The position numbers were made by a program, and so were the translations under genes. Positions 1-64,000 of a stretch of DNA of 64,000 nucleotides are shown here, piece by piece. Location: positions 2,790,001 through 2,854,000 of the forward strand of contig NC_047080.1 in NCBI RefSeq assembly GCF_902459465.1, given 5' to 3'. Below the pieces are notes generated by a model. That model ran no database searches. It was not told where the DNA came from and saw only the letters and a list, made by a program, of their open reading frames with translations. Position 1 is the first letter of the stretch; every line of letters starts with the position of its first letter. This stretch comes from Asterias rubens (taxonomy: Eukaryota).

Positions 1-164
1 CCAACCAGCCCAGTTTGTTTATCAACATTGGAAAGGTATATAAAACTGTGAAAAAAACAGCATGGCGACCATCTTTGACAGCTTGATAAACTTTGTACTG
101 TACTGTGTTTCCCAAAATGCATTGATAGAATAGTGCACTAACATAACTTATTTTTATATTTCAG

Positions 165-343
165 GGGTGGTCTACAATCAATTCCTATCGTCACAAGAAT
201 TTGAGGTTCTCAGAGATTATGCAAAGGATCTTGGTGTACTAATGTGGGAGAACCCAGGCAAGAGGACACTTGTGGTGACCCCCACGGGCCACGATGATGT
301 CAAAAAATTCTGGCGACGACAAAAGAAGGGACAACAGTCCTAA
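165..343 (+). CDS. GTF2H4: TFIIH subunit 4 (p52), last coding exon; rest of gene lies left of the window
   Basis: Acceptor ttttatatttcag at 152-164; exon reads VVYNQFLSSQEFEVLRDYAKDLGVLMWENPGKRTLVVTPTGHDDVKKFWRRQKKGQQS* (TAA 341-343), matching the remembered p52 C-terminus (LYNQFLSQ...LGVL...KR.MVVTP.GH.DVKRFWKRQK). Confidence 0.93.
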
Positions 344-593
344 GAGACGACTCTTTTTTTTGTACTTAAGAAATATTTATTTATATATTTTCTACTTGTT
401 GAGATGTTACTTTTGATACAAGGTAAAGAGGTCATGTTTTTGTACACAGCTATGGCTAATTGACTACAATTCTATGTTGTGGACCGTGTTTACAGTGACT
501 GTCAAAATTTGTTGGATCAGACATTGATTCAATGCACAAGCAGCATCATATTTGAGTGAATTTACGCATCCCCTAGTGTTGGGTATCACCACG

Positions 594-765
594 GCCCAAT
601 TTCATTAAGCCGTCAAGCAGACAACTCTACTGATCAAATCTTCTAAGCAAGAAATGGGTGGGGCACCAGTCACAGCAATGGAAACTTTATGGTATTCTGG
701 TTGGTAACCTGTTTTTGCTAAGCAAAATTTGTTCCTCCTCACAGGCTTCAAGAAATTGGGCCCAG
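594..765. mobile_element. Degenerate GGCCCAATTTCA-ended MITE (Harbinger-like) between GTF2H4 and SLIMP stop codons
   Basis: Begins ggcccaatttca, ends aagaaattgggcc; same termini as better copies elsewhere. Confidence 0.55.
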
Positions 766-1128
766 AGCTGTTTCCTATCTTGATTTTAGCAAGGTGGTTA
801 TTTTTGAGTCTCAAATTTTTGTTTACAACCGGTTCCCTACTGCGTTCAGGAATGCATTTAGGCCATAAAAACAGCGAATAGATAAATGTGTAGAGTAAGC
901 CTTATTGAGACGCATCAGTCAGGATAAAACGGCAATAGTTTTTTTTTGTTCCTGGCAATAATCTTAGCCCTTCAGAAAATCTTGGGGCTGTCAAGATTTG
1001 ATATAAACTCAACACGACTGACCTGTAGCCGCTCAAAAATAATAAAGTGAGAGATTTGTATCTACCAAAAACAAAGTGTTTGTATCTACTTAATTTTTGT
1101 TGCTAACCTCAAATTTTCACTCCTGCTG

Positions 1129-4100
1129 TTACGTTAGAGATTGTGGCATATGGCGTTCAAGAACATCTGGCACCTAGAAGAAAGAAAACAAAATCACAAT
1201 TAGGTTTGTTTGAGACAAAACTTCTTCAGCAACACAGGAAAGAATATTTGTCATTTTGCATCCCAAAAAAAATCTTGATTTAAAGAATTTGTTTTTAGTG
1301 AAAGAATTAAGAGTTGACGTACCTGTTGGGCTGGAAGTAGAGCTGCAAGCAGAACAGATGTATCCAGGGCTGTGCAGTGTACCTAGACGGAGATGTAGAA
1401 CAAAAAATAATTGTAAACTTGGGTGTGATCCCTGGCTCAGCGGTTATATGGCATCCGACTGGCACCCTAGAACAAAGATATTGGCTATAGAAGACCACAA
1501 GTATGTTTATCAGGAGGTCAATGGTCCAAGTCCCGCTTCAGTAAATTTGTCACTGTTCAAACCCCAACAGTTAATCAGAGTATACAACACTTTTGAAATG
1601 AAAAACAAAACAAAAATTTAAACAAGCGAAAAAATAAAATAATAAACACAATGACGCCCTTTATTTGAAGGAAATTATGGCTTTTAGACTTTGTTTGGAG
1701 TGTTTCCTAATTAATAAAATTCTGGTGAGCAAAAACTAGCTCTTTGAGCTTCTGGTCTTTTTTTACCTCATCGATATCAAACAAACGTAAATAAAAGTGC
1801 AAGTGGATCTTGAATTTTGTCCACATACCGTGTGAAGGAAGTTTCGTTGTCTACTTTGGGAGGCACTCTGGGTAGGAATGGCTGGGTATCTCATCTTGAC
1901 TCTGCGGCTTATGTAGTCTGTACAGCTGTATACACACCCAACCTTAACGAGAAGAAAAATAATAACAGTGCATCAAGAACAAAATCAGAGGAAGTAAAGT
2001 TAATTCGAGAAGTACCCTCGATCCACAAAGCGCAAGTAGTTGTTTCGGCCGAGTACCTTCCTTCCACCCAGGCAGCAGTTAATAGGCAAGGCGGTTCTGT
2101 TCAGCACCGAGAAGTCTACTGATCCCCAAGAACCTACTCAACGGCAGTAGAGAAGTCTCCCAAACTAAAAAAAAAAACGCTCCGCGGCAGTAGAATACAA
2201 TTATAGCTAGACAATTAGTTCTTAAAAGAACAAATCTACGCAGCAAGTTGATAAACAAATGACCAGAACACACTTACCTCCACAAATTCAGCTATGTTTG
2301 GGATCCAGACTTCAATGGCATATTTTAAATGCATGCTTGGGAGAAGCTGGGCGCTCGGGACGGAAGTAAGTCTGTAAAAAGAAAAGTTCTTTTTAAAATG
2401 CAGGATTTCAAAAACAAAGATGGATTTTTAGGGTGTAAATTCAATACAGTCATAACTTTTCCAAAACGAACATGATTCAACTTTATAACCAAGTGGCACA
2501 GACAATGACATTTTGTCCTACAAGTTAGAAGTATCCTACCGGTAGCGTAAAGGAAGTTTCACCAGGAGATCCGTTGCCGTACGGAGAAACTGTGTAAACA
2601 GAGCACTGCTGGCAATGTCGCTGTTTTCACACACACCACAAAGTTCAACCTGTAAGGGATGAGAAGTAAGTGAAATAACACTCGCAAAATTACTCCAAAC
2701 TACTTGATGTCTTGTCAGTTAACCCCTAAGGGCCTTCTCTTGTGTGGCAGTTTTACAGGCAACTTGGTGGCAACCAACAGCACTGCATGCTTAAAGTCAC
2801 CTGGAAATAGAATTTATTTATTTCAAACATAAGAGTATATGCTTACGAACAATAAAACAATTTTTTTAGTATTTGTTTGTCATGATTTATATGTTTAAAA
2901 AATATATAAAGTTGTTTGGGGGGCTGACTCCACCTACCCCTTTTGTGACGTCAATCGAGGCAGACTTTGCCTGCAATGCGTATAGTAAACACACGTGCAA
3001 AGTACATGTACGTCCAAGTCGTGAGTTGGTACATTTCAAAAAGTGTTTTTCTGCATTCAGCAGCAATACACCTGGTCGGCATTGCCGGCAAAGTCTGCCT
3101 CGATTGACGTCACGAACAGCGCCCTCTCGGGTCGGGGTCTACTCTTAAATTTGTAAATAACATAATAACTGATTTTTTAAAACCTTAGTTAACTGTTTAT
3201 TCACATTCCACTCATCAAAACACATATATTAGTGACAAAAGCTTTATTTTGAAAAAATACCACTTCCAGGTGACTTTAAGGAACACTTTGGTGCCATGTA
3301 TTTTTTTTCCAGTGCTAGACACACAAGGCCTGAAGGACACTTCAAGGTGTTGGCTACAATTTAATTGTCCAGGGGTCATTATTGCCATCTACTCCTAAGG
3401 CTGAAACAGGGTTACCCCCTCTACAGTCCATGCGGATGTAGGCTGAAACAGGGTTACCCCCTCTACAGTCCATGCGGATGTAGCCTGAAACAGGGTTACC
3501 CCCTCTACAGTCCATGCGGATGTAGGCTGAAACAGGGTTACCCCATCTACAGTCCATGCGGATGTAGGCTGTAGGGAATCATGCATAAAAAGCCTGGCTG
3601 GTAGAGCAGAAAGAACTACCTCCCCAACTTCACCGAAATGAATAGTCTCTAAAGGGCTAGACCTCACCTGCATATTGTGAATGTAAATGACTTGTATTTA
3701 ATTTTCTATCAAAACACATTAACAAAAACACTTCTCTAAACTAATCTTTATTTACCTTTTGAGTCTGAAAGTTGTTATGGAGTCCATCAAACTTATCTGA
3801 ATCTGCGAAGTCAAGAATTAAAAACATATTGATGAGGCAGCAATGGAAAAAATGTGCCAAAGTCTCTTTTAAAGGCACTTGACACTATTGGTAATTGTCA
3901 AAAACTAGTCTTCTCACTTGTTGTATCTCAACATATGCACAAAATAACAAACCTGTGAAAATTTGAGCTCCATTGGTTGGTGAAGTTGCGAGATATAAAT
4001 GAAAAACGGAAACAAACCTTGTCACACGAAGTTGTGTGCTTTCAGATTCTTGATTTCGAGACCTAAAAATCTAATTCTGAGGTCTCGAAATCAAAGTCGT

Positions 4101-7100
4101 GAAAAATTACTTCTTTCTCAAAAACTACTTAACTTCAGAGGGAGCCGTTTCTCACAATGTTTTATACTATCAACAGTTCTCCATTACGCATTACCAAGTA
4201 AGTTTTTATGCTAACAATGTTTTTGAGCAAGTACCAATAGTGTCCACTGCCTTTAAGGAACAACAAATTAGTGATATATGTAAAAGACTCACACAAAAAC
4301 AAGTTTACCTTTTAGGCTGTCATAACTCCTACCAACTGTAAATCCCCTGAAATTAAATGAAGAAACAAAATGAAAAGAAACCTTTTATTTAATTGTAAAA
4401 CTGGTTTTAAAAACGTCCACAAAATCTTCTTAGGGTATGTTTCTTCAAAGCAAAAATCATACTGTGACAGTGCGCAAACAAATGGATAAGGGAACAGACC
4501 AGAGTTCCGGACAACTTTAGCAACAGTAAAAAAGAGACAATGGAGCTGGGCAGCTGGTAGGAGGCCCTCCAGTGGAGGGTAATAATGAGTAACCAAGAGC
4601 AGTTGCTTTCATGAAAAAGGAGTTTGGTTTTTCCAATCAAAATCATATTTGTATTATTTTCCTTTACCTGTATGGTAGATCCTCCATCTCCATTACCGAC
4701 ATCATGTAGTATGCTGCAAAAAAAGTGAGCAATAATATATACTTTAATTTTTACAGTTGAAAGTTGTAAAAAGAAGGGGGTTTTCAAAACCAGTCCTTAG
4801 TCTTGGAGCTTTTGGATGAGGTGTGAATTGTGACATCAAGATTGGTGGAGTGCACTGAAAGGGTTTGGATACTTTTTGTCAGACATAAAAACACAAACAT
4901 CCACAGATTCATGTTAAACTTTCACAGTTTAAAGATAATGATGGCAGAAAGCTTCCCTTTCAAAATATAACTTGCTGAAGTGCTGTAGTTTCTGAGAAAT
5001 GAATATAACAAAAATTATATCCGTCTCACTTTTTCTCAATAACTTGTCAACTAATCAAACTTGGCACTTGGTAAAATCGAGCCAAGGGATATTTAGATGC
5101 TTACCAATAAATGCCATGGGGCTGGCTCCAGTAAGGTACTGTACATTCTCTTGTGTCTCTATTGCATATATCTGCAAACAAAAGAAGTAGGGAGATGATT
5201 TCATCCAAATAATTGGTTAGTAGTGAGGCCAGAGATACAGTTTGTATCCACTGTCACCTTGCTAACATTGATGCATTCGACATTAGTGTGAAAATAATGT
5301 GACAGTATTTTTACTGTTTTCTCGGCAAGTAATAATAATAATAATAGACCGTTTTTATATAGCGCTTTTCACGCCCGAGGGGTGTCTCAAAGCGCTTCCG
5401 ACAATATTACCCCTGGTCACTGGGCCTTAAATCATTCCTTAAACCATCTCAGCTCCCTGGGGAGTATACAGCCTGTGCGCAATATATGCGCTACTCGGCT
5501 AAACCAATCACAAGAACCATCTCTGCCCTCACAGGTACCCATTTACGCCTGGGTGGAGAGAAGCAATTATAGTCAAGTGTCTTGCTCAGGGACACAAGTG
5601 TCACGACCGGGATTCGAACTCACTCTCTGCTGAACAGAAGCATCAGAGCTTGAGTTCGGTGCTATTATCTACTCGGCCACGACACCCCACACTGTATACA
5701 GCTGAAACTTTCACATGTGACTTTCTGGATAATTTTGCCTCTAAATCAGCCTTTCATTGACGAAAAGACAATAATGACCCTACCTTTAACTTGTAGCTGC
5801 ATTTGTTGCAATACTTGTGTTATGTCATATCTTATTATAGGGTGTAGGATATAAATCCAACAAACTGATTCAAAACTTGTTCACTTACCTCGTTAGAAGA
5901 GTCTGGATTCAAACCGATTGCTTCCTGCAAAAAAAAAAGAATATTTAAAATATTGACCACCATTAAGTGGGAAGTATACGTTCCATAGTAAAGAATCTAT
6001 TATATTATCATGACTGAAAGTTTGGTCACGGGCAGACCCAGTAACTGGGGTGCTGTACCCCTTTTTAAAGGCAATAGTGTCTATTGGTAATTACTCAAAC
6101 TAATTATCAGCATAAAACCTCACTTGGTAATGAGTAATGGGGAGAGGTTGACAGTATAAAACATTGTGAGAAACGGCTCCCTCTAAAGTAAGAAGTAATT
6201 TTCCACGAATTTGTTTTTGAGCTGGGGAGCGTACAACCCCAAGCTGCTTTAAATTAGCATGAAGTGTTATATCCAACACAATACTATATCAGCCCTCCCA
6301 GGTTCCTTTGTGTAGAGAAGCAATTATGGTTAAAGGCAGTGGACACTATTGGTAATAACTCAAAATAATTCTTAGCATAAAACCTTTCTTGGTAACGAGT
6401 AATTGGGAAAGGTTGATGGTATAAAACAATGTGAGAAACGGCTCCCTCTGAAGTGCCATAGTTTTTGAGAAAGAAGTATCTTTCCACGAAATTGATTTTG
6501 AGACCTCAAGTTTAGAACTTGAGGTCTCGAAATCAACCGTCTAAACGCACACAACTTCGTGTGACAAGGGTGTTTTTTTCTTTAATTATTATCTCGCAAC
6601 TTCGATGACCGATTGAGCTCAAATTTTCATAGGTTAGTTATTTTATGCATATGTTGAGATACACCAACTGTGAAGGCTAGCCTTTGACAATGACCAATAG
6701 TGTCCATTGCCTTTAAGTGCCTTGCTCAAGGAAGTGTCATGACCGGGATTCAAACACACGCTCTAATGGTTCAAACATCAGAACTTGAGTCCGAGGACTA
6801 GACTTTGATGGAATTCTCGATTAACAAAACTGACCAGGGCGATTGACTTGAACAATGCTGGACAGGAGAACGGGACGAATCCTTGCTGGATGAGTTCTTG
6901 ACTCGCCCACTGCGTCAGGGCAAGCTCCATCAATGCTGCTTCATGTTTGAGGAATGCACTACCAGCGTGTACGGTAGGAAGACTGCAAAATTACAAAATA
7001 CCATAATTTATTTTATTTTATTTTCATTTTATTCGAAATTTTTATACATTTACCCAAGGAAAAGAAGTTGAACTGGGGCTGTCAAGATTGTACAACAGGG

Positions 7101-9832
7101 TAAAAACCGTCGTCGAAACATGTGTACAACCCACATTAAAATAATTATTAAAATGGAGATTGCACACAAAAGGCTTTTAAAATGACACAACAGTAAAATA
7201 TTTAACCAAAATCAAGTTAAATCCTTACCTTTCCTCTACAAGTTCGTTTGAAGTCCACCCTGCTGATTTATCTGCACTGCCTTCTGTAATCACAATAATG
7301 TGTATTTTTGGTGTTGTTATTTCGAAAAATTCAAATTTTTGTTGATGATTAACACTACAATGAGAATCTCATCAGGAACATTTATCCGACAGCAGGTCTC
7401 CCACTCACCGGTAGTTTTCCAAAATATCGGTTTTGATCTACAAATGCTCATCTGAAATGGCTCAGGTTTACCTCCAAGAATTAATCAGTAAATCTGATCC
7501 ATCAAGGACTCTAGCCCCTGAAATGTTCGGACATAACTTACTACTTCTTATTTGTGTACAGAATATACTTCCCCTAGCGAGCTTAAAATTGTGACAGAAG
7601 TTGGCTAATATTTATCAGATGATGCCATGATTGTTTCGATTTTACCTTCTTGTTTATCAGCTCCAAAAGTTTCCAGGACTTTCGGCGCAGATCCCCGAGG
7701 CTAGAGGCATAATAAATATACAACAGAGGAAAATAATAAATAATTTATTATTTTGCATCGTTTAAGTGAGAAGGTGCAAATTTGAGCAAATTAAAGAGCA
7801 GTTTCAAGATTATGAGCCGATCTTATTAACACTCATACATGTACTTTGGTTTTGAGTGATAGATAAGCTATTCCAGCCAGCAATGATATCATGTGTTGTT
7901 GCATCTACACAGTACAAAGTCAACCCTCCTACTGTCTGACCATTCAATATCATCAAACAACGTGGTTTTGAGTATAATGTCACACACAGACAAATAAATT
8001 ATGGTAAAGTCTATTGCCAGAAGACACAATTGCCACAGCCGGGAATCAAGTCGAAACACCAGAGCTGGCTCTTAATCTCAACCACTCTGCCTAGACATGC
8101 CCTGCTCTTTTTCACAAAGCAAGTTCTGCTGTACAATAGCCTGTGAGGATACAAGGGGAGAAAAAAAAACATAACAGGAACAAAAAATTACTCACAACAT
8201 CAGGATGTAGATCGTTTGGAAGCTTCAGAGCTGCTGGATAGAACTCATCGGACAACGTTGCGATAGATTTCTGAAAGAAAAAGGTTATAAAAACTGTCCT
8301 TAAATCAGGCATACACAGAAAGTTAACGACATGGACAATGTCATCAAATCGACAAAGTTAACCGACCATAAAACTTGCTGCCATCATCTTGGTCATGTAC
8401 CTTGTATCCACTAAGAGTTATGAATGCTGATATTCATTGGACAACAAGAAACCAGCCTATTTCTCCTTCCAGCCTCGGTTTGGTTACATTGATTTAAAGG
8501 AGAGAAAATTAGGATGGCAGCACCATGATAAAGAAATTTGCACAATGTACAATTTTGTACATAATACTGCACAACACTCACATTGATTTGTCGTAGGTTT
8601 TCTCGCAGCGTTCGCCCCAACTGTTGCAGTCCATCTTTTTGTTCTTTAGTTCCTTGACCCTAAACAGAGCACAATAAAATAAAATAAAAATAAACAATAT
8701 TTATTGTTAATCATTTCGAGAGACCAATTGTTCAGTTTTTTGTAGTTGTTGGGTTAGCTCTCCTTTCCTCCATAACAAACATGTAGGCCTAAATCCCTTC
8801 AACGACTGCATAACAGGACACTACATGTACTGATGGCATCAGCAACTGCTGGAGCTACCATAATTGCGATAACATAACCCTCCTCCAGACGCCTCCGGCA
8901 TCGCTGCCGGGAGGAGGGTTACATTATCGCAACAAGAGTTACCATCAATTGGTGAGTAATTACTCACACTTTTGTTCAATTGCTTGCTCCGTTTGTTAAC
9001 TTCAGACTTTTCTCCTTCAATGCAGATTTTATCTTGCTCAAACAACTGAAGCTCCTTCCACAACGACACCTTGAATGAAAAAGAAACCAAAAAGATCAAA
9101 TAAACATCGAAGAATGAAATGGAATTGTTATCTCAAAACCGCTGCCTAATTTGTTTCATCCCCCAAAATAAATTAAGTCCCCCCCCCCCACCCCCGAAAA
9201 AAAAACCCCAACAACAACAACAACACAACTGCATGTTCCAGTGCAGTGGCCAGCTGATTCTACTCTACACTGTGACTGTCACTTCACCACGTTCACCTGG
9301 CATGCCTGGCTGTGTAGGCTGTGATGAAAAAAGTTATCAATTCAAAAGAGGGCGCTATAAACAAAATATAAACACAATTTCCATGCCATGCCATTTAATT
9401 GACAACAAACAGTCAAATACGTTCCCACAACCATGACATTTGTGTTAATTAAACCAATAAACCCTCACGCCTCACCAGGTTAGTCAGATTGACCTTTTGA
9501 CCTCTAGCAGAAACATTTCGTTCCAGCTCGCTCAGATCACTGAAAAGTCTTTTGAACTCAATTTCCGGGTTCAAAATAAATGGCACGTGGTCTCCTTCTG
9601 AAGTTGGTGTGTAAAGTGAAGATGATGAATACAAACGTTGCTGCTTGACCCATCGAAATGCATTCGAAATGTGAATGTTTCTCAACTGAAATTGTACCCC
9701 TGGCGTTACCAACTTCGACGATAAGTTCTTTGCATATTTTATGGAATTCCCAGACGAAAATTGTTGTTGCATTACACGGCCCCTTTGCACGTGAGGCTGG
9801 AGACAAATTCTACACACTCGTAGGAACTGCAT
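1129..9832 (-). CDS. SLIMP: Mitochondrial seryl-tRNA synthetase-like protein with degenerate active site (SLIMP-like), ~508 aa, 17 exons
   Basis: Exons (minus): 9832-9476, 9069-8968, 8659-8582, 8270-8196, 7700-7646, 7283-7229, 6982-6835, 5924-5889, 5171-5105, 4713-4668, 4346-4309, 3802-3756, 2649-2540, 2371-2278, 1942-1829, 1382-1323, 1173-1129. All GT-AG and phase-consistent. Arg-rich presequence; SSLY...LNPEIEF...LERNVSARG; coiled-coil arm; LKLPNDLHPDVP; FLKHEAALMELAL; CTDYISRR; NFLHTV. SerRS fold is clear; the SLIMP rather than SARS2 assignment rests on lost catalytic residues. Confidence 0.85.
2795..3275. mobile_element. TTAA-flanked MITE with AGTCACCTGGAA TIR (Kolobok-like)
   Basis: ttaa|agtcacctggaa ... 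ttccaggtgact|ttaa; inverted, longer copy at 60586-61160. Confidence 0.85.
3398..3571. repeat. 42-bp minisatellite, 4 units plus partial, in SLIMP intron 12
   Basis: Unit aggctgaaacagggttaccccctctacagtccatgcggatgt starting at 3398, 3440, 3482, 3524. Confidence 0.95.
3873..4252. mobile_element. TTAA-flanked MITE, AGGCAGTGGACACTATTGG TIR family (Kolobok-like)
   Basis: TTAA both sides, about 20-bp TIR, non-coding interior. Other copies: 6334-6712, 14726-15086, ~15620-15996, ~40017-40368, 41541-41640 (partial), 42919-43296, 55219-55599, 56573-56937; related AGGGAAGGTACAC variants at 36825-37155 and ~50929-51272. Confidence 0.9.
5331..5685 (-). mobile_element. tRNA-derived SINE, family 1
   Basis: tRNA-like head with A/B boxes, central gacacttgtgtcc.tgagcaag...cacccagg.gta.aaatgggtacctg domain, (AAT)n tail. 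Plus-strand copy 58858-59152; partials ~20120-20240 and ~26050-26270. Confidence 0.8.
6290..6795 (-). mobile_element. SINE family 1 copy interrupted by a TTAA MITE (6334-6712)
   Basis: agagaagcaattatggttaa|MITE|ttaagtgccttgctcaagg...gaccgggattcaaac is colinear with the intact SINE at 5557-5670. Confidence 0.85.
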
Positions 9833-10033
9833 GCTGTGTTTTTAACTTTAACATATAAAATAACCCACAGTCTTCACACGCCGGAAAGACGGCCGACAAT
9901 GTGGCAAGGTCTTCACTTTCAAAGTAGCAGACAAGTTTGTTGACAGCGCGCACGCACGTGAAGATACAGGACGCCCTCAAGAGGTCAGTAAATGACAGTT
10001 CGATAGAAACTGCCAAAAGAAGTAAAGACAACG
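9833..10033. promoter_or_regulatory. Bidirectional promoter between SLIMP-like gene and TADA1
   Basis: Start codons diverge 201 bp apart; locally CpG-rich (gcgcgcacgcacgtg, includes E-box CACGTG). Confidence 0.75.
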
Positions 10034-13000
10034 ATGAACGACCTAAAGACTGCCAAGAAGTCGCTGGCTGACTGCCTTGGAGACGAAATCAAGCAGTAAG
10101 TATTCAGATCATCATAATCATGTGTGGTTGTTCAACATGTTCCTTTGTTCCAGATGATTAAAGTGTTCAAATAAGGCCTGTTTAAAGCAAAATAAAAATG
10201 ACCTGTTTTTGCTATGCAATGTGTGTAGTTTGGCAGGTGTGAAGTAGGACGCCCTCCACGACAAGGATCGAATTTGTCAATGTTTTGATGATTTTTATTG
10301 ACGTTTACAATTAAATTTGTTGTTTTTACTTTTAAACTCCTCTATTGGAAACATTTAGTCCGATCTTTTAATATCCAGCATTAACAATTTATGATGATCC
10401 ATGACTGTTGATTCTTGAAAGATCATTACAACTATGATACGAAATACAAAAACATTGGTTTTGTTTTATTGTATTTTGTTGGTTTAATTGATCTTTCCAA
10501 TAAGTGATCTTTGCACAAGACAAAGCTCCAACAAATGATACAAACGCCAAGCCAACAACCCAACAGCCAACCTGTCTTTAGCAGATCTTGACAAACAGTT
10601 GATTTAACATGACTGAGTGAATTTCATATGTCAATAAATTGTGATTCAGTAATTGTGATTGTGAGTCAGGCCTGATACTTCACGGAGGCAACGGAGGCGA
10701 TTGCCTTCGTTGCCCCTTGCCATTGCCTTGGTGCCCTTGAAATGCTCCAGTAGAAATTTACAATTTCCTCATAGGGTGCCCTTTGCCAAAGAGAAAATGC
10801 CTTGGTGCCCTTGCCTTTTCAAAAACGAAGCATACAGGCCTGGTGAGTTTTGCAATTTTGAAAGAAATAATAGTTTTTCAATGTCAACTTGTCTTTGACA
10901 CAGGTACTGGGCAAACATGAAGTTATGGTACCGACAAAAGGTATGTTTTATATTGAATGATATGTCAACATGTTCAAAGAATACGGTAAAATGGATAATA
11001 AAAAGAAAGCCAGCAAATGTCACACACCATTTCCAGCACATGAGATTTATTATCATTCATAATAATGAGAAATAGCTAGATTTAATAAAGCCTTTTATCT
11101 ATGGGCATCTCAAAGCACTCACTAATGTTTCATTACTGATGGGTTTGTGAGGTTTATGAATTAATAATGCGTTCCATTTCTAACACTTTTTTAAGTTTTG
11201 CAAGTTTTAATAAAGTGCTGCCTAGTTCATCACTTTCACAAATTCTAAGATAACTTATTGAAAGGTTAGAACTTAAAGAGACTACTTGCTATGACATTTG
11301 AAATACTTGTTTTTTCTAGATAACAAAAGATGAATTTGATATGGAGGCCAGGCGACTCTTAAATGACGAAAACAGTAAGTTTCAAAATGAAGGATTTGGG
11401 AGAGGGTTAGTGATCCTGCCAAAGATAAGGACAACACCGTGTTGTAAGTCTAGAACCTTGGCGGGAATGTTACTGTTGGGCGACAGATGAGCAAGTTTCA
11501 AAATCTATGAAGCTGGAGCCACTTTGTTTGAGAACGCTTGATACCGCTTAGCTCAAACAGCTCCCTCAATAGACAAACCAAGCTCTCAAAGTTCGGCCAT
11601 AACAGTTAGGGTTAGGTTAAAGTTCACCATGGATGTTTTTACTAACTCTTGATATCAAAACAATTTTCCAACAGTTCATCTTCACAATGAGTTCCTCGTC
11701 ACCGTGCTGACCAAATGTCAGATACTCAGTGCAGAATCATCAGGTAAGTTATGTCTAAAGTTTAAATGTGTAGTTCAAGTACTTGAAATTATAATACCAT
11801 AGCTAAATCTTGAGCATTTGGAAACACAAGTGAGAGTACTTCTGGGTGACAATGACAAGAACATTTTCACTCGAACGTTGTCGTTACATTCATTCCAATC
11901 TAGTTTTAAAGAACTAACAACTTGTGAAAATCTAGGTAATATTGACGCTTAAAAGAAGATTTTTTAGTCAGATACAGTCCTTTTCAAGACATTTAGCACC
12001 TGAAATCCTAATTCTCTTTTTTTCTTCTTCTTCTTAAAGCAGAATCATCAAAGAATAAGAGCAGTAACAGTTCTAGCGGCAAATCAGGAGAAAAGGCAAA
12101 CAAGAAGAGCAAACCACCCAAGAAGAAGAAAATCATTGTCAGGCCAACATTTGAGGTAGGAGTTCTTATCGAGAGGACTTTTGTAAACATCTTTCAAAAG
12201 TTCATAAAAATTTACACTTAATGAGTCAAGATGTAACGTATTTAACCTAACATGTAATAAAAATGATTTCAGGTTGATCAAAGAAAAATTTACTTATGTG
12301 GGACACCAACCAACGACCTTCAGATCAACGTGCCAGTATTCTACCAACTGAGCTATCTATCTTGGTGGTCACCCTAGTTTGTCAATATCTTGTTCAGGGT
12401 GGCAGTCTGAAGCCTTTCAACTGTTAACCTTGTTGGTTTCCCTTGTGTAATAGTTGATATGAAATAAAAATGTCACAATATTATCTAAATTTTTGCAGAA
12501 TCGCTTTGTGCCGTCTGATCCGATGATGAAGGCTCCTGCAGTAGCCATGCAGGTTGAGGAATCACTCGACTTCTGCGCTCGTAGTTCCTTCTTACCGGAT
12601 GCTGCCATGCTGCACGGCCGAGTGTTTGTGACTGCGTGGGAGTGGGGCATTGACAACGTATCTGGCGCAACGATTCCCTTGATTACACACTCGGTGCAGG
12701 TATGTTAGTCCATGGATCCATTTTGGACAGAACATCAGTCCTGGAATTTCCATAGAGGCCACATCCTCTGTTGCCCTGGTCTTGGCATTGGTGCCCCTTC
12801 AAAAGTTCCAATAGACTTGAATTTTTTCAAATGAAATTATGATTAAGGATTATTTATACAGGGTAGCTCATCAGTGTCAAACACTGTTCTTCCTGGGGAC
12901 CCCCTGCAGAAAAGCAATACACAGAACAAGGGAGACAAACATGAAAGAAAACAACCCATAAAAGCAACAACAGCAATCTGTACAACCGGGAGAGAAAACA

Positions 13001-14558
13001 AAGAAATGGAAGTGCCCTTTGAAAAAAATGAAAATGGCCTTGCCCTCTCATGGATTAAATTCCAGGCCAGGAGTATGGCCAAAAAACATGGTCTATTAAT
13101 ATAAGAAGTTTCTTTCTCTTTTTTACAAACAGCAAGTACTAAAGAATGTGATCAGTGCAGTCATCTCTCGCAGCAGTGCCTACAACGTGCACTCTGGAAA
13201 GTATAAACACAGTATGGGAATCGTCGCGCAGCTACCAGCGCTCCGATGCCAATCAAGAGATCGTATACACCTGGACAAAAGGTACGTATTAGTTGCCTTT
13301 GGGTAAAACAGGATGAGAAGTATAATAGACCACCCAGTCAGGGTGGCTCACTGTCATCATTAGGTTTGCCCATGCTGATTTTACTAAGCATGGATTTTTT
13401 TGCTTAAGCATAAATTTGTGCTTAAGCAGCTCTATGAAATTGGGTCCAGGATTCGACCCACATTCTGATGTTGCAGTCCTCAGAAAATAAATCTGGCACA
13501 ATAGACCCCCTCAGCATCAACACAAATTCAGATTGACATGCGGACTTCATAAAATAATAACCATCGCCATCTTCTCTCTGTCTTAGCTGTAACCCGCCAA
13601 ACATCGATGGAGCATCAGGCCAGTACACTGTCAAGAGACCAGACTCAGAAACCAGTGAACAGTCAGCCGTTATGCAGCAAGCCACGTCTGGTGTCCCGCC
13701 TTCAAAGAAACCCATCACACTGTATGACCTATTGGATGCCTTACAGGTGAACAAGCCCTTTTCTTTTCGAGTTCATAATTTTGCTAGTTATTTATGAATA
13801 AAACTTCACAATTAATAAAATCACAGTCATTTGTTATAAAGTCGAGCATCAGAAATAATGGTACATGCACACCAAACTATTTTAAGACAATACATGAACT
13901 GACAGGCTGTACTGTATTTCATTTCATTTAATTTTAAATACATTTATTTCATGTCAACATCAATCAATACAAAGTGTGATAATATAGACCATATTGAATA
14001 TGACATCATTGTTCAAATATCTGCCCTGTGGCAACATGTCGTCTGTGAGTGTGTGCGTGTATGTGTGCGTGCTTGTGCCATATAAATCAAACTGGGAACG
14101 CTGCGTGCCGCGTGCTTCTTTGATGTACGCGTTTAGATGCGCTTACGGTTTGCTCTACAAGATGGCGACTTTCATAGCAGCAAAAGGGTTATTCAATACG
14201 GTCTATTGCTCAGAAAACATATAATAACTTGTACAAATGAAAACTTGAAGTAGATTGGGAAATCAAGAGACTTCTAAATTTGCTTAGTGGATCAATGGAT
14301 TTCTCATAATTATCTTCACTGCAGCAGAGTTAGATACATTTTGTGTTACCACATACATGTATACCTAGATATTGATAAACCAATTTTTCCGTTACTTGAC
14401 AGGTCCACCGAAGTGTGTTAGCCTCTCACACTGTCAGCTGCACAGCAACTGAGCAGACACTAGTAGGACTTTGGCACCCTGATCATGATGAACTTTACCA
14501 AGATGAGTTGCATCGACAGAGATTACGTCAAGAAGAAAGCGAACTCATGGTGTCATGA
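10034..14558 (+). CDS. TADA1: Transcriptional adapter 1 (SAGA subunit), ~334 aa, 9 exons
   Basis: Exons 10034-10095, 10904-10940, 11320-11374, 11675-11743, 12040(or 12043)-12155, 12499-12699, 13133-13281, 13587-13746, 14403-14558. [97 protein letters not shown] match remembered TADA1. Confidence 0.95.
10667..10842 (+). mobile_element. CAGGCCTG-ended MITE with 6-bp target-site duplication (hAT-like)
   Basis: gtgagt|caggcctg...caggcctg|gtgagt; second copy 28501-28669 with gaaaca TSD; inverted, interrupted copy 21676-22279; fragments ~12760-13040. Confidence 0.85.
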
Positions 14559-15927
14559 ACACATCTGGAGACAGTGAACTTAACTTCTGAACTGACATTA
14601 GGGGTTGAAGTTTTTGTAATTCTTATATAGCTGTTATTTATAGAACAGGTGGTTTGGTTGGCGTAGTGGTAGCCTTCCACCTCCCTGACCAAAGTAGGAA
14701 TGTACATTAATGTACAGATCCTTAAAGGCAGTGGACGCTATTGGTAACTACTCAAAATAATTATTAGCATTAAACCTCACTTGGTAAAGAGTAATGGGGA
14801 GAGGTTGGCAGTATAAAACATTGTGAGAAACGGCTCCCTCTGAAGTGGAGTCATTTTCCACGAATTTGATTTCGAGACCTCAAGTTTAGAACTTGAGGTC
14901 TCGAAATCAACCATCTAAACGCACACAACTTCGTGTGACTAGGGTGTTTTCTTCTTTCATTATTATCTCGCAACTTTGATGACCGATTGAACACAAATTT
15001 TCACAGGTTAGTTATTTTATGCATATGTTGAGATACACCAACTGTGAAGGCTAGTCTTTGACAATTACCAATAGTGTCCACTGCCTTTAATGTTTCAAAT
15101 GTACAAAAAAGTAGCTCTGAATGAGTATAAAATAAAATTACAGTTTACACCATTTTGTCGTCAGGTTTGATACTTGTAAACTATTTAAAAAAAATTCATG
15201 AGGACTTTATGTATTAAAAAAGATTAGTGCATCACAGAACTGAATTTGACCATTGGGTCTTACTAATGTTTACTTCAACATATCCTTATTTAGATCGTTA
15301 TTCAATAAAAAAATAAGTTACTACAAACAAATACAAATTGCGTAAAACTTGTGTTTTTGCTTTTATTGAGTTTGTAGCCATGCAACTGTTAACTTTTATT
15401 TGACACCCCTTATATATATAAATAAGAAGGAAAAAGGGACTTGAACAAAAACTTTTGTAATAGTTTTCTATGAAATTCAAAAAGAAGGGAGAAAAAGAGA
15501 AGAAATCTACTGATTAGATGAACGCTTCCAGTTCGTGGATGAATGGATTTGTGTTTAGATGAGTGGTCATCCGGTCCCTTTTTCACAGATGGCTGCTCAA
15601 GCAAACAGTAGTTCTTTAAAGACCCTTGACACTATTGGTAATTATCAAAGACCAGCCTTCTAACTTGGGTGTATGTCAACGAATGCATAAAATAACAAAC
15701 CTGTGGAAATTTGAGCTCAATTGGTCGTCGAATAGGCAAGATATTATTGAAAGAAAAAACACCTTTGTCTCACGAAGTTGTGTGCGTTCAGATGCTTGAG
15801 TTCGAGTCCTCAAATTATAAATCTATAGTCTCGAAATCAAATTAGGTGAAAATTAATTCTTTCTCGAAAACTATCCACTTCAGAGGGAGCCGTTTCTCAT
15901 ACTGTTTATACTACCAACTTCTCCCCA

Positions 15928-17786
15928 TTACTCGTTACCAATTAATAAGGTTTTATGCCAATAATTATTTTGAGTAATTACCAATAGTGTCCACTGTAGT
16001 AGGATGTCGGTCACAGATAGTACATGTGTTGTGGTATATTGGTTGGGAACCAGTATTCCGACCGGTGAGTACATTTTGTTTTGCTTATCTACTTGTGCTT
16101 GGGTGAGCACTAATAAAAACAAATCACCGCTGAGTTGGTCTTGTTTTATAAAAACAACTTAAAAACACGTTTTGAAGACCAAGCTGAAAATACAGACTCA
16201 GTGCCCATGTGAGACAATACTGTGCGCTCCGGAAACTTTTGCATATGCAAGCGTGTCCGGGGCTATGCAAAACCGTCCGGCGGACATGTACGTGACTGCA
16301 TGAGCGGTGCATGCACAGAACCTACGTATGCAGCATGAATATTCACGTGTTTTATGATTGCAGCGAAATACCCACCGGCCGAACATTTATTATGTCGATC
16401 ATTCATGACATGCACTTAGCTTGTAAAAAAAAATGGCGAAAGTGTTTCGTCGACCAAGTGCGTTTAATTTAGGATAACTTTCCGTATGGCGCCACCACTT
16501 TTTCACACATTTTTACAACAAGGGATATATCAATCAGGTAAATTAGATACTATATTATTTTATTGCGAATGAAAAAGTGGTGGCGCCATACGGAAACTTT
16601 TCCTTAATTTACTGCAAGGACGGTTTTGCACGGGGGCAGACACAACAGCATATGCAAATGTGTCCGTGCGGACACAATTGCATTATGCAGCAGCGTCCGG
16701 ATGGACACGATTGCATATACAAAACCGTCCCGGCGGACAGTATTGCATATAGAGGACATTATTACATGCGACATCCATTGTCAAGCTGCTTCTGCACACA
16801 AAAGGTAAAGTTCATCAAAATTGTGATAATAATCTAGAATAAGGTTACCAACACCACAAAAACCCATTTCGCATTCCTGTACTATCTGAGACTCATCTTC
16901 CTCGGTAGTTTTGCTAAGCAAGAAATTGTCAAGTAATTATTTGTTGGTAGTCACTCTTAAACTTAATGACAATGTTTGGTTAAGAGCCTACAATTTCACT
17001 TTGAAGTAATGTGGCCGCTTGATAATAGAAGTTCCGAATCAGGCCTATTCCTTTTTCCCTATGTTACCTGAAGGAATATCTCATTAGAGTAATACTAGTA
17101 CCAATTTATTTCATAGAAGATGGAAAAGTGGTGGCAGGATACGCGGGACATCCCCACGTATATTATTACACTAGCTGTAAGTAACAACTCCAGCAAACTA
17201 TGTAATTTAAGTTTTTTTTTTAACTGGCTGGGTTAGACTAAATAATTAGCTCCATTCATGGAGGTAAACATATATATCGTGCTCCATTATAGTACAACCA
17301 TCCGCACAGCTCTAGTATGTTTGCAATGTTTTGTACTCCTCCACAAAAACGGTAAACAATGTATCGATACGTGGTCATGTCAAACTACCCTGGTAAATTA
17401 AAACATGAATACTCCTGAAAACGGCTTATTATGATACTTACCGTGTTCGAAACAGTGCGACGGTGTAGGGCATATTAAGCGTGTATGTGTGTGGAATCCA
17501 AGGGTGTGTAATACAGGGTTTTACATTCACAAGAAGAAGCGGCGAGTCCTTTGTGTCAGAAGCTAGTCAGGTGCCGCAGCAGGGCAACATTTTACTACCA
17601 AACGGGATAGCATTTCATAGCAATTATTGTCGCCTTTCGGCTCTAATTCTTACCTGGTTTTGTGTTCAAGATGCGCCACAACCCAGCCAGTAGACGTTGT
17701 GCCAAAAGAATGTCCACATGTGAGGAAACTGTATCCAAAAGAACGCAGTTTTGACGAAACCGTGTAATCAGTTTTGCAGAACACAT
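15928..17786 (-). CDS. Candidate orphan spliced gene, unknown product
   Basis: Four phase-compatible open exons: 17786-17654, 17562-17442, 16913-16849, 16109-15928. Strong donors CAG|GTAAGA and ACG|GTAAGT; CpG-rich promoter-like DNA at ~17800-17890. No family recognised; acceptor of exon 2 is weak; last exon runs into a MITE. Confidence 0.3.
16471..16604. mobile_element. Short hairpin MITE
   Basis: Inverted arms tttccgtatggcgccaccactttttc (16479-16504) and gaaaaagtggtggcgccatacggaaa (16571-16596). Confidence 0.85.
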
Positions 17787-19835
17787 TCACGTGGCAAAAT
17801 TGGTTTCCGCGCTTGCGCGCGCTCCAATGACCAACTGCTAAAAATATCGCCAAAGGCGGGCGCCCTTCAAAATAAATTGGCGGCTACAGCTACATAAGGC
17901 TACGGTTAGACTTCAGCATCATCATGCATTGGAGAACATAATACAGACCTTCCTATTTGCCAAAGGTTGGGAAACTATGAAAAGCCATAACTGCAAAACA
18001 AAAACAGATAGCTACTGTTTGTAACAAATATTCAAACTTGTTGGAAACAAAACAACCAATCATTTGAGGTATTATACAAATGAAAGTTTGCAGAAAATGT
18101 TGTATTTTGGTTAGGAACATATTTTCAACATATAATGTTGTTTTACTAAAACATTAATTTTGGTGGTCCATGCCAAGCGGCGCAGTTTGTTTATCAACAA
18201 TGGAAAGGTCTTTTGACAACAGTAACAACCAGCAACAGTCGTAGCCCTGACCATAACCACCAATTCGGATACAGCCTCGTGACTATTATGAATAAATAAC
18301 AACCCACATAACAGCTGGTTAACAATGGAGACAAATGGGATACTGTTCTAGCTCTATGGTTCTAGTGTGAGCTTATTGAGAGTTCTGTTTTTTAAGGGGT
18401 TGATTCCTGCCGAGAGAGAGCAGGTATGGGGGGCTAGGGATTGACGAACTCCATAATAATTCAAATTCATCACTTCAACACTTCACGTATTTGTTTACTA
18501 TTACCTCATTTAATTGTTTTGAACGTTCCAAAAGTGACACTGCTGCGTTGTTGAAACATATAACACTACAATGAACCATAGTCCTATTTATATGATATAA
18601 CTCCACCCACCATATAGTCACGCTCGCCCACTTCACACAAACTGAGCTCAACAATGACCAGAGGCCCATGTGAAAATGCAATGAGCTCGTTTTTGTATAA
18701 GTGAGAACTGATTGTTTTGACATGGCTTTTACAAATTATTACAATCCCTAAGACTTGGGGTCTTGTCAGTAAGTTTCAGTATAAGATGAAGAGTGATTTT
18801 TGGGTAAAATAACACAAAAACTCCAGCTTTATAGCAGAAGTAGCCAGAACTTGGTGCAAGTAAGATGCACAGGTCTAATGTAGTACCTTGTAAACAGAAT
18901 AATGTACCATGAACGATTCAGGTAACTAACTATTTTTCATATTTCTTCCAACGAGTCAAAATTATTTATATACTGTCACAGTTTAAAGAAATTTTACATA
19001 ACATACACAAATTCCATTTAAAAATGACGCTCAATTGTCTGAGAAAACACACTTCCAATGGTTACGTTTTTCTTTTTGAATGCTTACTTGGGATGTACCT
19101 TTACCAGATAATTCAAACTTTTACTTTTAGTTTATATCGGTAACTAGCCAGCAAGACCAGGGCCCAATTACATGGCTCTGCTTACCGTAAGCACAGAATC
19201 GTCGCTTATGAAATCGGAAGCAAGGAATGCTGTACTTTAATACGGCAAGTATATTTCACAGGTTAGCAGCAAATTTTGGCTTCTGCCCGTGCGTGCTTAC
19301 AAAGGCTTTTGCAGACATTCGACACTTACATGTAAGCGGGGAATTGTGAGCGTAAGCGCTGAATTCGGCGGTAAGCAGAGCCATGAAATTGGGCCCAGGT
19401 ACCTAAGCAGGGATGTCTGTGAACACTGCACTAGCCAGTCGGACCACTTGGAGTAAATTTCGACTGGTCCTCATGTGCAAACATTGAAAAAAGGCCAGTA
19501 CACTTCTTATGCAATACCAACCTGAAACATTACAAATGTGATGTGCTCTTGCAAAATTGGAGGACAAAACATTGACCCCAGTGAGGGCACTGTTTGGACT
19601 CTACGTCATATCTAATGGGCTATTAGATTGGTTGTTTTGGGGCTGAATAGTGTCAATGAGATATAACAGGTTCCATTAGATAACAAATATTATGTGGTTT
19701 TACCCTTACACCAATGTGTGTAAAAAAGCACAGTGTACTCCGTACTTTCCCAGAGTACTGCGTTTCTTTTCCCTCTACTTTTGCAAGAACATATCACAAA
19801 ACAATCTCCAAAAGACAGACAATCTCTTTTTAGTG

Positions 19836-22800
19836 TTAATCTCGTCTGAGTGGGAAGCGCTCTTCCCTCACGCCATCCTTGGTGATCACATTCACGATGA
19901 TACCGTCTCCTGTATAGATGTCTCGCTCAGCGGCCGAGATGAAAACATCCTTCACTAAGGCAACAGCCTTCTCGATGGTGAGGGGAGGAGCTTCGTAACC
20001 TTCTTGATTCTTGCCTCCAATCTTGGAAAAAAGAAAGGGAAACAAATTGTTTTAAAGATAACTTTGACAACTGTCCAAAAATGCAACGTGTGTGGCTCTT
20101 AAAACGACTTATTTATTTGGAGCGCTAAGGTTGCCCAAGTTTTATACTCCCCAGGGAGCTGAGAATGATTAAAGTTGTGTTTTTGGCCAATGTAAAGCGC
20201 ATTGTGACAGTTATTGTAAAATGCGACTTATAAGAACTTGCTTCTACTTATTTGATTGCTGTGCTCTGACAATCAGACTCTCGGATGAGGCAATATGAGG
20301 CAATATGGTTCTCTTCTATGTATGCCACAATGGTTTTTCTTCAAGCCCAACCGTTTTTCTTCCCTTCGGAAAAAAATCAAACACTGTCGATCTCTGGCTG
20401 TGCTGTGGTCATATACGAGTTGATGTGGCTTGCTGCCTAAGCCACCCTTTCAAGCCAGGGGCTCAAACACGATGTGGCCAGCTTCCAGCTGATCAGCTGG
20501 GAGTAAAGATAATACTCCCAATTTAAAATTCTTATCCCTATTATTTTTTATTTTTAGACCAAGTTTACCTGATTGTCTAGCAAGGGCTGTAGGAGTGAGC
20601 TGGATGACCCAGCAGCCCTGTACACTTCTCTCTCGTATGAACCAACAGGATCAAAGCTGTACACACAACCTTTACCTATCAATGCAATCACAAAGAACAT
20701 GCAATTTATATATTCGAATAACAAGTTTTTGTTAGGTTTTTAAGGTTTTAATTACAGAATTTGTAAGGACAGAAACACTATTGTTTTATCAGTTTGAACG
20801 GATTGTTCATACTAGACACATTTTCCTCTGAGATGTACACATGCAAATTAAACAAAACTCAATTGACAGTTTTAAATTTGAAACGAAAGCATACAAAGAA
20901 ATAATAAATAAGGATATCTGGAAAGACATCTGACCATAGAGCATAAAATTGCTCTGTGGACAATCTTCATGTACCATCAAGAATGTTTCAACTTTTTGCA
21001 AAATGTTTACATACACTGCAAGTTTTTTTTACTTCTTATACTGTTGTGGTTGACACATTACTGTAACACCATTTGGTTTGGGTAAATTTGTACGACTGAC
21101 GGAATTCGCCTGACGTTGTCATCAGAATAATCTTGGAACTGTGAGTTATTCAAGGAAGTGCGCATTGCCCCGTGTGACGTGCGTGCAAGGGGTCAATACA
21201 CCCACACATCCTACAGTGCACTCCTATAGTGTCTACCATATCTCAAAAAAAGGCTAAAGCCCGGTTCATACTTCCTGCGAATGCGAACGCGATCAGATTT
21301 TCGTCACAAATTCGCAACGAATTATTCGCAGCAGTTCAACTTTGCTCAACATACTTGCGAATATCGCTGCGAAAGGAGGGTTGTGACGTCAAATTCGCAT
21401 TCGCATTTGCAGGAGATATGAACCGGGCTTCATGGAGTCATCCAACTGTCACTTTGATGTACTAACCTTCCTCGTCCAGACCGGCCAGGACATTGTAAGT
21501 GTAGTAAGGGAAGAAGCGTCTATAGTATAGGATGGATGACAGCATAGAGGCTATGGCCTTACAGCTCATCTTCTTGTGGTTGTCATGCTCATACATCTAC
21601 AGGAAAGAAAAAAAAAAACATAATTTACAACAAGTTTGTTTCAAAGTGTTTTGGTCTCCATGAGCGTGAGGTGTCCAGGGCCCAATTTCATAGAGCTGCT
21701 TAGCACAAAAATTTGCTTAGCATGAAATTTCTTCCTTGATAAAAAAAGGATTACACACCAAATTTATATTTGCTGCATATTGCTTGTTGTTACAGGTATT
21801 CAGCTGTTGTTTGCTTATCCTGAAAATCACTCAGAAATTTGGTTGGTAATTCTGTTTTTATCAAGGCAAAAAACTGCATGCTAAGCAAATTTTTGTGCTT
21901 AGCAGCTCTATGAAATTGGGCCCAGGCCTTTATGCTTTGTTTTTGAAAGGGCAAGGGCACCAAGGTATTTTCTCCTTGGTAATAATAATAATAATAGTGG
22001 CTTCTTACATGGCGCGCGTGTCCGTCTATCAGTGACGCTTCTGGAGCTGTAACACACAGTATTTCCTGCAAGATGTGGTACTACGTTTGAATTTCCAGAC
22101 CTAATCCTTTTTATAGCACCGTGTAATGTTTTACAAAGTGCTGTGGCACAATTTGCTGCCGATCAGGGCACCCAGTGAGGGAATTGTAAATTTCTACTGT
22201 AGTATGTCAAGGGCACCAAGGCAAGACCCGGGGGCATGGAGGCAATCATCTTCATTGGCTCTGTGAAGTATCACGCCTGTGTGTCAAACTGTGGCCAGGG
22301 CACAATTGCAAAGAGCTACTTAAAGGTAGGGTCATAGACTGGTAATCAGTAAAAACTGAACTAAAAAAGCGACCACAAAAATTTACTAGGTAAAGAGCCA
22401 CAGCTACAGCAACAGCCTTAGCAACAGTTGTAGCTATGCTATGCAATCAATTCGAGTACAGCCTTCACAGGGTCGAACTCATACCTTAAGTCTGGCCTCC
22501 AGAACTTTAGACAATGTAAGCACATCTCCATGAAAACCACAACTTGCTAAAACAGTGGAGTCAGTTCTGCAAAAAGAAAGAATCTTTCAAATCAGTCAAA
22601 CTAAAATTAAATGGAAGACTTCATTAAACTATTACATCATGAATTTAACAAATTGGTCACACAAATTTCTTTTAAAAATATTGTTCGATTAAGATCATTA
22701 GTAAACCCCTTATTCCCCCCCCCCCCAAGAGGTCACCTGTAGGCAAGTCAACCTAGGGAGCAAGGATTGAAAAATAATCAACGCATGATCATTATTGTCT

Positions 22801-23858
22801 ACTTACAAATTATAGGTTTTAGGGAGATCTCTACTGTGAATGGAGAATCCTTCGCTCAATCTTGTGTCGGAAGCGATGACAGCAAAATCATCACCAGAAA
22901 CGGCCAAGACAGTCCTGTTTCAGTTAAAGAAATCGATAACATTGTTATAATGTATGTTATGAGTATAATTTATACTCGGTGGCAATCTGTACGGAAGGCA
23001 GAAGTACTTTTTGGTAAAAAAAATCAAGAGGTAATGAATGAGTGAAACTGTGTCAATTAATCAAAGTTCTATCTTATGCAGATAATAATTATGCCTCTTA
23101 AACTAAGGTAGTTACTGAGGTTATAGATTTTTTTTTTTTTCAACAGAACGCTGATTTTATTATTAATAAGCAGAACTGTCAAGACAGATACAATATTATA
23201 TTATAAAAGTAATCAGTGAAACATTCAGGAGAATACAGTGTGGCTTGCTAAGAAAACAACAAAAACAGCCATTATTTTCACAAAACAGTCAAAACCATCC
23301 CGCCACATAAATTATATCTGTCCTTTGGCTCTGTCCATTATTTAACAGCAGTGGTCAGCCACCAACGTGGGCAGGTTCTGTCCCTCCAATGATTCTCTCC
23401 CTTTCGTTTGTACACAATTCTTCTTCTTATCTAAGTATCCGAGTCTGACTGACGATAATGATCGATACATACATAGATAAGATAGGGCTAGAAATATAGC
23501 GCCCTCTCCTCTTTTCTTTAGTTAGAAATAGAATCAATTTCAAACTTCTTCAGTTCAGCGCATGTTAATTTCCCAGTTCCCTGTGTGACTGTAATTGACA
23601 CAGGCTCCGGACACACACTATTCCCTAAATAGACATATTAGTTTTGTATTAGCTTTTACGAATTCTATCTACCATTGTTGTTATACTAACCAACAATCAA
23701 ACAGCGCCCTCTTGTGTTGAGGGCAGTTCCACTCATAAAATAATCTTGTTTCTACACTATCCGATTTCTTACCCTCCGTTCATGGAGTATGGGCTGAAAT
23801 ATCGCTGCTGAGGGTTCCCCAAAGATGCGTGTGGTGCAGGATCCATTGCTAGCTCCAT
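19836..23858 (-). CDS. PSMB1: Proteasome subunit beta type-1 (beta6), ~232 aa, 6 exons
   Basis: Exons 23858-23773, 22914-22807, 22566-22485, 21596-21467, 20675-20569, 20021-19836. [98 protein letters not shown]...LRRD*. Confidence 0.97.
21254..21430. mobile_element. Hairpin MITE in PSMB1 intron
   Basis: aagcccggttcatacttcctgcgaatgcgaa ... ttcgcattcgcatttgcaggagatatgaaccgggctt inverted termini. Confidence 0.8.
21679..21922. mobile_element. GGCCCAATTTCATAGAGCTGC-ended palindromic MITE with CAG (CWG) TSD (PIF/Harbinger-like)
   Basis: cag|ggcccaatttcatagagctgc...gcagctctatgaaattgggcc|cag; further copies ~19219-19396, 34910-35152, 54575-54814, 55194-56221, ~60296-60520, ~62990-63200, ~63328 onward. 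Confidence 0.85.
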
Positions 23859-24361
23859 GGTTTTGAAAAGCTAACGACGAAACACTTGAAATAATCAAAA
23901 TAGTTTAACGTTTTCCCCGTTCCACTGTTTAGTTGAGTTGATCAATCTTGCATTACAGTGTGACTTTGCAGTTGTCAAGTAATAGTCTGGTCACCACCAT
24001 AAATTTCACGAATAACACTATTGTTACGTACAGGTTTCATACAACATTAAGAGTAGGCTCACTCAGTTCAAATGTTTTTACTTTAATAGAAATAACTTTA
24101 AAAATATGAAATATAACACATTTAAAACAAATCTAATTTAAATAATCATATTTTGTTTTAAAACTATAGAAAAACGATTGTTATTTTATAAATTATTCAA
24201 AAATAAGTTAACAAACACATATTACATTAATTTTCAAGGTCAAAGGTTGCGCCGATACTCGCATGCACGATGAAGTGAGAGCGGTTCTTATGAAAAACAT
24301 TGCATTTGTTATCCACGGTATACATTGACTGGAGCAAAAGTAGACCAAACAAGTCACCAAA
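23859..24361. promoter_or_regulatory. Divergent promoter region PSMB1/LSM2
   Basis: PSMB1 ATG at 23858 (-) and LSM2 ATG at 24362 (+) are 503 bp apart, head-to-head. Confidence 0.7.
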
Positions 24362-26432
24362 ATGGTAATTACACTTAATGCTATTCATTTGTGCTGTTTT
24401 ACTTTATTTGATTTGTTATCAAACAAACATTTAATCAAAGATTTACTTTGACGAGACGGGCGGGCAGCATGCGTTGTGTATAGTTTGGCATGTTTTAACA
24501 TTTACTGATGACAGAGGGCGCAATTCAAAATTTGTCAAATCTAAAAAAGAACTTAAAACTATGATTTATGATAGTAATATGAATGAATTTAACAACATAT
24601 TTTTGGTTACAACTAGTAAATAATTACCTGAACATTATTCACCCTTTTTTTTTTAAGAATAGATACCTAGCCTAGGCAAAATTTTTTTTTATTGTATTTG
24701 TAGAAAAAAAAATGTATTTTTTATGGAAAACAAAAAAGTAAAAATATCCCACCAACCAAGCTAACATTTACAGGCTAGGCTCTTGAGAATCTATTTTATA
24801 AATCAGGAATGCATTATAAATAAAAGGTATGGGTTATGAATTATGCAAGATTGCATGTGTGTTACTGTTGTTTATGTTAGTTGTCAAAATTGTTTTTGAT
24901 TGTTTCAATTAACATTTCAATCAAATTTGCATGAATTTTCTTTGTGTTCATCCAACAGCTCTTCTATTCATTCTTCAAATCTCTGGTGGGCAAAGACGTA
25001 GTAGTCGAGTTGAAAAATGATCTCAGGTATTAAAGAATATTTATCTCACAATTATTTGTAGTTTGTTATTATAATAATAACGCAGGTTCTTATAAAAGGC
25101 TTTATCGCAACCCTAGGCATGCTAGGATGTATCAAAGTGCTCAGTACTTTTTCCTGCAAAGGTATGCCAATTTACATTTTGAAGTACAATGTATACGTCA
25201 GCTGTTCTTTAAAGCACTATATAATGATATAAAGGGTGATGTTATGCAATTTATGCAGACAATCAAACCAGGAACACCAAGGCAAACCCTTTAACTTACC
25301 GACAAGTGCCCACTGGTTTCTTTTACGTGCATTACACATTACTGTCTGTCCGAGTCGATTGTTGATAATTTGTTTTTTAATTGTTTTATTGTTACTTTTC
25401 TCGATCTGACATAGCGTAAATTCCCCAAACCTGCGGTTTGTAAATATTTCGCGCAGTGCCGCATTTCTGTCACGTCATATGCGTCCACTGCGCAGGAAAC
25501 GCCCTGTTAAGCTATGTTATGTAGGCATACTTTGCGTGCCACCCTTAGTTAACTATGGTCATGGTAATGAAGAACCTCCCTAACACTGGATGATTTTGCA
25601 CGCAAGAATTTTCACAATTTTGTTTATATCAAATGGCTCTATTTTAGTGAAAACATCAATAATATTAATAAATTTGTGTCTCTGAAACCTCTTACTAAAG
25701 TTTTGTTGTGGTTTTATCCATCACTAGCATCTGTGGAACATTACACTCCGTGGACCAGTTTCTCAACATCAAACTCTCAGACATCAGCGTGACCGATCCA
25801 GAAAAATATCCACACATGGTAGGTGGAGCCAGTCTCAATTAGGAATTTGAAATGCGAACAACTTTGCACTTTGATTGACGAAATTCTCATTCTAAAGAAA
25901 AAAGTGGGGATGACCGAGAAATGTTCACTTTGAGAGTGCCCTGAAGAGAAATTTACTAAATAAAAATAATATCTCTAGATCTTAAAAAGTATTTAACAAT
26001 AACGTGTCAATGTCTATAATTTTGCCTTGGTGGTTGGGCCAACAAAATTCCTGTAATCCTTCTGAGCTCCCTGGGGTGTAAACGGCACCGGGCTGCCACG
26101 GCGCTCTGAAGGATTTTTCAAAAAAATATCACCTTCTACCCTCAAGAGATACCCGTTTATTGGGTGAAAAGAAGCAATTATAATGAAGTTTCATGACATG
26201 AATTCGAACCCTACCCCGCTGACTGAACTACCAGAACATAACTTTGATGCTCTAAAGCCCTCAGCCATTAAGGCAATTTTTTTCCTCTAATACTTTTATT
26301 CCATAGCTATCGGTTAAGAATTGCTTCATCAGAGGTTCAGTAGTGAGGTATGTGCAACTGCCGGCAGATGAGTGTGACACACAGCTTCTTCAAGATGCAG
26401 CCAGGAAAGAAGCGGCACAGAGTAAACAGTAG
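24362..26432 (+). CDS. LSM2: U6 snRNA-associated Sm-like protein LSm2, 95 aa, 4 coding exons
   Basis: Exons 24362-24364 (ATG only, caaaATG|gtaatt), 24959-25026, 25728-25818, 26307-26432 give MLFYSFFKSLVGKDVVVELKNDLSICGTLHSVDQFLNIKLSDISVTDPEKYPHMLSVKNCFIRGSVVRYVQLPADECDTQLLQDAARKEAAQSKQ*. The ATG exon is the least certain. Confidence 0.96.
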
Positions 26433-27589
26433 CAGCGGCTGATGACATCATCTTTGTACATATTATGAGACTTTTTTGTAAACTAATTTGTTGGATTGGC
26501 TTCATAGCGGGGTTTAAAAAAAAAACATGTGAAGGATGTCAAGATAAACCTTCAGTCCATATTTGACAGGCGTGGGTGAAGTACAGTGCTCATGGTTTTG
26601 GGTTAGCCAGGATTTGGTAAAAGGGTTTCAAAATTTGCTGGAAACTTAGAAACTGGGTGTCAAAAATCACATTTATAATTTTTATATGTAAATTACAGGG
26701 TGTCCAAAAGACACACCTCTGCCTGATTCTATGTACAGGGCACAATTTCATGACTCTGTTCACTGCTTACCACGAATTTCTGCGCTTATGCCCTGCTGTG
26801 ACCTCTTTGGAATGTGCACATTACAGGGTGTGGCAAGCGAAGAAATCGTCATTAGAAGCAGCACCATGAAATTGGGGCCAGGTTAGGCATTGTTGTTAGT
26901 TCATCAGTCAGCAATTCTGTTAAAAGCAAAGTGACCTTTTTGCAATGTTCTTCAAAGCCAATGTTAAATTGTGGGAAGTTTTGGGACAGAATGACACACA
27001 TAATAACACGATCACAAATGCCTTTAAAATAAGTTCACCTATTTTTATTACATAGTTTTCTCTGATGAATACATGTATATTGAATTGACCTTTCAAGTTC
27101 CTGAAAGAAAATTCCATTTACATGCACACCATGGGGACTTTTGATCATGCATATTCATGACCATGACCTTGTAGTTCTAGGCACATTCCTGTTGTACTAA
27201 CAATACACAAGTACATTTATTTAAACCTGGTTTTGAAGAGGACATTTGTTATTTAAAGGTATTTTCCTTTGCCATGTGTGAAATTAAGTTATCTATGACA
27301 GGTTTGATTTGTATGAAATAAAGACCACTTTCATGTACTTCCAGAGCTTTGGTTAAATTTGTCCTTGTTGTATCACTTGTTTTCTGGTTTAATATCATAA
27401 AATGTATTGACAATCAATGGAAACTGGAAACTAAATCTTAAGTCAAAAATCTTGTGCGAATTATTCTAAAGAATACTCTTGGTCCAACAGTTTGCAGTTT
27501 AGATTTTAATGTCTGGTACAATGACTCGCTTAGATGGAAGTGAAACCTTAAAACATGATTTTCTCAGTTGCCATACAAAAGCTTGGCCC

Positions 27590-27920
27590 TCCATGTAATA
27601 ATAATAATTTGGGGGGCTAATCGTCCTTACTCGCAGCAAAGAGCTGAATTGCGAAGGACGCAGCTACAATGTGTTCGAGAAGCTGGCATGCAAGGGCGCC
27701 TTTGGCTGCCAGCCACATTAACTCATTATGACCGCGGAGCACAGCCAAAGATTGAAAGTGTTTGATTTTTTTCTCGAGGGAGGAAAACCGTATGGTATGG
27801 AAAACCCTCGTGGCACAGCAGAGAACCAATGCACAACTCAACTGGCATATGGCCCCGGCCGGGAATCGAACTGGGGTCACCTTGGTGAGAGGCGAGCACT
27901 TTACACACAAGCCAACCATG
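27590..27920 (-). mobile_element. tRNA-derived SINE, family 2 (V-domain-like)
   Basis: Head ggtgacccc.gttc.attccc, central gggttttcc...ggttttcctccc; plus-strand copy ~50385-50722. Confidence 0.75.
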
Positions 27921-28309
27921 TGATGTTTTCCTACACTCCTTAGACAGGGGAATTCAATTAAACAGTCTTGAGAAGTCCAAATCGCAAAAGTTTCATAGAA
28001 ACGTTTAAGCAGAAAGTATTGCCTTAAAACCTTTTTCTGCTAAGCAAAAATAGGGAGGATATCATTCACAGATTGTATATGTGGCATGGTCTTTGGGCTG
28101 ATAACCTTAGTCAGCTAAGCACAACTTTTTCTGCTAAGCAAAAATAGGCAGGATATCATTCACAGATTGTATATGTGGCATGGTCTTTGGGCTGATAACC
28201 TTAGTCTGCTAAGCATAACTTTGTCGTGCTTAGGTACTTCTTGTGCTTGAGGACCTCTATGAAGTTGGGCCCTGGTGGGAGTGGTTAATAATAGTATATG
28301 TACCATTCA

Positions 28310-29614
28310 TTAGCTCTTATCACTTTCTAGTTGTGCAAGTTCCAAGATGTCATCTTCATCTGTTGTCCTCCTGACAGCTTCTCCCTTTGCAGCCAAAATC
28401 TCTTCAATATTCCTTTAAGAAAACAAAATAGACAACAAAATTGAACAGCCGTCTTCAATATTCCTTTAAGAAAACAAAATAGCCCAAAACAATTGAAACA
28501 CAGGCCTGACACTTCACTGGAGCAACAGAGGTGATTGCCACCCTGCCCATTGCCTTGGTGCCTTTGAACAGCTCTTGTAGAAGTTTACAATTTCCTCATT
28601 GAGTGCCCTTTATCGAGGAGAAAATACCTTGGTGCCCTTGCCCTTTCAAAAACGAATCATACAGGCCTGGAAACAGCAGTGGTTTGGTTTTGTTGTGTTT
28701 TGCCAAAAGTGGTTGAGCATTTTGCACCATTCGAACCCTCAAAAACAAGGGTAAAAATAAGAGCTTAATCTTATGAGCACTATACTCTGTATAATTTCCA
28801 GAGTTCTGTGAGAAATTCACCTGGCATATTCCTTTGGGTTCAATTGCCACCTGATTTTTTTTGCAAATCTCCGGAAAGTACTGAGCATAAAGTGCTTGAA
28901 CATAACGGTGTAAGTGTTAAACAAACAGTTGAATAGATGCCTTAAAAACAGAGACCATGTTGAGTGCAAGCCCACCCAAATTATATCGAATTCCAAGATT
29001 CCAAGACAAACAAAAATATAAATCAATCATTACCTTCCGCCCGCGTCAGCAAACCACCCTAAGTTATCAGCGATGAGATGATTCTTACTGCATCCCGGGC
29101 ATTTGACGATCACCACTCCTTTCTCATACCCCACTCTGGAGATCGTCTTCGAGGACCTTGTCTCACATACTTTGCATGTAAAGACAAGCTGGAATTTGTC
29201 CGAGGCTGGTAACTTTCCCAGGGGTGTTTTCTCACCCTCGGAGGACTTCAACTCCTCATTTTGATTTTCTGAGAGAGTTGAAGGTCCTGTGTGCAAACAA
29301 CTAACATGACGGGTTGACGGAGTTAGGTGTGATGTGGTTTGGGTCATTAAAGTTGATCGGCAATGCACCCTTTTTAGCCATGTCGGAGTAATGAACGGTG
29401 TTCCAAGGAAAGTTGTTACTGACCGTTGGTTTGAAAGCAGAGACCTGACTCTTCCTGCGTTCTGTGTTTTTGGAGAAACTGAAGTGACAAGACATTTCAG
29501 ATTCACTCTGTCACATGGCTGCAGTCCGATTGGAATCTTCTGCTGAATGATATGACTTAAGCGAAAGACAAATACTGCGGAACGTCTTTGCAATGCTAAC
29601 AATGGTGAAGTCAT
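28310..29614 (-). CDS. DNLZ: DNL-type zinc finger protein (mtHsp70 escort, HEP1/Zim17), ~227 aa, 2 coding exons
   Basis: Exons 29614-29034 and 28412-28310. Presequence-like N-terminus; FQLVFTCKVCETRSSKTISRVGYEKGVVIVKCPGCSKNHLIADNLGWF..R|NIEEILAAKGE (two CxxC). Probable 5' exon with donor AC|GTAAGT ending at 30363. Confidence 0.94.
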
Positions 29615-30131
29615 CTTGACTTTATCATCAGTAGGCCTACCTTCAAAAAAAGGAGTTAATAAATTATGAACAAATGATGAAATAGTTTCGCTGTCAATAT
29701 ACCAAATGCAAGAGAGATTTTACAAAAATTTTGATCTTTTTCCGACTCCGAAAATAATGTAAATTAGTACAGAGCCCCAATAATTGGATATTTGGAGAGT
29801 GTAAACACAACATCATGACCATGGGGTTTGGTTCTGGTAAATACTGCACAATCTCCATCCATGACTCCTTCATGCTGATCATGATGAGACACGAGACTAA
29901 GCACCTCCATGTGGAGACTATAATTATTGAATTTGAACCTCCAATTTATAATTATATCAAACAAATTCCCTGCCATAGTTCTATTCTAGAAGTAGGCTAA
30001 AGGCGGTCGTGTGGTGAATAAAGGTTTCTCATTACCCATGTTGGATATTCGAGCATTCGGGCCTCGTCTATTTCTACCTCCATGGTATATTAGTTTCTAC
30101 CAAAGATCGTACGGCGCTCTATGATCTTTGT

Positions 30132-30266
30132 TTTCTACCTCCATGATACTCCTCTACTAATCTGCTAATTATAAATACGTGTGATTTTACAATACAAAAC
30201 TAGCCTACTATACACTACACAAACACACTCAGTCGTCACAGCACGGAACAATCATGGAGGTAGAAA
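30132..30266. repeat. Perfect 16-bp inverted repeat (tttctacctccatgat / atcatggaggtagaaa), probable MITE relic in DNLZ 5' intron
   Basis: Arms 30132-30147 and 30251-30266; same motif also at ~30071 and ~40658. Confidence 0.6.
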
Positions 30267-30645
30267 TGCACAACACAGTCAGTCAGTTACAAGATATATA
30301 ACTCCGGGTTGAAAATGAGTCCTACTTAATTAGGATCATTGCATATTTCAGGGTAAACTTACGTCTGTGCTTCGCCACACAACCACATGCACATGCAGTA
30401 AAATCCCAAACAAGCAATGTCGATTTTCTGTAAGGCGCCACCTCTTGGCAGTACCAGTCAGGTTGGCTGATGACGTAGCGTGTTCAGAGACTCTCCGGTT
30501 CGATTCCCTTGCATGTGGACTTGGTTTTCAATCCATACCCGACTGCTCTGTGGGTTTTCCTTTTCAAAGTTTTCCTCCCACGTCTATAACTACAATTTAT
30601 TAATTGTTTTCTACTTAAGAAGTGGGTGTATTGTTATTATCATTT

Positions 30646-30817
30646 GCCGATTAATTCTTCACGAAACGCTAGGATTAATCCTAACTCGAGTTAGGACGAA
30701 TAACCCGTCCTAACTTAGGATGGTTCCAATGCGTCCTACATATTTGGATACGGGAACCCGTCCTAAGTCCCAAGATTAATCCTAAGTTAGGAAGAGTTCT
30801 GGTGAAATCGACGGCTG
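30646..30817. mobile_element. TCCTAA/TTAGGA-rich palindromic MITE
   Basis: Inverted copy at ~31942-32093; third copy ~46565-46715. Confidence 0.75.
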
Positions 30818-31117
30818 GCACATTTTTGTGGCCGAAACTTCATGAAAATGAACAAACAAATAACTGATTTTAGTAACAATTTGAACTTTGAGACAAACAA
30901 CGAATTTTGGGGAAAAACAACACATTTTTAATGCTTCCCTACGAAAGCTATTTTTCAAACCACTACATTCAAAGACTAAACTTCACAGCAATTTTCCTTT
31001 ATAATTATCGGTTTATTTGAGATTTAACGAGTGTAGTGATGAGGAGAGTGTGCCGTCTCCCTTACGAGAAACCACACGCATTAGTCTATAACATCTGACG
31101 TCACGAGGCTCGTGAGT

Positions 31118-31360
31118 AGGAGGTTTAGCTGCACGTTACGTGAGCAAACGAAGTGAACGTGTTGAGGCGTCAGAAAATTGTGTAGTTTCCTGACGTCGCC
31201 CACTTTGGGCTTATTACATGTCCTCACGTATGACGTCTGCACGACGTACCCGAAGTGAGAAATGGCAACTTCACGTATGCTTATAAAAGGTGATATTTTT
31301 ACAACAAAACTTTCGTTCGCGTTCACGTTTTTGCTCGCGTCACGTGCAGCTAAGCCGCCC
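31118..31360. mobile_element. Decayed MITE with about 36-bp imperfect TIRs
   Basis: ttagctgcacgttacgtgagcaaa (31125 onward) versus tttgctcgcgtcacgtgcagctaa (to 31353). Confidence 0.65.
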
Positions 31361-32247
31361 TAATAATTACACCAGAGATCTGCTGTTGACCCTAATCACC
31401 TTTGACTTCGCATCATTTCACATGACCTTCATGGTTCTTGAGATTTGCAGTCAGATCACATATAAACCAATAACTGAGGACCGTGGGGACCAGTCTATAA
31501 CCACCAACATGATGGAACACTCGACTCTCTGCTCCACTGAATTTCCCTTTAAAATCGAGTCATCTCTCGTTAAAATAATTTACTATTAAAACTGATATCA
31601 TGTTAATATCAGGCAGAGCACATCATAACACCAAAATGTAATCAAAATATAAAAATATTACCAACTTAGTAAAACACATTTAAATTTTAAAAAGCATTTA
31701 AAATAGCCCACCTTTTACAACAAATATACCGATATCATGCTATCGGACAATGCACATAAAATTTAAATCAAAATAACATCAATACATCCTCGGTACTTAA
31801 AATATCATTTTTTGCATCGGCAAACCAAAAGTTTACGTCATTGCAAGTTAATTATCCAATGAAATGATTGTTCCGATGAAATCACTGGTTCCGAAAGGCA
31901 ACCAAGGGGCTGTCTGTATCATTGGGATGAAAGACAGGGTACCAGCCGTCGACTTCACCAAACTGTTCCTTCAGGAATAATCTTATGACTTGGGTCTAGT
32001 AAGACGTAAGTAAGTATAGGACGCATTGAAACCACCCTAAGTTAGGACGAGTTACTCGTCCTAACTCGAGAGCGCTTCATGAAATCGGCTGCCGTCTAGA
32101 TGGGCAAGAGCCATGCTGGCAAGAGCAACTTCCCTTTGACCTCTCCAAAATTGACATTGATCTGTGCCCAATGCTTACCACAGAGTTCTGCCCTTACGGA
32201 ACCCTTGTAGAACACACTTCGAATTCCCAATGCTTTACGTCGTGTTA

Positions 32248-32626
32248 AAGGAACACGTTGCATGCCTTGGATCGGACGAGTTGGTCTATAAAATGCGTTT
32301 GGAACCGTTTGTTATATAATGCATATGGTTAGAAAGATGTTGTAAAAGCAGAATACAATGATCTACACAAATATCCCTCGAAATTGCGTGGTTTTCGTTT
32401 TACATCGTCGACGAACACGGTCGGCCATTAAATTAATGGGAGTCAAATTGTTGACACCCATAATGGCCGAACGTGTTTCTTCGCGAAAACCGTTAAGTTC
32501 CGAGGCATGTTTGTGTGGATCATACTATTCTACTTTTAAATTACCCATCTAAGCATATATGCATTTCGTAAAAAACGGCTTCAAACGCTCAAGACCAACT
32601 CGACCGATCCAAGGCAACGTGTTCCT
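32248..32626. mobile_element. TTAA-flanked MITE with AGGAACACGTTG TIR (Kolobok-like)
   Basis: ttaa|aggaacacgttgc...ggcaacgtgttcct|ttaa; partial copy ~47530-47825. Confidence 0.85.
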
Positions 32627-32676
32627 TTAAGTTCACCATGCAGACGTTTTACACTGATGAGATATCACCCAATTAT

Positions 32677-35600
32677 TCAGAGATTCGTTGAAGAAGACGT
32701 TTGACGGCTGATGTATTCCCGCAGAAAGCCCAAAGTTGCTTGCTTTCCACACTGATTTGAAATGAAAGCAAAAACACATAAAGGCCTATTAGTTTTGTTT
32801 AGTTTGTTTTTATATTACAAATAACTTCTCAGTCAATATGAATGCCCGAGAAACAAAATTTTATTATAAAGAATTCCCAAAAGTTCTGGAGTAGGGTCCA
32901 CGTCAATCTTGCAAAAGGCATTCTGCATTGGGAAGAGTTTTCATTTCGGTTTTACCCATAATAGTCAGAATGTGTGTTAGTACTGTATACTCAGTCAGTA
33001 TAGGGTTACTTTCCCGATTTCGGTGAAAAATGTACAGACACATTACGCAGGTGGGCCTCGAACCCACGACCTTTGCAATTCTAGAGCAGTGTCTTACCAA
33101 TATACAACTGAGATTGCCCGGTAGCTATAAGAGAGGCAGTTAGAATCATATAATTTAATTTACCTCTATTAGAAATGTCTTATCTTCCTGCTCCATGTCC
33201 CAATCGAAGGCCTCCAAGTACTGTGTGTTAATTCCGATGGTGCGCTGGAAATCAGAACTCTAGAAAAGTGAAGAAATTTTGTGAATCGGAGACACAAACC
33301 TGTTAGCAAAATATTATCACTTTTAATTTCTTGTATAAATTATACTTAACTTAAATTACTTTCTTGTAAACACAACAATACCAAATCAAGGCTATTGTAA
33401 AATACACAGCCGGTCTACACACTATGGTAAAAGAATACATTTTGTGTCCTTTATAGTTAAATTGGCCGATAATTATATCCTACTTTTAAAACATCTCTCT
33501 CATCATAATCGATTTCATAATAAACGGGTTCAACGTTTTTCATAGACCAACTCGACCAACGTGTTCCTTTAGTATTGTAATTGTTTGTTCGTTCGTTGAT
33601 ACTAAAAGAAAAAGAACAAGTCACATCACTTTTGCCGATGGAGCCTTCTCGGTATATGGACCCAAACTCTGGAATAAACTTCCGAATCACATCAAGGACA
33701 CAACATCATTCAACACATTCAAGGCACTTCTGAAAGCCCACTTGTTTCAAGAGGCCTACCATCAATGACTTTTTATTTCTCCTGTGCCTCTTGTAGCCTT
33801 TGAGAAAACTTTTGATTGAGGCGCTATACACATTACGTTTGATTGATTGATTGAAAAACAACAGCACCAAAACGAGTAAAGGTGCTTAATACAAAGTACG
33901 CAAACAATGACAGAATGCAAGTCAACTACATGTATACTCACCCTTGTTGTTACACGCTGAACATTGAGCAGCACAGTGTCGACCAGGGAACCAAGTAACT
34001 GAGTGATACCCTTGATCTCATGCCGTTCATACCCACATAGAGTCTGCAGTAAGTCCACATCTCGTTTGCCTGCCAGTTGGACAAGTTCTGAGTACTCAAT
34101 CTAGATCAAAATAGTGGGGTAAACTAAGAGAACTATTTAAAGGAATGATGCATTTTATAATGTCAGAGAATGCAAAGAGTAGGACCATCGCAGAATATTT
34201 CTTTTTAAGAACAAGCAACTTCAAAAATGTTCAAATGGCTGCCCGCTTGTTATTCTACCAATCTATTTTATCAAAAGAAAATATGCAATGGCCCTTTAGT
34301 CACGTGTCTTTCTAATAGAATGCTCGGACACTATGCCAAATTCCATGCTTTTATTATCAGCGGGCACAATCCCAATCTGCCGCTATAAACTCACATTGAC
34401 TTCATCTAACCTTATGTTTTTGTTTTCAGTTTAAATTTGCATAATAATTATTTGAAATGCTGAAAATGTGCCAAGGCTATTTTAAATTTATTGGGTATTA
34501 GATTAAAAAACCTGGTTGGAAAACTTCTTTGAAACTTAAAAAGTGCGTATAAAGTAATCTCTGGTTTAAAAATAAACATAGAAGTTTATGCTCAAAGATA
34601 CAAAATAATCTTCGCTTAGAACACAATAAATAAAAGTGAGTAAATTAAATTGTATTTTTTCTTTTTACCTCACCACTATTATCGGTGTCGATGATTTTAA
34701 AGATGTCGTCTGGATGTTTCACACCGTTAAAAAGTATGTCGATGTCATCATCCGAGAGCTAGAGGAATGACAAAGGATTAATATATCTAGCATCATTATA
34801 CTGTAAAGGAAGCTATCATGTTTCTTCTCTTCATTATGCCACGTATGCCGACGTTGTTATTAATATATATTTGGTTTGCGGTAACACCATGCGTGTATCT
34901 ACTTGCCAGGGGCCAATTTCATAGAGCTGCTTAAGCAAAAAAATTGCTTAAGCACGAAAAATAGCTCGCTTATTTTACACATGTTACTGGCCAAAATTTC
35001 ATGCCATATACATTGCTTGTAACTGGTATTTGGCTGTTGTTTACTTAGCATAACAATTGAGTGGAGTCTTGGCCGGTAATCTGATTTTACTAAGCAAGGA
35101 TTTTTTTGCTTAAGCAAAGTTTTGTGCTTAAGCAGCTCTATGAAATTGGGCCCAGGTAGAGTTTGTTCTTAGAGAACTGTCTTGCTTAATTCTACCGGTA
35201 TACCGCGGAGTAGATTGTTTGGGTGTTCGGGAGACTTCTCAGTTTTTGAAAAGAACTGTCCTGCTTATTAACTATTACCTGGGCGGGATAGTATAGAAAT
35301 AGGCTGGGACTACTATAACTTTAGCGTATAGAATCGTAATTAACTCGTAAGTTCTTGGAGTCTGTGTACATTGGCGAGACCGGTAGAGACCTCACTACCG
35401 AGACCTCACTACCAGGCTGAAAGAACATAAAGCGCACTGCCTCGAATGTATGGACAACAACTTTACAGTGACTAGTTCAGAAGTGTCTGTAAGACTGATT
35501 ATTTGAGTCTTAAGACTGACTAATAGACCAATTATTTTGCATGTAAGACTACATGTATTTAAATTTTCTTGCAAGGCGACTAAATAATTGTGCACCAATC

Positions 35601-38600
35601 TTTAGAAAAGTCAGTAAAATTAAACCATTTTGAAAGACGAATTAATATTAGTCATTAATTGAAAGTTTGCTTAAATAAAAAAAAAATAATAAAAATATTG
35701 AGTAAGTGATGTTTTCAGTAAAGGGTGTAAGGGGAAAAACAATTTGGCTTGTACTTGATGTCAGTTTGAAACTAAAGTTGTGCTTACCTCCTTAAAGGAT
35801 TGTCTGAACTCGTATTTAGAGACGGTACCACTTTTGTCAGCATCTGCATGGCCCAACATGTTAACCAGTCGCACTAGAGCATCTTTAATTTTCTCTTTTG
35901 ACGCTTGTTTTTCATCACAACTCTTCTCCTTTTTTCTTAATGAGAGGAATTAGGGACAATAGTAACACTCAATGAATGATTCAACAAAATAACTATAAGA
36001 TTCATCTGTCGACGAGTTTTTTGTGTTGTCATGGAGAGGGTATTGCCATGGTGATTTGTATTGAGGCATCACACTTCGCTTGTAAGATTTGTGCACAACT
36101 TAAGATTTATTTTATTGTATTGTAAGATCAATCTTGGCTATTCTGAAATCGATGTTGCGCTGCTAACCATAAGCACTCGAAAAGGCATGCTAAATTTTCG
36201 GTGCTTACTAAAAAAATAATGTAATGTAAATCCAATGTGAACACGCCATCTGGCGCCTAATTTTCTTGCCAACCTGTAAAACACGCCTACGCTTTTAGCA
36301 AACTATTGTTCGTTCAGTTAGCACGAAGAATTAAACACCGTGCGTTTAAACTGTTTACGCAAGATTGGCAAAAACGAGATAAGGGTAAGTCAGAATAAAA
36401 CGACAATTCTGTGCCAGCAGCCTCTTGGTGGCACTCGATATATGATTACACCGATTGGAGAAGAAAACTCACCGTTTAAGTTTTGTGTCTGGGGATGGGA
36501 CTTCCCTGGCATACTTGCGGACCCTGGCGTCGAGGTCTGTTTTCATTGTGTCCTGCTCACTCGCGGAAAACTGTAATTAAAAAAGCGAGTTATTTTGGCG
36601 CAATCAATTTGACTATAATTTCGATCCACTACTTAAATCGTATAGTAAACATATTACTTGAATGTCAACTTGAATTAAAGGATTACACAACTTACCAAAC
36701 ATACACCAGAGTTCTTTTTTAACACACTTCATGTTTGGAATTACATGTACGTCACGCAGGCCATGGCCTCTGTTGCCCCTGGTCTTGACCTTGGTGCCAC
36801 TCCAGAAGTTCCACATAGACTTAAAGGGAAGGTACACGTTTGGTAATAACTCAAAACAAATAAATTATTAACTTAAAAACTGACTTGGTAACGAGCATTT
36901 GAGTGCTGTTGGTAGTATAAAACATTGTGGGAAACAACTCCCTCTGAAGTAAAGTAAATTTTTAGAAAGAGGTAATTTCTCACTAAAATAATAAAAGACT
37001 TCTAGCTATAGAAGTCTTTTATTCTTATCTGAAAGCACACAAGTTCGTCCAACAAGGGTGTTTTTTCTTTCATCATTCATTTATGTTATGGTTATGATGG
37101 GATACACCAAGTGAGAAGACTGGTCTTTGACAACTACCAAACGTGTACCTTCCCTTTAAAGATTTCTCAATGAAAGTTTCCCTTTGCAAAATGTATTTAG
37201 CCTTGTCCTTTCAAGGATGAAACTCCGGGCCTGACACTTACCAGCAGAATTCCTAATGTCTTCTTGTTGACCGTCCCAAAGCGTCTTGACAAGTCCCACT
37301 GATCGCTAACATTCGGTTTACAAAGTCGCTCAAAGAAATTGTCTTCCCGGTCCATTGATAAATACCAGCCTAAATAAAACAATAAGAGGAGTTACAGCAA
37401 TAAGTTGGTCACTTTCTGCTCTCTCTGTGCACGCAGACCAAAGACTTTCGAAAAGAAGCATAGTGTGTGCCTATGGCAAACATTTTGGTCATTATGTGAA
37501 AAACCCGTATACAGTGAGATATGGTGGACACAATTCTAGGGCACTCTTTGGTTAGGGCACATTTTGTCTGTAGACACTCAAACCAAAGTAGTCTTTTGGT
37601 GTCCGCCATACTTGAAATGGGCTAATGGTTCGTGTTCTCTAGAGTTTTGTGGAAAGAGCCGGTTTTGGGTAGGAGATGCAATGACATGTCATGTACGAGC
37701 GGTCAAAGGCACGGACAAAAGCTTCGAGGTTCCGACTACCATGCTTCATTTGTAATGAATCTGTTCGGAAATGGCTGAACATGCAAGGGGCAAATTGTAT
37801 AGTTTTAGTAACATCCTCTTGATCGATAATAGCCCAACCGTATACCTACCATCAAAAGCGTGGACTGGGTAGTTACACAGAAGACCACCATCAACAAAGT
37901 AGTTCTGTCTGAACTTGACCGGTTTCAAAATAGCTGAAAGGGGGATACAACATTGCAACTTGAAACACAAATAAAGTATTTAAAATAGTATCAACATTTT
38001 TGTTCGTCAGAATTGTGTTTTGGTTGTTGATGGTTTAAAAAGAGATTCGATCTAACAAATCATTGTGTATTGCAAAGTTTTACACTTTAAAAGTGTGCCG
38101 GTCACTTTGGCTTAGAGGAGGGTTCGTGAGATGTAGACTCTTCGAGGTCAAAGGTGACTATGGACGAGGGCAACGGCAGATCGCTGACGTAATTCACGAG
38201 ACTCTAAGTGTGACGTATGATGTTCAATGTCTTTTCAGCCAAACGAAGCCTTTTCAAGACTATACATTAATACAATAGATAATGTAATTCGATTATCCTT
38301 CAACCTTGACCCCAGGTTTAGTGTATACCGTATCCTACCTGGAATAGAAGCAGAAGCCCTGGCAGCGAGGTAGATAGGCATTTTGGGCGTTGTCTTCGCA
38401 TGAAAATACACGGCGTCCATCATATTCAAATCAGCTCCCACAATGCATAGCTCCACGCCTTCACGTTCCTTGTATAACTACGTACACGACAGTTGGTTTA
38501 CAAGTTATTCATTTATTCATTTTCATTAATTCATTTTGATTAAAAACCATTTTGATAAAAATTGCACAGATTAAATGACATAAAATTGCACCACCGCAGT

Positions 38601-40628
38601 GGTAGGTTATAGTGCAAGTTATGAGCTTATAATATTGGTGAACAATAGGCATTCCGTTATTCGATAAGTTTGGACTTATCGTGTACGTACACGATAAGAA
38701 AGACTCAATATTACTCATGTTAGAGCAATACCGTAAATTACAGACTAACCTGCCTGAAAGTAAAATTCCTGTCTCCACCAGTCTTATTGCACACGTTGTC
38801 ACCTATCCACCTCTCCAGCTTCTTTCCTGGGTGAGCGCCAAGTTTACCGACGAGATTCACCAGTCGCCCAAAAATTCCCCACTTCCCGTCTAAATTCAAC
38901 AAAAATGGATTTGTGAATTGATAAAAAATACAGAATGAAAACCATCACAGGCTAAGCTACAAAACCAAAAAAATAAAAGCAGACACAACAAAAACAAAAG
39001 TACAGACAAAGACCAGATCTAAGATTAACATTTCCATACATCACTCTTACCATAAATTAACGGTGAGAAGTTTGGACCCAGCAGTTCCTGTATTTCGTAG
39101 GAGTCGTAACCCAAAGCTGAATAAGTAGCTACGATACTTCCAGCACTGCTACCTGCAAATCGCTTGATATTCTTCATTATCCCCAGCTCCTCAAGTACCT
39201 ATGATTAAAAAACAAAGGCCCAATTAAAGTCAAGCATCACCCCATGAGAACCGTATTTAGTTTGCACTTTGGTACAGCCCTTTACACTTTTTTGGGGGTC
39301 AGATAAAGGACCCATATTCGGTTCACGCGGTGCCTGACCCTTGTCTAGGTCAGTAGGGTCACGTGGTGTCTGACTCATGTTTGGGTCAGTGTGGTCACGT
39401 GGTGCCTGACCCTTTTCTGGGTCAGTAGAGTCACGTGGTGCCTGACTCATGTTTTGGTCAGTAGGGTCACGTGGAACTTGATGTCTGGGTCAGCCTGACC
39501 ATTGTCTTGGTCACTAGATTTACGTGGTGCCTGACTCATGTCTGGGTCAGCCTGACCAATGTCAGATTCATTAGAGTTACGTGGTGCCTGACTTATGTCG
39601 TGGTCAGCCTGACCAATATCTGGGTCATTAGAGTTACGTGGTGCCTGATCAATGTCTGGGTCAGTAGGGTCACTTTTGTCACTTGTATGACACAAAATGT
39701 GTGTAAAGAATGACACAGGAAACCGAAGCACAATTTATATCAAATTTCAAATGTTTAACCAGTCCGGGTCAGCCTGACCCAGATAAGGGTCAGGATCAGT
39801 AGGCCCCGTTATCCGGGTCAATTCTGACCTCGGAGTTTTTTACAGTATACATGTATAGGAAAAACTGTTGACTATGAGGAATGACCCCCAAAATACTAAC
39901 ATACATGTACGTCTTGAAGTTTCTCTAAAATGTCAATAGTGGGAACAATTTGTTGGTATCAACTTTGGATGTACAGATAGTTTGTTTGAAATTAGCCAAT
40001 TACAATTATTTTAAAGGCACTGGACACGTTTGATATTGTGAAAGACCAGTCTTCTCACATGTATCTCAACATTATGCATAAAATAACAAACCTCTGACAA
40101 TTTTGCTCAATATTGGTCATCGACAAAGAAATAATGAACACTCTTGATACATTACTTTGTGTGCTTTAACCAGATGCATAATGAAAGAGTTCAGTTGTAA
40201 ACCTTAATTATTTGAGTGAGAAACTGCCCCTTTCTCAAAATCTACGTTGGAGCCGTCTATCATATATGTTGGGTTCAACAGCTCAACAGTTCAAACACCT
40301 TCAGCTATTTTTTTAATTTTTTTATTATTTTTTTATTTTAATAACTACCAACCGTGTCCAGTGCCTTCAAAGGATATCTTGATACACTTACTCGGATGAC
40401 TCCAACATAAGACATACTCTTACTTCCGCCTCCCTCGAAAGCAAGATTTTCAAAAGGGAAGTCACATTCTGCAAACTCTCGCTTCTCGTTCTCAGTCAGA
40501 ATTGGTACACGTTCGTCTAACCTGTAACACGTTGTTGGTGCATAACGTTTTCCTTTGGATCCACGTTTCACTTGTTTCGTCTGATGAGATGGTGATTGAA
40601 GAAAACCACTGAATGAATCTTCAGCCAT
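32677..40628 (-). CDS. Patatin-like phospholipase with two EF-hands, copy A (complete, ~513 aa, 12 exons)
   Basis: Exons 40628-40392, 39198-39051, 38889-38750, 38477-38339, 37933-37850, 37369-37242, 36570-36473, 35935-35788, 34758-34669, 34100-33942, 33259-33164, 32751-32677. Motifs NLAFEGGGSKS, FAGSSAG, ASASIP, FVDGGLLCNYP; EF loops DADKSGTVSKYE and DTDNSGE|IEYSE; C-terminal RTIGINT..CGKQATLGFL. Confidence 0.9.
32940..33125 (-). mobile_element. tRNA-derived SINE, family 3
   Basis: Reverse strand reads ttggtaagacactgctctagaattgcaaaggtcgtgggttcga; copies ~44340-44510 and ~19690-19760. Confidence 0.7.
33625..33855 (+). mobile_element. 3' end of an L2-clade LINE
   Basis: FADGAFSVYGPKLWNKLPNHIKDTTSFNTFKALLKAHLFQEAYHQ* is the typical L2 ORF2 C-terminus, followed by a short UTR and (TTGA)n tail. 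Confidence 0.85.
39322..39848. repeat. 36/57-bp GGGTCA-rich minisatellite, possibly a CACTA/EnSpm-type subterminal array, in intron 1 of patatin copy A
   Basis: CACGTG at 39360, 39396, 39432, 39468 (36-bp period); TACGTG at 39521, 39578, 39635 (57-bp period); terminus ttttttacagta resembles a CACTGTAAAAA TIR. Confidence 0.85.
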
Positions 40629-40889
40629 GATTTTTCAGTGCCTGTGTCTCTAAGCAACCATGGAGGTAGAACTACCGCCCTCAACCGTATAACTGTGGAG
40701 AAATCTCGTCGTGAATGATAGTCCAAGTGTTATTAACATTACCACTCGGTTCATTCACTCTAAGTACATAGTACACATGCAATATGTCCATGAATTTGTG
40801 CACGTGCTATTCCTAGTTCCGGTTTCGCACAATGCTGTCTACACGCGAACATGGGCCTACTAAACATACCACTCAGCTTATTCACTCTG

Positions 40890-41040
40890 AAGGCCGAGTT
40901 ATAGTCGGTCGCGCGATGGTCGGGCGTCGGTAATCTTGACGCGCGATCATAAAAAGACATGGTTTTTAGGCCTCAGTCTTAGGATTGCGCGCAAGTCTTC
41001 CGTCGCGCGACCATCGCGCGACCGACTGTAAATCAGCCTT
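40890..41040. mobile_element. Hairpin MITE upstream of copy A start codon
   Basis: aaggccgagttatagtcggtcgcgcgatggtcg / cgaccatcgcgcgaccgactgtaaatcagcctt. Confidence 0.8.
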
Positions 41041-42643
41041 AAGTACATTGTGCAATGTTCATGAAATTGTGCACGTAGCTACATAATAATATTCATAGTT
41101 CCGGATTCGCACAGTGCTGCTACACACGAACATACAATGTACATGTACATTTCCACTTGCTCGTCACCAACAGGTTTTAAAGTAACAAAGTACGAGTAGT
41201 ACTTCTGTCAACCACTTCTTCATGTTCACTGAGGCATGCGATGACAAAACCCATTCATACATGCCCGGGGTCAATAGGTAAAGGGGCCAGATCAAAGGGG
41301 GTTTGTGTGATGAGTCATACGTATAGAGAAAACCATTACCGCATTTGCATAAATACACCTGTAGCATAATTGGCAAAAAAAAAATATAAAAAATCATCTA
41401 ACCTTTCTCCATAGTCTAACATCACAGATTTACATTCAACTTATGATGATGAAAGTAGGAAACATCCCTTTTAATATTTCTGTCTGAAATGTCATATTTG
41501 ATGAGAAATAAATACCAGTTAGTGTTTTATTCATGTTTAAAGGCAGTGGACACTATTGGTCATGACTCAAACTAATTATCAGCATAAAACCTCACTTGGT
41601 AACGAGTAATGGGGAGAGGTTGATGGTATAAAACATTGTGAAAAAAAAAAATATCGATGTCATGCAAAAATAATGTGTAATCGGTTTTCACTATTTTCTC
41701 GTGACCCATGATGGTCGATCGATCTCAGTAAAGGTGTGTCAGTTTTGTACAAATGTATACGGTGGACTACAGAAATTGCCTACACTGCCGGCAGCTGTAG
41801 CAAAAACAACTCTGTACTGTTCCTTTATTTTTTTACTATTTATTTTATTATTACACATGTATTCCTTTTTTTAATATATAGAAAAATACAATATTACGAG
41901 CAGATGTTTATTTATTTATTATACAATGGATATTCACATTAAAAGGTCCCGAATGGCAAGGCATTTATGAACTTCTCACAGAACAAACGTTTCAGACAAA
42001 CCATTCATAAACACTTTAAAGTTGATGTAAACATAAGATTAAGACAGACAAGAAAAACTTATCAAAACATAAGAAAAATATATCAATTTCAGTAGTATAC
42101 CAAAACAAAATTATATTAATTAAACCCTGATACACAAACTGTGTAGAAAAAACATTACAGGGTTCTGCATTTGATTTGATTTGATTTTAAAAGGTTTATT
42201 AAAAACAAAGACAATCGCAGCCAGAGGCTGAATTGCAGTCAAATTACAAAGATATAAGTAAATATATAAATTTCAAAGAGCTAAAAATACGAGAATAAAA
42301 TGAAATATAAAACACCGATAAAAAAAAAGATTTACAAAGATTATGGAAAAAAACCTGTTGGCCTCATGGTCCAAAGCAAGTCCAAAGCAAGAAATTTGAA
42401 ACCAAAACCGCCTCCAAATTTGGGCTACCAGAGTCTGCATGGTGTACACTGTTGTGTTTGTTGTTTGTGTTTCTTGCATTTTATGTTGTTATAAGTGCAT
42501 GTATGTACGTAGGATTTGACTGCGTAGCTCCACTTGAAATTAAGGTCAAAAGGTGCATTTAGAAGTGGATTGTCATAGTCTTAATGTAGCTTTCTTGCGT
42601 AATTCACGAGCTTCGGAGTGTGACGTCATAATGTACAGATTAC

Positions 42644-45600
42644 TCATTTTGTCATTTTTTCAAATATTGCTTCGATACCAGTTTCACGAGTCTCAACGGT
42701 GATAAGTTTCTCACGTTCCTTGGGTTGTTTGCTGGTAGACATGTGCTCTCGTAGGTAGCTCAAAGTTGCTTGCTTTCCACACTGTTTTTGGGGACCAACA
42801 AAAACTATAACATGAGGCACGGATCTATGAAGTGATGACAAAATGACGTTGCGCACGATATTCCTTACACAAAATTAAACAGTATTTTTTTTAAGTGTAC
42901 CCGCATCCCTTTTTTTAAAGGCAGTGGACACTATTGGTAATTTCTCAAAACAATTATTAGCATAAAACCTTACTTGGGGACGAGTAATGGGGAGAGGTTG
43001 GTGGTATAAAACATTGTGAGAAACGGCTCCCTCTGAAGTGACACAGCTTTCGAGAAAGAACTAATTTTCCCTGAATTTGATTTCGAGACCTTAGATTTAG
43101 AACTTCAGGTCTCAAAATCAACCATCTAAACGCACACAACTTCGTGTGACAAGGGTATTTTTTCTTTCATTATTATCTCGCAAGTTCGATGACCGATTGA
43201 GCTCAAATTTTCACAGGCTTGTTATTTTAGGCATATGTTGAGATACACCAACTGTGTAGGCTAGTCTTTGACAACTGCCAATAGCGTCCACTGCCTTTAA
43301 ACAGTGTGCTTTTTTTACCATAAGTGTGCTACCCGCATCTCTTTTTTTAAGGCCTCTTGTCACAGTCGGCTTTTCAATTATTCTTTAATTATTCAACCCA
43401 AATTCAAGCTTAATTTACCTCTATGAGAAAGTTCTTATCTGCTCTCTCCATGTCCCAATCGAAAGCATCCAAATACTTGGTGTTGATACCAATGGTGCGG
43501 GAGAAATCCGAACTCTGAACAATTCAATAAAAAAGAAAATGAAAAGATGTGAATAGAGCCAAGCAAACAATCGGGTCTTTAAGCTTACGAACAAAATGGG
43601 AGTTATTTCCTCTGAATGCGACTTGTTTACTCTTCTCTGTGATATTTCATTGAGCTATATGTTTACAGTTGTACATCTTTAAGCCAGAGTAAAGTTGGTT
43701 TGAAGGAACACAAATTTCCCCCCCCCCCCAAAAAAGAGAGAGTTTGTCTCGCATTGTTGGAAACTTATGGAGTCGATTCAAAAGAGGGCGCTATCAGAAG
43801 AAGTTTGTACACTAATCTCATGCTGCCCCACCTGTCTGTTTGGTAAGACTCTACGTTTCGTCTTTTGTCACATGTTTTTGTTGACTAGCTTGCTCAAAGT
43901 CATAGTTCTTAGACCGATCCAGTAGGCTCTGCCCACGACGCACGTGTGAGCAAGAACACGGGGTTCTCCAATGCCTTCTGCACAACTCTGCTGCGCGCGC
44001 CAAGATACGCGCACGATGTCTGACTTTATTTGTCGGACCTTCTTTGAGTTGTGATTGGTCAATACGCAATGGGGCGGAGCCAAGTGGATCGGCGCTACTC
44101 ACTCTTGTCGTTACACGTTGCACATTGAGAAGCAAAGTATCGACTAGTGACCCGAGTAACTCGGTGATACTGCTGATCTCACGCCGTTCATATCCACTTA
44201 GAGTCTGCAGTAAGTCCACTCCTCGTCTGGCTCCTAGTTGGACAAGCTCTGTGTATCTTTGTTTGATTACAAAAAAGTTAGTACAAATATTTTCAAGCTT
44301 GAAAATTAGCTTTTTTAAATGTTAAATTTGCATCGAGGGTAAAGAATAGTAATTTCGGTTTTACCCATTACACCGATGTGTGTTAGTTAACACTGTATAC
44401 TTAGTACTTTCCCGTGTGCTGTGAACACAAAACCACAGACATATTATTACTCGGGTGTGACTCGAACCCACGACCTTTGCAGTTCTAAAGATGTGCCATA
44501 CCAGCTATACAAATTGTTTACTTCAAACTGCTGCTCACAATATACACTTGTCTTTTGAAATTAAAGCTGTAGGTTAATTACTCGTTCTTACCTCACCACT
44601 TCCATCGCTGTCGATGATATCAAAAATAGCATCTGGGTTGTCCTCACACTCAAAGAGTAACCGAATGTCATTAGCAGTTAATTTTCCTCTGTTCTAAAAG
44701 TGAAAAAAAAAGCATGTTGTTTTATGCATATTTTGAGAAACACCAAGTGAGAAGACCGGTCTTTGACAATCCCAATAGTGTCCACTGTCTTTAAGCCTAC
44801 TTCAATCATGTCCATAATCACCTTTCACCTACATTCATTACACATTGAAAACGCAGTCAAATCATATGTACATGTGTACATTACACATTGTCTATAATAA
44901 GACAAATGCAAGCTGAGACGACCGGAAGTGCAGCTGCCAAACTTCGGACCAATCAAAACAAATCAATGAAATCAATGTATCCAATGAAATCACTGGTTCT
45001 GTAAAACCAATACCTGTCTTTATCCTTGCGGAAAAATGCAAGGGGCCAGTCTACAAGCTATGATGGTTGTGTTACCTGTTGGAAAGATGTCCTGAACTCC
45101 TCTTTAGAAATAGAACCACTCTTATCGGCATCAGCGCCGTTCAACATTGTCATCAGTCGGCTGACTGCTTCTTTAATATCATCCGTTGAGTTCTGTACTT
45201 TTTCATTTTTCTTTGCCATTTTCCTTCAATCGGTAGGAAAAATAGAGCAGAAGTTTGAGAAAAGAAAGACAGTTTTAATAGACAGTAAGTTGACTGATAA
45301 GTGGAAAGCTTACCTGCTAAGTTTTGTGCTTGGGGTTGGGACTGGTTTCCCACCATACTTTGCGATCCTATCGTCAAGGACCGTTTTCATCGTGTCCTGC
45401 TCGCTGGTTGAGAACTAACAACAGTAACAATAACAAATAAAAAAAAAGGAATTAAAAATTTACGAAATATTAGCACTTTCGTAAGTAGAAATTGTCAACC
45501 GTTTTTGTTTTACTGAGTAAAAATACACACATTCCTTGTGTGCACCCCTTTGGATATTCCTTTTGTTCTTTCAATTGCCCAAGTTCTTAAGATTTTCCAG

Positions 45601-48600
45601 ATACTTTGTACACAAAATTCCTCGTGGAGCAACCAAGTCTTTAGAATTTCCCTATGGAGTTCTTAGAATTCCTTGTTTCCTTTTTTTCCCCTTGGTCTCC
45701 AGAGGGTAGGCGTACGGAATATTAAAGCACTATATATATAGGTGCAAAGAGCGAGAAGGATGTTTGAAGGTGGTTAGGGCATTATCCTGTTTAAATTTTG
45801 AGGTATTCAAAACTGTTTTTTAATAGAGTGCGACTAGAGTGTTGTTTCTTTCAATATTTTCTTGGAACTTCACTGACCAATTGAGCCCAAATGTTCACTG
45901 TTTTTTTTATGCATATATTGGGATACACAAAGTGTATGTCTTTGACAACTCCTAAAAGTAGACATTGTCTTCAAGTGATTTATGGGACAATACGTATTGC
46001 CAAAAAAAATTAGACCATTATACACTTTCGGTACAGAAAAATAAAGGTTAACAGATTTACAAATATTTTACAGGGTTTACAGAAGGTAATGGTGAAAGAC
46101 TTCTCTTGAAATATCATTCCATGAAATGCTTTACTTTTTGAGAAAACAGTAAAACAACATCAATTCTTGATAGCGAGAATTACGGATTTATTTTAAACAC
46201 ATGTCATGACACGGCGAAACGCGCGGATACAAGGGTGGGTTTTCCCGTTATTTTCTCCCGACTCCGCTGACCGATTGAGCTTAAATTTTCACATGTTTGT
46301 TATTTTATATATAAGTTGTGATACACGAAGTGTGGAACTTGGACAATACATGTACTGTTTACCGAAAGTGTATAATGGCTTTAACTTACAACCTACCAGA
46401 AGTATTCCAAGTGTCTTGTCATTTAACTCTCCGAAGCGTTCTGACTTGTCCCATTTCTTACTCGCATTGGTAAGATCGCCAAATCGAGCAAAGTAACTAT
46501 CCTTGGGGTCCATAGATAAATACCAGCCTAAGTAGAAGCAGAGAGATCTTACAAGTTAAAGGCTCTGGGTGGATTTAACAAAGAACCAAAAAAGTCTTAT
46601 CTCGAGTTAGGACCAGTTACTCGTCCTAACTTAGGACTATCCATGCAATTTGTAAATATCTCCTAGGACTAGTCCTAAGTTAGGACTAGTCCGAACTCTT
46701 TGTGAAATCGACCCCTGCGGACACGTTTGGTAAAAAAAATACAAGTTTGTAAAATGATATTATTAGCATAAATCTTACTTGGTAACGAGCAACGGAAAGC
46801 CATTAAACCGTCATTCAAAAATACCTCAGGCTGTTTCGCTATTTCTATTTGTGGAGAGCGAGTCACGTGGGGGTGTTTAAACGGTCGATAATAACCAGGT
46901 GGAGCTGTTTATAGTCGGTTGTTTTCGGATACGGATTTCGGATACGCGACCAAATGCATATCTGAAAACTGTCTCAGTCTTAAAACAAAAAACACTTACA
47001 GAGCTCCAGGACGTCGAAAAACGGATCAGTTTTACAAAGTTGTATACTTTTATCATGCCGTTTAACCAAAGAGGCATTCATGAATGGGAATAAAAGAGTA
47101 GTGACTCGTTCTTAAACTGCCGTTTAAAACCTTACAGGGCCGGGCCGTGGCACGGCGATAAAGGCCCACGCCTTCGGCTCGGGACTTTATCACACGGCCA
47201 CGACCCTGCCGGTTTGAAACGGTAGTTTAAAAAGAATTCTCGCTACCATTTTAATCACTTATTACATCACCCTTCGGAGGTCGCGTAGGTCTATACGTAA
47301 CTCTTAATGTTTCAATTTAATACCTACCATCAAAAGCGTGGACCGGATAATTACAAAGAAGACCGCCATCCACGAAGAAACTCTGTCGAAACTTAACGGG
47401 TCTTAAAACAGCTGCAATGAGAATTGAATTCAATATTAAGAGCTCACAAATGCTTTTTTGGAAACTGCTTAAACAATCCCCGCAAAACAGTAATTTTTTC
47501 ACATTACTTTTTCATTTAGACTTCACTTAAAAATTGCATAGAAAGATGTTTTAAAAAGGAGAATATAATGATCAACACAAGTATCACCCAAAATTGCACG
47601 GTTTTCATTTTACGTCGCGAACTAACACGGTCGGCCATTGGGAGTCAAAAATGTGACTCCCATGGCCGACGAGGTAAAAGGAAAACCGTGCAATTTCGAG
47701 GCATGTTTGTGTGGACCATTGTATTTTACTTTTACAACATCTTTCTAACCATTATGCATTTCACAACAAACGGTTTCAACTGCTTTTTAAAGACCAACTC
47801 GGCCGATCCAAGGCAACGTGTTCCTTTAAAGGTGCAGTGAATCGAGTAAATTGTCACAAAACTGTACCTGGGATCGAGGCAGAAGCCCTGGCAGCGAGGT
47901 AGATAGGCATATCCGGTGTGGTCTTAACATGGAAGTAAACGGCGTCCATCTTATTCAAATCAGCTCCCACAATGCACAGCTCCACACCGCTCTCTTTATA
48001 CAGCTGAAATGGATCGACGTATATACGGAACTTGGTTACAAAACTGTGATGGGTCCAGCTCGTATTTGTTGCTCTATGTGGCGTGTAATGAGGTGCATGC
48101 TGGTCTAGCTGGCGATCAAATAAGACCAGCATGAACCCAATTCAACCGTTAGCGCTTGCGTATTGGGTACTTGCCAAAAGGTTAGGATCTCATAATCGAG
48201 GTCAAAGGGTCTATGACAATGACATCTCTGTGACGTCAGTCTTCCAGGCTTAGATTTGACTTACCTGCCGGAAGGTATAGTTTTTGTTGCCGGTCTTGAT
48301 GAGCACCGTGCTAGCTATCCAGTGCTTAAGCTTGTTTCCCGGATGTGCGCCCAGTTTACGGACTAGATTTACCAGTTGCCCTAGCCATCCCCAACTACCA
48401 TCTTGACATATTTCGGGAAAAACATGCAAATTTGTTAGAATTTGATTTAACTCGGTTATTTGATTTCTTGAAATGTGTTTACTTTTAGTTGATCAGATTC
48501 AAACACGCCTTAAAACAACAAGATTGAATAAATACAAATAAATAAACGCTTTGTCTAATCGATTAAACTTATTTTGGTTGAACGAAGACATGGAATGGGA

Positions 48601-49907
48601 TTTAAAACCGATGTTGAACTCAACATTTTGTAAAATTCACCCATAACTAGTTTCCTGTGTGATTTATTACTTGATCTTTGATTTAAATTTAATGTTTAAC
48701 GAGTATAAAGATACCATCTATTTTACCATAAATTAACGGTGAGAAGTTCGGGTCCAGCAGTTTCTGTATTTCGTACGAGTCGCACCCCAAAGCTAAAAAG
48801 GTAGCAATGATACTTCCAGCACTGCTACCTGCAAATCGTTTGATGTTCTTCATTAGACCCAACTCCTCAAATACCTGTTCGGAGAATGAGACGAATTAGG
48901 ACCATGTAGTACATTTGTTTATGCACTATAGTGAATTACTATAGTAGGCTATAGTATATATCGTGAAATATTGTCAGTTGCCGCTCAAATATTCTACATA
49001 TATTTTTGTTAATATTTATGTATAACCCTTTTTTATGTATTAAGTCAGACACACGCCAGACACACAAGGCCTGAAGTCCACTTCAAGGTGTCGGCTACAA
49101 TTTTTGTCCAGAGTCCGTTATCACCTATACTCCTAGGGCCATACGGATATAACGTTGTTCTCATCCATTTGTAATTCTTCAAAATTGTGAAATTGTTGAA
49201 AATCTAGACCTGGAAAGTGCCTCATTGTTTCGGAATTTCGAAACTTTGTCAAACTTCAAAGTGCCTGTTCTGCTCATTCTAAATTCTGTCAGCCTGGACA
49301 TCCTGCCGCCACCTTTACAATCTTTTTGAAAAACAATTACTCAAATAAGATACTGCTTTTTGTAAAAATGAGTGAACAAGTTGTGGAAGTTTTCCCGGGA
49401 AGTATTTCAACCTCGTACAGATAAGATTACAAATTCCTCCAGCTGTACTCTAACTCGTGTACGGGTTTACGTAACCAATCGCTATAGCTTTCTGCCTTTG
49501 TTCATTGCAGTTGGTTCTCCGGTTTGTTGCCGTAAACTTTTCCTACACCCTTCATATTTCATTTTGTGACTCCTTGTAGTTTGTTAACTAATAAACCTCT
49601 TGACCATTAATTCATTGGTCAACTTATATTCCATCGTTCGTCCGTCCAACCTCCCCTGGTAAACGCTACGATAACTTACCCGCACGACTCCAACGTACGA
49701 CAAGCCTTTACTCCCGCCTCCCTCCAGGGCTAGGTTCTCGAAAGGAAAGTCGATGCCTCTGAATTCTCGTTTCTCATCCTCTGTCAGAAGACTGGCTTTT
49801 GGCTCAACTAATTGTGTCTTTTTAGAAAACATGTTTGATGGAGGTTTGATGGGCTCTAACGTATACGTGAGTGAGTTAATGTGTATTTTTGATATGAGAT
49901 GTTTCAT
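42644..49907 (-). CDS. Patatin-like phospholipase with EF-hands, copy B (12 exons; exon 10 lesion, possible pseudogene or EF2-null variant)
   Basis: Exons 49907-49680, 48874-48727, 48401-48265, 48003-47868, 47411-47328, 46527-46397, 45414-45314, 45223-45076, 44693-44592, 44256(or cryptic 44297)-44103, 43514-43419, 42781-42644. NLALEGGGSKG, FAGSSAG, FVDGG intact; EF1 DADKSGSISKEE. Exon 10 is 154 nt versus 159 nt in A and C. Confidence 0.85.
46815..47260 (+). repeat. Dispersed repeat (DNA-element-like) shared with 53930-54385
   Basis: Shared blocks aatacctcag...gggggtgtttaaacgg and atgaatgggaataaaagag...gataaag; interiors differ. Confidence 0.7.
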
Positions 49908-52557
49908 TATAGAAGTCGCAATGACAACACTGCTGAGACCAGGCTTTATTTTGCATGAGAATAGTTGTTGCTCGCGGACAATTGGAGTTCAGCTTAAAGC
50001 TTAGTCGAGTTGATTGCGTAACTGTTGTAGAAAGTGCACATAGTAGAGAGCAAAGGCATTATTGCAAAGAGCATGGTCTATTCACCCAGATTGGACGATA
50101 GTAGGGAGGGGGGGGGTCTTTGCACACTACATTGGTTTCGCACACAACTTTCGCAAGAGATCACCTGCCATTCTTTTGTTGTTGGGCAACTACGTGTATA
50201 CCTTACATATTCTATCACACAGGTACATTCTTTCTATCACACAGGTACATTCCACAGGTAAACTAGAGATGATCCACCATGCAAAGTTTCAAATCCTATT
50301 TAGAGATGATCTTGCTTGTCGGTGAGCACAGCCATCTCATTTGATCTCCTTCCTACGTCATGTGATCTCCTTCGCTACGTTAATGGTGGCATGGTTTTGT
50401 GTGTAAAAGCGCTCACCTCTCACCAAGGTGACCCCGGTTCAATTCCCTGCCAGGGCCATCTGTGAGTTGAGTTGTGCGTTGGTTCTCTGCTGTGCCACGA
50501 GGGTTTTCCAGTTTTTCCGGTTTTCCTCCCTCGGGAACAATCAAACACTTTCGATCGTGGATGTGCTCCGTGGTCATAATGGGTTGATGAGGCTGGCAGC
50601 CAAAGGCGCCCTTGCATGCCTGCTTCTCGAACACGTTGTAGCCGCGTCCTTCACAATTCAGCTCTTAGCTGCGAGCATAGAGCAAGGAACGCGAGTAAGG
50701 ATGATTAGCCCCCAAATTATTTAAAAAAAAAATTATTATAATATAACACTTGACTCAAGTCCCAATCCCGTGCCAACGCCAGAAAACTATATTTTGACGG
50801 TGATGCGGTTGTTTGCTAGTTGGCGTGATAAGCTTTAATAGGGACCTCCCAAACGAGAACGGGATCAAATCTACGTCATAATGGATTCATAGAATCCCAA
50901 CAAACTTCGTTATTTGACTGCCGTTTAAAGGGAAGGTACAAGTTTGGTAAAAATATTAACTTATAAACTGACTTGGTTAACGAGCATGGATAGTATCAAT
51001 CATTGTGAGAAACAGCTCCCTCCGATCGTAGCATAGCTTTTGAGAAAGAAGTAATTTCTCACTAAAATAATATAAGACTTCTAGCTAGAAGTAATTTATT
51101 CCTATCTGAAAGCACACAAATTCCCATCAAGGGTTTTTTCTTTCATCTTTTTCTCGCAACTTCGATGACCAATTGAGCCCAAATTTTCACAGGCTTGTTA
51201 TTTTATGGTTGAAATGGGATACACCAAGTGAGAGCACTGGTCTTCGACAATTACAAAACGTGTACCTTCCCTGTAATTTAGTATTTTTGTCACCGAACTC
51301 AGGAACGTTCTGATACAGTGCTTATACACACTTTTAAAAGGATCAATTCAAGTAAACCCAAATCAATGTATTTTCCTCCACATGTTAAAATCAAGGCAAA
51401 TTTTCAGAAATTAAACAAAAAGGTTTTGGATCAAGTGCATTTTCAAATTTTTATTGCCGAATAAAGGCATAAACCCAATTTACTTTGCACAAGTGAAAAT
51501 AAATATTATTTTTTTTGACAGAGACAGAGAACCACTACGTTTAACACACACACAAGGTGTTAGCGTAAACATGTATTACGCGTAACAGACGAAAGATTAG
51601 AGTAGTAAAACCACAATAATAAAATTGAACTCAATATTATCCGAGGAAGTTAAATAAATTAATTTTGTAAACAAACTATATGAAGCAGTATTTATTCCCT
51701 GAATGGAAACTGCTTCGGGCGCCAGCTTACTCTACCGAAAGAAACTACGTCACATGTTTGCTACAAAATACAACTTGAAACACAAAAAGGGCTCTCAGTA
51801 AATTGTGCATCTTGTCGTTGCTTTTACGTCAATTCACATTTCAAATTGCCACGAGCAATTGCCGTAGGATTTTCTGTCGCTACAAGGGGGACAGATTGAA
51901 CTATTACAACTAAATAGTTTTAAAACAATATTTTAAAGGAACATGTTTCCCCAGCCGATACTAGTAAATAATATTAACGCATCTTGTTAAAATTTATGAA
52001 TAAACTATTATAATATTATTTTTCTTCTTAAGAGACTTGTAATCCGTTTTCGATGCTTAAAACACACTTTATATAATATCTCTTCGATCTCTTGACGATG
52101 ACAAGAGCAAGCTAGTCGAACAAACGTCACAGGAGACCAATTTAAGAACTCATTCCGTAAAATATAACGACCCTATAAGCTAAAATTGTAGACCCAGCCA
52201 ACTTTCTATTTCTTATCCGTCCGGAGTAGTTTATAAAACGCAGGACAGTTCTGTTTAGAACTGAGAAGTCTCCCGAACAATCCGATATCCGCGATGGTAG
52301 AATGAAGAAAGACAGTTCTTTAGAAAATAAAACTCTACCTAGCAAGTAGATACAAACATGGTATTACCGCAAACCAGATATTACACATAATATACATAAT
52401 TTTTTTCGACATAATTCCATTTTAAATATGGCAAGCCAAAAGTTATTAAACGCGTATAACCACGCACCCTTCGTAACTGAAAACAATAATATTGCTTCTC
52501 ATTTTGAAGAGAATACAAATAATTTCATTAAAATGATTTCATTGGATAAAAGTACAA

Positions 52558-52820
52558 TGACGTAAGCTTACCATTACTGTAATTTGATTGGTTAATAGAA
52601 ATGAATGTATGACGTAAGCTTCCCATTACTGTGATTTGATTGGTCCGAAGTGATGTTTGTAGGACGTAAGCTTACCATTAATGTAATTTGATCGGTTAGT
52701 AGAAATGAATGTATGACGTAAGCTTTGCATAACTGTTATTTGATTGGTCCAAACAAATATTTTTTTGACGTAAGCTTCCCCTTGTTCTGTGATTTGATTG
52801 GTCCCAACTGATGTTTGTCA
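52558..52820. repeat. 52-bp tandem array (5 units), each with TGACGTAAGCTT and TTTGATTGG
   Basis: Unit starts 52558, 52610, 52662, 52714, 52766. Confidence 0.95.
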
Positions 52821-53191
52821 GACGGTACTTTGAGTCGTCTGCATGCGGTATAAACTGTAATTATGACGTACATGTACCACAGAGCAAGGACCAACAGAGC
52901 AAGGACCAACTTTTCCTTGCCTGGTCCTTGCTCTAGGCTTGTACCTGCATGTAATGGTGTTTTATTAACGAGTAGAGGATTTGACTGCGTATCTCCACGG
53001 TGAAACAAGTGAAAGGTCAAAGGTGCATTTGGAAGGGAGTTGGCGTCAACCTCGTTCCCAGGGGTGACCGATCTCACCGCGCCATTTTTTCCCCAGCATG
53101 CCTTGGTCGATTACTGTTGCCGTTTCTCACGTGTGATTGGTCCGTTATTACCTTGGTCTTGGGTGTTTGCGTAATTCGTTGGTCTCTCTCT

Positions 53192-56100
53192 CTAACCTTC
53201 CTTGGGTTGTTTGCTGGTAGCCATGTACTCTCGCAGGAAGCTCAAAGTTGCTTGCTTTCCACACTGTTTTTGAGACCAAAGAAACTTCATAAGACACCAA
53301 TGTATTGATGCCAAGATGACGTTGCACACAATTATTACAAACACAAAGCAAACAGTGTTCTTTTTATAGACCTTACAATGGTGCTTTCTGCTATTGAAGG
53401 TTAAACCATGCAAGGGATGAAAACAATGTTTATCTTTGGGGGTGGGGGTGGGGTAAGTCTAGCACAAAAAAATCTTTGGCCGGTGTCCCAGGAAATTATA
53501 ATGGGCTGGAGGAGGATGATTAAAAAAAGGGCGCTAATAAGTTTGTACATAGTTGCCCTTCCCTTGAGGGGACCGAATCTCCGAAGGACAGAATAGACCT
53601 TATGCACATGACGTCATTTCAGCAGGGCGCCCTCACCTAGAAGTCAAAAGGAGGTTGTTCATTGGTCAATACTGTGCGCCGCGCGTACAAATCTGTGCGT
53701 TTCGATTGTTTCGTCACCGTTTTCCCTCTAAGATGGCGGCTGGATGACGTCAATGCATAAGGTCTATATCCAGGCACACCGGAGCCATTCTATCGCTACT
53801 ATTCTATGTGTTACTGGAAAACAGTACTTTGTGTGCACTATTCTTATTTATAATATACGTCTAATCCTGAAAACCATTTGTGAACATTCATTGTTCTACT
53901 TTTAGTTGGATCTGCTTCAATCTATATTCATAAATACCTCAGACAGTTTCGCTATTCCTATTGGTGGAGGGCGCGTCACCTGGGGGTGTTTAAACGGTTG
54001 ACAATGACCAGCTGGAGCTCTGTTTATTGACCCTATTCACCGGACGTCATCATCAGAATAATTCTGGATGCGCCATTTTGGTGGACAATGTCAACGTGTG
54101 TTATTCAGTGAAGTGCGCATTTTAGGCGACGCGGCGTTAACACGCAAATCTAATGACCACCAACCATAGATATATTTTTAAATACTTTAATATTATGCCT
54201 TTTAACCAAAAATGCATTTATGAATGGGAATAAAAGAGTTGGGACTCGTTCTTAAACGGCAGTTTAAAACTTTGCAGGGTCGCTGCCGTGCGATAAAGCC
54301 CGAGCCTAATGCGAGGGCCTTCATCACACGGCAGCGACCATGTCGGTTTTAATCGGCCGTTTAAGAACTCGTCGCTACCCTTTAATTATCTTAAATTAAT
54401 ACCTCCATGAGAAAAGTCTTATCGGCTGTCTCAAAATCAAAATCCAAAGTCTCCAAATACCTCGTGTTGATACCAATGGTGCGAGAGAAATCCGAACTCT
54501 GAAAAATAACAATTTAGTAGTCAGAAACACATGGAAAGCTGTGAATGGAGGTTGGACGGGGGGTACATAATCAGGGCCCAATTTCATAGAGCTGCTAAGC
54601 ACAAACATTGGCTTAGCATGAAATTTCTTCCTCGATAAAAACAGGATTATCAACCAAATTTCAACGTGATCTTAAGGATAAGCAAACTATTGCTGAATAC
54701 AAGTAACAAGCAATATGCAACAAATGAAAAATTTGTTGGTAATCCTGTTTTAATTAAGGAACAAATTTCACGCTAAGCAAATTTTTGTGCTTAGCAGCTC
54801 TATGAAATTGGGCCCAGGACTCATAGCAACACACACAGCTGGGTGTCACAGGGGAATCCGCCCCCCCCCCCCCTTCATACGGGAAACTATGAGCCTATTA
54901 AAGACACTGGACACCTTTGGTAATTGTAAAAGACCAGTCTCTCACTGGGTGTATCTCAACAGATGCACAATATACTAATAAACCCCTGACAATTTGAGCT
55001 CAATTGGTAGTAGAAGTTGCGAGAGAATAATAGAAGAAAAAACACTACCCTTGTTGCACAAATTCTGTGTGCTTTCAGATGCTCGAATTCGAGATTGTAG
55101 ATTATGTGCAATGGTCTATGTCTCCACCAAGCCACTGCTCTTTGGAGAAATTAGAGTGAAAAAAAAAGGTTGTACGACTTACAGTATTACCAGGGGCCAA
55201 TTTCATAGAGCTGCTTAAAGGCAGTGGACACTAATGGTAATTGTCAAAGACTAGCCTTCACAGTTGGTGTTTCTCAACATATGCATAAAATAACAAACCT
55301 GTGACAATTATTTGAGCTCAATCGGTCATCGGACTTGCGGGGTAATAATGAAAGAAAAAACACCCTTGTCTCACGAAGCTGTGTGCGTTTAGATGGTTGA
55401 TTTCGAGACCTCAAGTTCTAAATCTGAGGTCTCGAAATCAAATTCATGGAAAATTACTTTTTGCTCGAAAACTATGGCACTTCAGAGGGAGCCGATTCTC
55501 ACAGAGTCTTATACCATCAACCTCTCCCCAGTATTCGTCACCAAGAAAGGTTTTATGCGAATAATTATGTTGAGTAATTACCAATAGTGTCCACTGCCTT
55601 TAAGCAAAACAAATTAGTTAAGCACGAAAATAGCTTGCTTATTTTACACATGTTACAGCCCAAAGTTTCATGCCATATTCTTTGCTTGTGACTAGTATTG
55701 AGACAAGTATTTAGCTGTTGTCTTGGCCGACAATCAGAATTTGTTTGCTTAGGCAGAATTTTGTGCTTTTATGCATATGTTGAAATACACAAAGTGAGAA
55801 GATTGATCTTTGACAACTACCAATAGTGTTCACTGCCTTTAAAGGATTTGGGTACCTTTTCAAAATGTCCATAGATTTACATTAAACTTACAGGATTTGA
55901 AGATAATGATAGTGGAAAGCTTCCCTTCAAATATTACTTACTGAGGTGCTGTAGTTTTTGAGAAATGAGTAAAACAATGTCATGAAAATACGTTTGTAAA
56001 TGATTAAAATAATTTTCGTCTCATGAGACGAAAATTATTTTCATGACGGTGTTTTACTCGTTTCCCAAAAACTACAGCACCTCAGCACGTAATATTTTCA

Positions 56101-59100
56101 GGGAAGCTTTCTACTATCATTATCTTCGAACTGTGTAAGTTTAGTGTAAATCTGTGGACATTGTGTTTTTTGTCCTACAAAAGTTCTATAGACCCTTTAA
56201 GCAGCTCTATGAAATGGGGCCCAGCTCTCACAAGAGGGATTCACGACCATCCTCTTTAACAAAAAATTTTTAATCAACTACTCACTCTTGTCGTTACACG
56301 TTGCACATTGAGAAGCAAAGTATCGACTAGTGACCCGAGTAACTCGGTGATACCCTTGATCTCACGCCGTTCATATCCACTTAGATTCTGCAGTAAGTCC
56401 ACTCCTCGTCTGGCTCCTAGTTGGACAAGCTCTGTGTACTCAATCTGTTCTCATAAAACATAATTATGGTTATCAATATGTTATTGTTTGCAGATCAACA
56501 TTTTAATGGGACTTTTGTTATCGAACTGCTGCTGTTCACAATGATTATTTGTACTTTTCGAAATTAAGTTAAAGGCAGTGGACACTATTGGTAGTTGTCA
56601 AAGACTAGCCTTCATAGTTGGTGTATCTCAACATATACATAAAACAACAAACCTGTGAAATTTTGAGCTCAATCGGTCATCGAACTTGCGAGATATGGAT
56701 GAAAGAAAAAAACACTCTTGTCACACGAAGGTGTGTGCTTTTAGTCAAGTTCTAAATCTGAGGTTTCGAAATCAAATTCGTGGAAAATTACTTCTTTTTC
56801 GGAAACTATGGCACTTCAGAGGGTGCCGTTTCTCACAATGTTTTATACCATCAACCTCTCCCTATTACTGTCTTGTCACCAAGAAAGGTTTTATGCTAAT
56901 AATTATTTTGAGTAATTACCAATAGTGTCCACTGCCTTTAAGGAGAATGGACGAGAAGGTGTAGAAGGGCTTAAACACCCAGCAGGGTGGACACGTGAGC
57001 ATTACAAGACTTATTATTACTACTATTATTAATTATTTTTATTATTATTTTTTAGATTTGTGGATACAATGAACGACCCGAAAGCGAGTACATTGTATCT
57101 ACACTTTAGAATCTATTTTCTGTCAAACGACGTTTGGTAACGTTTCTGTTTTGCAAAGATTTTAAGCAGTTTTATAGTGCTTGCAACATTATCAAGTACC
57201 ATGTTTTGATCAGTTTTCAATCTTAAGGTTTTACTTAAAGTAAATTAATTAGCTGGGAAATGTTTTAAGAAACTGAAATAATAACTTGTCAGCTGTGTTT
57301 GCACATCATGATATCCTTCAATTTGGAAAGACTGTCATGTATTTCAAGTTGAGCTATCACTTTAGTTTGTAGATTCTACAGTTAAGAGTCGTTACATGTT
57401 TATAGTTTAGTGTAGATTCGTATACAGTTAAGTGTAGATTCATACAAGTAATCTTCAGTTTACTGTCAAAGGAATAGTTTAAAGCTGGGATATATATCTA
57501 GTTTCTTACCTCACCACTTCCATCGCTGTCGATCATGTCAAAAATAGCATCTGGGTTGTCCTTACACTCGAAGAGTAACAGTATGTCATCAGCAGTTAAT
57601 TTCCCTCTGTTCTGAAAATGAAAACAAACAAAGTTCAAATCTGCGAATGTCAAATGTTTTTTCAATGACATGCTCTATGCGCCAAGTTCCTTGGTTGTGA
57701 TCATTACAGTCACAAATATTCCCCAGATATGTCTCCATCTGCCCAATAGCAACAAGGAACACAGACTGAACAGTTTCAAACTTTGAGGCTCGTGAATTAC
57801 ACCAGTGATATTGCTTGAGCCTATACGTCAATTATACATTCATTTCACATAGAGAAAGGCTGTCAAATCCTATACGCGTAAACACTGGGTGCGTTCGTTT
57901 AGCTTTCCTGGGTCAACCCCGGTGTGTGGCGGTTTTTTCTTCCAGGACGAACGTGGGTAATTATCTGTACACGTTCGTCCTGGGAGAAAAACCGTCACAC
58001 ACCGGGGTCGACCCAGGGAAGCTAATTGAACGCACCCATTATGTAACACAAATGCACGTTGCTTGTGTAGACGACCGAAAGGGCAAGCTGACAAACTTTT
58101 TACCCCAGACCAATCAAAAACACAGATACCAAAAGCTATGTCACGTTTATCCAATGAAATCACTGGTTCTGTAAAACCAATACCTGTCTTTATCCTTGCG
58201 GAAAAATGCAAGGGGCCAGTCTACAAGCTATGATGGTTGTGTTACCTGTTGGAAGGATGTCCTGAACTCCTCTTTAGAAATAGAACCACTCTTATCGGCA
58301 TCAGCGCCGTTCAACATTGTCATCAGTCGGCTGACTGCTTCTTTAATATCACCCGTTGAGTTCTGTACTTTTTCATTTTTCTTTGCCATTTTCCTTCAAT
58401 CGGTAGGAAAAATAGAGCAGAAGTTTGAGAAAAGAAAGACAGTTTTAATAGACAGTAAGTTGAATGATAAGTGGAAAGCTTACCTGCTAAGTTTTGTGCT
58501 TGGGGTTGGGACTGGTTTCCCACCATACTTGGCGACCCTATTGTCAAGGACCGTTTTCATCGTGTCCTGCTCGCTGGTTGAGAACTAACAGATAGTAAAA
58601 CAGGAGTAAAATTAGTAAAATCAGACTCAACAAGAGAGAAAACCGATTTCAGACAGACGGGAGCACTGTCATTAGAAGCGCAAAGCCGAGGCAAGGTGGG
58701 AGAGGAAAAGAAAGAGCGGTATAAACACTTTTGACTTTTCAACTTGTACTTTATTGAATCACCAAAATTAACCCAGGTTACCAACTAAAAAGTAGTGCCA
58801 CACTTAGTTTTTCCTCAAGACATAACGTTGGAGGTCCATATTATATCAGCTCTAAAGGTCATGGCCGAGTGGTTAAGAGCATCGAAGTAAGAGCATCGAA
58901 TTCAAGTCCTGGTGCAGTCACCGGAGTGTGGGTTCGAATCCCGGTCGTGACACTTGTGTCGTTGAGCAAGATACTCTACTATAACTGCTTCTCTTCACCC
59001 AGGGGTATAAATGGGTACCTGCGAGGGTAGAGGTTGATATTGTGAATGAAAAAGCCTTTGGAGCGATACAAACTGTTGCCAAGGTTGTATAATCCCAAGG

Positions 59101-62100
59101 GAGCTGAGAAACATTAAAAGGGATGTTATTGTGAAATGCGCTATATAAGATTTTTTTTTTTTTTCCTGTTTTCCCTTTTTTCAGGCATGATGCACTGACC
59201 TACCTTTTCAGGGATATGGGGATAATGTGGTCTCGGAATATGCTAAAATTGTACAAAAAAGACCACTATATAAGTATTCAGTTTAAACCAGCACATTGTT
59301 GAGGCATGATGGGCTATACTCCAAAATAACTTTTCTTTCTAAAAGTCAACAATAAATGGCAATGGAAATACAAAGGAAGAAAGAAAGAAACGTAAACTAA
59401 TAACCTTACCACAAGAACTCCCAGTGTCTTGTCGTTCACTTCTCCGAAGCGTTCTGACTTGTCCCATTTCTTACTCGCATTGGTAAGATCGCCAAATCGA
59501 GCAAAGTAATTATCCTTCGGGTCCATGGATAAATACCAGCCTAGGAACAAGCAGAGACAGCTTACAAGTTAGTCTTGTTATGTATATTATGTAAATGACT
59601 CATATTTTTTTTTAAAGGGCGGCACAATATCAATTCTCAATATCGAGAATTACGGATTTATTTTAAACACATGTCATGACACGGCGAAAGGTGCGGAAAC
59701 AAAGGTGGGTTTTCCCGTTATTTTCTCCCGACTCCGATGACCGATTGAGCCTAAATTTTTAACAGGTTTGTTATTTCATATAGAAGTTGGGATACACAAA
59801 GTGTGGGCCTTGGACAATATTGTTTACCGAAAGTGTCCAATGGCTTTAAACTATAACTGATTTTGGTACAAGTTTTTAGTTATTACTATTAGTTATCGAC
59901 ATTTATTTATTTACTTCGGTTTGACTATTTTATCAAGTGCTACATAAATCGGTCTCATATATTGGTATACTTCAAAATCCTGTCTTTAGTACTTTGTATT
60001 AATTTCGGCCAATAATCAGACTCAAATAATTCTTAAAATCGTGATACCCACCATCAAAAACGTGGACCGGATAATTACACAAAAGACCGCCATCAACAAT
60101 GAAGCTATCCAGATACTTGACCGGACTCAAAATAACTGCAAGAAAGACAATTGAAATCAATGTGGAGGGCAAGACATTTATTTAATACTTATATTTTCAG
60201 TTCTATCTTTCAAAGATCAATCATTTCTGTCGAAACCTCTGACGGAATCGCTGTGCAAGTGGATTGGGGTTTTCCCTACATAGTCAACAGACCAGGGCCC
60301 AATTTCATAGAGCTGCTAAGCACAAAAATTTGCTTAGCATGAAATTTCTTCATTGGAAAAAACAGGACTACCAACCAATTCCACGTGATTTTAAGGATAA
60401 GTAAACAACAGCCGAAAACAAGCACCAAGCAATATGCAACAAATGGAAATTAGGTTGGTAATCCTTTTTTTTATCAGGGAAGCAATTTCATGCTAAGCAA
60501 TTTTTTGTGATTAGCAGCTTAGCGTCAAATTTTGTTTTAACTGTGCGATTTCCATTTCATAGCACTGATTACCGTACAGGCTTAAAGTCACCTGGAAGTG
60601 GTATTTTTTCAAAATAAAGCTTTTGTCACTAATATATTATGTGTCTTGATGAGTGGAATGTGAATAAACAGTTAACTAAGGTTTTAAAAATCAGTTCTTA
60701 TGTTATTTACAAATTAAGAGTAGACCCCGACCCGAGGGGGCGCTGTTCGTGACGTCAATCGAGGCAGACTTTGCCTGTAATGCGTAGAGTAAACACAATT
60801 GCAAAGTACATGTACGGACCAAGTCGTGAGTTTGTACGTTTAAAAAAAACAAAAAAAATGTTTTTTTCCGGCAATGCCGACCAGGTGTATTGCTGCTGAA
60901 TGCAGAAAAACACTTATTGAAATGTACCAACTCACGACTTGGACATACATGTACTTTGCACGTGTGTTTACTATACGCATTGCAGGCAAAGTCTGCCTAG
61001 ATTGACGTCACAAAAGGGGTAGGCGGAGTCAGCCCCCCAAACAACTTTATATATTTTTTAAACATATAAATCGTGAAAAACAATTACAAAAAAATTGTTT
61101 TATTGTTCGTAAGCATACACTCTTATGTTTGAAAGAAAAAAATTCTATTTCCAGGTGACTTTAAGCACGCGAAAAGGCGTGCTCGTCTTCCGAAAATAAA
61201 TGACGTCACAATGCAAATCCATGGCAAGCGCGCAACATGGCCGCCTAGTTTTTCTGTTAACCTGTGAAATACGCTTGCACCTTAGCAAATTTTCTGCTAC
61301 AGTAAGCACGAAAATTTGCTTACCGTTAAGCGCGCTATGAAATCAACCACATACGAAGGGCAGATTTCACAAATAATAGTTAAGACTGATCTTAACTTTG
61401 TGTGTCAATCTTAATTGCTTATCAAAGTGTGATGTCACAAAAATAGATCACTATGGTGATAGTGACAATACATCTTAAGACGAATCCAATATTATGCTTT
61501 GTGCAATCGTGCTTTATGCAAGTGTCGTGGCCGAGCGGTTAAGAGCACCGAATTCAAACTCTGGCGTTTCTGATTAGCAGAGTGTGGGTTCGAGTCCCAA
61601 GCCGTGACACTTGTGTCCTTAAGCAAGACACTTAACCATTGCTTCGTCCTCCTTCGAATGGGACGTAAAGCCGTTGGCCCATGTGTTGTGTAACGCATGT
61701 AAAGAACCCAGTCCACGTTATCAAAAAGAGAAGGGGTTCACCGCGGTGTTCCTGGCTGTTGCTGCTTTGCGCCGTAGCACCATGTAAACCCTAATAAGTT
61801 GCATCTTAATTGGGTCTCAGAATTCATCACTTCAATAACCTATCTTGAGTACCTTGTTGGTAGATACGTGAGCTATATAAGACTTCGATATTTATTGTTT
61901 ATATACCTTTATTTATATATAATTATTATTAAAACTGATAAGAGTTCCAGCAAATTAGTTTGAGAGTTAGTGAATCGAGAAAACCGTCACAAACTTTACC
62001 CGGGATCGAGCAAGAAGCCCTGGTAGCAAGGTAGATAGGCATATCTGGTGTTGTCTTAACATGGAAGTAAACGGTGTCCATCCTATTCAAATTGGCTGCT

Positions 62101-62135
62101 ACAACGCACAGCTCCAAACCGGTGTCTCTATAAAG
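53192..62135 (-). CDS. Patatin-like phospholipase with two EF-hands, copy C (exons 4-12; exons 1-3 not found in the window, presumed beyond 64000)
   Basis: Exons 62135-62000, 60135-60052, 59540-59410, 58584-58484, 58393-58246, 57611-57510, 56444-56286, 54498-54403, 53263-53192; same intron positions and phases as A and B. IVDGGLLCNYP; DADKSGSISKEE; DSDGSGE|IEYTE; CGKQATLSFLREYMATSKQPKEG*. Confidence 0.88.
55843..56196. mobile_element. TTAA-flanked MITE, third Kolobok-like family
   Basis: ttaa|aggatttgggtacc ... gaccct|ttaa; partial relative at ~4858-5090. Confidence 0.75.
57887..58037. mobile_element. Near-perfect 150-bp foldback MITE (GGGTGCGTTCG termini, Harbinger-like) in copy C intron 8
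   Basis: Two arms of about 68 bp around a 14-nt loop (ggtaattatctgta). Confidence 0.85.
61525..61900 (+). mobile_element. tRNA-derived SINE with family-1-like head and different tail
   Basis: gtggccgagcggttaagagc...gtgggttcgagtccc...gacacttgtgtccttaagcaagacacttaacc; tail ending gctatataagacttcg. Confidence 0.75.
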
Positions 62136-64000
62136 CTAAAATGGAGACGGAGACAGAACTTAATGTATACATGTATAGGTTTGCGGTAACACATCTTCCT
62201 AGGTAGATGATGTTCCTTTAATGCGAACTTGTCTTGCTTTTCAATCAACTATATTCGGCCTAACCCCGTTATGACGTCGGCTTTTTTGCATACCGACGTC
62301 TGCACGCCCTACGTTCGTTGGACGTTTTTGTTAAACGTTTGGAAAACACAATTTTTCAGCTGGTCTAACATTGGAAGGTGACGTCATAATGACGTTTTTA
62401 CTTCCAACATTGCCCTATAACGTTGGCCAACGTACGAACAATCTAAAACACGATTCAAATATTATTTTTTAATAACTAATTCAAGTTTGTTAATTTTATA
62501 CTTACAATTTATGAATTGTTAAATTGAATGATTATTTTGTTAAATCAAATGACGCAACATTACATTTTTTGACTAACTATAAAGCATAATAGAATGACCC
62601 TTTTTAGTAGCATTCGATTTCGCGCGAAATAGAATAGCTTGGTGGTTAAATTGGCTGCTCATTGCCGAAATTGATCGAGAAAACCTATAGTACTTGACTA
62701 CATAAAACTAAATACATTCTAACTACAACCTAATACAAGCCTACACACCCTTGTGTATTGCACGTCTTGTATTCATAAAGTACATAATCCGCAGACTCTC
62801 CAATCATGGTTTACACCTTTTTCAATGAAAATTGTTTACTCTTTAATTAAAAAATTGGATTGACAATGTTTTGTTGTTGTAAATTTGATGTTCACACTTA
62901 TCCACATAAGTACAAAAACTTGCCTTAATCCACTGGTTATGAAAGGCAACATGTCTTTACGGATAAACATTTCATAAAGCCTGTAAGCACAAACATTTGC
63001 TTGGCATGAAATTTCTTCCTTGATAAAAACAGGATGACCAGCCAAATTGCCACGTGATTTTCAGGATAAGCAAACAACAGCTGAATACCCGTATCAAGCA
63101 ATATGCAACAAATGGAAACTTGGTTGGTAATCCTGTTTTTATCAAGGAAGAAATTTCATGCTAAGCAAATTTCATGCTTAGGGGCCTACAGAGAACTTGG
63201 GCCAAATGTCTCTACTCTCTGGTGTGATTTTGGAACGCTAGGTGGCAGCAGACCTACCACATAAATTTCCAATGTTTACGTAGTTCTGAGCATGCGCACA
63301 TTAAATGAGAACATTGGATTATACCTGGGCCAAATTTCATAGAGCTGCTTAACGGTCGATTTTGTGCTTAACGGGTGCACCTAGCAAGTTTTTCGTTTCA
63401 TACCCTTGCTTAAGCAAGTTTTTTTTGCTTACATAGGTAAGCAAACAAAAAGGGTCATTAAAGCCTCTATTTTGCTTAAGCACCCTATTCACACAGCGCA
63501 TAGTGCAACACTCATTGCAAACGATGTTATTGTGCCGGCACAGCGGTGATTGTGGGTGTGTGGGTGCGTTAGGTGTAGCGAATAAACGAGTGTCTAAAAT
63601 GCTTCAGAATCATGCTGTACAATGTATTTTAGTGTGTAAACCTTTCGAGGGGCACTTTGAACCATTACAAATAATACATATCAGACACAGAAGTTGATGA
63701 ATTTTTTTTATCGCCACTTGAGTGCACTCCGCATTTATTTCGCCCGCCATTTTGTCAGCACCTTCTTCTTTTTCGCTTAAGCAAACGATCTAAAATGTTG
63801 CGCGCGCAGTTTGTTTACGTGCTTAAGCTAGCAACCGCTGGTGAAATAGGTTTACGCTTAAGCAATTTTTGTTACTACGTTAAGCCAACACATTTGCTTA
63901 CCGTTAAGCAGCCCTAGGCCATGCACACAGTGCAAAATACACTGCCTTCTTCTGTTTTGCTTAAGCAAACGATCTAAAATCTCCGCGCGCAGATTGTTTA

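Follow-up and report, generated by a model that had tools for sequence, protein, structure and literature searches.

Control of patatin-fold lipases

The variable regulatory segment of patatin-fold lipases is controlled by Rab5, ubiquitin, ABHD5, calmodulin or cyclic dinucleotides. It has been defined as the control site in VipD, iPLA2beta and PNPLA2 (ATGL), and in iPLA2beta its long helix serves dimerisation and membrane binding (PMC12871566). Activation of CapV involves the helices following strand 5, which open the lipid pocket (PMC12480259). VipD and VpdC are Legionella Dot/Icm effectors and ExoU is a Pseudomonas T3SS effector, while PlpD of P. aeruginosa and the B. subtilis YqhO-type proteins are minimal patatins with a short regulatory segment. 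The CBASS lipases CapV and CapE form filaments and bind a cyclic dinucleotide at a distal site. Calcium is sensed in trans by iPLA2beta/PNPLA9, an ankyrin-repeat protein, via calmodulin; the distant relative cPLA2alpha (GIVA), which has a different cap region, senses it through a C2 domain at its N-terminus, by which the enzyme is translocated to the membrane.

The locus described here, within a 64-kb stretch of Asterias rubens DNA (the window), encodes a real, uncharacterised variant of this enzyme kind. Unlike the minimal patatins and the CBASS lipases, the starfish proteins contain EF-hands, and these lie in cis within the regulatory segment. A calmodulin-like EF-hand pair enlarges this segment to about 190 residues, where about 50-80 are usual. 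Taking all the evidence together, we slightly favour the explanation that the pair is a Ca2+ switch in a cytosolic Ser-Asp lipid acyl hydrolase of patatin fold, triplicated in tandem in the Asterias lineage.

Three tandem gene copies and the lesion in copy B

Homology-guided splicing resolved three intron-bearing paralogues (A, B and C), arranged head-to-tail on the minus strand at 32677-62135, with 12 coding exons per gene and only exons 4-12 of copy C within the window. Splice positions and intron phases (0,1,0,1,1,0,2,0,0,0,0) are the same in all three copies, as an earlier note on this DNA had recognised, and its gene ends also agree with ours, the stop of copy A lying at 32677 and exon 4 of copy C beginning at 62135.

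32677..40628, minus: copy A, intact, 12 exons encoding 513 aa (spliced alignment to P0004, GT-AG borders)
40628-40392, 39198-39051, 38889-38750, 38477-38339, 37933-37850, 37369-37242, minus: copy A exons 1-6
36570-36473, 35935-35788, 34758-34669, 34100-33942, 33259-33164, 32751-32677, minus: copy A exons 7-12, including the stop
40419..40433, minus: copy A oxyanion loop GGGSK (copy B 49707-49721)
39139..39153, minus: copy A nucleophile elbow GSSAG (copy B 48815-48829)
37884..37895, minus: copy A catalytic Asp motif VDGG (copy B 47362-47373; copy C 60086-60097)
35809..35844, minus: copy A EF-hand loop 1 DADKSGTVSKYE (copy B 45097-45132 and copy C 58267-58302, both DADKSGSISKEE)
34086..34689, minus: copy A EF-hand loop 2 DTDNSGEIEYSE, split by intron 9 into DTDNSGE and IEYSE
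33224..33244, minus: copy A strand 6 motif RTIGINT (copy B 43479-43499; copy C 54463-54483)
42644..49832, minus: copy B (spliced alignment), with GGGSK, GSSAG and VDGG all present
49832-49680, 48874-48727, 48401-48265, 48003-47868, 47411-47328, 46527-46397, minus: copy B exons 1-6
45414-45314, 45223-45076, 44693-44592, exon 10 (start damaged; in-frame 44255-44103), 43514-43419, 42781-42644, minus: copy B exons 7-12
44230..44300, minus: copy B lesion at the intron 9/exon 10 border (three-copy DNA alignment, acceptor and reading-frame list)
44592-44612, minus: copy B EF-hand loop 2 remnant, DSDGSGE only
53192..62135, minus: copy C, exons 4-12 (spliced alignment)
62135-62000, 60135-60052, 59540-59410, 58584-58484, 58393-58246, minus: copy C exons 4-8
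57611-57510, 56444-56286, 54498-54403, 53263-53192, minus: copy C exons 9-12
56430-57530, minus: copy C EF-hand loop 2 DSDGSGEIEYTE, split by an intron into DSDGSGE and IEYTE

Syntenic orthologues of the copies lie on one A. amurensis contig, and paralogues were found in other echinoderms. Expression is indicated by spliced transcript contigs in public runs, which reproduce exon borders at 48265, 48003/47868, 46526/46397, 45414/45313, 45222/45076, 44693/44592 and 44103. Copy A, which shares 95% identity with P0152 of A. amurensis, is open throughout its reading frame and is the sole verifiably intact copy of the three in the window. The catalytic motifs that the earlier note attributed to complete copies are indeed present in both A and B, but only A is demonstrably intact here. 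Copy C (92% identical to A. amurensis P0155) carries DGG, EF1 DADKSGSISKEE and EF2 DSDGSGEIEYTE; its exons 1-3, which would hold the oxyanion loop and nucleophile, were not found in 62136-64000 with the orthologue N-terminus as query, and copy C therefore cannot be called complete in the window.

At the border of intron 9 and exon 10, copy B has lost the codons for I-E of IEYTE, with which EF loop 2 would close, and because the exon start is damaged this loop ends at DSDGSGE. Splicing at the positional acceptor, with the exon starting at 44256, yields an exon of 154 nt, shifts the frame and leads to a stop 22 codons on. We handled copy B as two pieces joined by X. The NCBI model for copy B, P0153 (A. 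rubens LOC117302869), matches it at 100% identity but has to skip exon 10, and so loses the final part of EF2 along with a core helix kept even in minimal bacterial patatins. Together with P0155, the A. amurensis orthologue of copy C, which has an unrelated first exon and no oxyanion loop, this would fit an array that is mostly decaying, with B and C as pseudogenes or non-catalytic derivatives and only A of importance. We give this reading somewhat less than an even chance, since copy B is open apart from its lesion and shares 98% identity with P0151, its intact orthologue in A. amurensis, the lesion may reflect haplotype variation or an assembly error, and the 5' exons of copy C may simply lie beyond the window. 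Transcript data also speak against decay. Contigs near B and C, among them two long ones that cross the exon 9/10 joint and differ from B by ~2% and ~6%, have six extra bases there, so the start of exon 10 is intact in the individuals, species or copies that they represent; none of the public RNA contigs was identical to copy B across this joint, which is swamped by intronic repeats (depth 1e5-1e6). The functional candidate in the window is copy A; copy B carries damage in EF2 and in the exon for the core helix, and copy C is incomplete at the window edge.

An EF-hand pair inside the patatin fold

Judged by their motifs, the starfish proteins are patatin-fold Ser-Asp lipid hydrolases with a GGGxKG oxyanion loop, and their activity is most likely that of a phospholipase A. 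The patatin hallmarks GGGx[KR]G, GxSxG and the DG[GA] Asp are present in copies A and B, the DGG in copy C, and strands 5 and 6 together with the C-terminal patatin helix complete the three-layer alpha/beta/alpha fold. The profile search proposed in the earlier note placed both domains on P0153 far above chance, with 98.7 bits for Pfam Patatin (PF01734; cut-off 27.7) and 28.1 bits for EF-hand_5 (cut-off 25.9); the orthologues of B and A reach 99.7-101.6 bits for Patatin, and their EF-hand models also score above cut-off. All 26 bacterial members keep the catalytic motifs, as do at least 60 of 64 representatives of the family. As also anticipated, no signal peptide is visible.

The closest solved relatives by sequence are VipD and ExoU, which agrees with the ExoU/VipD-like (cd07207) affinity suggested earlier, and no PNPLA, iPLA2, cPLA2 or plant patatin chain was retrieved at E <= 0.001 in a sequence search of solved-structure chains. 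By sequence the family also falls outside the PNPLA1-9 and cPLA2 orthogroups, so that the view that these are not human-type enzymes held. In fold comparisons PlpD, VipD and the CBASS lipases are nearest, the non-effectors PlpD, CapV/CapE and B. subtilis YqhO being at least as near as ExoU, whereas iPLA2beta and cPLA2 appear in this comparison only, with lower Z. Matches to NCBIfam and PADLOC families (VpdC, CBASS lipase, RssA and XopAW) were all sub-threshold and therefore give no family assignment; the starfish family scores 84 bits against the VpdC equivalog (cut-off 1000) and 38.7 bits against CBASS_lipase (cut-off 200), with weak PADLOC matches. The combination of a score above the equivalog cut-off and a neighbouring CD-NTase (sought beside the Cystobacter fuscus homologue) that would mark a CBASS effector was not found, nor were the C-terminal domains and secretion or chaperone signals of injected effectors. 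Unlike the secreted VipD, VpdC and ExoU, the starfish protein is the product of an intron-bearing animal gene and lacks the Rab5-binding, bridging, membrane-localisation and chaperone-binding domains. The co-activator domains of VipD and ExoU lie elsewhere than the regulatory segment that holds the EF pair; the proposal that this pair stands in place of the trans-activator fails, as the Rab5- and ubiquitin-binding domains sit C-terminal to the patatin fold and are absent here.

Between the KTLGILLF and RTIGINT strands, the starfish family has about 175-190 aa compared with 48-83 aa in solved patatin enzymes, so that an earlier estimate of about 130 extra residues was about right; a short bacterial patatin has ~21 residues where the EF-hand family has ~183 profile positions. 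The insertion is embedded in the patatin fold itself, where the regulatory segment links strands 5 and 6 of the central sheet. It comprises two helix-flanked loops of 12 residues that have D, N or S at positions 1, 3 and 5, G6, a hydrophobic residue at 8 and E12. Two canonical loops, as originally described, are present in A and C, while EF2 of copy B is cut off by the exon 10 lesion. An AF2 model of P0151, the copy B orthologue, predicted a single state (pLDDT 91.9, pTM 0.87) with equal confidence in the EF region and the core, suggesting that the pair is packed against the enzyme rather than tethered to it; this modelling had been recommended in the earlier note. Strand 6 corresponds to E440-444 in the model, and the protein ends at ~residue 510, one helix past the patatin fold. 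The RTIGINT block aligns with VipD strand 6, the Rab5-controlled lid (T376-P386) and the C-terminal patatin helix, giving a lid-equivalent loop followed by this helix after RTIGINT (alignment to VipD 369-415).

Because the EF pair sits in the regulatory segment of the fold, a Ca2+ switch in cis is topologically sensible and, by analogy, plausible. We infer that Ca2+ would bind both EF loops, upon which the long helices entering and leaving the pair could re-pack and move the strand-6/lid region and the pocket-lining helix, altering lipid access or promoting membrane docking; whether Ca2+ would activate or inhibit the enzyme, and on which substrate, belongs to the same inference. The pair might instead be a structural or interaction module for dimerisation or partner docking, permanently Ca2+-loaded or non-binding, with activity controlled otherwise. 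Its best structural matches include the EF domains of the interaction scaffolds RASEF and CRACR2A, the long helix of the same segment in iPLA2beta is used for dimerisation and membrane binding (PMC12871566), and a strict canonical test is passed by EF2 in 40 of 64 representatives and by EF1, degenerate in many, in only 20 (failing in 24 and 44, respectively). However, every one of the 26 bacterial members has Glu at position 12 of both loops, and most animal members keep at least one canonical loop, the pattern expected under selection for metal binding, and we therefore regard such a module as unlikely, if worth keeping in mind. Within the preferred Ca2+-switch reading, the insertion point does not give the sign of the effect, and Ca2+/calmodulin inhibits PNPLA9/iPLA2beta (PMC12871566), so that the EF pair could be a built-in counterpart of this brake, with the lipase firing when Ca2+ falls. 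Nothing specific argues against such inhibition, but we consider it improbable on general grounds. Ca2+ activates most EF-hand-regulated enzymes and cPLA2.

Taxonomic spread and implications

The same patatin/EF-hand architecture is found in molluscs, cnidarians, placozoans, brachiopods, nemerteans, one diatom and bacteria, the last as uninterrupted ORFs in the complete Cystobacter fuscus chromosome and in MAGs of Myxococcota and Actinomycetota. The presence of this architecture in bacteria and a diatom means that animals did not derive it by adapting an effector, and the earlier idea of a lineage-expanded animal family with the EF pair as a substitute for a trans-activator has to be abandoned. 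Close full-length bacterial homologues could raise the suspicion that the genes are contaminants in the assembly or were inserted from bacteria very recently, but this is refuted to near certainty by eleven GT-AG introns per gene with conserved phases, A. amurensis synteny, echinoderm paralogues and a GC content of ~39%, like the rest of the window, versus 51-72% in the bacterial loci.

Every database name for family members reads "uncharacterized", and our literature search found no paper on a patatin/EF-hand fusion or on animal members of cd07207, in line with the earlier note, which knew of no functional description. If the Ca2+ switch is real, Ca2+ transients at fertilisation, wounding or immune activation would be tied directly to the release of fatty acids and lysolipids in these animals. 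Ca2+-dependent PLA activities are known biochemically in these phyla but, to our knowledge, have never been assigned to a gene of the patatin/EF type, for which the family would name a candidate. With its own Ca2+ sensor in the regulatory segment, it would also be a compact natural model of lipid-pocket gating, and the intact bacterial members, which correct the idea that animals re-engineered a bacterial toxin, offer an easy experimental entry. We tentatively suggest that the cis EF pair, acting directly on the lid, could be a third independent route to Ca2+ control of a Ser-Asp phospholipase, in a design that, following a single gene transfer between domains, has been conserved across myxobacteria, actinobacteria, diatoms and marine invertebrates. 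In a quick LG+G4 tree, with a weak backbone, skewed composition and an outgroup that is not clean, the bacterial sequences form a single clade (SH-aLRT 95) that nests among eukaryotic sequences. The neighbourhood of the Cystobacter fuscus homologue, in one complete bacterial genome, gave no operon clue and contained no CBASS neighbours; the adjacent genes encode an MCP, a spermidine-synthase-like protein and a methyltransferase.

Three head-to-tail patatin/EF-hand genes

The window has a GC content of ~39% throughout, is free of assembly gaps, and carries three head-to-tail genes (copies A, B, and C) on the minus strand at 32677-62135. Their exons were first spotted as short ORF pieces with partial Pfam matches to Patatin and EF-hand. 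When 1.8 billion representative proteins were searched by phmmer using exon 4 of copy B, the middle one, full-length relatives of ~500 aa were retrieved, all of which combine Patatin with an EF-hand pair according to Pfam. Using tblastn and a splice-site search guided by the closest full-length relative (P0004), we modeled 12 coding exons in each gene, bounded by canonical GT-AG sites and with intron phases common to all copies (0,1,0,1,1,0,2,0,0,0,0). The end coordinates proposed previously were exact: the stop codon of copy A ends at 32677 and exon 4 of copy C begins at 62135.

Gene copies in the window
40628-32677, minus strand: copy A, open throughout, 513 aa
49832-42644, minus strand: copy B, all catalytic motifs and the first EF-hand loop (EF1) present
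62135-53192, minus strand: copy C, exons 4-12, both EF-hand loops canonical

Copy A encodes the motifs GGGSK, GSSAG, and VDGG together with EF1 DADKSGTVSKYE and the second loop, EF2 DTDNSGEIEYSE. It is the only copy demonstrably complete and intact within the window, as copy B is damaged at exon 10 and exons 1-3 of copy C were not found within 62136-64000. Intron 1 of copy A contains minisatellites with 36/72-nt and 57-nt units (39323-39664), which give rise to long spurious Pro/Asp/Gln-rich ORFs on both strands (e.g. 39205-39731).

In copy B, the intron 9/exon 10 border lacks the bases that encode I-E of the EF2 loop in copies A and C. Use of the positionally equivalent acceptor (exon start 44256) yields a 154-nt exon that shifts the frame and runs into a stop 22 codons on, while in-frame acceptors are available further in or out, each of which would change or remove the end of EF2. 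The A. rubens protein of NCBI LOC117302869 (P0153) is 100% identical to the copy B model minus exon 10, which shows that the annotators could keep the frame only by dropping this exon. Since exon 10 codes for the end of EF2 and for a long helix (residues 412-431 in the model described below) conserved even in minimal bacterial patatins, the exon-10-skipped form is unlikely to fold normally. Public RNA-type contigs reproduce the exon borders of the copy B models. Two long spliced contigs, ~2% and ~6% divergent from copy B, have six extra bases between exon 9 and 44255, and the start of exon 10 is thus intact in both; their source may be copy C, a different allele, or a sister species. Among the public RNA-type contigs, none that crossed the exon 9/10 joint was identical to copy B. 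Four intronic stretches of copy B (42797-43387, 45949-46342, 46540-46736, and 47525-47918) reach an RNA-contig word depth of 1e5-1e6 in four runs and are highly repeated, transcribed elements, with related copies elsewhere in the window according to blastn cross-hits.

Copies A, B, and C are 95%, 98%, and 92% identical, respectively, to three A. amurensis proteins (P0152, P0151, and P0155) encoded on one 18-Mb contig. The maximum-likelihood tree has the topology (A,(B,C)). As each copy pairs with its own A. amurensis orthologue, and Patiria and a fourth Asterias paralogue fall outside this group, the tree indicates that the triplication took place before the two Asterias species diverged and that it is specific to this starfish lineage. 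The copy C orthologue P0155 has an unrelated first exon (MWTLVKIHGRS...) that joins at exon 2 and consequently has no GGGxKG oxyanion loop; position 12 of its EF1 is Lys. The copy C lineage may be losing catalytic competence. Copies B and C share 91.5% identity over 556 nt that span exon 7, exon 8, and the intervening intron (44898-45427 vs. 58044-58598) and 97.5% in exon 10 (44095-44255 vs. 56278-56438), compared to 73-89% elsewhere and 79-89% in the remaining exons, a pattern that would fit gene conversion of the module carrying the EF-hands. A tandem array of 52-nt units (~4.7 copies, 75-86% match) lies between these two copies at 52557-52803.

The EF-hand pair in the patatin regulatory segment

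Among solved structures, the best single-sequence matches were VipD (5.6e-12) and ExoU (3e-10), for which the family-profile search gave 1.4e-28 and 8e-24, respectively. PlpD and the CBASS lipase CapE followed in the solved-structure sequence search, in which no iPLA2, cPLA2, PNPLA, or plant patatin chain reached an E-value of 0.001. NCBIfam returned only matches far below threshold (VpdC, 84 bits vs. 1000; CBASS lipase, 39 vs. 200). The label "ExoU/VipD-type" given in the earlier note thus appears to hold for the subfamily of the catalytic domain. VipD and ExoU possess effector-specific C-terminal domains, all of which are absent from the starfish proteins, and in fold the enzymes that are not effectors come just as close. 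Among reviewed UniProt models, B. subtilis YqhO was the best match.

The AlphaFold2 model of P0151, the intact orthologue of copy B, was computed from a 64-sequence alignment (pLDDT 91.9, pTM 0.87).

Elements of the P0151 model
258-264: strand KTLGILLF
273-283, 294-327: helices before EF1
328-339: EF1 loop
374-385: EF2 loop
397-402, 412-431, 434-439: helices after EF2
440-444: strand RTIGINT
445-456: lid-equivalent loop
457-481: helix after strand RTIGINT

The alignment of a 296-aa bacterial patatin to the family profile covers positions 43-230 and 414-488, and the bacterial protein has only ~21 residues between the two blocks. The family block "D.eRT.gINTgY...G....FL" is colinear with VipD 369-415, where strand 6 consists of M371-N375, the regulatory loop or lid under Rab5 control of T376-P386, and the C-terminal patatin helix of T387-S408 (PMC12871566). 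The regulatory segment, defined in the same 2026 review as extending from strand 5 to this helix, comprises 48-83 residues in Pat17, VipD, ExoU, PNPLA9, and PNPLA2 (PMC12871566), in contrast to ~190 residues here, and the EF pair makes up the bulk of the excess. Through this segment Rab5 opens VipD, iPLA2beta dimerises and binds the membrane, and ABHD5 touches ATGL (PMC12871566); in CapV, the lipid pocket is opened upon cGAMP binding by the helices that follow strand 5 (PMC12480259). Because it is placed where VipD, iPLA2beta, ATGL, and CapV are controlled, the EF pair may be a cis-regulatory device, and this modeled position, a topological argument, is the strongest one for such a role. The catalytic motifs are retained in at least 60 of the 64 family representatives; under a strict canonical test, EF2 passes in 40 and EF1 in 20.

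Taxonomic range and origin

Full-text literature searches turned up no paper describing a fusion of patatin with EF-hands or animal proteins of the ExoU/VipD-like patatin subfamily. Precomputed Pfam annotation and ESM Atlas clusters do show the domain combination, and the architecture is therefore catalogued but unstudied. Named members, all labelled "uncharacterized", come from starfish, brittle star, sea urchin, bivalves, gastropods, chiton, octocoral, Trichoplax, nemertean, brachiopod, and a diatom.

Scanning one genome per bacterial species, we identified 33 loci with uninterrupted 450-500-aa ORFs that match residues ~29-478 at 31-39% identity and carry Patatin and EF-hand matches in Pfam. 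The complete Cystobacter fuscus Cbf 10 chromosome carries one of these loci, and many others are on contigs, up to 1.1 Mb long, from Myxococcota and Actinomycetota (GC 51-72%). All 26 bacterial ORFs examined keep GGGxKG, GxSxG, and DGG, and in each of them both EF loops have Glu at position 12. The existence of these ORFs indicates that the architecture is neither animal-specific nor a re-engineered effector, and the earlier proposal of a lineage-expanded animal family does not accommodate the diatom and the 33 bacterial loci. In the tree, all bacterial proteins fall into a single clade (SH-aLRT 95) that lies within the eukaryotic sequences, which suggests a single inter-domain transfer in either direction.

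Some bacterial records are irregular. The homologue in a Micropruina MAG (L033) contains four in-frame stops, and that in an Enterobacterales-labelled MAG (L014) has a very long branch (4.19), groups with mollusc sequences, and may be a mis-binned eukaryotic fragment. Finally, P0199, a member of the bacterial cluster P0180, bears the JGI/IMG label "arachidonate 5-lipoxygenase", apparently an automated mis-annotation of a protein with the patatin/EF-hand architecture.
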